From positions 2,752,001-2,816,000 of the forward strand of contig OZ001293.3 in assembly GCA_963921275.4 (NCBI GenBank): a stretch of 64,000 nt of DNA. Reading direction: 5' to 3'. Numbering within the stretch: the first letter of the stretch is position 1; each line of letters opens with the position of its first letter. This DNA comes from an uncultured Hormoscilla sp. (GTDB lineage Bacteria; Cyanobacteriota; Cyanobacteriia; Cyanobacteriales; Desertifilaceae). The notes beneath the pieces were generated by a model. The model saw nothing but the letters and a program-made list of their open reading frames with translations. It searched no databases and had not been told where the DNA came from. The translations under genes and the position numbers were made by a program. This document shows positions 1 to 64,000 of this stretch, one piece after another.

Positions 1-692
1 TTTGCTCGCACAAGGTCCACGCATGACAAATAAAACAATGTTTTTACGTAGTCGCATGGGGAGAACCCCAAGGTATAGTAAGATTGGAAGTGGCTTGGGC
101 TCCTGTGACTATTCACCCGCCACCAGATCAGTCCTTATTCAAAAGAAGAAACTAGATCAGGATGGTGTATTCGTTGCTGGGAAGAGGGAGTTGATGATGG
201 GTGAGAATGGATTTTATTTACAACTGTCAAGGTGGACAATGCCGAGGATGCTTGACAACAATTAGAGTGGTATAGCTTAGAAAATTGTGCGAATATCATA
301 AGTGTATGAAGACTGGTTGTGCCATGGAAAAACGGCAGTTAGAGACGGCATCAGGGTTATTAACGTTACTGGGATTTGTGGCAATTGTATCAGGAGCGGT
401 TGTTGCAATTGCTTAACATAAGTCGTACCGTGAGGGAAATTCCAGCGGACTCCTTGGTTCCAAAGAAGCAATTAAAGGTGTGCTAAAAGCGCATCTAAAT
501 TTACCCTCTGAAAATTTGACTACAGCAGAATTTTGGAAAAATATCCCTCCCTTGGGTGGTTTCATTGGTCGTTCTGGAGATGGTTTGCCAGGCTGGCAGA
601 CAATAGGGGCGGGGGTGGCAGAAATTCCAAGACTTGTGCTGTGGTGTAGAGCTGGCCACAAAAATTACTGGAAAAATGTGGGTAATGACAAG
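1..692 (+). pseudogene. IS4-family (Tn5/IS50-like) transposase relic, cut by the window edge
   Basis: Fragments YKCMKTGCAMEKRQLE (~298-345) and LGGFIGRSGDGLPGWQT (ORF 480..725) resemble the Tn5-like C-terminus; multiple frameshifts. Confidence 0.6.
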
Positions 693-891
693 GGCTCTGC
701 CAGGGAACGAGGGGAATGGACATGAATAAAGAATCAACAATTTTAACTGCTCAATTCTCAATTTTAACTGCTCAATTCTCAATAGCTTTACTGGGAAGTA
801 ATGGGAATAGAGATTGTCCCCTGCCCTGGTTTCGATGTCTTCGGGATGCAACCCAGGCAACCCCTCAGACATATTAAACTAAGCCAGAGAG

Positions 892-1960
892 TCACCTCTC
901 CGAGGAGTCTTCAGAACCGGACGATCTGCTTTTCACCTCAGGAGGCTCCTCAGTAACGTCACCCTTGTCATGGGTACGGCTACTACCATCGCTGGTAGTC
1001 TTCGTGTCGTGGCAGTGTTTGTGCAACAGTTGCAGGTTGTCCCACCTGTCTTTACCACCTAATGAAAGTGGCTTGATGTGGTCAACTTCCCACCTGTCGC
1101 TATTCTTAAACGTTAGTTTGCAATGTTGACATTTCCCCTTTTGTCTTTTGAGCAGCTTTGCTACTCTGTTGCCTATCTCTGGGTTCCTACCTAGTCTCGT
1201 GCTCCAATAGGTGAGGTTCCCGTCGTATGGGCTGGCTTTTCCTTTTACTTTCACATGTCTTACTATCTCTACACTTGCGTGTCGATATAGTTCTACATTC
1301 CCTTCTTTTGTTCGGCACCGGAATCGCCATTGTGCGTCTTGGTCTACTGACCAATATTTATTGGCTATCCAATGTCTTGATTTGTTAGGGTGTCTTCTCT
1401 TTGCCCAATTCCACAGGATTTTCCATAGGTAATTGTCCATTTCTGAGTAAACCTCTTTGCTTACCGCAGTCCTGTAGTAGTTGGCCCATCCTCGTATTAT
1501 CGGGTTGAGTTTGCTTATCAAGGCAGCTTGTGGAGCTGCTTTATGATTGCTTATTACTTCTGCCAACCTTTCTTTGTGCTTACCTATGGATTTATTACTG
1601 GGTTTGATAAGGGTTTTGAATCCTAGCGGTTTCCCGTGTCCGTTCTTGCCCGTGTAATATTTTCCTACCTCATATTGCCTTACATTGAACCCTAGGAAGT
1701 CAAACCCCGGGTTTTCGCCGTGTAGCGTATGAGTTATTTTTGTCTTTTCAGGCTTGAGTTCTAGTCCAATCCCTTTTAGCCACTCTGCTATAACCTCCTG
1801 CGCTTCTTCTATCTTTTCTCTTTTGTCATGCATCACCACAAAGTCATCAGCATATCTGACTACCGCCAGCTTTTGTTTTTCTCTTTGTGTTTCTGCTAGT
1901 TTCATTACCACTTCTTCTAGCCCATGTAGGGCTACATTCGCTAGTAATGGTGATATGACT
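892..1960 (-). pseudogene. 5'-truncated group II intron RT/maturase/HNH protein
   Basis: ISPLLANVAL, YADD, maturase LNPIIRGWANYY and HNH EVDHIKP...HKHCH; N-terminal RT domains missing. Confidence 0.9.
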
Positions 1961-2272
1961 TCCCGTTTTCGTTGAACAGGTCATTGGTAAAAATTTTCCG
2001 GGTTGCCAGCGAGCGATTTCGGTTAAAATATTGATAAATATGAATCGGTAATTTCGACAATTTGTGGGTTGGTTATATTGCACAAATTTTAGAAGTATTA
2101 GAATCTGTTGATAGCTCTGAAAAACTTGAGATTAACCAGTACCACCTTTGGAGCTCTTTATTAACAGGAAATCTATCAAACCCAGATTCTGTCGTTTGAG
2201 TAACATATGTGAGCATGGGAGGTAGAGCTTAAAACCCAGAGCTGACAAGGGTTTTATTTTTGGAGATGTCTA
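1961..2272 (+). mobile_element. Right-hand fragment of an IS5-like (DDE) element
   Basis: About 195 nt shared with 43122-43315; ends in TTTTGGAGATGTCTA, the inverted counterpart of TAGATATCTCCAAAA at 42405. Confidence 0.7.
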
Positions 2273-2486
2273 ATTGATGCCATCGCTACCGTAGGGAGTA
2301 TGCTGTCACTCCTGCACCTGGAGGGGTGGACTTTCACCACCATCATCTATAAGTTATCATGGCTAATGAAACCCTGTTAGCTGTCCTATAATTTGACTTG
2401 TATCATGTCAATCAATCTTAACGAATCACACCGCTGAAACACAATTCAGTTGCCCGCCATGAGATTCTACCACAATCTGGTAACTA

Positions 2487-3356
2487 GGGTGTGTCATCAA
2501 TCAAATTGCTTGACAGAAATAGATGGATACGGTATGGAGTCCTTATCCAGCAATAACAATCAAGAGGGCATGATATGAGACGCTATGGCTTGCGAGACGA
2601 CCAGTGGGAACGGATCGAACACCTTTTACCTGGTAAAGAGGGTGACCCAGGCGCTACAGCCAAGAACAATAGATTATTCGTGTTCTGCCGTGTTATATCG
2701 ATATCGTGCTGGCATTCCCTGGCGGGATTTACCGGAGTGTTTTGGGGATTTTCGGGTTGTTCATACCCGCCATACCCGTTGGTCTGAAAAGGGAGTTTGG
2801 AAGCAGGTATTCGATGTCTTGGCCTCAGACGCCGATAACGAATACGCTGCGATTGATGCCATCGTGCGTGCCCATCAACGAGCGTGCGGGTGCAAAAAAA
2901 AACACCCTCAGATACGTGCGAAACCCAAGCCATAGGCCGTAGTAAAGGGGGACTATCGATAAAGATTCATGCCACTTGCGATTGCCCAAGGCAATCCCAC
3001 AGGATTTCATCTTACCCCTGGCCAAGCCCACGACGGGAAAGGCGCTGACGTGCTATTGGATAAAATCGGTGAGATTGGCGCGCTGCTTGCAGATAAAGCC
3101 TATGATGCGGAACAACGTGTGCTCGAGCGCCTGAAAGAGGCGGATTGGATGGCTGTCATTCCTCCAAAAAGTAACCGCACAGAACACAGAGAATACGATG
3201 AAGAAATGTACAAGTGGCGGCATCTAATTGAAAATCTATTCCAAAAACTCAAGCAATACAGGGCTCTGGCGACACGCTACGATAAAACCGCTCGCAATTT
3301 CTTGGGTGCCATCTACCTCGCGGCAGCTGTAATATGGCTTAATTGATGACACGCCC
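2487..3356 (+). mobile_element. IS5-family (IS427-group-like) element with a frameshifted two-ORF transposase
   Basis: TIR GGGTGTGTCATCAA / TTGATGACACGCCC, TA duplication within CTAG; motifs [24 protein letters not shown]9 tract near 2894. Confidence 0.9.
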
Positions 3357-3483
3357 TAGACGATCCCCCCTAACCCCCCTTTCCTCTTTTACGAAGTGCG
3401 CGTAGCGCTAGGGGGGAACCGCTGCCTTCTTGAGATGACCCGCTTATTCCTTATACTTACAAAGGTCGCGAAGTTAAAAAACG

Positions 3484-3795
3484 ATGAATATCCGGACTTT
3501 TCGTCAAATTCACCGCACAGTAGCACCGTTGGTTTTATTGCCTTTGTTGGTCACGGTAATAACTGGCCTAGCCTACCGACTGGGAAAAAGTTGGTTTGGG
3601 CTGTCCAAAGAGCAAGTCCATTTTTTAATGGTGATTCACGAAGGAGAGTACTTGGGGCATCAACTGGAGCCTATTTACGTGCTTTTAAATGCTTTGGGAC
3701 TGCTGTTTATGTTGACTACAGGTATAGGGATGTTGCTGCAAAATATCAGCAAGGCCAGTTTGTTTTCCAAGAAACGTTCTGAAGAAAAAACCTAG
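3484..3795 (+). CDS. Small membrane protein, PepSY-associated-TM-like
   Basis: FRQIHR..P..LPL...ITG, a His in HEGEY and two hydrophobic helices. Confidence 0.6.
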   Translation: MNIRTFRQIHRTVAPLVLLPLLVTVITGLAYRLGKSWFGLSKEQVHFLMVIHEGEYLGHQLEPIYVLLNALGLLFMLTTGIGMLLQNISKASLFSKKRSEEKT

Positions 3796-3993
3796 AAATA
3801 AGCATAGTGCAGATCAAAAGCCAGAGGTAGCGATCGGGGTTATTCTGGCTTTTGAAATTATAGGAGAGGGACTGACAATTCCAAATCAAAAATTCCAAAT
3901 TCAAAATTGACAACTGACCACCGACAACTAACCACTGACAACTAACCACTGACCACTGGACCACTGACCACTGGACCGTCAGGCCGTGAGGTC

Positions 3994-4518
3994 TCAAAGG
4001 TCGGTCCCATCTGCCATATCCAACCCAGAATGAGGACAGGACCAATCACTAGGTAATAAAGATGGCCATCCCTGGCGCAGGGCTTCCAGACAGACGCCAT
4101 AAATAGTCAGCTGACAGTCCAGCAGGTGAAATCCGGAAGCTTCCGCTTGCTTCAGACCCAGCTTTGAGATCAGCTCGTTTTTGAACTCCACCGTCCTGTG
4201 GCACTGAACGCAAACCAGATGGTGATGATGATTCGGGTATGGCGGGTTGATTTCATAATGTTTATGCCCTTCTGCCAGCTCCACTTCCCGCAAAATCCCG
4301 ATCCGAGCCATTAAATTCAATGTCCGGTAGACCGTCGAGAGGCTGATCCGCTCTCCTCGATCCTTGAGGATATTGTGCAGGTCCTCTGCACTCAGATGGT
4401 CCCCTTGGGGAAGTCTTTGGAAGACATCCAGGATTTTTTCCCGTTGGGGGGTGAGGCGAAAGCCCCTCTGATTCAAATCGGACTTCAGCGAAGTCGCCGT
4501 ATAAACAGCCCTGAGCAT
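3994..4518 (-). CDS. fur: Fur-family transcriptional repressor, FurA-like paralogue
   Basis: RLTPQR, HLSAE, STVYRTL, HHHHLVCVQC motifs. Confidence 0.93.
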   Translation of the reverse strand: MLRAVYTATSLKSDLNQRGFRLTPQREKILDVFQRLPQGDHLSAEDLHNILKDRGERISLSTVYRTLNLMARIGILREVELAEGHKHYEINPPYPNHHHHLVCVQCHRTVEFKNELISKLGLKQAEASGFHLLDCQLTIYGVCLEALRQGWPSLLPSDWSCPHSGLDMADGTDL

Positions 4519-4708
4519 TTTCTCAATAACTCCTTGTTAATGTCAACTGTTCTGGCTTATTAGTAAATATTTGCATAAATATTCTCATGTATGATATGCT
4601 AAATGACTGATTTTCTACCTGCTGCCACCGGTACTGGGGCAGACCGGATATCAGCCGCTCGCTCCTGCCGGAGCATCAGATTGTTAAGAAAAATAAATTT
4701 TTGCTCAA

Positions 4709-4741
4709 AGTATTGCTATTTATTTTTAATAAGGTTATATT
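4709..4741 (+). promoter_or_regulatory. Putative Fur-box-overlapped promoter (equivalents at ~5219-5250 and ~5503-5532)
   Basis: TTGCTATTTATTTTTAATAAGG followed by the -10-like TATATT; the same layout precedes all three sRNA candidates. Confidence 0.55.
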
Positions 4742-4749
4742 AGATTTTA

Positions 4750-4862
4750 ACGTTGCCATGTGTGTTCTCCTCTCAATATGGCAAGGGTCTCAAATGGTGT
4801 CAGGCGTTATCCTCTAGCCAATTGGCTAGTCAGGAGTAGCGGTCTCCTGATACCATTTTTTT
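4750..4862 (+). ncRNA. Putative IsaR1-like iron-stress sRNA, copy 1
   Basis: GTGTTCTCCTCTC in the loop of a TTGCCAT/ATGGCAA hairpin; AAATGGTGTCAGG/CCTGATACCATTT stem followed by a U-run. Confidence 0.6.
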
Positions 4863-4883
4863 GCAAAAAATTTTCATTTAATT

Positions 4884-5096
4884 AGGGCTTGCTGAAAAAG
4901 TCTCCAGATCGAATGCACGAGGTCACACAGCTTGAAAAATGGTTTTGTCGTCACCTTGGTTCCCCAAGAAACCCGACGATAACTGGCGCAAGTGCAAAGT
5001 AAATGAGTCTCCAGATGTCATTACAAGGCACTTGTTGGGGGTCTAAAATGCCTGAAAACCTTATCGCAAGGCTTCTAGTTATATTCAGCAAGCCCT
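4884..5096. mobile_element. 213-bp MITE or internally deleted IS5 derivative
   Basis: TIR AGGGCTTGCTGAA / TTCAGCAAGCCCT, AATT duplication; the empty site is visible in the second repeat copy. Confidence 0.9.
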
Positions 5097-5258
5097 AATT
5101 GCAGTGGGCACCGCCCATCTTACTGCAATTAGCTTAGCTAGCTGGGGCAGACCGGATATCAGCCGCTCGCTCCTGCCGGAGCATCAGATTGTTAAGAAAA
5201 AATAAATTTTTGCTCAAAGTATTGTAATTTATTTTTAATAAGGCTATATTAGATTTTA

Positions 5259-5372
5259 AGGTTGCCATGTGTGTTCTTCTCTCAATACGGCAAGGGTCTC
5301 AAATGGTGTCAGGCGTTATCCTCTAGCCAGTTTGCTAGTCAGGAGTAGCGGTCTCCTGACACTTTTTTTTTT
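5259..5372 (+). ncRNA. Putative IsaR1-like sRNA, copy 2
   Basis: Near-identical to copy 1, seed GTGTTCTTCTCTC, ends in a long U-run. Confidence 0.55.
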
Positions 5373-5536
5373 GCAATAAATTATCATTTAATTGCAGTAG
5401 GTAGGCACCGCCCATCTTACAGCTTGTGGCTTAGCTGGCTATCGGCAGCCTTTGGCATGGAATAGCGCTGGCAGCGGTCCCGCTCAAATATTTTCCGAAA
5501 TACTTGCTAAATAATTTCAATAGGAGTAGATTAGAT

Positions 5537-5600
5537 ATTGTGTTCTCCTCGAAAGGACAGAGAGAAATAAAGAATTCCTCTCTGTCCTATCTTTTCTTTT
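5537..5600 (+). ncRNA. Putative IsaR1-like sRNA, copy 3 (short form)
   Basis: GTGTTCTCCTC directly after the -10-like TAGATT, then an AGGACAGAGAG/CTCTCTGTCCT hairpin and U-rich tail. Confidence 0.6.
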
Positions 5601-5637
5601 CTGAGAGGGTAAGATAGGCCGCACACCTTACCTGGTA

Positions 5638-6511
5638 TCAAGGATTTTTAGTTGACGCCGGTTTCTGTCCTGGCAGAATAGTAGCTTTAAAGTTGGACAG
5701 GTGAAAGGGAATTTCCTCCAGATCCTGGTGGTTCGAGGGTACCAGCAGGATCTGGAGGCTTTGGCGAATTAAGGGAATGGCCCCCAGACCGATCGACAAG
5801 GCTACTAAAAGCCCGATCGCGTAGTGCGCGCAGCGCATTCGCGCCATCGGCCCAGAACCAGTGGCACAGCCAAATGGCGATCGCGGCCAGATCACGCCGA
5901 CAGAACTAATAGTGTCGGCTATGACATGCAAAAACGCCCCTCGCAGATTAATGTCATGCTGAGAGTCTGAATGCACCAAGACAGCGTTGAGACCGTGAAC
6001 TGCCAAGCTAATAATGGCCACCACCAGCATTGGCAAACTGAGAATATCCGTCGGCGATGTCTGATTTTTCCGGAACGGTGGGGTTGCCTGCGTTGCATCC
6101 GGAAGACATCGAAGGAGACTGCAAGCTGTCTACGGCTTCCCAAGCTATCCAGCTGGCCATGATAACTAAGCCGACCCCATCGATCGGAGCGGCGATCGCC
6201 TCCTGTCGCCCAGAGAAAAAAGAACCTTGCTTGTCGGCAGACCGTTGGGCGATCCAGGTGGCCAACAGGGCTAAACCGAGGGCAAAACTGTCCGACAGCA
6301 TATGTCCGAAGTCTGTGAGTAGGGCCAGAGAGTGACTGAACCGGGCGACGATCAGTTCTACTACTGAGAAACAGCTAATCGTGAGGCGATCGCCAGCTTG
6401 CGAATTTTCGCTCGTTGGGGCGGTACTGGCAGCCTCTTGGCAGTGGTAGCAACCAGAGGAATGAAAATGGTGCATAGGTATGGTCTGGTGATTCTCTGAG
6501 ATCATCAGCAA
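5638..6511 (-). pseudogene. Cation diffusion facilitator (CzcD/ZitB-like), frameshifted
   Basis: SLALLTDFGHMLSD and NLRGAFLHVIAD motifs lie in different frames. Confidence 0.85.
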
Positions 6512-6668
6512 CCCCTATCATCCCCTAATTCTGTAACCAACTAACAACTAACAACCGACCACTGACAAGTGACAACTGACAAATGACAATGGGCAGTTTT
6601 ATCAGTTTTGTGTTATCTTGGGGAGCGGTTTGGCTTATTTGATAATATATCTCAAAAGTATTGCCCAG

Positions 6669-7730
6669 ATGGAAAACCCCGTTATTGTCCAGATAGAGGG
6701 TGTGACCAGACAGTTTGACAAAAGTACGCTGCCAGCGGTGGATGAGGTGACATTGAGCCTACAGCGATCGGACATCCTGGGGTTGTTAGGACCATCAGGC
6801 TGTGGCAAAACCACGCTGTTACGGTTAGTAGCAGGTTTTGAGCAGCCCCAGGCAGGGTATGTGGCCCTAGCAGGAAAACCGGTAGCAGGAGGGGGCTATT
6901 GGGTGCCTCCAGAAAAGCGCGACGTCGGTATCGTCTTTCAAGATTATGCCCTGTTTCCCCATCTGACGGTGGCCCAGAATATTGCCTTTGGCTTGCAACA
7001 AGGTAGGTTAAAAAAGTCCTCTTCAGTGCAAACACGTGTCAATGAAGTGCTGGCCCTAGTAGGACTGGAAGGACTGCAAAAGCGCTATCCCCACCAACTA
7101 TCCGGGGGACAGCAGCAACGGGTGGCCCTGGCCCGGGCTTTAGCCCCGGCACCAGCATTAATTTTGTTGGACGAACCGCTGAGTAATTTAGACGTGCAAG
7201 TGCGTCTGAGACTGCGAGAGGAAATTCGCAAGATTCTCAAAACCAGCGGTACCACTGGCATTTTTGTGACTCACGATCGGGAAGAAGCAATGGCGATCGC
7301 GGACTGGGTAGGAGTGATGCGGCAAGGAAGGTTAGAACAGTTGGGAACGCCAGAAGAAGTATACCAGCAACCAGGGACGCGGTTTGTAGCAGAGTTTGTC
7401 ACTCAAGCCAATTTTATCCCAGCTCACCGCAGAGGTCAACTGTGGGAAACGGAAGTAGGTAGCTTCGAGGTAAAAACTGTAAGGGAAGCAGATTTTGATA
7501 TTGGCGATCTGATGATCCGACAAGAAGATTTAATCCTGAAACCAGATGAAGAAGGAAAAGTGGCGATCGCGGATCGACAATTTCTGGGTCGGGAATACCA
7601 TTATAGTTTAGTGACCGCATCTGGCAGAGAGCTAAAAGCACGGGCCACAGGGTCTTCCCCGCTGCCAGTAGGAACAAAAGTACAGCTAGCTATTGCCAAA
7701 GGAACCCTGGAAGTATTCCCCGGTTTGTAG
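6669..7730 (+). CDS. futC: Fe3+ ABC transporter ATPase
   Basis: GPSGCGKT, LSGGQQQR, LLDEP; directly upstream of the permease. Confidence 0.88.
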   Translation: MENPVIVQIEGVTRQFDKSTLPAVDEVTLSLQRSDILGLLGPSGCGKTTLLRLVAGFEQPQAGYVALAGKPVAGGGYWVPPEKRDVGIVFQDYALFPHLTVAQNIAFGLQQGRLKKSSSVQTRVNEVLALVGLEGLQKRYPHQLSGGQQQRVALARALAPAPALILLDEPLSNLDVQVRLRLREEIRKILKTSGTTGIFVTHDREEAMAIADWVGVMRQGRLEQLGTPEEVYQQPGTRFVAEFVTQANFIPAHRRGQLWETEVGSFEVKTVREADFDIGDLMIRQEDLILKPDEEGKVAIADRQFLGREYHYSLVTASGRELKARATGSSPLPVGTKVQLAIAKGTLEVFPGL

Positions 7731-7852
7731 TAAGCGATTTAGCTCTTCCGGGGTTTGTAGTAAGCGCTAAAGCGCTTGCGTTCTCCGCGCTAAAAAACGA
7801 TCGCCAAAAGTTTTTTAACCCCTTACTAACAACTAAAAAATCACAAAACTAA

Positions 7853-9547
7853 ATGCCAAACCACAAAAATATGAGAATCAATTACCAATTAGCAAATTCT
7901 CCATTAATGTTGCAGCGTCTAGTGCCGGGCGGATGGATAGCTGTAACGATCGCGCTCGCGCTTTTAGTCTCGACTCCAGTTTTGTTTGTGCTAGGAAACA
8001 TCTTCGCGGACAATAGCGAGGTGTGGAACCATCTGGCGGAGACAGTCTTACCGCGCTACATGGCCAACTCATTGTGGTTGATGTTAGGCGTAGGATCGGG
8101 CGTGTTACTGATAGGAGTGGGCACAGCCTGGTTAGTAACCATGTGCAGTTTTTGGGGAAGTAAGATATTTGAATGGGCGCTACTATTGCCTCTAGCTACA
8201 CCTGCCTATCTGCTAGCCTACAGTTACACTGAATTATTAGAATTTTACGGTCCCGTGCAGATGACCCTGCGGGACTGGTTTGGTTGGAGTAGCGTCGGGG
8301 ACTACTGGTTTCCCAACGTGCGATCGCTTGGTGGGGCCATTATGCTGTTAACCCTGGTACTCTATCCCTACGTTTACCTGTTAGCGCGAGTCGCCTTTTT
8401 GGAACAATGTACCTGCACTTTAGAAGCGAGTCGCAGTCTGGGTTGCGGTCCCTGGCACAGTTTCGCCACCGTGGCCCTCCCCCTAGCACGACCCGCCATT
8501 ATGGCCGGGTTATCCCTAGCATTAATGGAAACCCTGAGTGACTTTGGCACGGTACAGTTTTTTGGCGTAGACACCTTCACCACAGGCATCTATCGCACCT
8601 GGTTTGGCATGGGAGAACGAGTCGCAGCCGCTCAATTAGCAGCTTTTCTGTTATTATTTATCTTTGGGCTAATTTTACTAGAGCGTTGGTCCCGTCGTCA
8701 AGCCAAATATTATCAAAGTGGTAGTGACTACAGTCCCATGCAACCCTATCAACTCAAAGGAATTCGTGCCACTTTGGCAAGTATAGCCTGTTTGCTGCCC
8801 CTGAGTCTAGGTTTTCTGTTGCCAGCTGGTCTATTGCTGCAAATGACTTGGGAAAATGCTGAAACAATAAACGATCGCTTTTGGGGTTTAGCGACCAACA
8901 GTTTTATCCTAGCAGTGATTACAGCTATATTAGCAGTGATCGTTGCTGTGGTCATCGCTTATGGAGTGCGGTTGCAATCCCATATTGCCATGGAACTAGC
9001 AGCCAGGGTTACGGCAATGGGCTATGCTATTCCTGGTTCAGTGATTGCAGTCGGCATTCTCATTCCGGTGGGCAGACTTGATAATGCGATCGATGGTTGG
9101 ATGCGTGGTACCTTTTGCATCTCGACCGGTTTGCTACTGAGTGGGACGATCGCGGCCTTAATCTTCGCCTATCTAGTCCGTTTCCTAGCAGTTTCCTTCG
9201 GCACAGTAGAGTCCAGTTTAGGCAAAATCAAGCCCAACCTCGATGATGCGGCCCGCAGTCTCGGTCACAGTCCCACTAGCACTTTACTGCGAGTCCATGC
9301 ACCGATGATGGGGGGCGGTTTACTGACAGCAGCAATGCTAGTATTTGTAGACGTAATGAAGGAATTGCCAGCAACCCTGATTATCCGACCTTTTAACTTT
9401 GACACTTTAGCAATTCGGGTGTATAATCTAGCTTCTGACGAGCGTTTAGCTGAAGCAGCAGCACCCGCATTGGCGATCGTTCTCGTGGGGATTATACCCG
9501 TAATTTTCTTGAGTTGGCAAATCGCTGTCCGATCGCGAAGCGACTAG
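7853..9547 (+). CDS. futB: Fe3+ ABC transporter permease
   Basis: Duplicated EAA-type loops (EASRSLG, DAARSLG), DFGTV and KELPAT motifs. Confidence 0.92.
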   Translation: MPNHKNMRINYQLANSPLMLQRLVPGGWIAVTIALALLVSTPVLFVLGNIFADNSEVWNHLAETVLPRYMANSLWLMLGVGSGVLLIGVGTAWLVTMCSFWGSKIFEWALLLPLATPAYLLAYSYTELLEFYGPVQMTLRDWFGWSSVGDYWFPNVRSLGGAIMLLTLVLYPYVYLLARVAFLEQCTCTLEASRSLGCGPWHSFATVALPLARPAIMAGLSLALMETLSDFGTVQFFGVDTFTTGIYRTWFGMGERVAAAQLAAFLLLFIFGLILLERWSRRQAKYYQSGSDYSPMQPYQLKGIRATLASIACLLPLSLGFLLPAGLLLQMTWENAETINDRFWGLATNSFILAVITAILAVIVAVVIAYGVRLQSHIAMELAARVTAMGYAIPGSVIAVGILIPVGRLDNAIDGWMRGTFCISTGLLLSGTIAALIFAYLVRFLAVSFGTVESSLGKIKPNLDDAARSLGHSPTSTLLRVHAPMMGGGLLTAAMLVFVDVMKELPATLIIRPFNFDTLAIRVYNLASDERLAEAAAPALAIVLVGIIPVIFLSWQIAVRSRSD

Positions 9548-9581
9548 AACCCTCATTCACTTCGCTGTCAGCCCGCCTTCG

Positions 9582-9989
9582 GTGTCTCGTGGGAGCTCCC
9601 CCTGGATCGTTTGTTGGGACTATGGAGTTAGAACCGGGGTCAAAAAATCTCGCATCCCAGACCTGACCATGATCACAGAAGCGCAAGAGGACAGGTTGAT
9701 TGAGTCTGATTCCGAAGCAGTACTCGAAGAAGCACCCATCTTAGCTATTGAGATTGTCTCCCCCAACGCTCGCATCACAGACTATCGCTACAAACGTTCT
9801 GAATATGCCGCCAAAGGTATCCCGGAATATTGGATTGTGGATGCCTCTAAGAACAGAATTACTATCTTGACGCTGGTGGATGGTTTCTATGAAGAAGCCA
9901 TTTTTGAGGGAAATGACCGCATTATCTCTGGAACCTTCCCCGACCTGGACTTGACCGCTGAACAGGTGTCGATCGCTAAAAAGTTGTAG
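9582..9989 (+). pseudogene. Uma2-family endonuclease, N-terminally truncated
   Basis: SRIPDL, EIVSP, DYRYKRSEYAAKGIPEYWIVD; no N-terminal third. Confidence 0.75.
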
Positions 9990-10139
9990 GTTGGGTTGAG
10001 GCACGGATGCTGTTGGCGAATTGGGAGAAAGCCAAATTTATCGTTGATGCTGTCTACCGTAGAAAAGGGGTTTCAGAGAATTAAACTGATTTCGCCAACA
10101 GCATCAGGCACGAAACCCAACCAAGAGATGTTGTTTTTA

Positions 10140-10282
10140 CTCGTTCCCAGGTTCTACCTGGGAACGTACATCAGAGGCTCGGCCTCGCGGGTGGGAGCCG
10201 CTATACTGGTAATCATGTCATAGCTGCGAGACTGGAGGCGTCCCCTCCCAATAGTCGTTCCCAGCCAGAGACTGCCAACGAG
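10140..10282. repeat. Palindromic MITE-like repeat; other members at 12104-12247, 16540-16647, 37085-37204, with partial copies at ~14257, ~21680, ~23788, ~29258, ~58290
   Basis: Shared CTCGTTCCCAG..CTGGGAACG, GAGGCTCTGCCTC and GAGGCAGAGCCTC blocks. Confidence 0.8.
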
Positions 10283-10285
10283 GTA

Positions 10286-11212
10286 GTGCGATTCGTTCCG
10301 GCATAAGCCAGTAGGTGAAAGTCGGGTCTGGCTCTATCAGCCAGATAACTCTGGTTATCATGGGGGTTAAATTCCCTTTCCCCAGGTACGGGGGTCGAGG
10401 GTACTACCGGTCGGAGGTGCTACGGAGCCACATCGCCGTGGTGCCTCCCGAGGACTTAAATGTAGGATAACTGGCAGCCTAAGCCGGTGACGCCGCTAGG
10501 AAAGATGCTAATGGTTAGAACAAGCGAACCTATGTAAACCTCGTTAACCAGAACCAGCGGAAGAAGGCTTATGCGCTTGCCCAAAAAGGGAAATGGTAGT
10601 TAGTATTAGCTCTTGCCTCTGGCTAATAACGTACTCAAAGAACTCCCGGGGTATAGTAGGAACCTAAAAGCATCGTGAAATGATACTAGGGAACGAAGTA
10701 ACCTCTCGTGAGCTGTCCCCATTTGGACAAGTTAGATGTAAAGCGCAAGCCACGAAGAAGAAGGATGTCCTAAGAAGCTAACGCCCAGGGTAATGCCTGT
10801 GGATATGCAGACGTAGGACGGATATGGTAAGACACCCTTGGGAAAAGTAACCTTAATGTCACAGAACTAGGGAGAAATTCCGAAAGTACGAATTTTGGAT
10901 TCAAATCTTAGCCAGGTAAAGTTCAGAGCCCTTACGAAAAGCGGAAAGCAGAATGGGGAAGATGTTAGTAAAGAGCGGCGAGTATGGTTTGCTGAACTAT
11001 CCTCCGCGAACCTTCCGCAGCTCAGTACTTAAACGGTCCAATAGGATTGACCATAAGGGGTAAAATTTCAAAGGGTAAGGGACAACGGGGGTAACCCCCA
11101 GTAATCCTACTGATGACAACAGCTTACCAACCAGTAGCCGTGTGCGGTTCCAGTCGCTCTTCAGGTTTCGCTCTTGGAGGGTTGGGGAGTGATTCCCAGC
11201 TCGACCCCGACC
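10286..11212 (+). mobile_element. ORF-less group II intron, copy A (927 nt)
   Basis: Starts GTGCGATTCG; DV-like TAGCCGTGTGCGG..GTCGC; DVI GGGTTGGGGAGTGATTCCCAGCTCGACCCCGACC; no ORF. Confidence 0.9.
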
Positions 11213-11275
11213 ATACTATACGGGTTTCTGGCGATCGCTCAAATTTTAATCTATTTCCTCCGGGTTGACTCCCAT

Positions 11276-12028
11276 TTATAGTAACCGCTGGGCTAATTTT
11301 TCCGCACGTTGGCGTTCGGAAAGGACCTGTTGTTCCAGTGTTTTGATTTGGCCTTGTTCTGCTTTTATTAATTGCTCCACTAGCGGAGGAGCGAGCAGTT
11401 CTTTCACCGATAAAACTAACTGCTCAAACTGACCAGAAACAATTGACATCTCTTCGGTGAAATCTACAAAACTATATCCTTCTTCATTACGAGGATTAGC
11501 AAACACCCGCACCCGTTTCTTTTTTGGGTCTACTACCCAATATTCGGGAATTTCTGCGATTTCGTATTCAGAACGTTTAATCACATAATCATCCCGGGCA
11601 TTACTACTGACAACTTCCACTACCAAAATCGGCTTTTCAGCAAAATCCAAAACTCCAGCACCAGGACGATGAATAACTTGTTCCCAAACTGTTTGGCTAC
11701 AGACTACCACATCGGGAATTCGCAATGAATTTTCTTCCGTTCGGACACCTGTCCCTAAAGAGTTCGCGACTAAATCTAAGTTTTGGTCAGCAAAGTAGCG
11801 CTGGAACTTATAAATCAGAAACTTGCAAATATTGGTATGTAAGTGCGTTGGTGCTGACATGGGTATTAGTTGCCCCCTGAATAATTCATAGAGAACGTCC
11901 GGTTCTCCTTCATATTCAAGATATTCTTGGAAGGTTAACAGATGTTCAATGCTTTGATGTTCAATTTCAGGAGGTTCACCCCGTGCCTGCCCAACCTCCT
12001 CTACCGCTGAAACGACTGCTTGAGTCAT
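11276..12028 (-). CDS. Uma2-family endonuclease (stop 10 codons earlier than its paralogue)
   Basis: RIPDVVV, EVVS, KRSEYE, IPEYWVVDP; TAA where the paralogue has GAA. Confidence 0.88.
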   Translation of the reverse strand: MTQAVVSAVEEVGQARGEPPEIEHQSIEHLLTFQEYLEYEGEPDVLYELFRGQLIPMSAPTHLHTNICKFLIYKFQRYFADQNLDLVANSLGTGVRTEENSLRIPDVVVCSQTVWEQVIHRPGAGVLDFAEKPILVVEVVSSNARDDYVIKRSEYEIAEIPEYWVVDPKKKRVRVFANPRNEEGYSFVDFTEEMSIVSGQFEQLVLSVKELLAPPLVEQLIKAEQGQIKTLEQQVLSERQRAEKLAQRLL

Positions 12029-12250
12029 AATGCTAGACCTCTGGTGCGATCGCGTTCTTTGAATATTTTATCTCATCTCAACTTTCTGTGCTAGTTGATT
12101 TTACTCATTCCCAGGTTCTACCTGGGAACGCACATCCTTCGAGGCTCTGCCTCCCGGGTGTGAGCCGCTATACTGGTAATCATGTCCAGCCAGAGACTGG
12201 AGGCTCCGCCTCTCAATATGCGTTCCCAGCCAGAGACTGGGAAGGAGGTA

Positions 12251-13177
12251 GTGCGATTCGTTCCGGCATAAGCCAGTAGGTGAAAGTCGGGTCTGGCTCT
12301 ATCAGCCAGATAACTCTGGTTATCATGGGGGTTAAATTCCCTTTCCCCAGGTACGGGGGTCGAGGGTACTACCGGTCGGAGGTGCTACGGAGCCACATCG
12401 CCGTGGTGCCTCCCGAGGACTTAAATGTAGGATAACTGGCAGCCTAAGCCGGTGACGCCGCTAGGAAAGATGCTAATGGTTAGAACAAGCGAACCTATGT
12501 AAACCTCGTTAACCAGAACCAGCGGAAGAAGGCTTATGCGCTTGCCCAAAAAGGGAAATGGTAGTTAGTATTAGCTCTTGCCTCTGGCTAATAACGTACT
12601 CAAAGAACTCCCGGGGTATAGTAGGAACCTAAAAGCATCGTGAAATGATACTAGGGAACGAAGTAACCTCTCGTGAGCTGTCCCCATTTGGACAAGTTAG
12701 ATGTAAAGCGCAAGCCACGAAGAAGAAGGATGTCCTAAGAAGCTAACGCCCAGGGTAATGCCTGTGGATATGCAGACGTAGGACGGATATGGTAAGACAC
12801 CCTTGGGAAAAGTAACCTTAATGTCACAGAACTAGGGAGAAATTCCGAAAGTACGAATTTTGGATTCAAATCTTAGCCAGGTAAAGTTCAGAGCCCTTAC
12901 GAAAAGCGGAAAGCAGAATGGGGAAGATGTTAGTAAAGAGCGGCGAGTATGGTTTGCTGAACTATCCTCCGCGAACCTTCCGCAGCTCAGTACTTAAACG
13001 GTCCAATAGGATTGACCATAAGCGGTAAAATTTCAAAGGGTAAGGGACAACGGGGGTAACCCCCAGTAATCCTACTGATGACAACAGCTTAACAACCAGT
13101 AGCCGTGTGCGGTTCCAGTCGCTCTTCAGGTTTCGCTCTTGGAGGGTTGGGGAGTGATTCCCAGCTCGACCCCGACC
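12251..13177 (+). mobile_element. ORF-less group II intron, copy B (927 nt)
   Basis: Only two differences from copy A spotted by eye. Confidence 0.9.
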
Positions 13178-13206
13178 AGTTTCGTCAAGAATGGCTCGCT
13201 CAAATT

Positions 13207-13968
13207 TTAATCAATTTCCTCCGGGTTGACTCCCATTTCTAGTAACCGCTGGGCTAATTTTTCCGCACGTTGGCGTAGGGTTTTGATTTGGTCTTGTTCT
13301 GCTTTTATTAATTGCTCCTCCGCTAGTGGAGCAAGCAGTTCTTTCACCGATAAAACCAACTGCTCAAACTGACCGGAAATAATTGATTGCTTTGCGGTGA
13401 AATCTACAAAGCTATATCCTTCTACCCTGCTAGGATTAGCAAACACCCGCACTCGTTTATTTTTGGGGTCTACTATCCAATATTCGGGAATTTCTGCGAT
13501 TTCGTATTCAGAACGTTTAATCACATAATCATCCCGGGCGTTACTACTGGTAACTTCCACTACCAAAATCGGCTTTTCAGCAAAGTCTAAAACTCCCGCA
13601 CCATCACGATGCAGAACTTGTGCCCAAACCGCTTGGCTACAGACTACCACATCTGGAATTCGGGATGAATTTTCTTCCGTGCGGACACCGGTCGCTAAGG
13701 AGTTCGCGACTAAATCCAAGTTTTGGTCAGCAAAATAGCGCTGGAGCTTATAAATCAGAAACTTGCAAATATTGGTATGTAAGTGCATTGCTGCTGACAT
13801 AGGTATTAGTTGCCCCCTGAATAATTCATAGAGAACGTCTGGTTCTCCTTCATATTCAAGATATTCTTGGAAGGTTAACAGATGTTCGACTGTTTGATCT
13901 TCAATTTCAGGAGGTTCACCCCGTGCCTGCCCAACTTCCTCTACCGCTGAAACAACTGCTTGAGTCAT
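13207..13968 (-). CDS. Uma2-family endonuclease
   Basis: Paralogue of 11276..12028; typical RAEKLAQRLLEMGVNPE tail. Confidence 0.9.
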   Translation of the reverse strand: MTQAVVSAVEEVGQARGEPPEIEDQTVEHLLTFQEYLEYEGEPDVLYELFRGQLIPMSAAMHLHTNICKFLIYKLQRYFADQNLDLVANSLATGVRTEENSSRIPDVVVCSQAVWAQVLHRDGAGVLDFAEKPILVVEVTSSNARDDYVIKRSEYEIAEIPEYWIVDPKNKRVRVFANPSRVEGYSFVDFTAKQSIISGQFEQLVLSVKELLAPLAEEQLIKAEQDQIKTLRQRAEKLAQRLLEMGVNPEEID

Positions 13969-14355
13969 AATGCTAAACCTCTGGTGCGATCGCGTTCTTT
14001 GACTATTTTATCTCATCTCAACTTTCTGTGCTGGTTGATTCGCCCCCGATGTTTATGCGGGCCCTAGGAATGTGCAGAACTTGACTTGCGCCGGTCAAAC
14101 CTATGACTCCGGCGGAGCTGCACGCGAAATCGCGCATCACCGAAGCTGTTCTGGATCGCGGCTCTGGGGCTGCCAGTCTTTCCCAGAGGCTCCAGATACT
14201 TTATTGCAAATATTTATTATTAAAAAATAAAATAATCATTAAATTTTGATTCCTCCTTACCAGGCTCTGCCTGGTAAGGAAAAACAGAGGCAGAGCCTCT
14301 TGTAGCTTGTAGCAACTGAGGCCAGATGTGAATTAAAATAAATTATCAGCTATAA

Positions 14356-16506
14356 TTGATAAATCTTATGAATAAGGGTAGAAAGACTCAGATGATCGCA
14401 AAAGTGCTGGCATTATGGAATGCTGTAACTAAGGCTAAATTCAGTTGGAGAAGTTACGTCCCTGTGTGGCTGAGCCTGATGGTAGGGATAGGACTGTCTA
14501 CAGTGGCCTCGGGAATAGTCTGGAAGTGGGAGTTAGCGAAAACCCAGCAGCAATTCGATCGGCGGGCAGATAATCTCGCCTTTGCTTTGCAGCAGAATAT
14601 AGACGAATATGTGCAACTCACCCAGGCTCTTGGGGCTTTTTACGATGCCGCCGATCGGGTCAGCAGAGCAGATTTTACCGAGTTCTCCCAACCCTTTTTG
14701 CCTCGCTATCCCGGGATCTTGGCCTTATGTTGGGCGCAGCGGGTTCTAGCTTCAGAACGATAAGCTTACGCCGAATCAATGGTCGCACAAGGATTTCGTC
14801 AATTCAACATCTGGGAGAGAAATGCCGATCGAAAAGCGATCGCGGCGAGTGAGCGTGCCGAATATCTTCCCAGTACCTATATCGAGTCACAAGAGCCGTT
14901 CAAACAGGCGATCTGCTTCGATCATAACTCGGTACCAAAGCGTCGGGTAGCCTTAGAGAAGGCGCGAGAAACTAGCGTGATGGTTTCTACACAGCAGGTT
15001 CCCTTAGAGCATAAGGTCGAATCAGGCTTTCTGATGTACCGACCCGTTTACCGACCCCCTTACCGTCAAGAGAGCGAGTTTTTTCAGGGAGTGGTTTACA
15101 TAGTTTACCAGATTGAAGGGTTAATCCGGGCATCAATTGGAGGATTGAACATCAAACACCTTGACTTTTACCTGTTTGACATGCCTGTCGATCAACTTGA
15201 ATCTGCCCTCAGCAAAGAATCAGTTAATGTAAATCAGGGCTTTCTGGTGTTTTACGACTCCAAACAGCGGCAGTTAGTAGAAGATCGGCAGCAGGCAGAA
15301 ATAGCCCAGCTAAATGCTTCGTCCGGGAGATCGCGCAAAAACTGTCTTGATAGTGATTGGACAGTCTGTATCCGCACCCTTAATGTCGCCGATCGAGAAT
15401 GGTCACTGTTAATTCTGCCGACATCGGACTTTGCTGAGAAACCTTGGACAGCAGTTGCGGCTCTAGCGATCGGGTTACTCTTGACTAGCATTCTCGCGCT
15501 ATACCTGGGGATGTCAATTAGACGGGGGACTCAAACCCAACAGTTACTCGCTTCTTTAGAAAAGACCAATGTGGCCTTACAGCAATCTGATACTGAGTTG
15601 AGGTCACAAAAAACGCAGCTAGAACAAGCCTTTCGTCAGCTGCAACAAACCCAAGCGCAACTGGTTCAGACAGAAAAAATGTCTAGCCTAGGCCAACTGG
15701 TAGCAGGAGTAGCTCACGAAATTAATAACCCCGTCAGCTTTATCTACGGTAATATTAGTTTTGCCCAGGAGTACACGCGCAAGTTGCTGGAGATGGTGAA
15801 GCTTTACGATCGGCATTGTCAAGATCACCATCCGTCGATTAAAGAGTTAGCAGAGGCGATCGATCTAGATTTTCTGCTACAAGACTTTCCCGATATGCTA
15901 TTTTCAATTCAAATCGGCGCTGAACGACTGCGAGAAATAGTTAATTCTCTGCGCAACTTCTCCCGCAAAGACGAAGCTGAGGTGAAAGCAGTTGATATTC
16001 ACGAGGGGATAGAAAGTACCCTGATGATCCTGCAAAATCGGCTGAAAGCAACAACGGGAGGCATCGCCCTAATTAAAGAATACGGCAACTTGCCCCCGAT
16101 CGAGTGCTATGCCGGACAGCTGAATCAGGTTTTTATGAACATTATCAGCAATGCGATCGATGCCCTGGAAGAGGTATTTTCAGGCAGATCCAGTTCCCGA
16201 GGGAAAGATTGGACTCCATCAGAAATCCCGACAATTCAGATTCGGACTGAAGTGGTAAAATCAGACCAGATCGCAATTAAAATTGCTGATAATGGACCAG
16301 GAATGCCCGATGAAGTGAAAGAAAAAATCCTCGACCCCTTCTTTACTACTAAACCTGTGGGCAAAGGTACAGGTTTGGGGTTGTCTATTAGCTACCAGAT
16401 CGTCACCGAAAAACATCAAGGTAGCTTGCAATGTATCTCAGCACCAGGTCAAGGAACCGAGTTTTTGATTCAAATTCCTGTCAGTCAAACTATAGAGAAA
16501 GTTTAG
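14356..16506 (+). pseudogene. CHASE-domain sensor histidine kinase with one in-frame stop at 14761-14763
   Basis: The two ORFs are in the same frame; TM-CHASE-TM, H-box AHEINNP, DNGPG, GTGLGL. Confidence 0.85.
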
Positions 16507-16680
16507 CAGAATACGGGCGGGAGATCGGGGACCCAGTTCCTCGTTCCCAGGGTCTCCCTGGGAATGAGTCGTCTGAGGCTCTGCCCCTTGTGAGTGAGTT
16601 AGCTAGTCCAGGAGGCAGAGCCTCAACCGGGCGTGACCAAGGGCGAGGGGTTTGTCTTATGAAGTGCATCATGGCAAGCA

Positions 16681-16719
16681 CAAAGAAACCCGGTTTTTCC
16701 GAAAAACCGGGTTTCTTTG
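16681..16719. terminator. Palindromic hairpin between convergent genes
   Basis: CAAAGAAACCCGGTTTTTCCGAAAAACCGGGTTTCTTTG. Confidence 0.55.
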
Positions 16720-16757
16720 TCATTGTGTGGGTTTATTGACAACAACGAAAGATGTGA

Positions 16758-18473
16758 TTAGAACTTAAACGTCGTCCGGATAGTGCCGACATAGATAGTG
16801 TCGTTATCCTCGTTGTGCTCTGGATTAAGAATCACATACAGGCCAGGGGTAATGGCAATATTGTCATTGAGCTGAATGCGATATAAACCCTGGATCTGAA
16901 GAGAAGTACCATCATCACCTCTGTTATCATCTCTCCTGGCCCCACTGACAACTTTCGGCAGCATCCCTACCTGGATCGCTCCCAGGTTACCTTCCGCGAA
17001 CAAATCTGGTAAAGCCAAGGTTCCTGCCCAGTTATAAATCGCAGAATGCCTATCATTATCGCCTTCTTCAATCACGTCTGCCCAACCGAACCAACCGGAA
17101 AGAATCAACCCACGACCCAAGCGAATTTGCGTTGTCGCTCCCATGACGTTAGCTGAGGTGTCCTCCCCAGTATAGGGGTTCGTAGCATTAGCACTACCTG
17201 TGCTACCAGTCAGGTTAGCTTGATCAGTCCAGTACGCCCGTGCATAGCTTAAACCCAGCTTGAAGGCATCACCGTTGAAAGTCAGCTGGCCCATTGCACT
17301 ATGGCTGCCATTGAACAGTCCCTCTCCATCTGAGGGGCTGCTGCTATTATCAGTCAGATAAGAGCCAGTGATCTTGAACCGTTCGCCCAAATTAACTTCA
17401 ACAGCGGCCCCTGCTCCCCCAGGTACCCGATAAATTGGGTTGAAGCGTCCAAAGCGCGAAAGAGAGCCGCTGTTACTGCTTTCTAAGGGGCTCAAGGACG
17501 GGTGAAAATCGTCCTGATCGTATCCTGCTGCGGCTAGCCAGAAAACCAGACTTTCGTTGGCCACTGGTAAACGGTAACCCAGTTTACTCAGTTCAAAAGT
17601 ACTTTCTGTGTCCGTTGCAAACCCGAGGCGACTCATCTCAGTACCAGTAACATCCTCCCCAAAATTATTGATGTTTCCGGCTTCCAAACGGGTTAGCAGG
17701 GAGCTTCCTCCTGTAAAAGTAGTCAGAAAATTGAGACGCGCCCGGGCTGACAAGGTCCAGATTTCATTAACCCCGTCATCGCCAAATACTCCACCAGTAT
17801 TGATAATGACCTCACCCCTCAGCTTAGAAGTAGTAGAGAACAGATTAGCCTCCAGTTCAGCAGTGCGGGCTTCCAGGGCATCTACGCGACCCCGCAGGGT
17901 AGCCAGTTCAGCAGCAAATTCTTCTTGCAGCCGTTGCAGGGTAGCTAAGTCGGCCCTGGTGATGGTGCTAGCTGTAGCCGCAGCAATCAGTTCGTTGATC
18001 CGGTCCAAACAAGCATTCAAACCAGCGGCAAACTCAAACCGAGTCAGGACCCGATTACCGCGATAGGTGCCATCGGGATAACCAGCGATACAACCATAGC
18101 GTTCTACCAGGGACTGCAAAGCTTGGAATGCCCAGTCTGTGGGGCGTACATCCCGCAGTTGAGACACGGAGGTGACCTGTTCCATCAGGTCACGGCCGGG
18201 ATTAGTTTCATTGCTGTAACGTTGAATTTGTTCCAGCGGCGTTACATCAGTCGGTGCTACTTCCGGGACTGCTTGTACCACTATGACTGGGGTGACAATT
18301 GCTTCAATCGTTGGATCGGTCTGGGTGGGGGCAGCTATTGACTGCGCTGCTGCTTCTGTCGGATTCCCCTCCTCACCGGCTGCTGCTTGAGCCTGATTAG
18401 AAGAGAAGACTAAAGTCGCTCCTAATAATGCTGGGGTGACCAACAGTGAATTCCACAGAACCTTATTGTTCAT
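16758..18473 (-). CDS. SLH-domain cyanobacterial porin (iron-uptake porin family)
   Basis: Signal peptide, QVTSVSQLRDV.PTDWAFQAL SLH, coiled coil, C-terminal RTTFKF. Confidence 0.93.
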   Translation of the reverse strand: MNNKVLWNSLLVTPALLGATLVFSSNQAQAAAGEEGNPTEAAAQSIAAPTQTDPTIEAIVTPVIVVQAVPEVAPTDVTPLEQIQRYSNETNPGRDLMEQVTSVSQLRDVRPTDWAFQALQSLVERYGCIAGYPDGTYRGNRVLTRFEFAAGLNACLDRINELIAAATASTITRADLATLQRLQEEFAAELATLRGRVDALEARTAELEANLFSTTSKLRGEVIINTGGVFGDDGVNEIWTLSARARLNFLTTFTGGSSLLTRLEAGNINNFGEDVTGTEMSRLGFATDTESTFELSKLGYRLPVANESLVFWLAAAGYDQDDFHPSLSPLESSNSGSLSRFGRFNPIYRVPGGAGAAVEVNLGERFKITGSYLTDNSSSPSDGEGLFNGSHSAMGQLTFNGDAFKLGLSYARAYWTDQANLTGSTGSANATNPYTGEDTSANVMGATTQIRLGRGLILSGWFGWADVIEEGDNDRHSAIYNWAGTLALPDLFAEGNLGAIQVGMLPKVVSGARRDDNRGDDGTSLQIQGLYRIQLNDNIAITPGLYVILNPEHNEDNDTIYVGTIRTTFKF

Positions 18474-19691
18474 TTATCTCTCCTCACACCTGGGATACCT
18501 TGACTTTAAGGCTAAACGAGAACTAACTAACAGAGATTATATCTCAAGGAAAAGATTTTGGGTAATGGAAAATTGGGCAGTTACCAGTAGGGTGGGCATT
18601 GCCCACCAGGTGCCAGTAGGGTGGGCAATTCCTAGGCTGTTTATTTTGGGTCTTTTTAGGACCCGATCGAGCACTCCGGATCCTACGATGGCGCTCACGC
18701 CTATAATTCATATATAGCAAGCGATCCAGGGTCTCATCACCTTACACAAAAAGTGCATGAAGTTTTTTCCACTGGCCTAGAACAAAGTGAACAGCCTAGG
18801 CAATGCCCACCAGGTGCCAGTAGGGCACCATCCATTGCTAGCCCTGTAAAGTTGTAGGATAACAAATTTTCTTGGCAGTTGACAATGAGTATTTTTAATA
18901 GATTGGATAAGTTGAGCAATATGGAGCTTTCATTGGGTCTGATGAATGCGATCGCCTACCAGTGAACAGTTATCACGTACCAGGCCCACCACGGATCAGT
19001 GAACAGTTATCACGTACCAGGCCCACCACGTATCAGTGAACAGTTATCAGTGAACAATTACCAGTGGTCGGGTATTGCTAATCCTGAAAGCTGTAGGATA
19101 ACGATCGAGTGCCAGTTACCAGGGACGTTTTGGACGTGCGGTTCCCCTCCCTTTCGCAAGGGGAAGGGGGGACATCGTACTCGCACTACCCAGGAGACAT
19201 CGTAACCGCACTACCCAGGCCGTGTCTCCTGGGAGCTTGATGTCCCCCGGACGCACTTCGATGCCTTCGGGATGCTTCGCAAAAACCCCTCAGGCATCGT
19301 CGAAACCCGGGGGACATCATAATCGCACTACCCAGGAGACACGGCGGAGACACCGCCCGTTCCTTAAAGCTAAACGACAGAGCTACCGGCTGACGCTCAC
19401 CTATAGGTGTCATGACCCCCCTCGCCCTAACGTAGGTCAATACCATGACCTGCATCTTGCATCTTCCCGATAGCGCTGCGCTGGGGGCGCAGCCATAGGA
19501 GATAATTCCAACCGAGGCCGGAAATTACCGGATTTTATGCAAGAGTTAGTAGTGACAGTTATAGCAGTTGCTCTTATTAGTGTGATCTGCAGAAAATCGC
19601 TGAAACACTTATGCTGTCTGCATTTGGTCGTACCACATAAATTTGAGAAACGCCATACCAATCGACCGATCGCCAATCGACAATTATCATA

Positions 19692-20744
19692 TCACTTCCA
19701 GCCAGCCCGGTCCATAATTTTCAGGGCTGCTGCATTGTTTTTCCCGAATACGTCGGGGTTGAGGGGGTCGGCTTTGAACTCGCCATAGCTAGCGAGGACT
19801 GGGTCTATGGACACGCCAGTCACTACAGGATATTCGTTGTTGCCCTCAGCGAAGAATTCTTGAGCCTGACGACTGACCAGATGCTCCAAAAATGCGATCG
19901 CGGCTTCTTTATTGGGAGCATTTTTGATGACGCCGCCGCCGCTGACGTTAACATGGGTGCCGCGACCGTTAGGACCAGTTTGGTTGGGGAAGAATACCCC
20001 GATCTTATCTATCACTTCCTTGTCTGCCAGTTTATTTGATTTGGCCAGACGGGCGACGTAGTAGGAGTTGGCGATCGCGATATCACCGACTCCTGCGGCA
20101 CAAGCTCTAATTTGGGCCGTATCATTGCCTTCGGGCTCACCGGCGAAGTTAGCGACCATACCCCGGGCCCATGCCTCTGTCAGGTCTGGGCCATGGGCTG
20201 CCAGCAGGGAGCCCACCAGGGACTGATTATAGATATTGCTGGAACTGCGGATGAGGATTTTGCTTCGCCATTTAGGATTCATGAGATCCTCATAGGTGGA
20301 CAGTTCCCAGGGCTTAACTCTGTCTTTACGGTACAGGATCACTCGCGCCCGCCGAGAGAAAGCATACCAAGTGCCGTCCGGGTCGCGCAGATCGGCATGG
20401 ATCAGGGAGTTCAGATTTGGTGAATAGATAGGTTGGAGGATCCCTGATTCCTTGGCCCGCCAGAGACGGCCCCCATCAACGGTCAGTAAGATGTCAGCTT
20501 GACTATTGCGACCCTCGCTTTTGACCCGTTCGATCAATTGGTCAGCTTTACCTTCCACCAGATTTACCTTGATACCGGTCTCTCTGGTAAAGCTGTTGTA
20601 CAACTCATCATCAGTATTGTAATGGCGAGAGGAGTAGAGGTTGAGGGGGCGGTTCTGGGCTATTGTTGGGGCCAAGCGAGGCAATTGTCCTGCGGCCACT
20701 GCTGCTGCTGCCGTACCCGCAGCCATAAAAACTCGTCTTTTCAT
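19692..20744 (-). CDS. futA: Fe3+ ABC transporter substrate-binding protein
   Basis: Tat-like [23 protein letters not shown] motifs. Confidence 0.93.
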
Positions 20745-21178
20745 CTTCTTTCTTGTCGATCCTGATTGTTATCACCGGTCCTATTTAGACTCTTAGCTGG
20801 CTAATAGCCGATCGCGCAGCGCGGCGCCAGCCGTGCGCTTACAGTTGAAAGCTATTATAACTACTAATGAGATTTATTGTTGATTAAATTTTTCAATTGA
20901 TTTTATCGTAACCCACTTGGATGACATAAAATCCATGGGCACGGGTTAATATGTCGCTGTTCCCAGGATTGATCTGCTGCCGTGCCCCTAAATCTGCTTG
21001 ATAAATAATCTTAACTCTAGCAGATATCATGTAGTATAGCTATGAATATTGAGCAAGTACAACGCTCTAGAGCGCCGGTCAAGAAACCGGGTTTCTCTGG
21101 TAAAAGCATTGATAGATCCTTGATAGCTGGACAAGAAACTCGGTTTCTAGCTTCTACACTTGACCGATGCTCTAGGTC

Positions 21179-21574
21179 TTAGGGCCGGTGAGGAGACAGG
21201 GCGAGGGCAATTAAATGTTCAATTTTCTTAATATTTGGATCGCCAGCTAAGTAACCAATGCCGCGATGGAGGTGGAGGCGAAATTGGGTAGCAAGGGTTT
21301 CTTTGTCTTGGCCTAAACCATCATTGTGGCAGCGTTGCTTGAGAGCAATGAGGAGGATATCGGACATTTCGCCGCCAAAGACGCGCCAAGTCAGTTCCAC
21401 ATTACTATCGGCGGGGATGGGGACCGATGAGGGGATACTTGGTTCTGCCAGGGAACGACAGAATGCCCAGCGACAAAGAATGTTCCACTGGTCGATTTTA
21501 GTATTGCGTTTGAGTTGAGTCAGTTGATTCTTGGCAGTTTGGGACAGACGAATTCTATCTATTGGTAATTCCAT
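21179..21574 (-). CDS. dndE: DNA sulfur modification protein DndE
   Basis: IRLSQTAKNQL..LKR.T.I..WNILCRWAFC.SL, FRLHLHRGIGYL; downstream of dndD. Confidence 0.92.
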   Translation of the reverse strand: MELPIDRIRLSQTAKNQLTQLKRNTKIDQWNILCRWAFCRSLAEPSIPSSVPIPADSNVELTWRVFGGEMSDILLIALKQRCHNDGLGQDKETLATQFRLHLHRGIGYLAGDPNIKKIEHLIALALSPHRP

Positions 21575-21776
21575 AGTTCGTGAATGGTGAATGGTGAATG
21601 GTGAATGGCGATCCCCCTCGTCCCCTAGTTGCTAGTTTCCCTCGTCCCCCTCGTTGCTAGTTAAAAACTAGCAACGTTTTCCCTTCGAGGCGGATGCCTC
21701 CTGTCGGGACGATCGGGAGGCTCTGCCTCATCCAGTCCTTCCCTGCCAGAGTCAGGGAACGAGATAATAACGGACT

Positions 21777-23756
21777 TTACCAGAAATAGCCTTCTTGGAC
21801 GATCGTCTGACCTGCGGTAGAGTCGTACTGGAGGAGATATTCGCGGGCGATCGCATTTTGTTTGCGAAGATTTTCCACTTCTGTTTCGCCAATTTCGGTA
21901 TCAGTAGAGAGGAGAATCACCTGATGAGAAGCAGAGGGGAAGTAACGTTCGATCAAGTTTTGACGGTGTTCGGAATCTAGACGTCCCAAGGGAGTGTCAA
22001 TGGCCACGGGTAATTGCCGGGCAGAAACTCGGGCTAATCCCCAGAGGAAGGAAATGGCTAAGAGTTGTTTTTCTCCGGCGGAAAGACGATTTTTGGGCAC
22101 TGGTTTTCCTTGGGGGTCGAACAGAGAGAGGCTAAAATTCTGGGTATCGATCGCCACCCGATGGACCAGGTCTGATTTGTGCAGGAGATAGCGAAAACAT
22201 TCTGTGACTTCACCTTCGAGTTTATTGAGTTTTTTCAGGGTCAATTTTTCCCGAAACAGCTTGAGGGTGTTTTGGACTCTCGCAGCAGCCTTGAGAAAAT
22301 GCTGGTCGTTGGCGATCTTGAGGCTTTCTTCAGTATACTGGTGCAATTCCTTTTTGATTTTATCGATCGCCTGTTCTGATTCTTTGCGGCGGCGATCGCA
22401 GTTTTCCCAAGCAGCGCGGGCCTTAGCGACTTCTGTTTGGGTCTGGGTGACGCCCTCTTGCAACTTTTCATAGGCTTCTGGTGCGGCGGCGGCGGCTATT
22501 CTTTTCTCAAGGGCATGCATTTCTATTTCTAGCTGCTTGAGTTGTGCCAATTTTTCCGATCCTGTTGCTTGAGCCGCTTGGATATGATAACCTAGAAGAG
22601 ACTGTAATTGCTTGACTGCCTCGGGGTCTGCGAGTAACCAAGGTTCAGCCGTTTCTAAGGTTTGGGCTAAGGCCAAGTTTTCTTGGTCGAGAAAAGATTG
22701 AATTTTCTCAAGCAGCTCCACCTGTAAGGAGAGTTGGGTGAGATAATCCAGGAGGCGGCGATCGCGATCGTGCAAAACATCCCGAGTCATTTTCGCCTGA
22801 GAGTAGCGGGCTTCCGTTTCTGCTTGGGCTAGGGCCTGAGTGAGAAGGGATGAAATTAAAGCTAAGGGTATTGACCCAGCAGCTAATTCTCTCATCTCCT
22901 GACAACTCTTATCTGCCTGGTCCTTTAAGTCCTGGAGTTTTTTGTCGAGCAGGTTGCGATCGGCTGCTATTTGGCCGCCTTCAGAGAGAAAGTTCTCTGA
23001 TGCTTGGCGATATCTTTTCTGGGCAATGTCTAGCTTCTTTTTCAGTTCTCCTCCTTCCGCGATCGCGGCATCTTTTTCCTTAGCATGTTGCTGGAGTTTT
23101 TGTTCGATTTCATCCAGGTTGGCGAGTTCCTTGGCGTTGGCAAGGGCTTTTTGCTTGCGTCGAACTAAGATATTAAGATCCTGAGAGAGACGTTCCGCTA
23201 GTTCTAACCCTAACATAGATTCGATCGCCTGAACGACTAAAGGGGGAGGAATTTCCAGTTCTGCGAGTTCCTTCACCTGTTCTCCATCAAACAGGAAAAG
23301 ATTAGAAATGCCCAGGGGCAGGAGATTTTCAATGTACTCATCCCAGGTATCAGCCAAGTATGGGTCAGGCCAATCATTGTCAAGAATACCTAAAGTATCT
23401 TTACCATCTTTAGGGTTTTTTGTCCAAGTGCGGACAATGCGGTATTCGACTAGCTTATCGTTAAGGACATGTTGAAAAGCTAATTCAACCCGGGTATTTT
23501 CTCCAGGGGGAGTATTGCGGTTAACACACTGGGAGAGAAAATCGCCATAATTCAAATTACCACGATTAGAACATTGGGCGCGAATGCCGTAAAGGGCGAG
23601 GCGAATAGCATCCATCAGGGTAGTTTTGCCGCCGCCATTCATGCCACCAAAGAGGATAATGGGGCGAGTATTGTCATCAGCTTCTGGACGGAGGTTAATG
23701 ACTTGTTTTTCCAGATAGGGACCAAAGTTTTCTAGTACGAGTTCTGTAAAAATCAA
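21777..23756 (-). CDS. dndD: DNA sulfur modification protein DndD (SMC-like ATPase)
   Basis: GGMNGGGKTT, FLFDGEQ, LSAGEKQ, IDTPLGRLDS.HR, LSTDTEI. Confidence 0.95.
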   Translation of the reverse strand: MIFTELVLENFGPYLEKQVINLRPEADDNTRPIILFGGMNGGGKTTLMDAIRLALYGIRAQCSNRGNLNYGDFLSQCVNRNTPPGENTRVELAFQHVLNDKLVEYRIVRTWTKNPKDGKDTLGILDNDWPDPYLADTWDEYIENLLPLGISNLFLFDGEQVKELAELEIPPPLVVQAIESMLGLELAERLSQDLNILVRRKQKALANAKELANLDEIEQKLQQHAKEKDAAIAEGGELKKKLDIAQKRYRQASENFLSEGGQIAADRNLLDKKLQDLKDQADKSCQEMRELAAGSIPLALISSLLTQALAQAETEARYSQAKMTRDVLHDRDRRLLDYLTQLSLQVELLEKIQSFLDQENLALAQTLETAEPWLLADPEAVKQLQSLLGYHIQAAQATGSEKLAQLKQLEIEMHALEKRIAAAAAPEAYEKLQEGVTQTQTEVAKARAAWENCDRRRKESEQAIDKIKKELHQYTEESLKIANDQHFLKAAARVQNTLKLFREKLTLKKLNKLEGEVTECFRYLLHKSDLVHRVAIDTQNFSLSLFDPQGKPVPKNRLSAGEKQLLAISFLWGLARVSARQLPVAIDTPLGRLDSEHRQNLIERYFPSASHQVILLSTDTEIGETEVENLRKQNAIAREYLLQYDSTAGQTIVQEGYFW

Positions 23757-23905
23757 GGTGATGCCTCATAAAGAAATACAAAAATATCTCGTTCCCTGAC
23801 TCTGGCAGGGAACGAAATCTAGAGGCTCTGCCTCGGGTTAGTTTCTCGCTTTGGCAGATCCTCTAAGCTACCAATTCCAGGACTGCCCGACTGCCCACCC
23901 TACAA

Positions 23906-25546
23906 CTAATCTTGAGATTGATATTTTAAGCTTGCCCAAGTTAGCTGTTTAACGGAACTCTGTTTAGAGGAAGTCTCATTTTTAACTGAGCCTACGTCGT
24001 TATCAGAAGTCTGTTCACGGGAATCCATATTTTTTTTAATCGAGTCTACATCCCCATCAGAAGCAGCATTCTTCAATTCCAGCTTTTGGTGGGCATTTTG
24101 AATTGCGTCCTCTTGGGAACGAGAACTGGTTTCAAAGCATTTTTCCAGCTTTTCGTATATGCCCACGCGACGGGCCATGTTATGATACTGGCGTTCCGTA
24201 TCTAGCAATTTGGCCATCAGTTCCAAGTGCATGGCATCCAGGTGATTAGCATCATCCTTACAGACATCTTCGAGGATATTCCACTCATCGGTGCCTAGCA
24301 GACGGTTGCTGGCGATCGCGAGGTCTTGGAAAGGTTCGCCAAGTACCTCCTCGTAAATACGGGGCAAGCTGTCATCAAATTCATGTTTTTCTTCTAGCCA
24401 GATGCGGTGAATTTCGCTCAGTTCCTCTTGGGAGATCAGGGTGATGTCCTGCATATCTGCAGGTGCGGTGCGACGAATTTGGATTTGAGCCGTAAGAACT
24501 TTCTTGAGCCATTCTTCTCGCCATTCCTTAGTATAAGGACCAGGAATGGGTTGTACTGATATTTCCCCATCTACATTGCGCTCAAAGAGTTCTACTTTAC
24601 CATAAATGCGACGGAAATCTCTCTTGTCATGATCGTTCTTAGCATCCAATTCATTGCGGATATCGAGTAGAGGCTGCATCCATTCTTTCTCTTCATCATT
24701 CTGGATCATCGCTGTCATAGACTTATCTTTATTGACTATTGTGCAAACCCAACAGCCAAAACGGGAATCACCACAGCTTGGGGTAGAGGTATCGACAACT
24801 AGGGGACATTCATTATCTGCTGTCGCACCCTGATACATGGCTAGTAGATCTTTGTTGTTATTTCCCCAAGGATTCTCCCACTGCATCAAATAAAGCCAAA
24901 CTTCATTAGTACGCCAATCTTCAATAGGGAGATAAATCAGAGAATTAGGTCTGCTGGGATTACTGTTCAAGCGATCGCGAAACCGCCATTCTCTATGTTT
25001 AGCCATATTTGCAGCCCGTTTAAAACTTTCAGCCTTGCGAGTTCCCAGAACAAGAATCACTTCACCGCTATTTCTAATCATTTCGCGGATAAAAGAGTCC
25101 GCTGGACTAATTTTTAAGCGTTCAGTACACCACCTGAATCTATTTCTAGGTGCCGGATATCCCTTTCCAATCAAACATACCCAGAATGTTTCTTTAACTT
25201 CTGGATAAGTTAGATGGGGTTTAATTGGCATTTCTTGTTCTTTCGCAGCCGTTTTCATTCTTTCTATGGATTTGCTTACCCATACAGATACTACAGGATT
25301 TTCTACCAAAGTATCATTTGTAAGAACATGAATTGTTTTAGTGCGTTTTTCTTTTGGAAGTTCCGCGATCGCCTTCCATATTAGCTGCAACACTGCTGTT
25401 GAATCCTTACCACCACTCCAGCCAACAACAAATGGAATATCATCTTGACAATATAACTCTTGGATTTCTTTGGTTAGTTTTTCTAGATATTCCACCAACT
25501 CTGCAACTGTACGCTGCGGAAATAGTGACATTTGCTTTTTTATCAT
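23906..25546 (-). CDS. dndC: Phosphorothioation sulfurtransferase DndC
   Basis: SGGKDS, RWCTERLKI, ECPLVVD, SRFGCWVCT; start placed at the ATG after an AGGAG. Confidence 0.95.
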   Translation of the reverse strand: MIKKQMSLFPQRTVAELVEYLEKLTKEIQELYCQDDIPFVVGWSGGKDSTAVLQLIWKAIAELPKEKRTKTIHVLTNDTLVENPVVSVWVSKSIERMKTAAKEQEMPIKPHLTYPEVKETFWVCLIGKGYPAPRNRFRWCTERLKISPADSFIREMIRNSGEVILVLGTRKAESFKRAANMAKHREWRFRDRLNSNPSRPNSLIYLPIEDWRTNEVWLYLMQWENPWGNNNKDLLAMYQGATADNECPLVVDTSTPSCGDSRFGCWVCTIVNKDKSMTAMIQNDEEKEWMQPLLDIRNELDAKNDHDKRDFRRIYGKVELFERNVDGEISVQPIPGPYTKEWREEWLKKVLTAQIQIRRTAPADMQDITLISQEELSEIHRIWLEEKHEFDDSLPRIYEEVLGEPFQDLAIASNRLLGTDEWNILEDVCKDDANHLDAMHLELMAKLLDTERQYHNMARRVGIYEKLEKCFETSSRSQEDAIQNAHQKLELKNAASDGDVDSIKKNMDSREQTSDNDVGSVKNETSSKQSSVKQLTWASLKYQSQD

Positions 25547-25586
25547 CTCTGACAACTCCTGATGAAATATATTGCTAACATTTATC

Positions 25587-26561
25587 CTATGATCTAAATA
25601 CGTTTTTGCGATGCCACTGGATTGCTTCAATTCTTGGGAAGTATTTCTCATAACTTGGCAACAGGATCATCTCGTCGTTAAAAGCTATCATTGGTCTAGC
25701 GTATGGTGATTCCTCTTGTAAATCGCTGGAGATAATAATTTTGTAATCATCATCTATGCTAAACAAGCCATGATCGAATGCCCAATGATGGTTTTTGCAA
25801 AAAGATATTCCGTTATCAATCCTGCTATCAAAAAACTTTGCTAACGGTTTAATATGAGATCCGTCTACAATGTTCTGAGTAAGGGAATTAGTCACTTTCA
25901 GCCTACAAAATGCACATCTATAATCGTAAATATGTACAACTGCCTTACGAAAAAATGCATTTCTCACTACTGAATTTTTTATATTAAATCTTCGTTCATT
26001 ATCCCTATTGTTATATTTATCGTTTTTTTCAGTTGCTTTCAATGTTAAATCATGAAAATTTTGATTGATATTTATAAGATATCCAATTTTTTTTTTGCTA
26101 GATGTAAACCATGCGCTACTAAGGCATCAATTAATTCTTTTCTGGAGTTTTCATCTATAATAAACTCAAACAATTCATCGTCAACATATGCATATTCAAC
26201 GTCTTCTCTTAATTTAGGAATCGTTTGTGGACGACCTCCATCATATTGAGAACTAAACTTTAAATACCAAAATTTATGCTTTTTATTTTTCGTATTCTTT
26301 AGATGAAAAAATGGTAGGACAAAGTCACTGCTTTTAAATGACCCAGAACCCAGAATTTTCCAATATTTTTTGAAATTTTCTATCAATTCATCGGAAATGT
26401 GAATCTGATTAAACTTTATTCTGCCTTGTGCAATTATATCTATGACAGATAAAAGCATTATTGGTTGATTGGGAGCATTTCCTCTATAGACCTGAATATT
26501 AGCAAAATGTTTGCAATAGTACGCCAGATTTCGCGGCGACTGACTGTTGTCCTGTACTCAT
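25587..26561 (-). pseudogene. SBD-HNH endonuclease-like gene with two frameshifts
   Basis: Reconstructed APNQPIMLLS and PFFHL motifs; C-terminal CAFC..SHIKP..NG...CKNHHWAFD HNH. Confidence 0.8.
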
Positions 26562-26809
26562 TCGCACCTCCTTGCTTAAACCCGATCGCCCCTACTGCCT
26601 CCCCTACTACCGGTACCCACAAACACTTTTCCCAATTCTCACGATACATTTTCATCAGCGTACCACGCGCTGCCCCTACTTCTCTAAGGGCGATCGCCGG
26701 TAATTAGCCGATCGCTCAACCCCACAGGACACCTGGAGAAGTAATATCCCCGTCCCCCATTAATCCCTCTGATGACCGGCAATACATCCTCGCCAGCAGT
26801 AATCACCAT
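26562..26809 (-). pseudogene. dndB: Collapsed dndB relic
   Basis: VLPVIRGINGGRGYYFSRCPV resembles the DndB N-terminus as I recall it; sits at the expected operon position. Confidence 0.6.
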
Positions 26810-26912
26810 AACACCATTTCCCTAGTATCCATTTTTTACAAACCATCTTGTTGATATATCCCATCATGACAGATTAATCTGAAAAAGTCAAGGATATTTT
26901 GAAAAATTCCCG

Positions 26913-28514
26913 ATGATGAACAGCCTACCTTCCACCGGCAACATTGCTGACCAAATCCTAGAACAGGAAAGAAAGGAACGAGAGGCTCTGGCGGTTCTAC
27001 TCGATCGCCATTTGGCCCGCAACGACAAGATCCTGGTTCAGAAAACCGAGATGGGGGGGACTGAAGCTTATGTCGGTGCCGTCACCCTGGAGTGGTTTGC
27101 CAGTCGCGTTCGCTTTGCCTCTCGCTTGCCCCTGTTCCGCCAACATGTCAACCAGCAGACGGATAACGTGGACATTGACGCTGACAGCATTGAGATAATT
27201 CAGCAGCGACCCCTGGACTGGTCCCGCCAAGCTCCCTTGGCACAGTATTTGGCAGCTCGCAAAACTCACAAGTTTCCACCGGTGCTAGTGGTGGTTAACA
27301 GACCTTGGGTAGACGAACCCACTGCCCAGGAATGGGACGCTTACGGACTGGCCACTAAATCTGCTGCTGATTTTACGCCCCTGGATGCCAACGGTAAGGT
27401 CGGTCTGCTGGACGTTTCCGAAGATGTGACCATTTTTGCCCTCGACGGTCAACACCGACTGATGGGGGTTCAGGGTCTGATGGAGTTGATCAAAACTGGC
27501 AAACTCGAACGGTACAAAAAAGATAAAAAACCTCTAGGCGCTTTCATTACTGTTGAGGATCTCCGACAAGAGTACCACATCGAACCTGCTTATTTGCAAA
27601 ACTTGGCCAAGGAAAAGATTGGCATCGAGTTCATTTCCGCAATAGTTACTGGGGAGTCTCGCGAAGAGGCCCGACGACGAATTAGATCTATCTTCGTTCA
27701 CGTTAACCTGATGGCGACTCCTTTAAGCAAAGGTCAGTTGGCACAACTGAATGAAGATAATGGTTTTGCTATTGTTGCTAGAAAAATTGCTGTCTCCCAT
27801 CCTTTATTAAAAGATGTAGAGGACCGCAATCCTCGTGTAAACTGGGATAGCGCTACTGTTGCTGCTAAGTCCACCGTTTTGACTACCCTTCAGGCCCTTC
27901 AGGAAATGTGCGATCGCTACTTGGGCCATAGATTTCCTCACTGGAAATCTTCCGAAAAGAAGGGTTTAATTCCCATGTGCCCGGAGGATGAGGAACTGGA
28001 AAAAGGAATTTCCGAGTTTAAGCAGTTGTTCGACCATTTGGCAACTCTCCCCAGCTATCGGAGACTGGAAGAGGGGACGGAAACCCTGGAAATGCGGCGC
28101 TTCAGTTTTGAGAAGGATGGGGGCGAAGGGAATTTATTATTCCGTCCTGTGGGACAAATTGCCTTGACTCAGGCCCTAGGTATCTTAGTATTTAAGAATG
28201 ATTTTTCCTTGACAGCCATTTTCCAGAAACTGGGACAATACGACGCTAATGGTGGATTCAGTGGTATGGATAAACCTGAATCTTTATGGTATGGTATTTT
28301 GTACGATCCTAATAAAAGGCGAGTCCTCGTGGCGGGGCGGGATCTGGCAGCGAAGTTAATCGTTTATATTGTAGCTGGTACTGACGATGATATGGAACGG
28401 GCGGAACTGCGACGTTTACTTGCTTTGTCGAGAACGATCGAAGATCGAGCTATGGGTTTTGATGGTAAATTTACTGAACCCAGAGATGTAGGATTGCCAC
28501 CCGTTATTAATTAA
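26913..28514 (+). CDS. DGQHR-domain (DndB-related) protein
   Basis: QRPLD, LDGQHR motif; divergent from the dnd operon. Confidence 0.9.
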   Translation: MMNSLPSTGNIADQILEQERKEREALAVLLDRHLARNDKILVQKTEMGGTEAYVGAVTLEWFASRVRFASRLPLFRQHVNQQTDNVDIDADSIEIIQQRPLDWSRQAPLAQYLAARKTHKFPPVLVVVNRPWVDEPTAQEWDAYGLATKSAADFTPLDANGKVGLLDVSEDVTIFALDGQHRLMGVQGLMELIKTGKLERYKKDKKPLGAFITVEDLRQEYHIEPAYLQNLAKEKIGIEFISAIVTGESREEARRRIRSIFVHVNLMATPLSKGQLAQLNEDNGFAIVARKIAVSHPLLKDVEDRNPRVNWDSATVAAKSTVLTTLQALQEMCDRYLGHRFPHWKSSEKKGLIPMCPEDEELEKGISEFKQLFDHLATLPSYRRLEEGTETLEMRRFSFEKDGGEGNLLFRPVGQIALTQALGILVFKNDFSLTAIFQKLGQYDANGGFSGMDKPESLWYGILYDPNKRRVLVAGRDLAAKLIVYIVAGTDDDMERAELRRLLALSRTIEDRAMGFDGKFTEPRDVGLPPVIN

Positions 28515-28624
28515 GTTATTATTTAGGGCACCATCTCACCCTAATCGGTTAGTTATGAGTGCGATCGCCTTCTCCAGAAGTGGTTACCCTAGTATGAGGC
28601 TGTAGAAAATTCGATTCCATACCA

Positions 28625-28727
28625 TACGAACTGTCCGCAAACGCTAAAGCGTTTACTACGAACTGTCCGCAAACGCTAAAGCGTTTACTACGAACTGTTC
28701 GCAAACGCTAAAGCGTTTACTACGAAC
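28625..28727. repeat. 3 x 32-bp tandem repeat
   Basis: Unit TACGAACTGTCCGCAAACGCTAAAGCGTTTAC; related sequences at ~7723-7776 and ~29298-29323. Confidence 0.95.
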
Positions 28728-28900
28728 CAGCGATCGAGCCATGCATGGACCGGTAGCTAAAGGCGTCCTGCCGGTTCCAGCTCGATTTTTCGGGCCGTCC
28801 GCGGACCGATCGCTGGCTGGAATATTTGAAGATAAGGCGCAAGTTAGCTTATAATTAAGAGAATGTTAAGTTATCCGCAAAAAATAATTGAGTGTTACTT

Positions 28901-29239
28901 ATGGCTGAAATTCAGTTTTCCAGAGGCATTACCGAAACAGATGTACCGAAAGTGGGTCTCACCCGCGCCAAGAGGGGCAACAGCGGTACGGCCAAGTTCA
29001 TTTTTACAAATCCCACGGTGTTTCAAGAGGGCAACACCCAAGAAGTTACTGGTATGTACATGATTGATGAAGAGGGCGAACTGATGACTCGGGACGTGAA
29101 CGCTAAGTTCGTTAATGGTCAGCCAGCAACAATAGAAGTATTATATCTGATGAACTCCCAGGCAGAATGGGACCGCTTTATGCGTTTCATGGAGCGCTAT
29201 GCCGAGCAGCATGGCCTGGGCTTTAGTAAATCTAAATAG
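28901..29239 (+). CDS. psb28: Photosystem II assembly factor Psb28
   Basis: MAEIQFSRG...[18 protein letters not shown]. Confidence 0.97.
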
Positions 29240-29330
29240 TCCTCATGAATTGCTTACTCTCGTTCCCAGGTTATACATGGGAACGAGTCAAACTGCGAAA
29301 GCGCTAAAGCGCTTACTACGAACGAAAAAT

Positions 29331-29864
29331 ATGACCCTCTTACCTCACCCAGATCGCCCTAGAATGACGGTAAATTGTGCTGTGATTACCGTTAGCGATA
29401 CCCGCACGCCCGAAACGGACCGCAGCGGTCAGCTAATTAAACAGTTACTCCAAGAAAAGGGGCATGCGATCGCGGCTTACAAGATATTAAAAGACGAACC
29501 TGCCCAAATTAAAACCCTGCTGCAAGAGTTATGTAGTCGCCCGGACCTAGATGCTCTCATATTAAATGGGGGCACGGGTATTGCCCCCAGGGATACTACC
29601 TATGATGCCATTCAAAGTTTACTAGAAAAACAATTGCCCGGCTTTGGTGAATTGTTTCGCGCCGCTAGCTTTCAAGAAATTGGTTCTCGGGCGATCGCCT
29701 CTCGCGCCTGTGCTGGAGTATATCAGTCCAAAATCATCTTCTCAATACCAGGTTCCACAGGTGCAGTCAAACTTGCCCTGGAACAGCTAATTTTACCCGA
29801 AATCGTTCACCTCGTTTCAGTTATTAGTGACCCGTATCCCGATGCAAGCGCCGCGATACCCTAA
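29331..29864 (+). CDS. MogA/MoaB molybdenum cofactor biosynthesis protein
   Basis: ITVSDTR, GGTGIAPRDTT, SIPGS. Confidence 0.92.
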   Translation: MTLLPHPDRPRMTVNCAVITVSDTRTPETDRSGQLIKQLLQEKGHAIAAYKILKDEPAQIKTLLQELCSRPDLDALILNGGTGIAPRDTTYDAIQSLLEKQLPGFGELFRAASFQEIGSRAIASRACAGVYQSKIIFSIPGSTGAVKLALEQLILPEIVHLVSVISDPYPDASAAIP

Positions 29865-30091
29865 AGGGTATCGCTACATCAACTAAGTCCGCCTGCGCGG
29901 ACTGGGTTTTTTCTCCTCCCATACCCCCTCGCGCCGCGATACCCTAAAGGGTATCACTACATCAACTAAGTCCGCCTGCGCGGACTGGGTTTTTTCTCCT
30001 CCCATACCCCCTCGCGCCGCGATACCCTAAAGGGTATCACTACATCAACTAAGTCCGCCTGCGCGGACTGGGTTTTTTCTCCCCCCCCCCT
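29848..30091. repeat. 3 x 83-bp tandem repeat, two hairpins per unit
   Basis: Units start at 29848, 29931, 30014. Confidence 0.95.
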
Positions 30092-31423
30092 TTAGGGTGC
30101 GGCTACCCTTGATTTTTCTTCATCATTTATACTCTCATTAATTGCCAAAGGTTTGGGATAAATTTCTACCGTTAAAGTGGCGAGCGCCCTTGCATACTGA
30201 GGGTCTTGCTGAGTAGCGAGTAACTTGGGGTTTCGGAGCAAGCGCCGCAACTGCTTATCTGTCATTTTTATCTCGATATCGGGAGTGATGCCTGTTTGAC
30301 TAATATCCGTTCCCTTAGGCGTGTAATAATGAGCCACAGTCACCGCCAACCCCGAGCCATCCGAGAGGGCATGTACCGCCTGCACTAAAGCCTTACCAAA
30401 AGTTTGAGTACCGATCACTTTAGCCCGTTTATGGTCTTGCAAAGCCCCTGTTAAAATCTCGCTAGAACTCGCAGAATTACCATCTACAAGCACCGCTAAA
30501 GGTAGTTTAGTTAGAGCTGTGCGATTAGCTTTAAGAGCTTCGCGGTTTCCATCACGGTCTATAGTGCTGACAATAGCACCTTTATCCATCCACATGCGAG
30601 CAATTTCAATTGACGCCTGCAACAGACCTCCAGGGTTACCGCGCATATCTAACACAAAATCATCCACCTGTTGCTCTTGCAGATCCGTGATCGATCGCTC
30701 CATCTGTTCGGCGGCGTGGGAACTAAAATCAGACAAGCGGATATAACCTATGCGTAAATTTCCTTCTTCCTTCAGAGCATAATTTACCGCAGGTACTTCT
30801 ATCTTTGCCCGCGTCAGTTCTACTTCAAATATACCTCGACCCGGTCGTGACAGTTCTAGAGTCACCTCCGTCCCTACTTCCCCCCGAATCAGCTTAACCG
30901 CAGCTTTCAAGCTCATGTTTTCCGTTGATTTGCCGTCGATCGCCAATATCTGATCGCCCGCTTGGATACCTGCTGCGGCAGCTGGAGAATTTTTATAGGG
31001 TTTGACCACAGTAATACTTTTAGTTTCGCGATCAAACTCTAAACTCACGCCCACTCCTGACAGTTCTCCCGACGTTTGCTCAGTTAGTTTTTGAAATTGT
31101 TCGGGGTCCAAAAAGCGAGTGTAGGGGTCATCTAACTTTCGTAACTTTGCCCGGATCGCCGCATAAGCCTGTTTCTTGCTCGTATATTCTTTACCCAATA
31201 AACTGTGGCGCACGTCTTGCCAATCTACTTGATTAAATGTCGGATCTACATATTCCCGATTGACAATTTGCCAGGTCTCGTCTACAATTGTTTTGGGACT
31301 ATCCTCTAGGACCGCCTGTCCCGATTTACTCCATGCTGGCAGCATTAATGACAAACTGGTCGTCGCCGCGATCGCTACACTTACTATTGCCAATTTCTCG
31401 ATCCCTTTTTCATACTGATTCAT
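30092..31423 (-). CDS. C-terminal processing protease (S41, CtpA/B/C family)
   Basis: DPYTRF, PDZ, DMRGNPGG, SASSSEI, TFGKA. Confidence 0.93.
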   Translation of the reverse strand: MNQYEKGIEKLAIVSVAIAATTSLSLMLPAWSKSGQAVLEDSPKTIVDETWQIVNREYVDPTFNQVDWQDVRHSLLGKEYTSKKQAYAAIRAKLRKLDDPYTRFLDPEQFQKLTEQTSGELSGVGVSLEFDRETKSITVVKPYKNSPAAAAGIQAGDQILAIDGKSTENMSLKAAVKLIRGEVGTEVTLELSRPGRGIFEVELTRAKIEVPAVNYALKEEGNLRIGYIRLSDFSSHAAEQMERSITDLQEQQVDDFVLDMRGNPGGLLQASIEIARMWMDKGAIVSTIDRDGNREALKANRTALTKLPLAVLVDGNSASSSEILTGALQDHKRAKVIGTQTFGKALVQAVHALSDGSGLAVTVAHYYTPKGTDISQTGITPDIEIKMTDKQLRRLLRNPKLLATQQDPQYARALATLTVEIYPKPLAINESINDEEKSRVAAP

Positions 31424-31733
31424 CTTAGTTCCTACCCAGGTTTTTGGCTCGCGATTTCTCACAATAATTTGCAGCACTCAGGCTCTGACGCTATGCTGAC
31501 TGCCTAGACGCAACATTTCCGGCTCTCATAACTCTGGTTCTCTTCTCTATTATAGCTTTAAGAAAGCGAAGCCCTTGCCTTTGTTCCTATAATTTTTAGC
31601 TGCTTTTAATAACTTCCTCTCCTCATGGGAGCCTTAACATTAATTTACATAATTCGCTATCGAGACGAAGAAGCCACAAACAACACCCAAATATCGAGGA
31701 CATCGCCAGTGGTTACGGGCCCCTGGGCTGGGG

Positions 31734-32336
31734 TTGAATCTGGTTACCAGCATCATGCTACTGGGAAATGCGATCGCCCTTTTGCAAGCTGCCCATGGAC
31801 CGGTAGATGCCTATCTCGTGCTTGGAGGTAGCATTCGTCGGGAAATATACGTAGCCTCCCTAGCCAAACAACAGCCTGACATTCCGATCTTAATTTCCCA
31901 AGGCTCCTCAGACCCCTGCATAGTCCTCATTTTTCAGCGAGATGGCGCACCCATGTCAGGAGTTTGGCTGGAAAAATGCGCCCGATCGACCTTTGACAAC
32001 TTCTACTTTAGTCTAGCAATTTTACAGCAATGGGGGGTACGCAAGGTGCAGGTAATTACCTCCCCCACCCATCTCCCTCGGGCGAAATGGCTAGGTCAAA
32101 TCATCCTTGGCGCTCGCGGCATGTGGGTGGATACTTATACTGTAAAGGAAAAAGGCATTCCTGGCAATCGCGAGTCATGGCTCAAGACCAGTCTTGATGT
32201 CACTCGCGCTTTAGTCTGGGCTGTCCTTAGTCAATTTTACCAGCCGAGTTGCTCGGAACTGTTGCCCCTTACCCAGGTTAACATGAATTATTGGCAACAG
32301 CAAGGTTTTCATTGCGAACATCAAGGTGGTTTGTGA
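31734..32336 (+). CDS. YdcF/DUF218-family protein
   Basis: LVLGG, STFDN, ITSPTHLPRA; start uncertain. Confidence 0.75.
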   Translation: MNLVTSIMLLGNAIALLQAAHGPVDAYLVLGGSIRREIYVASLAKQQPDIPILISQGSSDPCIVLIFQRDGAPMSGVWLEKCARSTFDNFYFSLAILQQWGVRKVQVITSPTHLPRAKWLGQIILGARGMWVDTYTVKEKGIPGNRESWLKTSLDVTRALVWAVLSQFYQPSCSELLPLTQVNMNYWQQQGFHCEHQGGL

Positions 32337-32480
32337 ATTGTGAATTACTAATGGCTAATTGTTAATTGCGAACCGGGGCACGGCTGGGGTACAATTATTT
32401 TCGTTTATCCCGTTCATCTCCTGATGCCGTGCCCCTACCAGATTTTGCTAATTGATAATTCACAATTCACCATTTAAAAT

Positions 32481-34802
32481 TCACAATTCTCCATTCACTA
32501 ATTGTGCTTTAATTGTGGAGATGCTTACTTTACAGAAATACTGGCGGCGAAATTGTTCTTCTTCGACAGCAGCTAAAAAGTTTTTGAGGGCAACTGATGA
32601 TTTGATCGCTTCTTCAACGGGATGCCAGGCGATCTGCAAACTGGCGGCGTCTAGAGGAATAATAGTAAAACCCAGATCCTTGAGGGCTTCCAGTCCCAAA
32701 TTGACCGCAGCAGACACTAGTCCCAGCTTTGCTTGCAGTTGTTGGCGGTTGGCGGTTTTACCCGTGCGACTCAGGTATTTCGCAATGCCTAGCAGTTGTT
32801 GCCAGACCTCCTGGGGCGCGATCGCCTGTGGTTCCGGGTAGGCGATCGCCACTGGTTGTTGCCGTTCTCGGGCCGCTCGCAAGTACAAGTTTAAATCATC
32901 CCAGCTTGACGGACATTCTGTCAATATAATTAGGGATTGATTCTCTTGGCTTATATTATCTTTCCCCCCCCGCCAGTCTAATATCGACATCTGCGGAATC
33001 TTCATTCTCGATTCCGTGCTGGGGCGCACTGCCATCAGCCGCACTTCATAATGTTTATGATAAGGATTGTAATCTAATTCCACGATCGCATCGCATCGCC
33101 TTGAGGGAATCTCCTCCTTATAGTGACCCCACCAGACTCCATTAAAGCTTCTTTCTGTAGAATCATCTCCTATTCTAAATTCGGTCTTGATGTAGCGGAC
33201 TTTCTTTCCTTTAAAATCTATAATATTTTTATTCCAGGGATTGGCAAACCAGCAGTTTTCAATCAACAGCTTGGGGACGGGGTTTCCCATACCACAAGGT
33301 TCTAGCAGTTTCAGTTGGCGAAACAAATCTTTTCCTAATTCTGCTACTGTCACCACTAGGTCAGCCGGCCATGTTGGTGTTGCTTTCACTGCTGTATCCA
33401 TACTCCGCAATTGCTGATTTATTGCTTCGGTAAATAGGGGGATATTCTCAACTGGTAAACTCAGACCCGCAGCGAAGGGATGACCCCCAAATCTATCTAA
33501 TAGCTGTGCTTGGGATTTTACCAGTTGGTAAAGGTCAATTCCGGCGACAGATCGGGCAGAACCTCTGGCTATAGATTGATTTTCATTGACTTCGGTACTG
33601 AGTAAAATAATGGGGCGATCGCAGATTTGGGCGACTTCAGCAGCTACTAAACCGAGAACCCCTACATGCCATTGAGGGTCGTCAAGCACTATAATCTCAG
33701 TCGTAGATAAATCTAACTGGGATAGTTTTTCTGGGACATCTGCGGCGACATCTTTCTGCAAAGCTTTGCGACGAGTATTAGCCAATTCTGCCGCTTCTGC
33801 TAATTCCAGGCAGCGGTTGAGATCGCGACTGGTGAGTAATTCAACGCAAAAGGAAGCGTCGCCGTGAATGCGACTGACAGCGTTGATGCGCGGACCCAGT
33901 CCAAAAGAAATATCTGTGGGGCGATCGCCATTTCTCTGGCATAGTTCCAGCATTCGCCCCACCCCAGGACGCCTGCGAGACTGGGGTGCTTTCTGAAAAT
34001 CTGCTTGCAATTGTTTAATCCCCACCTGCGCCAAATAACGGCAATCTCCACTTAACTGCACTAAATCGGAAATTAGACCGATCGCCACTAAATCCAATAA
34101 ATCTTCTAGGGGCTGTTGCGGCACATCTGGCATTGCTCGATAGAGGGCTTCTATTAGTTTATAAGCAACTGCCACCCCCGAAAGGTGAAACAACGGATGT
34201 TCTGCGGGCAGATAGCGGGGGTTAATAATCGCCGTTACCGGAGGACGTTCGGCCAGCAGCACGTGGTGATCTGTGATAATCAGATCTATTCCCATCTGTC
34301 TAGTATACTCTATTTCTGCTAAGTTGGTGCTGCCCGTATCGCAGGTAACAATTAGTTTAGTGCCCTCGTGGGCGATCGCCTCTATTCCCTGGCAGTTTAA
34401 GCCGTGGGATTCTGTGAGGCGATCGGGAATATAGTATGATAGTCGATCGCGGGGGAAAAACTGCCCCAACCCATCCCAAAGCACGGCAGTGGAGGTGACT
34501 CCATCGGCGTCAAAATCTCCCCAAATGGTCACAATTTCCCCAGCAACCCTAGCTTGCTGCAATCTTTTTACCGCCCAGTCCATTTCGGCACCGAACTCCC
34601 AGGGACTCGCTGGTTGATACAGATTCGGATCTAAAAATCCTGCTAGCTTTTCCAGGTCTTGGATCCCCCGACTCCATAGCAGTTGGGCCGCCTGATCGAC
34701 CTTGGGGAGGTTGGGTGCGTGGCCTTGCACCGCTTGCACGAACCAGTCAGGAGGGTTTGATGATGAAATTAACCACGGGATATTTTTATTTTGATCGGAC
34801 AT
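32481..34802 (-). CDS. recJ: Single-stranded DNA exonuclease RecJ
   Basis: GDFDADG, TCDTG, TDHH, GSARS, FGGHPFAAG. Confidence 0.93.
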   Translation of the reverse strand: MSDQNKNIPWLISSSNPPDWFVQAVQGHAPNLPKVDQAAQLLWSRGIQDLEKLAGFLDPNLYQPASPWEFGAEMDWAVKRLQQARVAGEIVTIWGDFDADGVTSTAVLWDGLGQFFPRDRLSYYIPDRLTESHGLNCQGIEAIAHEGTKLIVTCDTGSTNLAEIEYTRQMGIDLIITDHHVLLAERPPVTAIINPRYLPAEHPLFHLSGVAVAYKLIEALYRAMPDVPQQPLEDLLDLVAIGLISDLVQLSGDCRYLAQVGIKQLQADFQKAPQSRRRPGVGRMLELCQRNGDRPTDISFGLGPRINAVSRIHGDASFCVELLTSRDLNRCLELAEAAELANTRRKALQKDVAADVPEKLSQLDLSTTEIIVLDDPQWHVGVLGLVAAEVAQICDRPIILLSTEVNENQSIARGSARSVAGIDLYQLVKSQAQLLDRFGGHPFAAGLSLPVENIPLFTEAINQQLRSMDTAVKATPTWPADLVVTVAELGKDLFRQLKLLEPCGMGNPVPKLLIENCWFANPWNKNIIDFKGKKVRYIKTEFRIGDDSTERSFNGVWWGHYKEEIPSRRCDAIVELDYNPYHKHYEVRLMAVRPSTESRMKIPQMSILDWRGGKDNISQENQSLIILTECPSSWDDLNLYLRAARERQQPVAIAYPEPQAIAPQEVWQQLLGIAKYLSRTGKTANRQQLQAKLGLVSAAVNLGLEALKDLGFTIIPLDAASLQIAWHPVEEAIKSSVALKNFLAAVEEEQFRRQYFCKVSISTIKAQLVNGEL

Positions 34803-35001
34803 TTCTAGTATAACTCAACTGTATATTTATGCTAGCATAGGAAGGTGATGTAGCTGACGATCTTTTTTATGGTGACGAGCTGACTGTATTGGCGATCGCA
34901 CCCTGAGTGAATTAAGAAACCCGGTTTCTGGGTTCCAGCCCGTGACACTGCATCAAGATTAGGATATGATATATAGAGTTCAGGGAGGTAACATACCCCA
35001 T

Positions 35002-35193
35002 ATGGCAGAAACAACTGTAAAATATAGAGTCCTGAAGGCGATGGAGTCGATGCCGCAATCTGTTACATTTGACGATGTGATGGATCGGGTTTCCTTCCTG
35101 TACAAAGTTGACCGAGGGCTCAAACAAGTTGAAGCTAGCGATACTATATCCCATGAAGAAGCTAAAAAGCAAATTAAGACATGGCACGGATAA
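35002..35193 (+). CDS. Small orphan antitoxin-like protein
   Basis: KVDRGLKQVE...ISHEEAKK pattern; overlapping ATGGCACGG start of a missing partner. Confidence 0.5.
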   Translation: MAETTVKYRVLKAMESMPQSVTFDDVMDRVSFLYKVDRGLKQVEASDTISHEEAKKQIKTWHG

Positions 35194-35332
35194 AGCTGTA
35201 TGTACTCTTTTGCCCAGAAACCAGGTTTTTACTCCAGATATTTTGCTCGGACATTTCTAGTATAACTGAACTGTATCTTTATGCTAGCATATAAAAGTGA
35301 GCACGCGAACAAGAATTTATCGGAATCGTTCC

Positions 35333-36118
35333 ATGACGGAAAATATTGAATATCGTTACCTAGCAGCTTGCGCGATTGCCCGGGAGGCAGGCAAGCTTGC
35401 CCTAAGCTATTTCCAAGATGTCAGCCAATTGACGGTTGAAGTCAAGAAAGTACAGGATCTGGCTAGCATTGCCGATCGGGAAGTAGAAGAGTCGATCGTC
35501 ACTAGGCTAGCAGCAAGTTTCCCCTTCGATGGATTTTTGGCAGAGGAGCGGGGCGGTGCTGTGTCCCCCGACAGCGCTTTCTGGGTAATTGACCCGATCG
35601 ACGGTACTTCTAATTTTATCCGGGGCATCCCTTTCTTTTGCGTGGCGATCGCCTATATGCTAGCAGGGGAGATTGAAATTGGCATCATCTACGACCCGGT
35701 GGCGGACGAACTCTTCGCAGCACGTCGGGGTTTAGGTGCCACCCGCAACGGCAAGACAATTCAGGTGACTGACTGTAATGATATTACCAAAGCTATGGTG
35801 ACTTTTGATTTTAATTATCGTACTACTATAGAGCGTTTCCTTGCCAGTACCGAGCAATTGCTCTCAGCACAGTGCGATACCCGTCGCCTCGGATCCGGGG
35901 CCCTCGCGATCGCGCATGTAACCGACGGTCGCAGCGACGCCTATTGGAACTTCCACCATTATCCTTGGGACGCGATCGCTAGCCTAGTGATCGCGCGGGA
36001 AGCTGGGGGTTGGACCAGTAATTTTCTAGCTGGGGAGGGGCTAACTAAGGGCAATGAAGTCCTCGTTTGCACCCCAGGGATTAAAGATGTTATGATTGCT
36101 GCTACTGGCATTAGTTAA
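35333..36118 (+). CDS. Inositol monophosphatase family protein
   Basis: WVIDPIDGTSNF, WDAIA motifs. Confidence 0.92.
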   Translation: MTENIEYRYLAACAIAREAGKLALSYFQDVSQLTVEVKKVQDLASIADREVEESIVTRLAASFPFDGFLAEERGGAVSPDSAFWVIDPIDGTSNFIRGIPFFCVAIAYMLAGEIEIGIIYDPVADELFAARRGLGATRNGKTIQVTDCNDITKAMVTFDFNYRTTIERFLASTEQLLSAQCDTRRLGSGALAIAHVTDGRSDAYWNFHHYPWDAIASLVIAREAGGWTSNFLAGEGLTKGNEVLVCTPGIKDVMIAATGIS

Positions 36119-36134
36119 AATCTCTTGACCTCCC

Positions 36135-36329
36135 ATGTTTGAGCTGACATTCACCGCCAGCGCACTCGACGATCTGCACTACTTCAAGAAGTCAGAGCAG
36201 AACCTCGTTCTCGATAGCGTAGAACAGCAACTGATTCGGGAACCATTGACGGTGACACGAAACAGAAAATACCTCCGATCGAGATTACTTAGTGCAAGGA
36301 AACTACAAATTGAAGTATTTGAGATATGA
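36135..36329 (+). pseudogene. Truncated RelE/ParE-like toxin
   Basis: FTASALDDL N-terminus; similarity ends at the 36292 repeat. Confidence 0.55.
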
Positions 36330-36553
36330 TTGGTCCCTGAATAAGCAGTAAATTATTCCTCATTCCCAGGCAGGTTCGTAGTTCGTAGGGGTGCAGTGAT
36401 TTGCAAAAATTTTAAAGTTGTAGGTTGGCGGTATGAAACCCAACCAATACTGCCCGCCGCCATTGCTGCACCAGTTTTTCAACACAAACAGGTAACATTA
36501 AAATCTGAGTTGTGCTATAATGAAATAAGTTGTTAAGATCGTACCCGAGGACC

Positions 36554-36870
36554 ATGAGTAATAACCAGAGTAGCAATGACAGACTCGATCGCATCGAGGC
36601 AGCATTGGAAAATTTGATGAGTGTAGTCGCCGACCTCCAGAAAGAATAGCAATGCAGCAACAATGTATAGAAATGCAGCAACAATGTATAGAAATGCAGC
36701 AAGAACGTTTGGAAATGCAGCAAGAACATCTGCAATTAGTGCGAATTGTTTCCCAGCAGCAAAGTCACATTGTGGGAATGCAAGCTGAAATCAAAGGACT
36801 GCAAACAGAAAGCAATCGTATTCAAGAATATCTGTTTGGTCAGCAACAACAAAATAATCAAGATGATTAA
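36554..36870 (+). pseudogene. Small coiled-coil protein, broken near 36648
   Basis: DRLDRIE start, 21-nt internal repeats, continuation in another frame. Confidence 0.55.
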
Positions 36871-37232
36871 TTATTCATTGCGATCTAGTAAGGTGGACAA
36901 TGCCCACCCTACAGAGAATCTAACTGGTAGTGATCGCGATCGGGCAGTATTAAATTTTATCAGTCAGTACCTGGATGAAGTTGACTGAGAGTATCTCGTG
37001 CAAAGAAACTACAAATTGAAGTATTTGAGATATGATTGGTCCCTGAATAAGCAGTAAATTATCCCTCATTTTCAGGCAGGTTCTATCGTTCCCTGGCTCC
37101 GTCTGGGAACGCACAGCTGAGGCTCTGCCTCCGGTCTCTCATGCTCTCGTTCACTGGAGGCAGAGCCTCAAAACGTCCGTTCCCAGCCATAGACTGGGAA
37201 CGAGTATACAAAGGATCTAACGAGAGAATGGT

Positions 37233-37943
37233 TCATTCACTCCAGGACTGAAGATAATCCAAAGCCGCTTCGATGCTCTCAAATTTATGATGCAAAATTT
37301 CTCCCTGTTGCCGGAAAATATCCACCACTACACCGACCACTGGGTTTAATTCCACGTCAGCGATCGCATTTTCCACCATAGTTTGTAATTGTATTGCTAC
37401 AGGTTCGAGAATTTGTTTCCCTAGTTTTATACGTTGTTGTTCGCTCAAATTTTGATAAGTTTCGAGGGCGGATACTGCATAATTAGCCGCCTCGCGGTCC
37501 GGCCACAAAATCTCAATGCCATAATTGCGAAAAACGGAAACGATATGTGCTTGTGGGACAAACAAAAGATTAGCACCACTCGATTCAACCATTCGCAAAG
37601 GTTCTGGCGTAAAATCACCTGCTAACACTACAATAGAAGCACGCAGAGTTGGATGCGATCGTTTTAGATCGGGATGTTCTCGGACAGGCTTTGAGGCTTT
37701 TTCGGTGGCATGTTTCGCTTTCTGGATAATTTTGCTTTCAATAATAGCGTAAGGTTTTTCCTGGCTATCTACGATTAAGCCATCATGTTGGCAAAGTTTA
37801 CCATTAAAATCGGCCAGTTTTCCTTTGGGAATAAAATTAAAGTCGGTTCCGTACAAACAAGCTTGCACAACCAGATGAATTTCATCTTCTAGAAGTTTAC
37901 CCAGCTTTTGTCCGAAAGCCCGACCGGCACCACTTGGGTTCAT
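37233..37943 (-). CDS. Putative PD-(D/E)XK restriction endonuclease
   Basis: HDG...IIESK motif; directly downstream of the MTase. Confidence 0.6.
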   Translation of the reverse strand: MNPSGAGRAFGQKLGKLLEDEIHLVVQACLYGTDFNFIPKGKLADFNGKLCQHDGLIVDSQEKPYAIIESKIIQKAKHATEKASKPVREHPDLKRSHPTLRASIVVLAGDFTPEPLRMVESSGANLLFVPQAHIVSVFRNYGIEILWPDREAANYAVSALETYQNLSEQQRIKLGKQILEPVAIQLQTMVENAIADVELNPVVGVVVDIFRQQGEILHHKFESIEAALDYLQSWSE

Positions 37944-37984
37944 CGCGTTTCCTCTGTTATCTGGATCTAAATTTTGACATCATA

Positions 37985-39283
37985 TTACCCCTCCACCCAG
38001 AGGCGTCCTTCATGCAGGGGAACCGAATGCTTGCGGTTGCGCCATTTATTATTGCGATCGCGCGTCTTCTGAAACCGAAAAGACCGAAAACCCGCCGCCA
38101 AAGCCAGTTGTCCCAGCCACCGGTCCACGGGCAGGTAAACCCCATAAGGTGCAGAGTCACCCACCATAAAGCAGATCCGGCAAGGACTGGCGGTGACCCG
38201 CCGCAGGGCATGCCAAACCTTGGCTAAATCGCTAAAATAAGCGACCACCATCAGATGATAAGGCTTCTTTCCCCCGTGGTGCCCCCTTTCTGCCGCCAAC
38301 TGTTCGCAAATTGGCACAATTTCATCGAGTAACGGCGCGAGATTAGGGTCAGCTAGAAACAATTCTAACTGTTCTCGATCGGCTGCCACATGCTGAGTAC
38401 AAGACCGAATCAAATATTTTCTGACGGTTTGCTGAAGGTCTTTCCAACGCTCTACTTCCCCCCAAAACGTCATTTCCAGACGGGTGGCATCTGCATAATC
38501 ATAATTATTGGTATAAGGGGGCGAAGTGAGGACTAAATTCGCCCAACCATTGGGGATAGACTGACAAACTCTGGCATCTTCAAGATATTGCCGTGCAGTT
38601 ACACTTGTTTGTGCCTGAGTTTGCCGCATATCTGCGACCATATTCTGAATTTGTTTTTCATAAGCAGTCAAAGGCGTTAAGGATTTGGCTTTTCTTTTAT
38701 TGGGAAGCACGTATTGCCATGGGGCGGTTCCCACTGGCGAACAGATCCGCAGAATTGCCGTAATTGCTAACCAGTGCAGTTCGGATATTGGACTGGCGTC
38801 AGCAAGATGCTGCCACCCTTGCTTCAAAGCATCCAATTCCACCAAGACTTCTGTGGGATAACACTTTTGAATTAGAGACGGATAGTTAGATGTAGATCCG
38901 GGGAACTGTTTGGCAAGAACCTGTATTTCTTGCGCTGTTTCCATAAATTGCGGCACGGACTCCGAGTAAGCCAGCTTGGCCCGCGCAATTCTGGCCACAA
39001 ACGGGTGTGCTTCTACTCCCAAGGTGGCAACTCCACAGCCTTCCCCGGCAATTAAAGTAGTGCCTGCACCGGCGAAGGGATCGAGTAACTTCACCTCACC
39101 TTGTTGCAAGGCCATTTTAATTTCTTGTTCGACCCATTGTGCTGAGAAACCCGCTGAGTAGCGAAACCATCTGTGAACTGGTAAACTCATATTATCTACA
39201 AAGGAAGAACTCCGCTCGTGGATAGCTGGAGAAGACTGTTCTGGCACCAGGTCTGGGAACAGCGATAATTGTTGACCTTGCAT
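37985..39283 (-). CDS. Amino-DNA methyltransferase, probably m4C
   Basis: DPFAGAGTT followed by TSPPY. Confidence 0.9.
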   Translation of the reverse strand: MQGQQLSLFPDLVPEQSSPAIHERSSSFVDNMSLPVHRWFRYSAGFSAQWVEQEIKMALQQGEVKLLDPFAGAGTTLIAGEGCGVATLGVEAHPFVARIARAKLAYSESVPQFMETAQEIQVLAKQFPGSTSNYPSLIQKCYPTEVLVELDALKQGWQHLADASPISELHWLAITAILRICSPVGTAPWQYVLPNKRKAKSLTPLTAYEKQIQNMVADMRQTQAQTSVTARQYLEDARVCQSIPNGWANLVLTSPPYTNNYDYADATRLEMTFWGEVERWKDLQQTVRKYLIRSCTQHVAADREQLELFLADPNLAPLLDEIVPICEQLAAERGHHGGKKPYHLMVVAYFSDLAKVWHALRRVTASPCRICFMVGDSAPYGVYLPVDRWLGQLALAAGFRSFRFQKTRDRNNKWRNRKHSVPLHEGRLWVEG

Positions 39284-39306
39284 TTATACGATCCTCTTTA
39301 GATGTT

Positions 39307-40233
39307 GGTCGGGATCGAGCTGGGAATCACTCCCCAACCCTCCAAGAGCGAAACCTGAAGAGCGACTGGAACCGCACACGGCTACTGGTTGGTAAGCTGT
39401 TGTCATCAGTAGGATTACTGGGGGTTACCCCCGTTGTCCCTTACCCTTTGAAATTTTACCCCTTATGGTCAATCCTATTGGACCGTTTAAGTACTGAGCT
39501 GCGGAAGGTTCGCGGAGGATAGTTCAGCAAACCATACTCGCCGCTCTTTACTAACATCTTCCCCATTCTGCTTTCCGCTTTTCGTAAGGGCTCTGAACTT
39601 TACCTGGCTAAGATTTGAATCCAAAATTCGTACTTTCGGAATTTCTCCCTAGTTCTGTGACATTAAGGTTACTTTTCCCAAGGGTGTCTTACCATATCCG
39701 TCCTACGTCTGCATATCCACAGGCATTACCCTGGGCGTTAGCTTCTTAGGACATCCTTCTTCTTCGTGGCTTGCGCTTTACATCTAACTTGTCCAAATGG
39801 GGACAGCTCACGAGAGGTTACTTCGTTCCCTAGTATCATTTCACGATGCTTTTAGGTTCCTACTATACCCCGGGAGTTCTTTGAGTACGTTATTAGCCAG
39901 AGGCAAGAGCTAATACTAACTACCATTTCCCTTTTTGGGCAAGCGCATAAGCCTTCTTCCGCTGGTTCTGGTTAACGAGGTTTACATAGGTTCGCTTGTT
40001 CTAACCATTAGCATCTTTCCTAGCGGCGTCACCGGCTTAGGCTGCCAGTTATCCTACATTTAAGTCCTCGGGAGGCACCACGGCGATGTGGCTCCGTAGC
40101 ACCTCCGACCGGTAGTACCCTCGACCCCCGTACCTGGGGAAAGGGAATTTAACCCCCATGATAACCAGAGTTATCTGGCTGATAGAGCCAGACCCGACTT
40201 TCACCTACTGGCTTATGCCGGAACGAATCGCAC
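39307..40233 (-). mobile_element. ORF-less group II intron, copy C (927 nt)
   Basis: Reverse complement of copy A; one difference spotted, in DVI. Confidence 0.9.
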
Positions 40234-40303
40234 TACCACATACCAGTCATCGGCTTCAACAGTCTAACTCTGCTTCTGGCAGAATGATAAGTTCTTCAAC
40301 CAT
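40234..40303 (-). pseudogene. ParE-like toxin 5' relic
   Basis: MVEELIILPEAELD, frameshift, VEADDWY; overlaps the antitoxin stop. Confidence 0.5.
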
Positions 40304-40517
40304 TGCGATGACGGACGTAGTGCTTGACTTCTTCCCAAGAACGACCAGCGCTCGGATCTCTTAAGTAGTTAGCTTTGCGTCTAGCTAACTCTTCTTTTTG
40401 CCAATCCGTTACAGGAACTTGTTCTGGGGTTGCAGCAATATTGTCCCACAAGTCCTCAACTAATTGCAATTTCTCTGTAATTGGCAACTCTAACAGCTCT
40501 GCGAATTGTGCATTCAT
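40296..40517 (-). CDS. Addiction-module antitoxin
   Basis: EKLQLVEDLWDNI, WQKEELARR, SWEEVK. Confidence 0.85.
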   Translation of the reverse strand: MNAQFAELLELPITEKLQLVEDLWDNIAATPEQVPVTDWQKEELARRKANYLRDPSAGRSWEEVKHYVRHRNG

Positions 40518-41052
40518 GATTGCTACCTTTGCTAGTACGCTAGTCGCTTTCCTTTGATTGTAACGCATCTACCGCTTTTCCCGATCGCCTAGCGCGGCCC
40601 GATGCGATCGCCCTACCAGCGCCCGATCGCCTGTAAACCCTGGGGACGCCTATAGGGAACGCACAACCGTGAGGCGAAGCGGACGGTCATCAGGCGATCG
40701 CGCTACCGGTCCCGAGTTCCCTGGCTCTGCCTCCGGTCACAAGCAGAGACACCACCGGTACAGATCCAGAGACCGGTCCCGAGAGTTGGGACTGAGACTG
40801 AGAAGGAGAACGAGAGTTGGGTCAGAGAATGAGAACGAGAGTAACGAGAATTAATTTTTCTTTACAAAATTTTACGCGATCGGGAGATATTCTGGTATTC
40901 CTTTCGGCTAGGCTTTAGAAGTTAGTCATACCGCCCCTGGCCCCCGAAGATGCGGGGAGAACTATATTCAAAGGAGATTAAATATATGCCAGACAACAAT
41001 ACTCTGCTCACGGCTGAGAATATTGGTATCCTGAGCGGTACTCGAACTTTTA

Positions 41053-42385
41053 GGAATGAGGATTTAATAATTTGTCAAAATTACGTCGGTTGTGGCTTGG
41101 CTGTATAGTTCCATTGTGGGAGAATCTTGTCAAATATAATTTGCATATTTTCCTGAAAATTTGAGCTAACTTTTACTCCTGTTTGATAAATCTTATCGAT
41201 TACGGTTGTAAACACCTTTAATCCTGTCTTTGTTGTCGTTGTGGCTATCAAATTCTTGACCGTTTCCACCTTATCGAATATTACCCCTTGACATGTCCGA
41301 CTTATATGAGGAAACAGGCGATGTTCAATGGGATTATACTTAGAGGTATAGGGAGGATAATGTGCTACCCGAATTTCAATGCCTAGCTTGTTGCTAAGAT
41401 TTTGCAGATTTTCCTTAAACAGGTAAGAGCGGGAGCTGTTACTACCACCGCCATCACATAACAACAAAATTGAGGTTGCCAATGGATAGAGTATAGAGCC
41501 GTAGGTTCTCCACCAATAGCTAATTGAATCACAGGCCAATGCACTCGTGTCGTGAGATGTACCAATCTGTACATAGCCCAAGTTGTAGTTGAGATCATAT
41601 AAACCATGGGTAATGATCTTACCTTGGGCGAGATATGGCCAGTCATGGGTCATAAACCTTGATTCTCTCTTGGGTTAAGCAGAGCCCATCACGATACAGT
41701 TGACCTATAAACTCTTTTTTTTTGGTATCCATACTTATCACCGGATTTCCAGCATTTTGATAGCTCTCCACAAGAGAGTCTATATTTTCAAATTGCTCCT
41801 TGGGATCTTTATGCTCCCCAGTGGCTTTGGTATTGAAGTCCTTACGACGACGAAAGTTGTATTTTTATAGTAATTGATCTACTACCGTGACACTGACTGA
41901 AATCCCAGCATCAAGTAACAACTTGTCTGGGATTTGCTGGCGAGTTAGATGCGTCCATTTTATAGATTCATCCATCGGTGAACCTGCTGTATGGCTCTCT
42001 ATAACACGCAAAAATGCAACGTATCCCTCTATTTGATCGAGGGCCCTTTTTCGTCCACCTCCAGGCTGACGGATGCGCTCATCACTCATAGCCTGCTCAG
42101 AAGTTAGTTTTTCCATCCCTCGCCGAATAGTGTGAGCATGACAACCCAGCACTGAGCAGATGTAGCTGATACCGCCGTGACCCAGCTTGAGCGCTTCGAG
42201 CGCTGCATAGCGCCGGCGGTCTTTCTCAGACAATGACCTATAGTATCTTTCCATCTTCTGCTCGTTCGCAATCTTTTTCGGGTAGGTCTGCATGAGTCTA
42301 GGTAAATGAATCCTATGGGTTGACGGGACTCAAATAATTATAGGACCCTTTGGCTTAATTTGACAAATTATTAAATTCTCATTCC
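41053..42385 (-). mobile_element. ISAzo13-family element with frameshifted transposase
   Basis: TIR GGAATGAG(G/A)ATTTAATAATTTGTCAAA, TTA duplication; CDGGGSN, HYPPYTSKYNPIEHRLF. Confidence 0.92.
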
Positions 42386-42404
42386 TTAGCGAGTTTGTGG
42401 GTAC

Positions 42405-43315
42405 TAGATATCTCCAAAATAGAAATTTATGCTATAATAAGATTTGAAAATTTAATTTTGTGACGAGTATTACCTGGACATATTTGCAAGCCAAGCCTAA
42501 AGAAGCAAAACGGCTCATCGGTATCAGCTATGAAAACTTAATACAACTTATTGCAATTGCTGTTGGATAAAAATCATAAAGAAAAGGTGGAAGAACACAA
42601 AACTAGATTGATACGTAGTGGGGGCGAAACCTAAATTATTAGTAGAAGAGCAAATAAACTTTGATGTGTCAAGGATTAACATTCCAAGTATTAGGTATAC
42701 TTTTTGGGTGAAAGCTAATGAGATTTTTAATTATTGGCAAGATATTTTGCCGTTTACTTGAACAAAAAAAATGGAGAAGATGAATAATATTTATCCAAAC
42801 ACAGAATATGAGTTGATAGTCGATAGCGCAAGCCATACCAAGACCTAAAGACTATGAAGAGCAGAAAAAGTTTTACTCAGGTAAGAAGAAATACTTTGAA
42901 AAATCAATTAATTGTTTTACCTGGTAGCGTGCAGATCTTGTCGATGTTGTATCTGGAGAAAGAGGCCCAGCAAGCGATATAAATCTTGCGAGCGTCAAGA
43001 AGTTTTCGATCCAGATCAAATTTTTGCAGGGGATAAAGCCTATATTGGAGAACCTCAAATAAAACAACCGAAAAAACAGGAATTAATAGCTAAACAAAAA
43101 GAAGAAAATAGAGATTTTTATTCCCGTTTTCGTTGAATACGTCATTGGTAAAAATTTTCCGGGTTGCCAGCGAGCGATTTTGGTTAAATATTGATAAATA
43201 TGAATCGGTAATTTCGACAAAAGTTGGGTTGGTTAGATTGCGCGAATTTTAGAAGTATTAGAATCTGTTGATAGCTCTGAAAAACTTGAGATTAACCAGT
43301 ACCACCTTTGGAGCT
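42405..43315 (+). mobile_element. IS5-like (DDE) element, degraded, right end missing
   Basis: Left end TAGATATCTCCAAAA; YSGKKK and GDKAYIG motifs. Confidence 0.75.
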
Positions 43316-45275
43316 TCGATCGATTTGATCGATTTGGGCGGGATGCCAAAACTAATGGGGTCAAAGGGCACATCATCTATAAACCCACCCCATTTACTAT
43401 CTACCTTATCTCTAGCATTCCGGTCTGGATCGTAATATATCCGCCAATCCCACCGGGATGCCGGAATTTCGGTAATTGCATTTACCTTTCCGATAATGTT
43501 CTCCCAGAATGTTTCTGGATCTTGCGCTTTGGGCAGTAAGGTACTCATACCAATGATAGCAATATCCGATGAAGGGCTACGGACAGGCGAGACGCCCGTC
43601 CTACGATCTGAATCTGCGCCCCCATCGACCTTTAGTTGCGCTAACAGGTCCGTACTTCCTGCTGCTAACAGCGTCGAAATCATGCTTTCCCACAGCATGA
43701 AGCTGCTGAGGGGACTGACGTGACCGCCGCATTCCCGCCCTTCAAACACGAATTTTCTCGCCCCTTGTTCCAGGAACATTTCCAGCAGTTTGGGCACCGG
43801 TACGTGGATGTAAGTAGCAATTCCCAGAGATTCCAACTGGGCCGCTTGATCCCGACGCCCTCCCGCTATTAAAGCAAAGGGCGGTCTAATTGCTTCTACT
43901 ACTTGTAACTGTTCTGAACGTACTGCTTCGGGCACAAATCCCAGTATACCAATTTCCCAGGGGCGATCGCCCATTTTCTGCTGCGCCTCTGTCAATAGCG
44001 ATCGCACTTGCGGACCCCGCATTAGGGCCAATGCTAACAATGGTAATCCCCCAGCTTGGGATACAGCATCCGCAAATTCCGCCTTATCGCTCACCCTGGT
44101 CATCGGACCTTGGACGATCGGATATTTAGTTCCTTGCTCGACTGCCAAGGGGGCATTTTCTCCTAGGGGCTGTAGCTTTTGGGCGATTTTAATCTGTTCT
44201 CTACTCCCATTTAGCAGTTCTTGCACGCATCTACCTGTAGTTTTGTAGCGCTCGCCATAATCTGCTGCCAACCCGATCGCCTGTCCCATGGGCCATGCCA
44301 AGCTTCCTGGCGATTCCCAACCCACCAACTCTTCAGCTTTTTCTCTCCAGGACTGCGGATTTTCTCTTTCTAACTGTTCCGCCAACTCTTGGAGAGTTTC
44401 GATCGCCTCAAACCCCGGACGATACAAAACCCGGCAACTAGCATTTAGTCTTTCCCCAATTGTAATTGCCTCTTGACCATTCAGGTTAGCTAGATGCTTT
44501 TGCCATGTCTCTGGCATTGGTGATTCCGGCATCAGCCACAATTGGTCATCTAATACTATACCCGATGCTCCCGCCGCCCGACAGGCTGCCGCTGTATGCA
44601 TGCCTATGCCACCTTGGACATATATCGGCAGCGATATTTTTTTCTCTCAGTTTCTGTAGGAGAATATAAGCTGAGTCTTCACCCACCCAGCCGCCACTTT
44701 CGTGACCTTTTGCTATTATAACTCAAGTTGCTACCTATAAAAATTGCGACCTCCCAGATAGCCATTTTGGTAAATTTATTCGCTAAAATGCCGTTTTGGG
44801 GTAAATCACAAGGTAATTTTAGCTGATTTTGGCTGATTTTGGCGCTTTGCAAGGAGTTGAGGTTCTATAGGTAGCAACTTAGGTTATTATACCATCTATT
44901 ATATCTTCCCTTATTGATGATGCCTCAACTATATCTGTAATTTAAATTAATATTTTCCTCTCTTTTGCACCCCCCATGGCTTTGATACTTTCTATTTCTT
45001 CTCCCGGCACTACCCTGATTATTAAATAATGGGGGCGAGCGCGCAATCTTTCTAATATCCTATAGTTAGCAGCAATTTGGTCTGACCGCAACCGCAATAC
45101 TACCACATCATCCTGCTTTACCAATTCTAACAGTCGCTCTATATTTCCGATCGCCTGGTCTTGGTCGCGACACAACTCCCCATCTAGTATCCCCACACCC
45201 CCTACTTGTTCCCACGGAGATGCCCGGGTGAGTCATGCTTATGGGACTACTCGAAAAGCAATCAAATGTATTCAT
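43316..45275 (-). pseudogene. Type I PKS 5' relic: FMN TIM-barrel (PfaD/nitronate monooxygenase-like) domains followed by the start of a KS domain
   Basis: KGHESGG, PIVQGPMTRVSD, EGRECGGH, then IAIIGMS...FWENI...SRWD...KWGGF. Confidence 0.85.
44721..44884. mobile_element. 164-bp MITE
   Basis: TIR core AAGTTGCTACCTATA / TATAGGTAGCAACTT, TATTATA duplication; removal restores DGIIAKGHESGG. Confidence 0.9.
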
Positions 45276-45423
45276 CACGCATTTTCCTCCTATGTTGTAG
45301 GTAGTATTTCCCTCTTCTTTCTGTCACCTTACCCTGTTAGCTAGCTTACCCTGGCGATCTCTTCTCCCAGGCTAACACTTCTGTCCGCAATAGGATCAAA
45401 TCTGACCCTATTATTGTATTTTG

Positions 45424-46255
45424 GGTAGTGATAAACATGTAGTGATGGCACAACTAACCCGACAAGCATTTGTTGTAATCATGCACAAAATACCAAATCG
45501 CGTGATTTTCTTCTTAGAGAATGATAATGTTTTCCAAACCAAGCGACTAATTCTTTGCCTCGTTGTTTAACCTTTCAATATGATTAGTTTTTCCAGTTTC
45601 TTTACCTACCGCAATAGTAACGCTTTTTCGGTATTGTTATATGCTTCCCAAAAAGTAAAAAAACCTCGATAAACAGGAGGTAAATATTTCCACAATTTTT
45701 TTGCTGAGACTGCGATCGTCCAACTCCTACAACTTCTCTTGTTTTTGTATCAAGTGCCAACCAAATGTTTGTTTTCTTTATTCCCAAGACTACATTTCAT
45801 CACATGTCAATTTTCCTTTGGGCTTGTCTGAAACCTTTAGATCACGGCAGATTTTTTATTAACGTTTGTGAAACCTTTACTCGACGCGCAATACCTGCCT
45901 ATTCTTTCAAGTAATAGCTCATCTATATTCTTTTTCTTTTCGGACGATACCTGCTGTCGGGTTTTCAATTTATTGCCGATTTTTGAGATATTTTTGCTTT
46001 TTATTATGAGTACTACCATTTTTTACTGTTCGCTCACAATTACAATAAGGGCAATTGGGTCGCGACGATGATGATGTGTTCATAAGTCTATACTCGCTTT
46101 TGACTAATAACATAAGAGCATTTTTCTGATGAGCTATACATGAGAATATCATTGCTATCAATTTGGCTAAGATAAAGAGCTGTTATATCATTCCTAAGAA
46201 AAGTAAGGATTAATAGAAGGATGGAATGTTCTATCACTACATATTTATCACTACC
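45424..46255 (-). mobile_element. IS1-family element, degraded
   Basis: 23-bp TIR GGTAGTGATAAA(C/T)ATGTAGTGAT; CPYC...VKNG and WLALD fragments; no target duplication. Confidence 0.85.
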
Positions 46256-46259
46256 ACCC

Positions 46260-47184
46260 CTCGCTAGGCATCATCCGGTATGCTGACGATTTTGTCGTCA
46301 CATCCAAAGACAAAGAATCCTTAGAAACAGTGCTGATCCAGCTAAAGCAATGGATGTCTGAAAGAGGACTGGAAATCAGTACGGAGAAAAGCAAAATAGT
46401 TCACAGAAATGAGGGGTTTGACTTCCTGAGCTTCAACCTCCGCCATTACGGCGGTAAACTTTTAACCAAACCTCAAAAGTCCAAAGTCCTTGACTTTTGC
46501 AAAAAGATAAGTGACGAAGTTAAGGAAAAAGTTGATTGGGCTCAAGAAGCTATAATAAACGAATCCAATTCTCCGAGGTTTTGCTAACTCCTAGTGGGGT
46601 AAGCAAAGAAGCCTTCAGCTACATCGAGTATCGAGTGTGGCATCTTCCGTTGGGCTTTACGTCGGCATCCCAACAAATCAAAAACATGAGTCCTTAATCG
46701 TTACTTTGGAAAATGTAAGGGACGTAGCTATAACTTCGTAACTGATATAAAGGGTCGGGAAAAATTACGGGCTCTCTATGATATCAGTAGTACGTCAGGC
46801 ACATCAAAGTTAAAGGGACCGCAATGACGACCCAGCACTCCAAGAATACTGGTTCAAACGCAATATTAAAAACGGGCAAAATTACTGGTACTGGGCAAAA
46901 GGCTCAAAATATGAAAGGGTTGCCCAAGAACTGGAATTGTCCCATTGGCAATGAACCTCTATTCAACGGAGAAAAGATTGAGACTCACCACATAGTACCT
47001 GTAAAGCAAGGTGGTTCGGACGACACTGAAAACCTTGTCCATTTACACGCAGCGTGTCACAAACAGGTACATTCAAAATCCAAGAAAGAAAGGCTTGAAG
47101 TAAGGTCTTAGCCGTATGAGGGGATAACTCTCATGTACGGTTAGTCGGGGAGGGGAGAGAGGTGACTCTCAAACCTTACCCTCT
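46260..47184 (+). mobile_element. 3' part of a degraded RT-encoding group II intron
   Basis: IRYADDF, FDFLSF, HNH ETHHIVP..HAACH; DV TAGCCGTATGAG..CTCATGTACGGTT and DVI. Confidence 0.85.
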
Positions 47185-47244
47185 AAAGTCTCAAGTCCAG
47201 TTTTGAAGACGAGTCGGGGAGGTGACTCTCTGGCTTAGTTTAAC
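47185..47244 (+). mobile_element. 3' half of DV plus DVI of a host group II intron
   Basis: AAAGTCTCAAGTCCAGTTTTGAAGACGAGTCGGGGAGGTGACTCTCTGGCTTAGTTTAAC matches the 3' ends at 873 and 48334. Confidence 0.85.
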
Positions 47245-47252
47245 CACCACTA

Positions 47253-48284
47253 CTAATCGTCAGCAAAAATATAACGATACAGTTCACTCGGATCTGGTTC
47301 AGGACTCTCTAAGGCAAATTTTACCGCCTCATCAATCACAGCCTGAATCTGCTGATCGATCGCCTTCAGTTCTTCGGCAGAGGCCAGATTTTTTTCCGCC
47401 AGGTAAGCAGCAAAATTCTTAATCGGGTCCCGGGTAAGCCAGAATTCCTTCTCTTGCTGAGAACGCAACTCATCAGGATCTGCCAGAGAGTGACCCCGGA
47501 ATCTATAAGTCAAAGCTTCAATCAGGGTTGGCCCTTCCCCAGCACGGGCCCGGGAGACCGCCTCAAGGGCCGCTGTCCGCACCGCCAGCACATCCATACC
47601 ATCTACCTCCACTCCAGGCATGCCAAAAGCATGAGCCTTCTTGTAAATCTCCGGCACCGATGTCGCTCTGTCATGGGCCATCCCGATCGCCCATTTATTG
47701 TTCTCTACCACATAAATTATCGGCAGTTGCCAGAGAACCGCCATATTCAAACATTCAAAGAACTGACCATTATTGCAAGCACCATCGCCAAAAAAGCAAG
47801 CCGTCACTTGATCCGCCCCTGACTCGCCCATCGACTCTCGCCGGTACTTACTCTGAAACGCCGCACCAGTTGCCACAGGTATGCCCTCAGCCACAAAGGC
47901 ATAGCCCCCCAGCAGCCGGTGCTTTTCCGAGAACATATGCATAGAACCGCCACGACCTTGAGAGCAACCCGTGGCCTTACCAAACAACTCCGCCATCACC
48001 TCTTTGGCTGGCACGCCAGCACTCAAAGCATGGACATGGTCGCGATAGGTGCTACATACATAATCTTCATCAGGACGCAATGCCTTAATTACGCCGGTGG
48101 CGACCGCCTCTTGACCATTGTATAAGTGGACAAAGCCAAACATTTTGCCCCGGTAGTACATCTCAGCGCACTTGTCTTCAAACAAGCGTCCTAGTACCAT
48201 ATCTTCGTAGAGCCGTAAGCCTTCCGCTTTGGTAATTTGAACTCCATCCTTTGCGAATACCGGTAATGTGCGTTCGGAAATCAT
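47253..48284 (-). CDS. pdhA: Pyruvate dehydrogenase E1 alpha
   Basis: [32 protein letters not shown]; start taken as MISERT. Confidence 0.97.
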
Positions 48285-48352
48285 CAAGTTTGTCCTATAA
48301 TTACGGATCGTAACTGAACTAATTTTTCTTAAGATTAAACTAAGCCAGGGAG

Positions 48353-50978
48353 TCACCTCCCCGACTCGTCTTCAGAACCGGACGATCTGCTTTTCACCTC
48401 ATCCGGCTCCTCAGCAATGCCATCCTTGTCATGGACACGGCTACTACCATCATTGGCAGTCTTTACGTCGTGGCAGTGTTTGTGCAACAGTTGTAGGTTT
48501 TCCCACCGGTCCTTACCACCTAATGAAAGTGGTTTGATGTGGTCTATTTCCCATCGGTCGCTATCCTTGAATGTTAGTCCGCATTGTTGACATTTCCCTT
48601 TTTGCCGCTTGAGCAGCTTTGCTCCTCTATTGCTTAGCTCTGGGTTCCTGCCTAGTCTCGTGCTCCAATATGTGAGGTTCCCGTCGTATGGGCTTGCTGG
48701 TCCTTTGACCTTTATGTGCCTTACTATCTCTACACTCACGTGTCGATATAGCATTACTTTCCCTTCTTTCGTCTGACATCTGAATTGCCATTTTCTGTCT
48801 TGGTCAACTGACCAGTACTTTTTGGCTATCCAATGCTTTGACTTATTCGGGTGTCTCCTCTTTGCCCAATTCCACAGGATTTCCCATAGGTAGTTGTCCA
48901 TCTTTGAGTAAACTTCCTTGCTTACTCCCGTCCTGAAGTAGTTTTCCCATCCTCGTATTACCGGGTTGAGTTTGCTTATCAAGACAGCTTGTGGAACTGC
49001 TTTATGGCTGCTTACTGTTTCTGCCAGCCTTTTCTTGTGCTTATCTATGGACTTATTACTGGGTTTGATGAGGGTTTTGTAGCCTAGGGCTTCTCCATTA
49101 CTATTCCTGCCGCTCCTGTTCTTACTTACCTCATATTGCCTTATGTTGAATCCCAAGAAGTCAAATCCTGGTTCTTCTCCTTTTAGCGTGTGAGTTATTC
49201 TCGTCTTTTCCGGCTTTAGTTCTAGTCCAACCCCTTTTAGCCACTCTGTTATGACCACTCGCGCTTCTTCTATCTTTTCTTTGTCGTCATGCATTACCAC
49301 AAAATCATCAGCATATCTGACTACTGTCAGTTTCTTTTTTTCTCTTTGTGTTTCTGCGAGTTCCATTACTGCTTCTTCTAGTCCATGTAGGGCTATATTC
49401 GCTAATAATGGTGATATGACTCCTCCCGTACCCTCTTCGGTTGCATACCATTCTTTCTTATCTATCACCCCGGCTTTTAACCATGCCCGTATTTGTTTAC
49501 GGATTGGTGATGTAGTATTCAGTTTTTTCATTAACGCTTTATGGTCAATTTTATCGAAACACTTGGCTATATCAGCATCTGGATGGGGTCGAGCCGGGAA
49601 TCGCTTCCCGACCCTCCCTTGAGGAACCGGACTTGCGATTTTCACCGCATCCGGCTACTGGGTACTAGGCCCTTTTCATAGGTAGACTTAATAGGAATTA
49701 CTTCCGTTAGCCCTTGCCGCCTGTCTTTTCTTCCCTTTCCTGGTTTAGCGAGTGGTTGTTCTGATAACCGTTAGTATCACCATTTTCAAGTCAGTTTTAC
49801 CAGTTATCCATACCTTATCCTCCACTTGCGTTTCGGATTAGTTCCGTGGCTTTTTAGGATTACTCATTCCAGCAGCTTCCTAGTATCACCGACCCACGTC
49901 AGCGCTGGCTACCCAGCATCATCTACATTACTGTAGATGTTATCCCAGGAATTACCCCGGGCATTCGCTTCTTGGGCCATCCCTCCCCCCGTGGCTTGCG
50001 CTTAACATCTAACTTGTCCTGATGGACAGCACACGAGAGGTTACTTCGTTCCCTAACAACATTTCGCGATACCTTTAGGTCCACACTATACCCCGGGAGC
50101 TATTTGAGTACTATATTAGCCAGAGTCTAAAACTAATACTAGCTACCATTTCCTTTTTAGGCCAGCGCATATAGCCTTATTTCGCTGGTTCCTTATAACG
50201 AGGCTTGCACATGTTTGCCTGCTCTAACCTTGGATATCTTTCCTAGCGGCGTCACCGGCTTAGGCTGCCAGTTATCCTACATTTGAGTCCTCGCTTAGCA
50301 CCACGATGATGTCGCTTCGTAGCACCGAGGACCGGTGTCACCCCCGTACCTGGGGGGAGGGGAATTTAACCCCCATGCGGTCAGAGTTCCCGGCTAATGA
50401 AACCGGGCTAGCGTTCCGTGTTTGACCACGTTAGGCTAGAACGAATCGCACAATACCCATTTAGGTTTCGTTTTGATACTGAGAAAGATTGCTTCGATTG
50501 CATCATGACATCCTCTTCCCGGTCTAAATCCGTAGGAGTTTCCTTCCATATACGCTTCCCATTCCGGTTCTAGCGCAATTTTCAGTAACCCCTGTGTCGC
50601 ACGGTCGTGCATTGTCGGTATTCCTAATGGACGCTTTTCGTCTCTTCCTGGCTTGGGTATCCACACTCGTCGTGCGGGTTTGGCCTTGTTTGAGATTTCT
50701 ATTTGTCCTACCAGTTCCATTCTTTGTTTTGGGGTCAGTGATTTCACACCGTCCACACCTGCTGTCTTCTTTCCCTGGTTGTCCTGTGTTACCTGTCGAA
50801 CCGCTAGACTTTTGGCTGCCCGGGATTTTACCAGTAACCTCTGGAGCCTGCGAACTGTCCGCTTATCACCACGTTGTGCCGCTCTGTAAATTCTCAGAAG
50901 CAACTTAAAGATTATCCTCTCTAGTTTTTTCCAAGGGATATCCTTCCATTCATTCATCGATTTTGACATCGTGCTCAT
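48353..50978 (-). CDS. ltrA: Intron-encoded RT/maturase/HNH, join(50978..50452, 49580..48353); possibly defective
   Basis: Removing the inner intron gives [19 protein letters not shown] present; PQ missing from GTPQGG. Confidence 0.85.
49581..50451 (-). mobile_element. ORF-less group II intron (inner, 871 nt)
   Basis: GTGCGATTCG start, canonical DV TAGCCGGATGCGGTGAAAATCGCAAGTCCGGTT; homologous to copies A-C. Confidence 0.92.
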
Positions 50979-52024
50979 GACGTTTTCATTGCTAGTTGCA
51001 ACTCTACTTTTGACATTACCGTGAGGGCGTCAGCTTATCCTACCCATTACGGTAGGCTTTTGCTTCTCCGCGAAATCTTTCCCAGATATGACCTGCCCTA
51101 ATGGAGGGCAGACGTTGCGCCTTTGGTGGCTACTCTACCTATCGACCGGTGATAGAGAGTCATATCTGGTTTACTTCGTTCCTACAGACGATTGATTGTA
51201 GTTTTAGATGGATTCCCTACGCCGGGTTTATTGTCAGTGCTTACTGGTCGGGACTATAACCGCCAGCGACCTATATCCTTACCCTTTTGGGCCAGTGTAT
51301 CAGCCTTATTACACTGGTTCTGATTAACGGCGCTACAAATCTTTGCTTACGCTCATCATGACTACTTGCTCGACGATAACCGGTTTAGGCTACCAGTTAG
51401 AGCGCCTTTTATTCCCACTTTACGGATTGATGCCATCTCTACCGTAGGGAATATGCTGTCACTCCTGCACCTGGAGGGGTGGATTTTCACCACCATCATC
51501 TGTAAGTTGTCTATGCTAATGAAACCTAGCTAGTGGTCTCCTACCTGGTTTTCACCGGTAGTTTACACTAAACGAATCGCACATAGCCCCATCAGTCAAG
51601 GGTCCTGTTGTCCTTCAAGTTTGAGCTACAATGATATATGCCTATTTATGGCATATATTATCAATAAACAACAATCAACCATCTTCAACCCCTATCATCC
51701 GGACTTTGTATAACGCTATGAATGTCCTTTATATCCATGAAAAAAATCAGATTATAATATCAATTTATAACCCCCTGATGATATAATTAGAGAGGAATGC
51801 CAAAAATTATAATCGATCGGGACTGCTGTGGGTGGGAAATTTCGTTATATTAGATGATAAAAGGGAAAAGGGTTAGGGAGTTGGTGCGTACCAGGCCGGG
51901 AGACACAGCGTACCAGATCCACCAGTGCTCAATGTCAACTAACCACTGACAACTGATAACTAACCACTGACAACTGACCAATAACAGCCTTAAATTAGTG
52001 AATTGCTGCTGAGGGAGACGACTG

Positions 52025-54499
52025 GTGAGAATTCCGCTCGATTACTACCGGATTCTAGGCTTGCCGATACAGGCGACTGTCGAACAGTTGGAGATGTATC
52101 ATCGCGATCGGACGATGCAACTGCCCCGGCGGGAGTATTCGGAGATCGCGATAGACTCCCGTAAACAGCTGTTAGATCAAGCCTATGGGGTGCTCTCGGA
52201 CTCCGACCAGCGTCGCACCTATGATGCGAATCTAGATGCTGCCCTGGCTGCGCCGGACCCGAAAATAGACGGAACCACCAGTGTAGAGGCAAAGGAGAAG
52301 CATCACAGTCCCAGCATAGAGATTTCAGAGGAGCAATTAGTCGGGGCCTTGCTGATCCTGTTAGAACTAGGGGAGTATGAACTGGTATTGCAGTTGGGAC
52401 GTCCTTACCTAAGCAGCAGCAAGATAAGTGCAGAAAAAGACCCCTCAGGGGCATCACAACTGGAACGATCGGATACGGTACTCACGATCGCTCACGCCTG
52501 TCTGGAACTAGGTCGCGAACAGTGGCAGCAAGGAAATTACACAACGGCAGCGGAATATCTGGAAACTGGTCAAAACTTACTGTTGAGCGAAGGATTATTC
52601 CCGACTGTGCGGGGGGAAATTGCGGCAGATCTCTACAAACTGCGTCCTTACCGCATCCTGGAATTACTGGCCCAATCAGAAGAAAAAACTTCTAGTACAC
52701 CGGCGTCGCGCAGTGGGCGACGCCAAGGGGTACAAATGCTGCGGGATATGCTCGAAGAGAGGGGCGGCATTGATGGCACGGGGGATGACGGTTCCGGGTT
52801 AGGAATTGATGACTTTCTGCGCTTTGTCCAGCAGCTGCGGGGCTACATGACCTCTGAAGAACAACAGACTTTGTTTGAGTCTGAAGCCCTGCGCCCTTCA
52901 GCCGTGGCGACTTACCTGGCTGTATATGCTCTGCTGGTCCGGGGATTTGCCCAACATAAACCGGCCCTGATTAACCGTGCTAAACGGATGCTGATGCGCT
53001 TGGGTAACCGCCAGGATGTTCATCTAGAACAAGCCGTGTGCGCCCTGCTGCTGGGTCAGACTTCCGAAGCAAGTAGGGCCCTAGAACTGAGCCAGGAATA
53101 CGAACAGATCGCCTTTATCCGAGAACATTCTCAGGGTGCCCCAGACCTGTTGCCAGGATTATGTCTGTACGGCGAGCGCTGGCTCCACGAAGAAGTGTTT
53201 ACCCACTTCCAAGACTTGCAGAAAGGCAGCACAACCCTGAAAGATTACTTCGCTGATCAGCAAGTGCAATCATATTTGGAAGCACTCCCTCAGGAAATAA
53301 ACAACTCCAGTGAGTGGACAGTGGTGCAACACCAGCAGATATCTCAAAGATCGGCTTCGATGTCTCTGGGGAGCGCTACTCGCACTACCCCAGAGACATC
53401 GACCTCAGAGCGACTAGCGCCTGCACCCCCCGGGGCTGTGTCTCCCGACCCTAGGAGCACTACCCAGGAGACACAGGAGCGCTATTTTCGCGACGTTCCC
53501 AGGCGGAGCCGTAGGAACGAGGGGGGGGCGATGGGCGAGGGGCAGTGCGAGCAGCGCGCCCCGAGTGCATCGAAGCAGTCCGTCCGTTGGGTTGAAAATG
53601 GGGGGGAGATAACAGATCCAGTTGGTGCCCCTACCCTGGTGGCACAAACCCAGTCAAGGACTACCCTGTCTCCGGAAGCTGAGGCAACGGCCGTTGCCAT
53701 CGCTCGCCCAAAAACGGCTCCTGCTGCGTCCCCCGGTGCTGCGTCTCCTGGGAGCGCTACTCGCACAAAAGAGGAGACGCAGCGCGCTACTCGCACTACC
53801 CGGGGGACGCAGAGGGTGGGTTCGAGATTGTCACCAGGACGCTCACATGCTATGCCAACTCTGAGAGATGCAAAGCAGCCAGTAGTCAAGACTGAGGGAG
53901 AGTTTTATTCGCCTAGGTTCCGTATGCTGTTACTGGCAGCTGTGGGAATTGTTAGTCTCCTGCTGCTGTGGTTTGTGGTGGGTTGGTTGCTTAGACTGAT
54001 ATTATCACGACAACCGGTACTGGAAGGGGAGCAGCTGCAAGTGCGGCTCGATCGGCCTCCTATACAGATTCCAGACCCCAATACAAATACCCGGGTAACA
54101 ACCGGTCCCATAAACAAATCAATGGCGGAGCAGGCGATCGACAGCTGGTTAACCACGAAAAGACAAGTCTTTGGTCCTAACCATAGCATCGATCGGTTAG
54201 AGCAAATATTGGTGGAACCAGCCCTGGGAGAGCAGCGGCGACGGGCGCTGGTGGCACGGCAAGAAAACTGGTACGGTCAGTACCAGCACAGAGTGACGGT
54301 GGAGAAGGTTTCCTTGATGTCAAGCGATCGCGATCGGGCTATAGTGGAAGCAATTGTCAGCGAAAAAGCAGACTTTTTTGTAAATGGTCAGTTTGACCGG
54401 GCTTCTTCGTACTTCAATCCCAATTTGCGGCTGCGCTATGAGTTAATAAACCAAGCTGGTCAGTGGCGAATTCAGAATATTATCCTTGTAAACAACTAG
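52025..54499 (+). CDS. ftn2: Cell division protein Ftn2/ARC6
   Basis: RIPLDYYRILG J-like domain, KLRPYRILELL, DLLPGLC, TM helix and C-terminal domain. Confidence 0.95.
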   Translation: MRIPLDYYRILGLPIQATVEQLEMYHRDRTMQLPRREYSEIAIDSRKQLLDQAYGVLSDSDQRRTYDANLDAALAAPDPKIDGTTSVEAKEKHHSPSIEISEEQLVGALLILLELGEYELVLQLGRPYLSSSKISAEKDPSGASQLERSDTVLTIAHACLELGREQWQQGNYTTAAEYLETGQNLLLSEGLFPTVRGEIAADLYKLRPYRILELLAQSEEKTSSTPASRSGRRQGVQMLRDMLEERGGIDGTGDDGSGLGIDDFLRFVQQLRGYMTSEEQQTLFESEALRPSAVATYLAVYALLVRGFAQHKPALINRAKRMLMRLGNRQDVHLEQAVCALLLGQTSEASRALELSQEYEQIAFIREHSQGAPDLLPGLCLYGERWLHEEVFTHFQDLQKGSTTLKDYFADQQVQSYLEALPQEINNSSEWTVVQHQQISQRSASMSLGSATRTTPETSTSERLAPAPPGAVSPDPRSTTQETQERYFRDVPRRSRRNEGGAMGEGQCEQRAPSASKQSVRWVENGGEITDPVGAPTLVAQTQSRTTLSPEAEATAVAIARPKTAPAASPGAASPGSATRTKEETQRATRTTRGTQRVGSRLSPGRSHAMPTLRDAKQPVVKTEGEFYSPRFRMLLLAAVGIVSLLLLWFVVGWLLRLILSRQPVLEGEQLQVRLDRPPIQIPDPNTNTRVTTGPINKSMAEQAIDSWLTTKRQVFGPNHSIDRLEQILVEPALGEQRRRALVARQENWYGQYQHRVTVEKVSLMSSDRDRAIVEAIVSEKADFFVNGQFDRASSYFNPNLRLRYELINQAGQWRIQNIILVNN

Positions 54500-54536
54500 C
54501 TATACTCCGATAGCGCTGCGCTGGGGGCGCAGCCTA

Positions 54537-55985
54537 GGGTGTTCACTCTGGGGCTTGAGCTGGTGGATGGAGTTCATGCATAATCTGTGTCAGGATGTTA
54601 CCGGCCCCATGATACAAGGATCCCTTAGCTCAATCGAGCGTCTGGTCAAAAAATTCGGCGCCAAGCCGCGATCTTTGGAAACCCAGGGCCATAGAGTTGC
54701 AAAAGAAACTCTGGGCCCTGGGCCCAAGAGATTTGGATTCGAGATGAGCGAGAAAAGTCGAGAGCGAGTGTAACGCCGGGCCAAAACTGCCGAACAAATC
54801 ATTCGAGAGTACCGCACAGCCGAAAAAAATCAAGCCATGCAACTGTCCGACAAGCCAGATGCCGTTCCCCAGACGGCTGCCAGCGAGGTTGGCTCTGGAG
54901 ATAATGAGCCAAGTCAGTGTTCTGCTGCACGAGGCCATCACTATGGTGTGTTTATTATTCACTTAGCGGTAGCATTTGTGGTGGAGAGCTTGAACAGTTT
55001 CAGGGGAGCTGCCCGGAATTTTTCCCTGTTGGGTCAGTATTTTCCCCTGGCCTGCCCCAGCTATAGCAGTATTCGCGGCTTGGGTGTTAAGAGTGGATCT
55101 GTACGAACTGCAACGCCGTCGGGAAAATCGCCGCGACTGGTTATTTATCATAGATATGACTATGTGCGATTCGTTTAGGATAAAATGACTTGACACAAGT
55201 CAAAGATTGGGAACACTAGCAGGGGATCATTAGCCCTGACAACTTATAGATGATGGTGGTGAAAGCCCACCCATCCAGGTGCTGGATTGACAGCATAACC
55301 CCGACGGTAGCGATGGCATCAATCCGTAAAGCGGGGTTAAAAGGCGCTCTGACTGGTAGCCTAAAACCGGTCAAGGTCGAGCAAGTAGTCATGATGAGCG
55401 AAAGCAAAGACTTGTAAGTGTCGTAAATCTAAACCAGCGAAAAGGCTGAAACGCTGGCCCAAAAGGGAAAGGATAATGACCGTTGGCAAATGGAGTCTTG
55501 ACCAACAAGCACCGGCAATAAACCCGGCATATAAAAGTCCATCTAAAACTACAAACAATTAAGCTGACGAGTGAGCTGAGCGAGCGCAGCCCTGGAAACG
55601 GTCCCATTTACTGCGGTTTCCGATTGGTATCGCTCTGTCTTTGGCCTCTCTGCCGCGGGCATTGCGTCGAGCTGTTTTTCAGGGGGCTAGAGCGTCGGTC
55701 CAGTAGAACTTCTTTATCGCTGCGCCCCCCGGAGCGTAGCGTGGCGCAGCCATGCGCAGCGCTATGGGTAAAGTGATGAAGGACTGAGGGGGTGAGGGGG
55801 TTTCGATATCTCTGCTCCTTGCTCTTGTCCCAGGGTCCATACGGCACACAGGAGAGATCGATGAGAAAATGTTTATTTTTCGTTGATTCACAGATATTTG
55901 AGTATTATTAATGGACCGATGCTCTAGGCAAGACACAGAATATGCATGAACTTTTAGGGGGAAAATCCCCCCAAAGTGAACACCC
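54537..55985 (+). mobile_element. TIR-bounded element with a degraded gene of unassigned family
   Basis: TIR GGGTGTTCACT(C/T)TGGGG, CTAG at both ends; fragments GHHYGVF..SLNSFRG..PSYSSIR, DWLFIIDMT. Confidence 0.75.
55164..55559 (+). mobile_element. 5' (domain I) fragment of a group II intron
   Basis: GTGCGATTCGTTTAG start; collinear with 51582..51190 on the minus strand. Confidence 0.88.
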
Positions 55986-56137
55986 TAGGCGCAGCCATAG
56001 CGGTCAGCTTCACAATCCGGTCTCGGCTGATATACTTTCGGAGTAATTCTGAAGAGATTATTGAAAATTTGATTCTGGAGACGAAAACTGATAGAACCAG
56101 CAGCATCGATTGTAGTGAACCCACTCTTAATTAAGCA

Positions 56138-56908
56138 ATGTTATCTATGTTAACACTAGAACCAAACAAATACCAACCCCAGGTAAAAATGGGGCGGGTT
56201 CTGGTGGTCGAAGACGAAGAATTAATCCGCGAAACCATTGCTCTCACTCTCAGTGACGAAGGGTTTGACGTGCTGACTGCAGCCGATGGGAGCAGTGTGT
56301 TAGAACTGACGCACGCCGCTCGCTGCTGCGGCACGGGAGGTAAAAGTAAAATTGCCCAACTGGACGCGATCGTGCTTGACTTGATGCTACCCTATGTCAA
56401 TGGGCTGGATTTATGTCGCTTGCTCCGTCATGAGGGCTACATGGTACCGATTCTGATCCTGAGTGCTAAAAGCAGTGAAACAGACCGAGTGGTAGGTTTA
56501 GAGGTGGGTGCTGATGATTATCTGACTAAACCCTTCGGGATGCGGGAGTTGGTTGCCCGGGTCCGGGCGCTGTTGCGGCGTAACCGCTACCCTCTACCTC
56601 AGACGAGGCCGAGCGTACTGAAATTTAAGGAAGTTACGCTATATCCGACTGAGTGTCGGGTGATGGTACGAGGAGAGGAGATTAATCTATCTCCCAAGGA
56701 ATTCCGGATTCTAGAATTGTTTATGTCTCATCCCCGCCGGGTATGGTCGAGAGACCAGCTGATAGAACGGGTATGGGAACCGGATTTTATGGGGGATAGC
56801 AAAACCGTGGACGTGCATATCCGCTGGCTGAGAGAAAAACTAGAAGTTGACCCCAGTCGCCCGGAATATCTGCTGACGGTACGGGGATTTGGCTATCGTA
56901 TGGGTTAA
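56138..56908 (+). CDS. sphR: OmpR/PhoB-family response regulator (SphR-like)
   Basis: Receiver domain plus winged helix, KTVDVHIRWLREKLE. Confidence 0.75.
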   Translation: MLSMLTLEPNKYQPQVKMGRVLVVEDEELIRETIALTLSDEGFDVLTAADGSSVLELTHAARCCGTGGKSKIAQLDAIVLDLMLPYVNGLDLCRLLRHEGYMVPILILSAKSSETDRVVGLEVGADDYLTKPFGMRELVARVRALLRRNRYPLPQTRPSVLKFKEVTLYPTECRVMVRGEEINLSPKEFRILELFMSHPRRVWSRDQLIERVWEPDFMGDSKTVDVHIRWLREKLEVDPSRPEYLLTVRGFGYRMG

Positions 56909-56980
56909 GAATTGATTGTTGATTTTTTAATTCTCCATTCTCCATTCTCCATTTATGAACTATAAACCACTAAAATAACA

Positions 56981-58255
56981 GTGTTTCTGGGATTAATATT
57001 GGGATTATTGATGGGTTTGGCTCTATTTATGTGGTGGAGAGCGCGACTCTACGCCGAACTGCAAAAGGTGCTGCCAAATAAATCTGACTCCCCATCCCGA
57101 TTCTCGATATCTCGGCTGTTATCGACGATCACCCATCTTCATCAAACTTGCTGCCAGCTGGAACAGGAAATAAATAACTGGAAACAACTTCTTCAGGTTG
57201 CCCCGATCGGCTATCTACAAGTGGATGACCAAAATCAACTGTTGTGGTGTAACCAACAAGCCTGTCAGCTGCTCTGCCTGCAACTACCGGCATCACCTCG
57301 TCTGTTATTGGAAGTTGTCCGCTGTTATGAATTGGATCATCTGATCGGACAGACCCGAGATTCTCAAAAGCCTTGCCAGCAGGAATGGATGCTTTATCCT
57401 ACCTGTGACTATGTAAGGGAGGTAAAATACGATCGGCCTCCCTTTGTCTTGCGGGGGTATGGGATATCCTTACCCAAGGAGCAGGTGGGCGTGTTCCTGG
57501 AAAACCGGCAAGAAGTGGCTGTTTTATCCGGACAACGCGATCGGGCTTTTTCTGATGTCGCCCACGAACTAAAAACGCCCTTGACTTCTATCCGTCTGGT
57601 AGCGGAAACTCTCATCTCGAGGCTTGACCCTCCCCTGCGCAACTGGATAGACCGCTTGCTCTTTGAGGTGATTCGACTCAGCGACCTGGTAGAGATATTA
57701 CTGGATCTTGGTCGCCTGGAAAAGAGGGCTTACCATTCCCTCAACCTGAAAACCCTAGATTTGCCAGCACTGATCTCGTCGGCTTGGTTGAGTCTGGAAC
57801 CCCTGGCCCGCAAAAAACAGCTACAATTATACTACACTGGTCCTGAGAGTCTGATGATTCAAGCTGACGAACAGCGGATCTACCGGGTGCTGATTAATTT
57901 ATTAGATAACAGTATAAAATATAACATACAAGCAGGAGAAATTAAAGTAAAACTCAGGCCCACAGATCGGCAGATCCAGATAGAAGTGATCGATCGGGGT
58001 ACGGGTTTTACCGAAAGTGAATTACCCTATGTATTTGAGCGGTTCTATCGGGGGGATCCATCCCGTGCCCGCAGTGCGACCGCCAATGTGACTGGCGAGA
58101 TCCGGCCGGACTTACTGTCCACTAATGGTAGTGGTTTAGGTCTGGCGATCGTGCGACAAATTATTGAAGCTCATCAGGGCTATGTGAGGGCAAGTAACCA
58201 TCCGGAAACCGGCGGTGCCTGGTTAGAGGTGTTTCTACCAAGGCAGCAACCGTAG
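56981..58255 (+). CDS. sphS: PhoR-like sensor kinase (SphS-like)
   Basis: AHELKTPLT, NLLDN, FERFYRGD, GSGLGL. Confidence 0.75.
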   Translation: MFLGLILGLLMGLALFMWWRARLYAELQKVLPNKSDSPSRFSISRLLSTITHLHQTCCQLEQEINNWKQLLQVAPIGYLQVDDQNQLLWCNQQACQLLCLQLPASPRLLLEVVRCYELDHLIGQTRDSQKPCQQEWMLYPTCDYVREVKYDRPPFVLRGYGISLPKEQVGVFLENRQEVAVLSGQRDRAFSDVAHELKTPLTSIRLVAETLISRLDPPLRNWIDRLLFEVIRLSDLVEILLDLGRLEKRAYHSLNLKTLDLPALISSAWLSLEPLARKKQLQLYYTGPESLMIQADEQRIYRVLINLLDNSIKYNIQAGEIKVKLRPTDRQIQIEVIDRGTGFTESELPYVFERFYRGDPSRARSATANVTGEIRPDLLSTNGSGLGLAIVRQIIEAHQGYVRASNHPETGGAWLEVFLPRQQP

Positions 58256-58426
58256 CCAGGTAAAGACTAATTGAAAATTAGCGCAGGCGTAGCCGTGTAT
58301 TCCCAGACGGGAGCCAGGGAACGAGGAAAATTGACAACGGACAACTGATAACTGATATGCTCCGGATTTGAAAACCCTTCAGTGTAATATTTATCCAAGT
58401 ATGAGCTGTACTACCGCAGTCTAGCT

Positions 58427-59173
58427 ATGGATGAAAGACTACAGAAAATTCTCTCCCAGTGCGGGATCGCCTCTAGGCGTGAAGCGGAAAAAATGATCCT
58501 GGCAGGCCGGGTCTGTATAAATGGTGTTGTGGTTAGCCAACTAGGGCAAAAAGCCAATCCCCTACGAGATGATATAGAAGTGGATGGTGTGCCCCTGGAC
58601 GCTGCCAATCGTCCAGGACAGCGGTATCTTTTACTTAACAAACCAGCTGGAGTAATATCTACTTGCTGGGATGCTAGAGGGCGGACTACAGTGCTCTCTT
58701 TGCTGTCAGACAGCCTGAAAGCTAGCACTGGCATACATCCTGTCGGACGCCTGGATGCAGATAGTACAGGAGCACTACTGCTCACGAACGATGGGGATCT
58801 GACTTTCCGTCTGACTCATCCGCGCCATAGCGTTCCTAAAACATATCGGGTTTGGGTGCAGGGTTTTCCATCCCAGGAGATACTGCACCAATGGCGCAGG
58901 GGAGTTATGCTGTCGGGTAGGATAACATTGCCATCTGAAGTCCGACTGCTGAAGCGATCGCCCCAAGGAGATCGGACTCTTTTAGAGGTGATTCTCACTG
59001 AAGGCAGAAACCGACAAATCCGACGAGTGGCTGAACAGCTAGGATATCCAGTTGTTCATTTACATCGTATCGCTATTGGTAAGATTCAATTGCAACAGCT
59101 GCGTCCTGGCGCTTACCGTCCCCTCAAAGATTTTGAAGTTAAGGCCCTCAAGAAATTAACCAGGCGCGGATGA
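58427..59173 (+). CDS. RsuA/RluB-family pseudouridine synthase
   Basis: S4 domain ERLQK..SRR, GRLD, EGRNRQIRR. Confidence 0.93.
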   Translation: MDERLQKILSQCGIASRREAEKMILAGRVCINGVVVSQLGQKANPLRDDIEVDGVPLDAANRPGQRYLLLNKPAGVISTCWDARGRTTVLSLLSDSLKASTGIHPVGRLDADSTGALLLTNDGDLTFRLTHPRHSVPKTYRVWVQGFPSQEILHQWRRGVMLSGRITLPSEVRLLKRSPQGDRTLLEVILTEGRNRQIRRVAEQLGYPVVHLHRIAIGKIQLQQLRPGAYRPLKDFEVKALKKLTRRG

Positions 59174-60042
59174 GGCCCATGGCAATGGTGGAGGAGTGCA
59201 ACCTATCTATGAAAAAAAATAAACAGGAATTATCCTATTTCGAGCGCCAAACCAGAGCGGATATCTTGGCAGAACTGGGGTCTATACTGTGCGAGTTGCG
59301 GCAAAAACAGTCTATCAGTATCGAGCAGCTCGCGACTAAGACAGGCATTATGCGGCGTCAACTGCTGGCGATCGAGTCAGGTGAACTGGATCGCTTGCCC
59401 GAGCCAATCTACATTCAGTATTTTATCAAGCGATATGCTTCGGTCCTGGGCTTGAATGGAACTGAGTTTGCGAGTGCTTTTCCTACTGACGGATATCTGA
59501 GACCGCCAATGCCAGACTGGAGTTATTTGCTAGCTCCTCAGTTGCGGCCCATTCACCTTTACTTTCTCTATATATTTGTGATTTTTGTCTCGCTCCATGG
59601 TCTGTCTTACATCATAAACCACCCTTTAAACCAAAATAACATCCTTTACGTTCAGCAGCCTGACGAACCTCCGATATCTCTGGGGAGCGCTAATCGCACT
59701 ACACCAGAGACATCGTCATCTGCTCCTCCAGAGCTGTCAAAGAAGGCTATACCGGTGGGGCACCGGAGGTCCGATTTTTCCGGCACGGTGCCAGTGCGGG
59801 TGACCATGACGATGGATGCGGACTCCTGGCTGTGGATAGAAGCAGATGGGAAAACCGAGTTTGAGGGCAAAATGCCCAAGGGGTCTGAGCGCACTTGGGT
59901 GGCTTCTCAACAGCTGATTATCCGCGCTGGTAATGCTGGCGGGGTGCGGATCGCCCTTAATGATGGGCTTTCTCAGAAACTGGGTGAACCTAATGTTGTC
60001 GAAGAAGTGACTTTTAAGGTTCCTCCCAAATCCAGAATTTAA
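59170..60042 (+). CDS. rodZ: RodZ-like HTH-TM protein
   Basis: HTH, LPEPIY, TM helix, RAGNAGGV. Confidence 0.75.
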   Translation: MRPMAMVEECNLSMKKNKQELSYFERQTRADILAELGSILCELRQKQSISIEQLATKTGIMRRQLLAIESGELDRLPEPIYIQYFIKRYASVLGLNGTEFASAFPTDGYLRPPMPDWSYLLAPQLRPIHLYFLYIFVIFVSLHGLSYIINHPLNQNNILYVQQPDEPPISLGSANRTTPETSSSAPPELSKKAIPVGHRRSDFSGTVPVRVTMTMDADSWLWIEADGKTEFEGKMPKGSERTWVASQQLIIRAGNAGGVRIALNDGLSQKLGEPNVVEEVTFKVPPKSRI

Positions 60043-60046
60043 CCTA

Positions 60047-61597
60047 TTATTTCTCCTCTTTATCCTTATCCTCCTTATCTTCCTTATCCTCTTGCTGGGG
60101 CTGTGGTGCCCTGCCGTAGGTTTCGGTCATCTGTTTGAGGCGTGAACTTAACCACTCGCTCAATGAATCCTGTCGGTAGCGCCAGGCCCAGTTGCCCTCA
60201 GCTAACCCGGGAAAGTTCATCCGGGCATTACTGTCTAATCCTAAGTAATCCTGCAAGGGAACGATCGCCCAGTCTGCGACAGAGGAGAGGGCGATTCTGA
60301 TTAAATCCCAATGGATCCCGTCGGGACTGACATGACCGATATAACGCAAGACAGCATCTCTTTCCCAGTCTGCGAGTTCATTAAACCAACCCACAGTGGT
60401 GTCATTGTCGTGGGTGCCAGTGTAAACCAGACAGTTGCGCGGCAAGTTGAAGGGCAAAAACGGATTGCCAGGGCCCGAACCAAAGGCAAAATGCAAAACT
60501 TTCATGCCTGGAAATCCAAACTTGTCTCGTAGTTCTTCCACTTTTGGGGTAATTACGCCCAAATCTTCTGCCAAAACCGGTAGCTTGCCTAATTTTTGCT
60601 TCAATGTCTCAAAGAAGGCGTCCCCTGGAGCCTTCATCCACTCCCCGTTGATGGCGGTGGTTTCGCCCTGGGGTACCGCCCAGTACCCCTCGAACCCCAG
60701 GAAGTGGTCGATGCGAATCCAATCTACATAGTCCAGCATGGCCTGAAACCGCTGAATCCACCACTGGAAACCAGTTTTCTGCAAGTTTTTCCAATCATAG
60801 ATGGGGTTGCCCCATAGCTGACCCGTCTCGCTGAAGTAATCTGGTGGCACGCCGGCCATCAAAGTAGCTTCTCCTGTCTTCTCATCCAGGCAAAAGGTTT
60901 CTGGATGGGCCCACACGTCGGCGCTATCGTGAGCGACGTAGATGGGAATATCGCCAACAATCTCGACACCCTTGGAGTTGGCGTAGGATTTCAGTTCACT
61001 CCACTGCCGGAAAAACTCAAACTGGATATATTTGTAGTAAAATACTTTCTTGCTCAGATTTTGTTGCCACTTTTTGAGTGCTGTGGGTTGGCGTTTGGCA
61101 ATTTCTGGTGCCCATGTATTCCAGGCTGCTCCTTCATTGGCGTCTTTGAGGGCCATGTATAAGGCATAGTCGTCTAGCCAGCTGGCCTTCGTCTGGCAAA
61201 ACTGCTCAAATTCTTTGCGCATCTTAGCTGATGCTTGGGCTTGGAAGTTGGAGCAGGCTTTCTGCAACAGGGGGATTTTGACTTTTATCGCCCGATCGAA
61301 GTCTACTGTATCGATGGGAAATTCTGGCAGATTGGCCAAGTCTTCTTCTGCCAGTAATCCCTCTTCCAGTAGCTTTTCCGGGCCGAGCAGCATTGGGTTG
61401 CCAGCCATCGCCCCATAGGACATGTAGGGAGAGTTGCCAAATCCTGTCGGACCTAAGGGCAAGACTTGCCACACTTGCTGTAAACTCTCTGCGAGAAAAT
61501 CTATGAAGCGATAGGCTTCATCGCCTAAGTCCCCAATGCCAAAGCGGCTGGGAAAGCTGGTGGGATGCAGCAAAATGCCACTACGTCTGATATTCAT
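60047..61597 (-). CDS. malQ: 4-alpha-glucanotransferase
   Basis: GILLHPTS, RIDHF, AEDLG, YTGTHDNDT. Confidence 0.97.
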   Translation of the reverse strand: MNIRRSGILLHPTSFPSRFGIGDLGDEAYRFIDFLAESLQQVWQVLPLGPTGFGNSPYMSYGAMAGNPMLLGPEKLLEEGLLAEEDLANLPEFPIDTVDFDRAIKVKIPLLQKACSNFQAQASAKMRKEFEQFCQTKASWLDDYALYMALKDANEGAAWNTWAPEIAKRQPTALKKWQQNLSKKVFYYKYIQFEFFRQWSELKSYANSKGVEIVGDIPIYVAHDSADVWAHPETFCLDEKTGEATLMAGVPPDYFSETGQLWGNPIYDWKNLQKTGFQWWIQRFQAMLDYVDWIRIDHFLGFEGYWAVPQGETTAINGEWMKAPGDAFFETLKQKLGKLPVLAEDLGVITPKVEELRDKFGFPGMKVLHFAFGSGPGNPFLPFNLPRNCLVYTGTHDNDTTVGWFNELADWERDAVLRYIGHVSPDGIHWDLIRIALSSVADWAIVPLQDYLGLDSNARMNFPGLAEGNWAWRYRQDSLSEWLSSRLKQMTETYGRAPQPQQEDKEDKEDKDKEEK

Positions 61598-61761
61598 ATC
61601 TTCCCTGGGATCGAGGTCGGAAACTTTCTGAGCTTATCATAAGTAGTCAGTTGTTAGGGACTTGCGCAAAAATAGAGTACCGCTCATACCATCAATTTCT
61701 CTCAAGCGCTAGCAATCTCCTAGAGATCTGTCGGTTGGGAGATTGCTTCGGGGTCTGTTGG

Positions 61762-62156
61762 GGGTGTGGTCAAAAGTAGTTGAATTATACTTTGAAAGGG
61801 ATCGACTTGCGCGAAAGAGGAATTGAATGTGTCATTGCGAGGGGGGAATCCCTGACCGCTATTGTAGGGAATACTAGCGGATCCCCCCGAAGCAATCTCC
61901 TAAAGGGCGCGTGGAGATTGCTAGCTGGACTGCATCGGGCCGCTGCGAAGGCCGGAGGGTGTTACTCTTAACTTACAAGGATCTCTCAATTTGCCCCCCC
62001 CTCGCTCCGGACATTTGCTTAGGGTTTTTGCTCTTCAAGATATGGCCCTAAGAGCAAAGGGACCCTTCGCAGTATAGTAGAGAATCAATGCTCGGGAGGA
62101 CCGGTGAAATAGTCAGAATTTGACCTTTTCAAAACCAACTGGTTTTGACCACACCC
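61762..62156. mobile_element. 395-bp MITE nested among palindromic repeats
   Basis: TIR GGGTGTGGTCAAAA / TTTTGACCACACCC, 9-bp duplication GTCTGTTGG. Confidence 0.88.
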
Positions 62157-62652
62157 GTCTGTTGGTGGAGTTCCCTTTCCGGAACGGTTTGGGATCCCCC
62201 CCTCGCAATGACAGCTTAGGGACTTGCGCCCAAATAGAGTACCGGTCATACCATCAATTTCTCGAAGGAGTAGTTAAATCATTGGTACATTATTAAAACC
62301 GCGAGTCCTTTAGTAGTCAGTTGTCAGTTGTCAGTAGACAGGATGCTCGAAATCCTCACAGATCGATGGTTAAGGGTTTCAGCCAATTTGACAATCCTTG
62401 ACACGGTACAAAAACTTATGTATGACTACTTAGTTAGCACGACAATGACCGGATTTCCCTCTTGTTAATCCCTGGATAAATTTGGGCGGTGACAAATGTC
62501 AAAATCATACCTGATTTGGGGTTGGTACGATCGGCGGCAGATTCGATCGGGATTGATGTTGACTTGGGAGCATTTTACCATGAGCATAAAAATATTCCAT
62601 AAAATGGGCAAGGTGCGTTGCATTTTTGTTCACGAGTAGGTAGAAAACTGAT

Positions 62653-63081
62653 ATGAATTATCGCAATCCGGCACCGACAGTTGATATTATTATAGAGCTG
62701 ATTGACCAATCCCAACGCCCGATCGTGCTGATTGAGCGGAAAAATCCTCCCCACGGTTGGGCGATCCCAGGCGGTTTTGTCGATTACGGGGAATCGGTAC
62801 AGACGGCGGCGATTCGAGAGGCGAAGGAGGAGACTCGGTTGCAGGTGAAGTTGACTGAACAATTTCATGTCTATTCTGAACCCGATCGGGACCCGCGTCA
62901 ACATACTCTCAGCGTGGTGCTGCTGGGGACTGCGACGGGTAAACCCCAAGCAGCTGATGATGCTAAGGAGGTGAGGGTGTTTGAGTTATGGGAAATTCCC
63001 TCTAATCTATGTTTTGACCATGACCAAATTATGAAGGATTACTGGCTCTATCGCAATTATGGGATCCGCCCTAGATTGTGA
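62653..63081 (+). CDS. NUDIX hydrolase
   Basis: [10 protein letters not shown]...[13 protein letters not shown]. Confidence 0.93.
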
Positions 63082-63306
63082 CCAGTACCAGGAAGTAGGG
63101 CATTGCTAGCACCGGCACAGTCCGATGGCAGGGTCAAGACCCGTTATGGCGATCGGGTCAAAGTGAATGCTCCCGGGAAGTGGTAGGATAATGCCTGTGC
63201 GGTTTCTCCTGGGTAGTGCGAGTACGATGCGGGTAGTGCGACTAGCGCTCTCGGGAGGCATCGAGCGACCAGGAGACGCCGCTAGGAGAAATATATAAGG
63301 GGAAAT

Positions 63307-63696
63307 ATGACTTGTAAAGTTATTCACACCGAAAAAGCACCTGCACCTGTGGGACCATATAATCAGGCGATCGCGGCTAGCGGTCAATTGCTGTTCGTTT
63401 CTGGTCAAATTGCGATCGACCCCAGCAGCAATCAGATTGTTTACAATGATGATGTTGCCAAGCAGACTTCACGGGTGATGGCCAATCTTCAAGCTGTGCT
63501 TGAGGCGGCGGGGGCCAAGTTTGAGAATGTGGTGAAAACTACTATATTTCTTAAGGATATGAATGATTTTGCTACTGTAAATCAGGTTTATGCAGGCTAT
63601 TTCGATCCGGGAAATGCCCCGGCCCGTGCTTGTGTAGAGGCTTCCCGTTTGCCACAAGATGTGTTGGTGGAAATTGAATGTATTGCGGTGATATGA
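63307..63696 (+). CDS. ridA: RidA-family protein
   Basis: GPYNQA, SGQI, PARACV, VEIECIA. Confidence 0.92.
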   Translation: MTCKVIHTEKAPAPVGPYNQAIAASGQLLFVSGQIAIDPSSNQIVYNDDVAKQTSRVMANLQAVLEAAGAKFENVVKTTIFLKDMNDFATVNQVYAGYFDPGNAPARACVEASRLPQDVLVEIECIAVI

Positions 63697-63911
63697 TGGG
63701 AGCAGGTCTTGTTTGAGAGATGGCTAATGGCTAATGGCTAATGGCTAATGTCAGTAGAGTAGGCATCGCCCACCATGCCCGATCGCTATTATATTTAGGA
63801 GAGTCTTTCGTAGGCTGGGTTTCCGAACGAAAACTAGCTGGGCTAAGCCCACAAAAAGGATCGTTCTGTCAAGAAAATTGAATTGGTGGTGGGGATGGCC
63901 CACCCGACAAA

Positions 63912-64000
63912 GTGAGAGAATTTAGATCAGGTGTACCTCTGCTTCCAGCATCTATCCAACTGCGGCGATATCAGCAAGAAGCCGTAAACAGTTGGTTTGC
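63912..64000 (+). CDS. N-terminus of an SF2 helicase-like protein, partial
   Basis: Reads GVPLLPASIQLRRYQQEAVNSWF (Q-motif-like) to the window edge. Confidence 0.5.
   Translation, partial: MREFRSGVPLLPASIQLRRYQQEAVNSWF

Follow-up and report, generated by a model that had tools for sequence, protein, structure and literature searches.

Copy number, insertion sites, and a covarying fold support a recently spread, nonautonomous lineage of group II introns in the genome of an uncultured Hormoscilla sp. The introns are 927 nucleotides (nt) long and carry an odd domain V (DV). All in all, we consider it likely that they form a retromobile, ORF-less, IIB-like family that is served by a reverse transcriptase (RT) in trans and whose odd DV is still functional. 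ORF-less group II introns mobilized in trans are already known from cyanobacteria; their kind is not new. Their DV, however, is invisible to the standard model and unpaired in its middle, yet the copies are recent, exactly inserted, and constrained elsewhere. Either this part of the ribozyme, the best conserved of all, is far more tolerant in vivo than thought, or catalysis is borrowed along with the protein.

RESULTS AND DISCUSSION

Near-identical introns at unrelated sites

The window, the whole 64,000-nt stretch of DNA that was analyzed, contains three copies of the intron (Table 1). Alignment with 50-nt flanks places the limits of identity at GTGCG and ...CCCCGACC, giving 927 nt for each copy. 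Copies A and B differ at two sites, A and C at one, and B and C at three. Two changes are private to copy B (intron positions 773 and 842) and a single one to copy C (position 920). The alignment agrees with the first-pass annotation, which had described three 927-nt copies with a GUGCG start and one to three differences. As a near-identical set these three stand, but they are not the total: a genome-wide search finds 16 full-length copies at ≥96.4% identity. Twelve of these are at least 99.68% identical, and five genomic copies outside the window set are 100% identical to copy A.

None of the three copies contains an ORF of more than 51 amino acids (aa) or an RT remnant, domain IV included; when copy A was compared by blastx with 10 full-length RTs from introns of the same genome, the best E value was 6. 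The family is classed as ORF-less and nonautonomous for these reasons, as the first-pass view that the copies encode no protein had implied.

Table 1. Features of the window that are discussed in the text.
Feature	Position	Strand	Basis or remark
Copy A, 927-nt ORF-less group II intron, GTGCG...CGACC	10286-11212	+	Alignment, genome-wide copy search
Copy B, 927 nt, second unit of the diverged tandem duplication	12251-13177	+	Alignment, flank comparison
Copy C, 927 nt	39307-40233	-	Alignment, genome-wide copy search
5' exon target of copy A, GACTGCCAACGAGGTA	10270-10285	+	IBS2-like CTG(G/C) and IBS1 GAGGTA; empty in G004
Probable EBS2 ACCAG, intron 262-266, unpaired stretch	10547-10551	+	Complementary to CTGGT in targets
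EBS1 UGCCUC, intron 329-334, 9-nt hairpin loop	10614-10619	+	Complementary to IBS1 GAGGYA
Noncanonical DV, intron 851-882	11136-11167	+	Alignment, consensus fold
Domain VI and 3' tail, apical helix with GUGA loop	11173-11212	+	Consensus fold
Diverged tandem duplication, units 10130-12100 and 12094-14040	10130-14040		Self-alignment
Uma2 genes of the two duplication units	11276-12028 and 13207-13968	-	One per unit
871-nt ORF-less intron, canonical DV, 139-copy family	49581-50451	-	Rfam, alignment

Copy A is intergenic, antisense to a minus-strand Uma2 gene and 64 nt past its stop. Copy C, in sense orientation, separates an Unstab_antitox ORF (40299-40568, minus strand) from a methylase-like ORF (37985-39283, minus strand). 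Its flanks are unrelated to those of A and B, as the first-pass annotation had stated for all three copies; for A versus B the claim does not hold, with the two lying in a diverged tandem duplication. In each unit of the duplication, a single intron copy and a single Uma2 gene accompany a short dispersed repeat that carries the target. Outside the intron, A and B are 84.9% identical over 156 nt upstream and 89.8% over 866 nt downstream, versus 99.8% inside. The 5' flank of copy C matches G004 up to 5 nt before the intron, followed by unrelated sequence, and has no match in sister genomes G001 and G002. Contigs of four sequencing runs break at the 927-nt repeat, and none spans the copy C stretch or shows a joint across its intron; two loose contig ends, read by eye, resemble flanks of other copies in the genome, namely, the host repeat described below and C1:310702.

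We find that 30-nt flanks are genome-unique for 11 of the 16 copies; four others are found in one host repeat and one inside another intron. Copies at ≥96% identity occur solely in this genome among the 31 genomes searched, with a best match of 84% elsewhere. Several copies are in sense orientation inside or between genes, while others are often intergenic or antisense. The copy at C1:6586604 lies in a putative split gene: the piece upstream matches ADH_N positions 1-53, and Pfam gave no match for the 293-aa piece that continues in frame downstream.

Insertion is exact. Compared with empty paralogous and sister-species sites, the copies represent an insertion of exactly 927 nt (GTGCG...CGACC) that lacks a target-site duplication, and GTGCG begins exactly at the boundary so defined in all 16 copies. 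The host repeat is present in five filled and seven empty copies, and the filled ones differ by exactly 927 nt. It holds four full copies and a truncated one, and the three copies at 96.4% identity occur nowhere else. The intron-nested copy has eight empty paralogous sites. Another copy (C1:841823-842749) is a phase 0 insertion in a Response_reg-SpoIIE gene, where one gene piece matches SpoIIE profile positions 3-65 and the other 68-190. Sister genomes G002 (flanks 98.5 to 99% identical) and G001 (about 90%) have no interruption at this site. In sister genome G004, the A/B target is likewise empty: the 16-nt 5' exon is followed directly by the 3' flank. Empty sites in relatives, which had been proposed as a check at first pass, are thus available for both the SpoIIE gene and the A/B target. 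The near-identity of 12 copies, the unique flanks, and the exact insertion support the recent spread that had been claimed. Homology that continues into the flanks, named at first pass as a sign of duplication, was found for A and B and for the host-repeat copies.

A group II fold with an atypical 3' end

The 871-nt relative is 80% identical to the 927-nt copies over the alignment, and its 3' end matches the Rfam model Intron_gpII (44.4 bits). It sits inside another intron and interrupts the RT ORF of the latter (a twintron), with RVT_1 positions 1-70 and 73-205 on either side. Its initial description as a diverged relative that forms an inner intron is therefore correct.

RNAalifold, applied to representatives of 26 related families, gives a consensus of six domains with 216 pairs, 108 of them double-compensated, and 94.2% of the cells at paired positions are paired. 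By domain, the pairs number 113 in DI, 33 in DII-DIII, 37 in DIV, 14 in DV, and 13 in domain VI (DVI). The main family and its 96.4% subfamily differ at 33 sites, 18 of which are unpaired; the changes at the others keep 11 pairs (2 of these through changes on both sides), gain 2, and break 0. The apical helix of DVI is among the parts maintained by compensatory changes between the subfamilies. This pattern indicates continued selection on the fold since the appearance of the odd DV.

In the consensus DVI, G918 and A919 are unpaired, 8 nt from the 3' end, and A919 (window position 11204) is a candidate branch A. The family ends in ACC (...CGACC) rather than AY, with the boundary set by empty sites; sister families end in ATCC, GACT, or TAAT.

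Exon recognition

The EBS1 loop is complementary to the 6 nt immediately 5' of the insertion and covaries with the target in families cl1, cl2, cl6, cl9, cl14, and cl16. Together with the identity to the inner intron and the covarying six-domain fold, this covariation upholds the original assignment to group II. At the EBS2 alignment column, 6-nt matches are seen in cl1, cl2, cl7, cl9, and cl14; the 927-nt family's own EBS2 is probably ACCAG, on the strength of a 4- to 5-nt match read by eye. Two separate elements of this kind would make the family IIB-like. The only group-II-D1D4-2 match, on the 871-nt relative, is subthreshold, at 22 bits versus 36. The target logo was built from 13 unique flanks, and the +1 nucleotide is A in 13 of 16 copies.

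Three further EBS2 candidates were rejected. CCGGUC (intron 122-127) was the sole candidate to match over 6 nt, but the 871-nt family conserves it despite having another target. AAUGGUU (225-231) is conserved across families despite their different targets. CCAGUC, in the DV loop region, is complementary to GACUGG, which we take to be a coincidence because the 96.4% subfamily has the same target without it.

The odd DV

The DV of the 927-nt family retains the AGCC/GGUU base, the AGC triad, and the upper 5-bp helix. Its middle has G.A, U.C, G.U, and U.U in place of four pairs, leaving just one of five between the catalytic triad helix and the bulge, and its loop is UCCA rather than GNRA. In canonical sister families, covariation falls precisely on pairs that are broken here, 856-877 and 857-876; the helix therefore normally matters. 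The DV hairpin alone has a folding energy of about -6.5 kcal/mol, versus -14 to -17 for canonical ones. The DV-DVI segment has a folding z score of +0.39, versus -3.95 for the canonical relative, and does not fold as DV-DVI.

No group II match in the copies came from an Rfam scan of the window at gathering thresholds or from E-value scans restricted to 10100-13400 and 11090-11230; RF00029 (Intron_gpII) and the D1-D4 models had none even at E ≤ 10 on 141 nt. The Infernal search with DV-DVI models that had been suggested at first pass thus fails for the three copies, and it does so because their DV is noncanonical. The only hits there, to msr (19.7 bits), GHRLOS, and MIR6459, are at chance level.

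Among the 338 full-length ORF-less introns censused in this genome, the odd DV occurs in 15 of 15 copies of the 927-nt family, in 6 of 6 copies of a 943-nt family (six unique flanks, 99.8% identity), and in scattered copies outside both. Another lesion of the same helix, AGCC-CCA-GCGG, is present in 16 of the 338, with 13 of these in one family. The two lesions together account for 49 of the 338, and 286 have a canonical DV. The odd 3' strand is also found at one orthologous fragment in two sister species, which points to an old origin of this strand. A genome-wide pattern scan for the strand returned 11 loci (2 Hormoscilla MAG records and 9 unrelated bacteria), against a chance estimate of about 4.

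Mechanism and alternative explanations

We propose that the intron RNA would be excised from a transcript and would recognize a DNA target, CTGG(T)-N3-4-GAGGYA/A (the slash marks the insertion point), by base pairing through EBS2 and EBS1. It would then insert by reverse splicing and be copied into DNA by an RT/maturase from an ORF-bearing intron of the same genome. That protein must act in trans because the 927-nt intron encodes none. The RNA intermediate, splicing of the intron, and the borrowed RT are all inferred. The noncanonical DV may well function in the cell, probably supported by tertiary contacts and the maturase; we take it as functional because two families bear it and their near-identical copies occupy many unique sites.

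Alternatively, the DV could be dead in cis, with a working DV or the whole core lent in trans by the RNAs of canonical introns; the family would then be doubly dependent, on an RT and on a ribozyme core. The loss of the triad-to-bulge pairs and GNRA loop and a segment that does not fold as a DV fit this reading, as does the multiplication of a second lesion, 13 times in one family. DV can act in trans in vitro, and the introns with canonical DVs are potential donors. However, lending would have to be efficient enough for a dozen recent insertions. Moreover, the compensated remainder of the fold, including the adjacent DVI, fits an intact cis ribozyme equally well, and the odd 3' strand is old enough to be shared by two sister species. 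We therefore regard lending in trans as unlikely, and as slightly less likely still its extension to all families with either lesion, which would multiply because both hairpin and RT come from neighbors in trans. If DV did act in trans, then such families would form a natural link between group II introns that are self-contained and split systems, where many introns rely on a DV-like RNA in trans, much as the spliceosome relies on U6.

The remaining explanations do without a retromobile intron. One is that immobile relics were multiplied as DNA, through segmental duplication, transposition of host elements, or gene conversion between repeats. This would suit A and B in their tandem duplication and the full and truncated copies in the host repeat, with which the three 96.4% copies may have been copied. 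Against it, most copies have unique flanks, and the A/B flanks have diverged by 10 to 15% versus 0.2% between the introns. Unrelated sites also share CTGG...GAGGYA, complementary to intron loops, and insertion is exact relative to empty sites in two sister species; this explanation is largely refuted and very improbable. Slightly more improbable still is a domesticated ribozyme with a cellular job, such as a HYER-like RNA-guided hydrolytic nuclease or a regulatory intron. The missing ORF, the selected fold, and the sense orientation of some copies inside or between genes would agree with such a role, but near-identical copies at unrelated, often intergenic or antisense sites behave as a mobile element does, and of the species searched, only one has the family. 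A nonintron element whose likeness to an intron goes no further than its GTGCG start, such as a MITE or a nonautonomous element of the IS200/IS605 type, could account for the missing Rfam matches and for a preferred sequence directly 5' of the insertion, as is the case for IS200/IS605 types. The 80% identity to an intron with canonical DV/DVI runs the whole length, though, and the group II fold is supported by covariation. There is also no target duplication, inspection of the ends revealed no terminal inverted repeat, and the internal loops with complementarity to the target covary from family to family. On these comparisons, we consider the nonintron explanation refuted, its probability being negligible.

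Comparison with known introns

The 927-nt family can be set beside several known systems, as described in the portions of the cited reports considered here. Thermosynechococcus elongatus, which harbors the ORF-less TeI3 introns (Mohr, Ghanem and Lambowitz 2010, PMC2882425), has 28 introns, 17 ORF-less and 8 with ORFs, that are 85 to 100% identical to each other. Both systems are cyanobacterial, with closely related ORF-less copies, families distinguished by their EBS sequences and targets, RT ORFs that host twintrons, and ORF-bearing relatives in the same genome that are able to supply protein. Compared with the 28 introns of T. elongatus, there are 338 full-length ORF-less introns here, in dozens of families, and the closest RT-bearing intron is just 72 to 76% identical over alignable parts of the ribozyme. 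Furthermore, those portions of the TeI3 report mention a mispaired DV for single copies only, expected to be impaired, whereas here it marks entire multiplying families.

ORF-less introns in dnaN of Trichodesmium erythraeum are spliced using the maturase of the RIR intron (described in PMC12584367). They too are ORF-less cyanobacterial introns that need the protein of a related, ORF-carrying intron. However, they are few and sit in a housekeeping gene, while the 927-nt family is dispersed, lies mostly in intergenic regions or accessory genes, and was recently mobile. Degenerate ORF-less organellar introns (Zimmerly and Semper 2015, PMC4424553) also lack an ORF and depart from the consensus ribozyme structure, but they are described as immobile, splicing-only, and dependent on host factors, in contrast to a family with recent insertions. 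The same review describes ORF-less introns as rare in bacteria.

The scale also stands out. Arthrospira platensis, with 101 group II introns, ranks first among 1,790 representative bacterial genomes (Miura et al. 2022, PMC8919778), the highest published figure per genome that we found; the Hormoscilla genome has its 338 ORF-less introns in 7.0 Mb. A profile search of the same genome gives about 413 intron 3' ends and 472 5' ends, several-fold more than in A. platensis, also a filamentous cyanobacterium, in which CL-type introns have increased explosively. That survey relied on the Rfam DV/DVI model to locate introns, and the 927-nt family escapes this model. Both readings of the odd DV, a tolerant ribozyme or borrowed catalysis, bear on the origin of intron-rich genomes and split splicing machineries, and on the number of bacterial introns missed by DV-based surveys. 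Our literature search found no paper linking Hormoscilla with group II introns, or a Hormoscilla genome with introns.

Possible helpers with intact RT genes are numerous: the genome encodes 23 RT ORFs of at least 540 aa and has 75 matches to the maturase domain GIIM. A search for the helper RT by ribozyme similarity yielded no close match, and many matches upstream of RT genes were nearby ORF-less copies. Within the window, RT fragments of co-resident introns match RVT_N, RVT_1, GIIM, and HNH.

Copy number and genomic context

When copies A, B, and C are aligned together with their 50-nt flanks, a shared sequence runs from GTGCG to ...CCCCGACC. It is 927 nt long in each copy, with two substitutions private to B and one to C. 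No open reading frame (ORF) inside the copies exceeds 51 amino acids, and a blastx search of copy A against 10 full-length reverse transcriptases (RTs) of the genome finds no RT remnant. The coordinates, length, one to three differences, and lack of protein reported in the first-pass annotation are thus borne out. Its three near-identical copies are real but are an undercount: A megablast search with copy A returns 33 matches of at least 90% identity in the source Hormoscilla genome (G000), 16 of them full length. Identity to A is 100% for six of these, 99.68 to 99.89% for six, 98.7% for one, and 96.44% for the three that form a divergent subfamily. Among the 31 genomes searched, copies at least 96% identical occur in G000 only, and relatives in same-genus genomes are at most 84% identical. 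Of the 16 full-length copies, 11 have 30-nt flanks that occur nowhere else in the genome. Four full copies and one truncated copy occupy the same site of one repeated host element, and one copy is nested antisense within another intron. The original view of a recently spread, nonautonomous group II intron family is right in kind, with two corrections (copy number and the origin of A and B) and one addition, a noncanonical domain V.

Features of the window and of other sites in the source genome (C1, chromosome; positions without a contig name are those of the window)
Feature	Position	Strand	Remarks
Copy A	10286-11212	+	927-nt intron
Copy B	12251-13177	+	927-nt intron
Copy C	39307-40233	-	927-nt intron
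Short dispersed repeat	10135-10285; 12100-12250		Carries the A/B target (...CCCAGCCAGAGACTG...)
Altered domain V loop	11149-11155		Intron 864-870; alike in A, B, and C
Domain V	47107-47184	+	Rfam Intron_gpII, 45.8 bits
E1 dehydrogenase ORF	47253-48356	-	Its start abuts the weak domain V of the outer intron (28.8 bits)
Twintron	48334-51000	-	RT-bearing outer intron (RVT_N/RVT_1, then RVT_1/GIIM/HNH), RT ORF split by the 871-nt inner intron
871-nt relative	49581-50451	-	Rfam Intron_gpII at 49583-49659
Copy in Response_reg-SpoIIE gene	C1:841823-842749		Phase 0
Example of family cl3 (~934 nt)	C1:4184504-4185438	+	Domain V type odd5
3' junction of nested copy	C1:5193466-5193496		14-nt insert
Further 927-nt copy	C1:5268738		Upstream flank similar to the A/B dispersed repeat

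Copies A and B lie in a tandem duplication (10130-12100 aligns with 12094-14040) that is 84.9% identical upstream (156 nt) and 89.8% downstream (866 nt), against 99.8% within the intron. This disparity indicates that a Uma2 gene and its upstream repeat were duplicated before the introns arrived; either the intron entered both paralogous targets, or one copy was converted by the other. The different flanks claimed for the three copies are thus paralogous for A and B; those of C are unrelated to both. The repeat upstream of A has dozens of partial matches in each of four sister genomes.

Group II identity

Rfam finds no group II match in the 927-nt copies. Across the whole window, Intron_gpII is confined to the two matches in the table, and scans by E value were negative for a 3.3-kb stretch and even for just 141 nt spanning the 3' end. 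The proposed diverged relative is nonetheless real: Copy A shares 80% identity over its length with the 871-nt element, which has a textbook domain V/VI (44.4 bits) at its 3' end. Using a 5' motif, a domain VI tail motif, and their spacing, we collected 338 full-length ORF-less relatives of 750 to 1090 nt and clustered them at 94% identity. Folding 26 family representatives with RNAalifold gives a consensus of 216 pairs; 108 of these show changes on both sides, 94.2% of cells are paired, and domains I to VI are recognizable.

Exon recognition can also be traced. A 9-nt hairpin loop of the 927-nt family (intron 326-334) contains UGCCUC, the complement of the GAGGYA that precedes the insertion, and the loop at this exon-binding site 1 (EBS1) position covaries with the upstream hexamer in families cl1, cl2, cl6, cl9, cl14, and cl16. 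Unpaired intron positions 260-267 complement the position of the second exon partner (IBS2) in five other families; the 927-nt family has just ACCAG versus CTGGT at this EBS2-position stretch. In 13 of 16 copies, an A directly follows the intron. Judged from its sequence, the 927-nt element has the anatomy of a group II intron, putatively IIB-like.

Exact insertion and empty sites

The repeated host element is present as five filled and seven empty copies. Empty copies read ...GACTGGTCTGAGGTA|GAGATAGC..., and filled ones have the same halves around exactly GTGCG...CGACC, with no target duplication. The nested copy has eight paralogous empty sites. Empty sites are also found in relatives. The Response_reg-SpoIIE gene, in which SpoIIE profile positions 3-65 and 68-190 lie on either side of the intron, has contiguous exons in the sister genomes G002 (flanks 98.5-99%) and G001 (~90%), and in a third, G004, the target of A is joined directly to a B-like 3' flank.

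Copy C has no clean empty site in the sister genomes compared. Its 3' flank (39284-39306, on the side of a methylase-like gene) is not collinear with G004 (locus L038; also window 40234-40250), where, beyond an Unstab_antitox ORF, the sequence already departs 5 nt short of the insertion point. A rearrangement that took place at the intron or by way of it may account for this mismatch. Exons at filled sites can differ from empty ones. The 5' exon at C1:842750-842755 is GAGGTA, where two sister species (L034 and L035) have GGGGTG at the empty site; both G-to-A changes convert G.U into A-U pairs with EBS1. In the host repeat, A replaces G at +1 in two filled copies. Selection for splicing could explain such differences, as could the choice of a variant target or co-conversion from donor-exon sequence. 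At the 3' junction of the nested copy, the flank reads ATTAAACCCCGACC ATTAAACCCCC..., versus a single ATTAAACCCCC at empty sites; this 14-nt insert combines the start of the exon with the final four letters of the intron.

A noncanonical domain V

Canonical relatives have a domain V of the form AGCCGGAU-GCGGU-GAAA-AUCGC-AA-GUCCGGUU, or the covarying AGCCGUGU...AU-GCACGGUU. The 927-nt family combines the 5' strand AGCCGUGU with the 3' strand UC-UUCAGGUU and a UCCA loop. It keeps the 4-bp AGC triad helix and the upper 5-bp helix; in place of the four intervening pairs stand G.A, U.C, G.U, and U.U. Canonical families covary at just these lost pairs (GC/UA and AU/GC). Folding of the domain V-VI segment does not recover these domains (z = +0.39, versus -3.95 in the 871-nt relative), and the domain V hairpin alone has -6.5 kcal/mol, versus -13.9 to -17.0 for canonical ones.

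The altered 3' strand occurs 47 times in G000 (0 for a reversed-pattern control). Of the four sister genomes searched, two have it once each, apparently in one orthologous fragment. The defect is thus not confined to a few copies. The sole cyanobacterial matches to the pattern are Hormoscilla MAG records. Among the 338 introns, 286 have a canonical domain V, 33 carry this lesion (odd3), 16 carry another one in that helix (odd5, AGCC-CCA-GCGG), and 3 are untypable. A 943-nt family (six copies, 99.8% identical, each at a unique site) consists of odd3 introns only, all with a GAAA loop.

Thirteen of the odd5 introns (AGCC-CCA-GCGGUGAAAGUCGCAAGUCCGGUU) fall in one family (cl3, ~934 nt). One odd5 intron splits a chromate transporter gene in phase 0, and Chromate_transp profile positions 37-166 continue in the exon downstream of it. 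The UCCA loop is found in other lineages whose stems are canonical. In the 927-nt copies, the altered loop yields CCAGUC, which matches perfectly, as its complement, the GACUGG that precedes most insertion sites. We take this match as coincidence rather than a target-pairing element: The 96.4% subfamily (loop AAAA) lacks it and has the same target.

Probable activity of the altered ribozyme

The main family and the 96.4% subfamily, both odd3, differ at 33 sites: 18 are unpaired, and the others leave 11 pairs intact, create 2, and break none. Two of the 11 kept pairs involve changes on both sides, in the domain VI apical helix. This pattern would be hard to obtain without selection on the fold, and it argues that the 927-nt RNAs still worked after domain V changed. 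Our preferred reading is that the noncanonical domain V works in cis; its complementation in trans is a less likely alternative. Either way, multiplication proceeds with a domain V whose middle is unpaired, an important addition to the first account. Mispairings in domain V are known from Thermosynechococcus elongatus, where the excerpted text of PMC2882425 views them as likely impairments of single copies.

Mobility raises a separate question of help in trans. G000 has 75 maturase-domain matches and 23 RT ORFs of at least 540 amino acids, and RVT_N, RVT_1, GIIM, and HNH domains are present on RT fragments within the window. The nearest RT-bearing ribozyme, of a class with a 609-amino acid RT, has an identical domain V 5' strand and the tail CCCCTAAT. 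It is just 72 to 76% identical to the 927-nt intron over the aligning parts, so any helper RT acting in trans is putative.

Intron load of the genome

A profile search of the chromosome gives 413 intron 3' ends and 472 5' ends, and the Rfam domain V model matched all 150 candidates scored, of 867. The 338 ORF-less introns include families of 139 (871 nt), 73 (835 nt), 19 (~934 nt), and 15 (927 nt) members and many small ones. According to excerpts of the respective papers, ORF-less introns are rare in bacteria (PMC4424553), and T. elongatus has 28 introns, 17 of them ORF-less, in families defined by EBS sequences (PMC2882425). The published maximum that we found, in the excerpted text of PMC8919778, is 101 introns per genome, counted with the Rfam domain V/VI model; in contrast, G000 has 338 of the full-length ORF-less kind and may carry more introns than any other bacterial genome described so far. 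No paper in the literature searched links Hormoscilla to group II introns, or to both "genome" and "intron".

A fuzzy intron 5' motif also gave 149 false matches on contig C4 of G000, which were rejected as introns. They belong to a tandem array of ~64-nt units starting GTTCGATTCGTTTTCTCGG..., on the minus strand from ~4009 onward.

Follow-up and report, generated by a model that had tools for sequence, protein, structure and literature searches.

Group II twintrons are known in bacteria from Trichodesmium (PMC4649490) and Thermosynechococcus (PMC2882425), as the original prediction for the locus described here had stated. According to the accessible portions of the reports, the twintrons of Thermosynechococcus elongatus are TeI4a-e::TeI3a-e (Mohr, Ghanem and Lambowitz 2010, PMC2882425), and the Tery_4732 twintron of Trichodesmium erythraeum is spliced sequentially in vivo (Pfreundt and Hess 2015, PMC4649490). 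The highest published load of group II introns is that of Arthrospira platensis: across 1,790 representative bacterial genomes the reported maximum was 101 introns per genome, a number obtained with a pipeline that overlooks the outer intron of a twintron (Miura et al. 2022, PMC8919778; accessible portion).

The window, a stretch of 64,000 nt from an uncultured Hormoscilla sp. (contig OZ001293.3), contains a group II twintron of 3249 nt (51582-48334, minus strand) upstream of pdhA. This gene encodes the E1 alpha subunit of pyruvate dehydrogenase (47253..48284, minus strand; 343 aa; Pfam E1_dh, 1.4e-88) and is single-copy, with one tblastn match genome-wide. On the other side of the twintron lies the divergent gene ftn2/zipN (52025..54499, plus strand), encoding an 824-aa protein with ARC6, Arm_PDR, ARC6-like_IMS and N-terminal DnaJ domains (Pfam). 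The pdhA ATG is at 48284, and 49 nt (48333-48285) separate it from the end of the outer intron. The host part of the twintron is a 2378-nt RT/maturase/HNH intron, whose RT gene is interrupted by an ORF-less intron of 871 nt (50451-49581). The inner intron lies wholly within the outer one, on the same strand, and coordinates, translation and Pfam agree that its removal restores the RT frame and motif. The sequence and Pfam make clear that the element is, as had been predicted, a genuine twintron that lies on the same strand as pdhA, between this gene and the divergent ftn2; all the predicted coordinates agreed with the sequence, the empty sites, the repeat copies and the restored frame.

The borders of the outer intron are fixed independently by related genomes. 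All four same-genus genomes (G001-G004) have an uninterrupted site in which window position 51583 is joined directly to 48333, the sequence reading ...TTGACTGATGGGGC(T/G)AT and then directly CTTAAGAAAAATTAG.... As AT is present at both ends, the outer junction is ambiguous by 2 nt. The 5' segment (50452..51582, minus strand; 1131 nt), whose 5' border is set by the empty site, starts with GUGCG at 51582, in agreement with GUGYG, and comprises domains 1-3, the start of domain 4 and the N-terminus of the protein encoded by the intron (IEP). The 3' segment (48334..49580, minus strand; 1247 nt), with its 3' border likewise set by the empty site, contains the rest of the RT, GIIM, HNH and domains 5 and 6, and ends in ...UUUAAU at 48334. 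Domain 6 and the 3' end (...GGCUUAGUUUAAU; 48334..48372, minus strand) include a candidate branch A, assigned by reading of the sequence and followed by 7 nt. The outer intron is at most 86.8% identical to any paralog over its full length, and no sequence of the sister genomes exceeds 82% identity to it.

EBS1 of the outer intron (AUAGUC, 51252..51257, minus strand) pairs with IBS1 (GGCUAU, 51583..51588, minus strand), the final 6 nt of the 5' flank, through five Watson-Crick pairs and one G-U pair. The EBS1 alignment column covaries with the 5' flank across paralogs (TAATAT/GTATTA, AGTTGA/TCAACT and CCCAAG/CTTGGG). For EBS2, UAGUCA pairs at 6/6 positions with a candidate IBS2, UGACUG (51598-51593), which overlaps a TTGACT box discussed below, yet the paralogs show no covariation and UAGUCA therefore stays a candidate only.

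The original prediction considered the case of a pdhA promoter upstream of 51582. The twintron would then be a 3.2-kb 5'-UTR intron and the leader would be restored by sequential splicing, inner intron first, with the maturase provided in cis once the inner intron is spliced, or in trans. We regard this as possible but doubtful. The location of the twintron on the pdhA strand and the intact outer EBS1/IBS1 pairing speak for it, as do the 441 nt of intergenic DNA upstream, which could house a promoter, and the cyanobacterial precedent for sequential twintron splicing (PMC4649490, accessible portion).

The state of the IEP bears on the same proposal. Removal of the inner intron in silico (50452 joined to 49580) gives an open IEP frame of 584 aa, in identical register to uninterrupted paralogs, with its ATG at 50978 (minus strand) and its stop codon at 48353-48355. 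In Pfam, RVT_N and RVT_1 (profile 1-60) precede the inner intron, and RVT_1 (73-205), GIIM and HNH follow it; the outer intron thus encodes in domain 4 an RT with maturase X and the optional HNH. Since the inner intron cuts the RT domain (RVT_1 profile 60/73), no active IEP can be made here unless the inner intron is spliced. The closest solved structure to the host IEP is PDB 6me0 chain C (E 1.2e-67), which we take to be the T. elongatus TeI4h RNP. The host IEP lacks the 'PQ' of the TPQGG motif, which intact paralogs keep. Fifteen uninterrupted full-length IEP frames are present in the genome, and in the five closest subfamily paralogs examined the frame is broken. That the host frame is fully open apart from the inner intron, while these five are broken, would fit an intron that pdhA needs to have spliced. 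However, it is no special evidence, as substitution counts are similar in broken paralogs. A branch-specific synonymous:non-synonymous ratio of 27:32 was considered as a sign of selection on the host IEP. It is above the neutral expectation (synonymous fraction 0.215), but the broken paralogs are alike (19:15, 29:36 and 24:30), so the ratio is uninformative on selection at this locus.

Domain 5 of the outer intron (48375..48409, minus strand) is a variant of 35 nt in which the AGC triad is present (Rfam, MFE fold). In the MFE fold, a stem of 12 bp is followed by a 2x2 internal loop, a further 2 bp and a loop of 5 nt; measured against the canonical form (about 34 nt, AGC triad, bulge and GNRA), the fold lacks the 2-nt bulge and the GNRA tetraloop, and this argues against a leader that is restored by splicing. 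Outer domains 5/6 score 28.8 bits with RF00029 (48334-48411), below the cut-off of 40, and canonical paralogs score 57-60 bits (150 of 867 candidates in the genome were scored). The match to RF04357 (37.3 bits, 48371-48412) is also sub-threshold. Across 11 copies the variant domain 5 is the best-conserved segment (93.7% mean pairwise identity versus 74.5-86.5% in neighbouring segments), and the subfamily that carries it is found at many different sites with matching, covarying EBS1/IBS1 pairs. To our knowledge, the 2-nt bulge and GNRA tetraloop of domain 5 are held to be universal. We tentatively raise the possibility that the variant is competent, or is trans-complemented among hundreds of intron RNAs, and so might form a natural exception to the group II/spliceosomal active-site rule. 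If true, the exception arises in a genome with possibly the largest prokaryotic group II burst, in which single-copy pdhA must be expressed beside or across an element of this kind. A domain 5 that is non-canonical yet conserved, in a subfamily that appears mobile, lends itself to direct testing by in vitro splicing.

The inner intron (49581..50451, minus strand) is identical to a genome-wide master sequence and spans from GUGCG (50451), which agrees with GUGYG, to ...CCCCAUCC (49581). Its domains 5/6 score 44.4 bits with RF00029 (49583-49659), above the gathering cut-off of 40, and its domain 5 (49624..49657, minus strand) is canonical, with the AGC triad, a 2-nt bulge and a GAAA loop. The 3' end, ...CAUCC, is 2 nt past the end of the Rfam model and was set by the 139 copies and the restored frame. 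No RT similarity was found within the inner intron and the longest ORF inside it is 53 aa. The genome contains 139 full-length copies (≥ 99% identity) with diverse flanks, and the copy in the twintron is 100% identical to most of the 138 sister copies.

Across 118 distinct target sites of the inner intron the IBS1 consensus is G(A/G)GUCU, with A at +1 in 86. The inner EBS1 (AGACUC, 50123..50128, minus strand) is placed by the MFE fold in the 9-nt loop of a hairpin and complements the consensus form GAGUCU. A caveat in the original prediction, that the pairing within the twintron is imperfect, proved right: AGACUC forms only two Watson-Crick and two G-U pairs with GGUAUU. Pairing is as poor or worse in only 4 of the 118 sites, so that this site is among the worst four. 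Poor IBS1/EBS1 pairing makes accurate inner splicing doubtful, which again tells against a leader restored by sequential splicing.

At least 334 strict domain-5 motifs were counted in the genome, versus 1 in the shuffled chromosome. No ORF-containing parent or driver of the inner intron was identified, 37 of 43 diverged relatives of its 5' part having no strict domain 5 within 3.5 kb. Elsewhere in the genome the 871-nt intron shows a relaxed target rule, tandem arrays and self-insertions. The inner intron was also seen at a different site in one short-read contig run (X5, from organism B), in which pdhA and ftn2 were uncovered. Literature listings and abstracts yielded no prokaryote whose genome exceeds 101 group II introns and no case of such an intron in the promoter or leader of pdhA; the group II burst in this genome may be larger than any yet seen in a prokaryote. 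The 139 near-identical copies make up a naturally hyperactive system of retrotransposition, well beyond the highest published count found.

An exact repeat of 139 copies is a sequence type prone to misplacement, and an assembler might have placed one here where no real twintron exists. This is highly improbable. The outer intron is unique, as its limited identity to paralogs shows, and the junction between inner and outer introns restores the RT frame to the nucleotide. Furthermore, short-read contigs from three runs cross from the unique flanks into either end of the outer intron and show 0 differences (47253-48362 and 51553-52600), although they enter it by only 29-30 nt (the bridging rule being 31 nt) and may derive from the source sample.

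The insertion point itself suggests another relationship between the twintron and pdhA. It lies 11 nt past a -35-like TTGACT (51594..51599, minus strand) and 6 nt before a -10-like AAAAAT (48322..48327, minus strand), both given a putative promoter role on the basis of sequence and conservation. The insertion is thus within a TTGACT-N17-AAAAAT motif that ends 37 nt short of the pdhA ATG. When loci of the family were compared using the pattern TTGACN, then [A/T]AnnnT 16-19 nt later, the box pair was found at -65/-66 from the ATG in 10 of 12 (four of genus g1 and six of genus g3), with AA(A/C)AAT 17-18 nt past TTGACN; among the 12 examined, it was absent from the two g2 loci. The second genus has TTGAC(T/G)-N18-AACAAT at an equal distance to the ATG. 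Spacers of g1 and g3 loci are unalignable apart from the box pair, and the three positions between the boxes that vary among genus g1 are all in the spacer, with none in the hexamers. In a comparison with G001, the most divergent of the same-genus genomes, the conserved sequence on the side of pdhA starts at TTGACT and similarity is lost just upstream. The AGGA Shine-Dalgarno-like motif of pdhA (48293..48296, minus strand) is kept in the same-genus genomes. In a genome of the same order (G015) only 80 nt in total separate ftn2 and pdhA, and a TATATT lies 38 nt ahead of the ATG. A simple promoter/terminator scan was also made (5 promoters versus 7.0 ± 2.5 by chance, 6 terminators versus 5.0 in shuffles), and nothing was drawn from it because the counts did not exceed shuffles.

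Since the insertion falls between a -35/-10-like pair kept in most genomes of the family, the twintron appears more likely to split the pdhA core promoter than to lie in a spliced 5' UTR, and we favour a split promoter with modest confidence. The conserved box pair suggests that the ancestral pdhA transcription start site was likely within 48285-48333, the interval in which a start site had been named in advance as evidence against transcription across the element. Transcription of pdhA across the 3.2 kb, or its reliance on sequential splicing, is a part of the original prediction left unsupported, though not refuted: the insertion point is straddled by what looks like the promoter, and G001 has no conserved block between the box pair and the ftn2-proximal half of the spacer.

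The pdhA promoter could instead lie inside the twintron, for example shared with the IEP, the twintron then forming a lengthy leader that is not spliced, regardless of where the ancestral promoter lay. The IEP frame stops only 70 nt ahead of the pdhA ATG, pdhA retains its own AGGA ribosome-binding site, and there are consensus-like minus-strand sites at 50854-50825 (TTCGCA-18-TAAAAT with TG) and 49575-49548. However, such sites are no commoner than in shuffled sequence and we consider an internal promoter unlikely, although it overlaps with the explanation of a split promoter and does not exclude it.

In the explanation that we favour, a chloroplast-like/IIB-type intron with an RT-maturase-HNH protein would first have reverse-spliced upstream of pdhA, guided by pairing of EBS1 AUAGUC with GGCUAU, in the lineage of this genome only. 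Its landing site was most likely the 17-nt spacer between TTGACT and AAAAAT, not the 5' UTR. Much later, in the genome-wide burst, the 871-nt ORF-less intron would have entered the host RT gene at a poorly matching site and interrupted the host intron's own maturase. This order, outer first and inner recent, is suggested by the identity of the inner intron to most of its sisters and the divergence of the outer from every paralog. On this reading the twintron disrupts the promoter and is tolerated there, and pdhA mRNA would not have to lose it as an intron. Transcripts of pdhA would now have to begin at the orphaned -10 box, inside the twintron, or farther upstream with read-through. The gene is intact with its own ribosome-binding site, and its decoding needs no splicing. 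If the introns do splice, they would probably draw in trans on a paralogous IEP, of which 15 are intact, as happens with the 'driver' IEPs of Thermosynechococcus.

Several points weigh against a split promoter. AAAAAT and AACAAT would be weak -10 boxes, because the first T of TAnnnT is missing. Strong selection would be expected against a fixed insertion that cuts an essential single-copy gene off from its promoter, and retention of this one despite single-copy pdhA speaks for a leader intron, as its sense orientation and intact EBS1/IBS1 also fit one that is spliceable and tolerated. No replacement -35 box is evident from the sequence of the last 30 nt of the intron. The empty-site 48333/51583 joint is absent among the 15 of 50 joints listed from contigs of four DNA runs, so that heteroplasmy cannot be invoked; this absence likewise fits a leader intron.

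A dated, lineage-specific insertion beside an essential single-copy gene, together with the empty sites of sister genomes, makes a clean natural experiment on the tolerance of bacteria for a 3.2-kb retroelement in a promoter or leader.

Comparison with the accessible portions of the published accounts shows what this locus shares with known systems. As in T. elongatus (PMC2882425), an ORF-less intron lies within the IEP frame of an ORF-containing intron, both belonging to one broad class, and inner copies are identical while outer ones are diverged, the mark of recent independent insertions. Also alike are the excess of ORF-less over ORF-containing introns, trans-mobilised by 'driver' IEPs, and the intergenic position of most copies. 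In contrast, the T. elongatus inner intron lies between the first two ATGs and translation from the second can still yield the IEP, whereas here the RT domain itself is cut. The scale differs too: T. elongatus has 28 introns and 17 ORF-less copies, whereas here one ORF-less intron alone has 139 near-identical copies and the domain-5 motifs number at least 334; a poor inner target match and a non-canonical outer domain 5 are further departures from T. elongatus. Like the Trichodesmium example (PMC4649490), this is a cyanobacterial twintron associated with a conserved gene of its host, and both genomes are heavily loaded with introns. However, that twintron interrupts coding sequence and the protein needs splicing, while here it is 49 nt upstream, probably in a promoter, and the coding sequence is untouched. 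A. platensis (PMC8919778) is likewise a filamentous cyanobacterium with very many CL-type and ORF-less group II introns; its 101 introns compare with 139 full copies of one intron and 334 strict domain-5 strings in this genome, only approximately since counting methods differ. As the architecture has already been analysed in Thermosynechococcus, the twintron alone is of modest interest, and what is unusual here is the intron copy number and the variant domain 5.

pdhA (E1_dh, 1.4e-88), a single-copy gene in the genome holding the window (G000), has its ATG at 48284 on the reverse strand, 49 nt downstream of the end of a group II twintron. The outer intron of this element (51582..48334, reverse strand) starts with GUGCG at 51582 and has its 3' end (...GGCUUAGUUUAAU) at 48334. 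A second GUGCG at 50451 begins the inner intron (50451..49581, reverse strand), which ends 871 nt on with ...GACCCCAUCC at 49581. The inner domain 5/6 (49583-49659) scored 44.4 bits with Rfam RF00029 (gathering score 40). At a relaxed threshold, the outer domain 5/6 (48334-48411) was a weaker match to the same model (28.8 bits) and the outer domain 5 (48371-48412) matched RF04357 (37.3 bits). The intron-encoded protein (IEP) of the outer intron is cut into two reverse-strand ORFs, an N-terminal part (50978-50436; RVT_N and RVT_1, profile positions 1-60) and a C-terminal part (49645-48353; RVT_1, profile positions 73-205, GIIM and HNH). In silico removal of 50451-49581 gave a single open frame of 584 amino acids, which crosses the joint in the same register as paralogs that have no interruption. 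Because of this restored frame and the constant ends of genomic copies, the true 3' end of the inner intron is ...AUCC; the Rfam model stops 2 nt short. Intact paralogs have a TPQGG motif whose 'PQ' is missing from the host IEP; the solved structure closest to this IEP is PDB 6me0_C. Sequence, Rfam, domain and frame checks agreed with every coordinate of the original prediction, which had described a real twintron well.

Searching 30 relatives with the pdhA 5' region revealed four same-genus genomes (G001-G004) whose match extends as far as the intron border. The site is empty in each of them, window position 51583 joining 48333 directly (...TTGACTGATGGGGC(T/G)AT|CTTAAGAAAAATTAG...), so the entire 3249 nt is specific to the G000 lineage. 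The motif AUAGUC (51257-51252) pairs with GGCUAU, the last six flank bases, through five Watson-Crick pairs and one G-U, and its alignment column covaries with the 5' flank among paralogs. Pairing and covariation identify this motif as the outer EBS1 and show insertion by reverse splicing. DNA contigs from three runs, possibly of the source sample, extend from both unique flanks 29-30 nt into the outer intron with 0 differences, and among the joints listed for these runs the empty-site joint was not found. In G004 (L028, C47) the spacer between ftn2 and pdhA is longer by about 1.2 kb, the additional DNA lying between the positions that correspond to window 51697 and 51691; this is another point than that of the twintron, whose site is still empty there.

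The insertion point lies 11 nt past TTGACT (51599-51594) and 6 nt ahead of AAAAAT (48327-48322). Empty sites read TTGACT-N17-AAAAAT, ending 37 nt ahead of the ATG with an AGGA ribosome-binding motif between. When 12 family-level pdhA loci were searched for TTGACN, 16-19 nt and then [A/T]AnnnT, the pattern was present at -65/-66 in ten (four of genus g1 and six of g3) and absent from both g2 loci. In g3 it takes the form TTGAC(T/G)-N18-AACAAT within unalignable surrounding sequence. The -10 boxes are weak. In G001, the most divergent same-genus genome, pdhA-side similarity is lost just upstream of TTGACT, and the ftn2-proximal half of the spacer is still alignable. The entire spacer is 80 nt in a same-order genome (G015), with TATATT 38 nt ahead of the ATG, so the pdhA promoter there must be near the gene. 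On this comparative evidence (the motif position, the break in G001 and the G015 spacer), TTGACT and AAAAAT are, with moderate confidence, best read as a -35/-10 pair, and the twintron would hence split the pdhA promoter. The original prediction had been that, if the pdhA promoter lies beyond 51582, the gene is transcribed through the 3.2 kb or depends on its sequential splicing. This 5'-UTR reading is kept alive by the likely cost of severing the promoter of a single-copy pdhA, but it appears rather unlikely; the twintron upstream of pdhA stands, and dependence on its sequential splicing is less likely than a split promoter.

The divergent neighbour of pdhA is ftn2/zipN (824 amino acids; DnaJ and ARC6-like domains). 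The spacer between them contains a palindrome, ATATGCC-N7-GGCATAT (51640-51665, reverse strand), kept in G002-G004 and not in G001; it could serve as a binding site for a regulator. A different, 5'-truncated group II intron (46264-47184, forward strand) converges on pdhA. It has broken RT/HNH frames with just 29-31% identity to the host-family IEP, and its domains 5/6 (47107-47184) scored 45.8 bits with RF00029. Its end and the pdhA stop codon are 69 nt apart, which leaves pdhA with an intron on either side.

The inner intron is evidently active in the 7.03-Mb genome of G000, and its domain 5 is canonical. There are 139 full-length copies at ≥ 99% identity (for example, C1:1221-2091), 134 of which round to 100%, amounting to about 121 kb at 121 distinct sites. 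With three sites left out as tandem copies, because the 3' end of the intron itself precedes them, the other 118 gave the target rule AACCUU-N3-G(A/G)GUCU|A, complementary to AGACUC, which the MFE fold places in a 9-nt hairpin loop. Head-to-tail arrays are found at C1:824934-826675 (double) and C1:5447656-5450268 (triple), and the intron has inserted into copies of itself, after position 768, at least five times (C1:1326652, 4741955, 5180973, 6029677 and 6410359). A strict domain 5 pattern occurs 334 times in the genome and once in a shuffled chromosome; 146 of these strings have the domain 5 of the inner intron and 88 a second type. RF00029 gave 867 first-look candidates, and nearly all of the 150 scored were above the cut-off. 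None of the four sister genomes yielded the exact 871-nt intron at ≥ 99% identity; the best match there was 92% (two full copies, G004).

Only 8 of the 139 copies abut host-family sequence, so the twintron, which holds the only copy of its outer intron, is one of a few nested cases. At another locus (G000, C1:5145275-5146145, reverse strand), the 871-nt intron has independently interrupted the RT gene of a host-family paralog that has diverged. The insertion point there is 1 nt upstream of the one in the window and the IBS1, GGGUCU, is good; joining the flanks would leave an in-frame TGA. The window also contains three copies of a repeat of about 447 nt (10359-10805 and 12324-12770, forward strand; 39714-40160, reverse strand), which shares 82% identity with domain 1 of the inner intron (nucleotides 75-511). 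Genome-wide there are about 30 copies, most without a strict domain 5 within 3.5 kb downstream; these could be fragments derived from introns, or a miniature element.

At the pdhA locus the inner copy does not differ from the master sequence. Its host, the outer intron, has at most 86.8% full-length identity to any paralog and at most 82% to anything in sister genomes, which argues that it inserted first and the inner intron recently. The imperfect pairing of the inner EBS1 with its target, noticed originally, was borne out: GGUAUU|A forms only two Watson-Crick and two G-U pairs, and pairing is as poor or worse in only 4 of the 118 sites. Moving the register by one base gives GGGUAU, which forms a better pairing and brings an IBS2-like AACCUA to the consensus spacing. 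Accurate choice of the 5' splice site by the inner intron would thus seem doubtful here.

About 35 full-length introns of the host family are 74-87% identical to the outer intron, and G000 has 15 uninterrupted full-length IEP frames. The 35-nt outer domain 5 (48375-48409, reverse strand) is a variant, GAGCCGGAUGAGGUGAAAAGCAGAUCGUCCGGUUC. Its fold has a 12-bp stem, then a 2x2 internal loop, another 2 bp and a loop of 5 nt; the 2-nt bulge and the GNRA loop of a canonical paralog are both missing. Of the 45 listed 3' ends of the family, about 20 have the variant, each at a different site (for example, C1:1110579 and 3302983), with exact matches in 11 genomic strings. EBS1 differs among at least five full-length carriers, matching the carrier's own 5' flank well in four and poorly in one. 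Domain 5 is the best-conserved segment among 11 variant copies (93.7% mean pairwise identity, against 86.5% for domain 6 and 74.5-84.2% for upstream segments). We infer that the variant is probably kept under constraint in a mobile lineage; it may be catalytic alone or helped in trans. A 3' fragment of another host-family intron (873-1966, reverse strand; 84.7% identity) has this domain 5 further mutated, alongside a 100-nt 5' fragment (2273-2373, reverse strand).

A twintron in Trichodesmium interrupts a coding sequence and was shown to splice (PMC4649490). The highest published intron count found was 101 per genome (PMC8919778), and none above this was found in the literature search. The architecture seen here is already known from T. 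elongatus: in the TeI4::TeI3 twintrons (PMC2882425), too, the IEP gene of an ORF-containing CL/IIB-type intron harbours an ORF-less intron, inner copies are identical, outer copies have diverged and driver IEPs act in trans. The more interesting leads are the genome-wide burst of the inner intron and the conserved variant domain 5, rather than the twintron itself. Unlike TeI4::TeI3, the element here is cut in the RT domain instead of between two start codons, has a poorly matching target and a non-canonical domain 5, and adjoins pdhA; the scale is also far larger.
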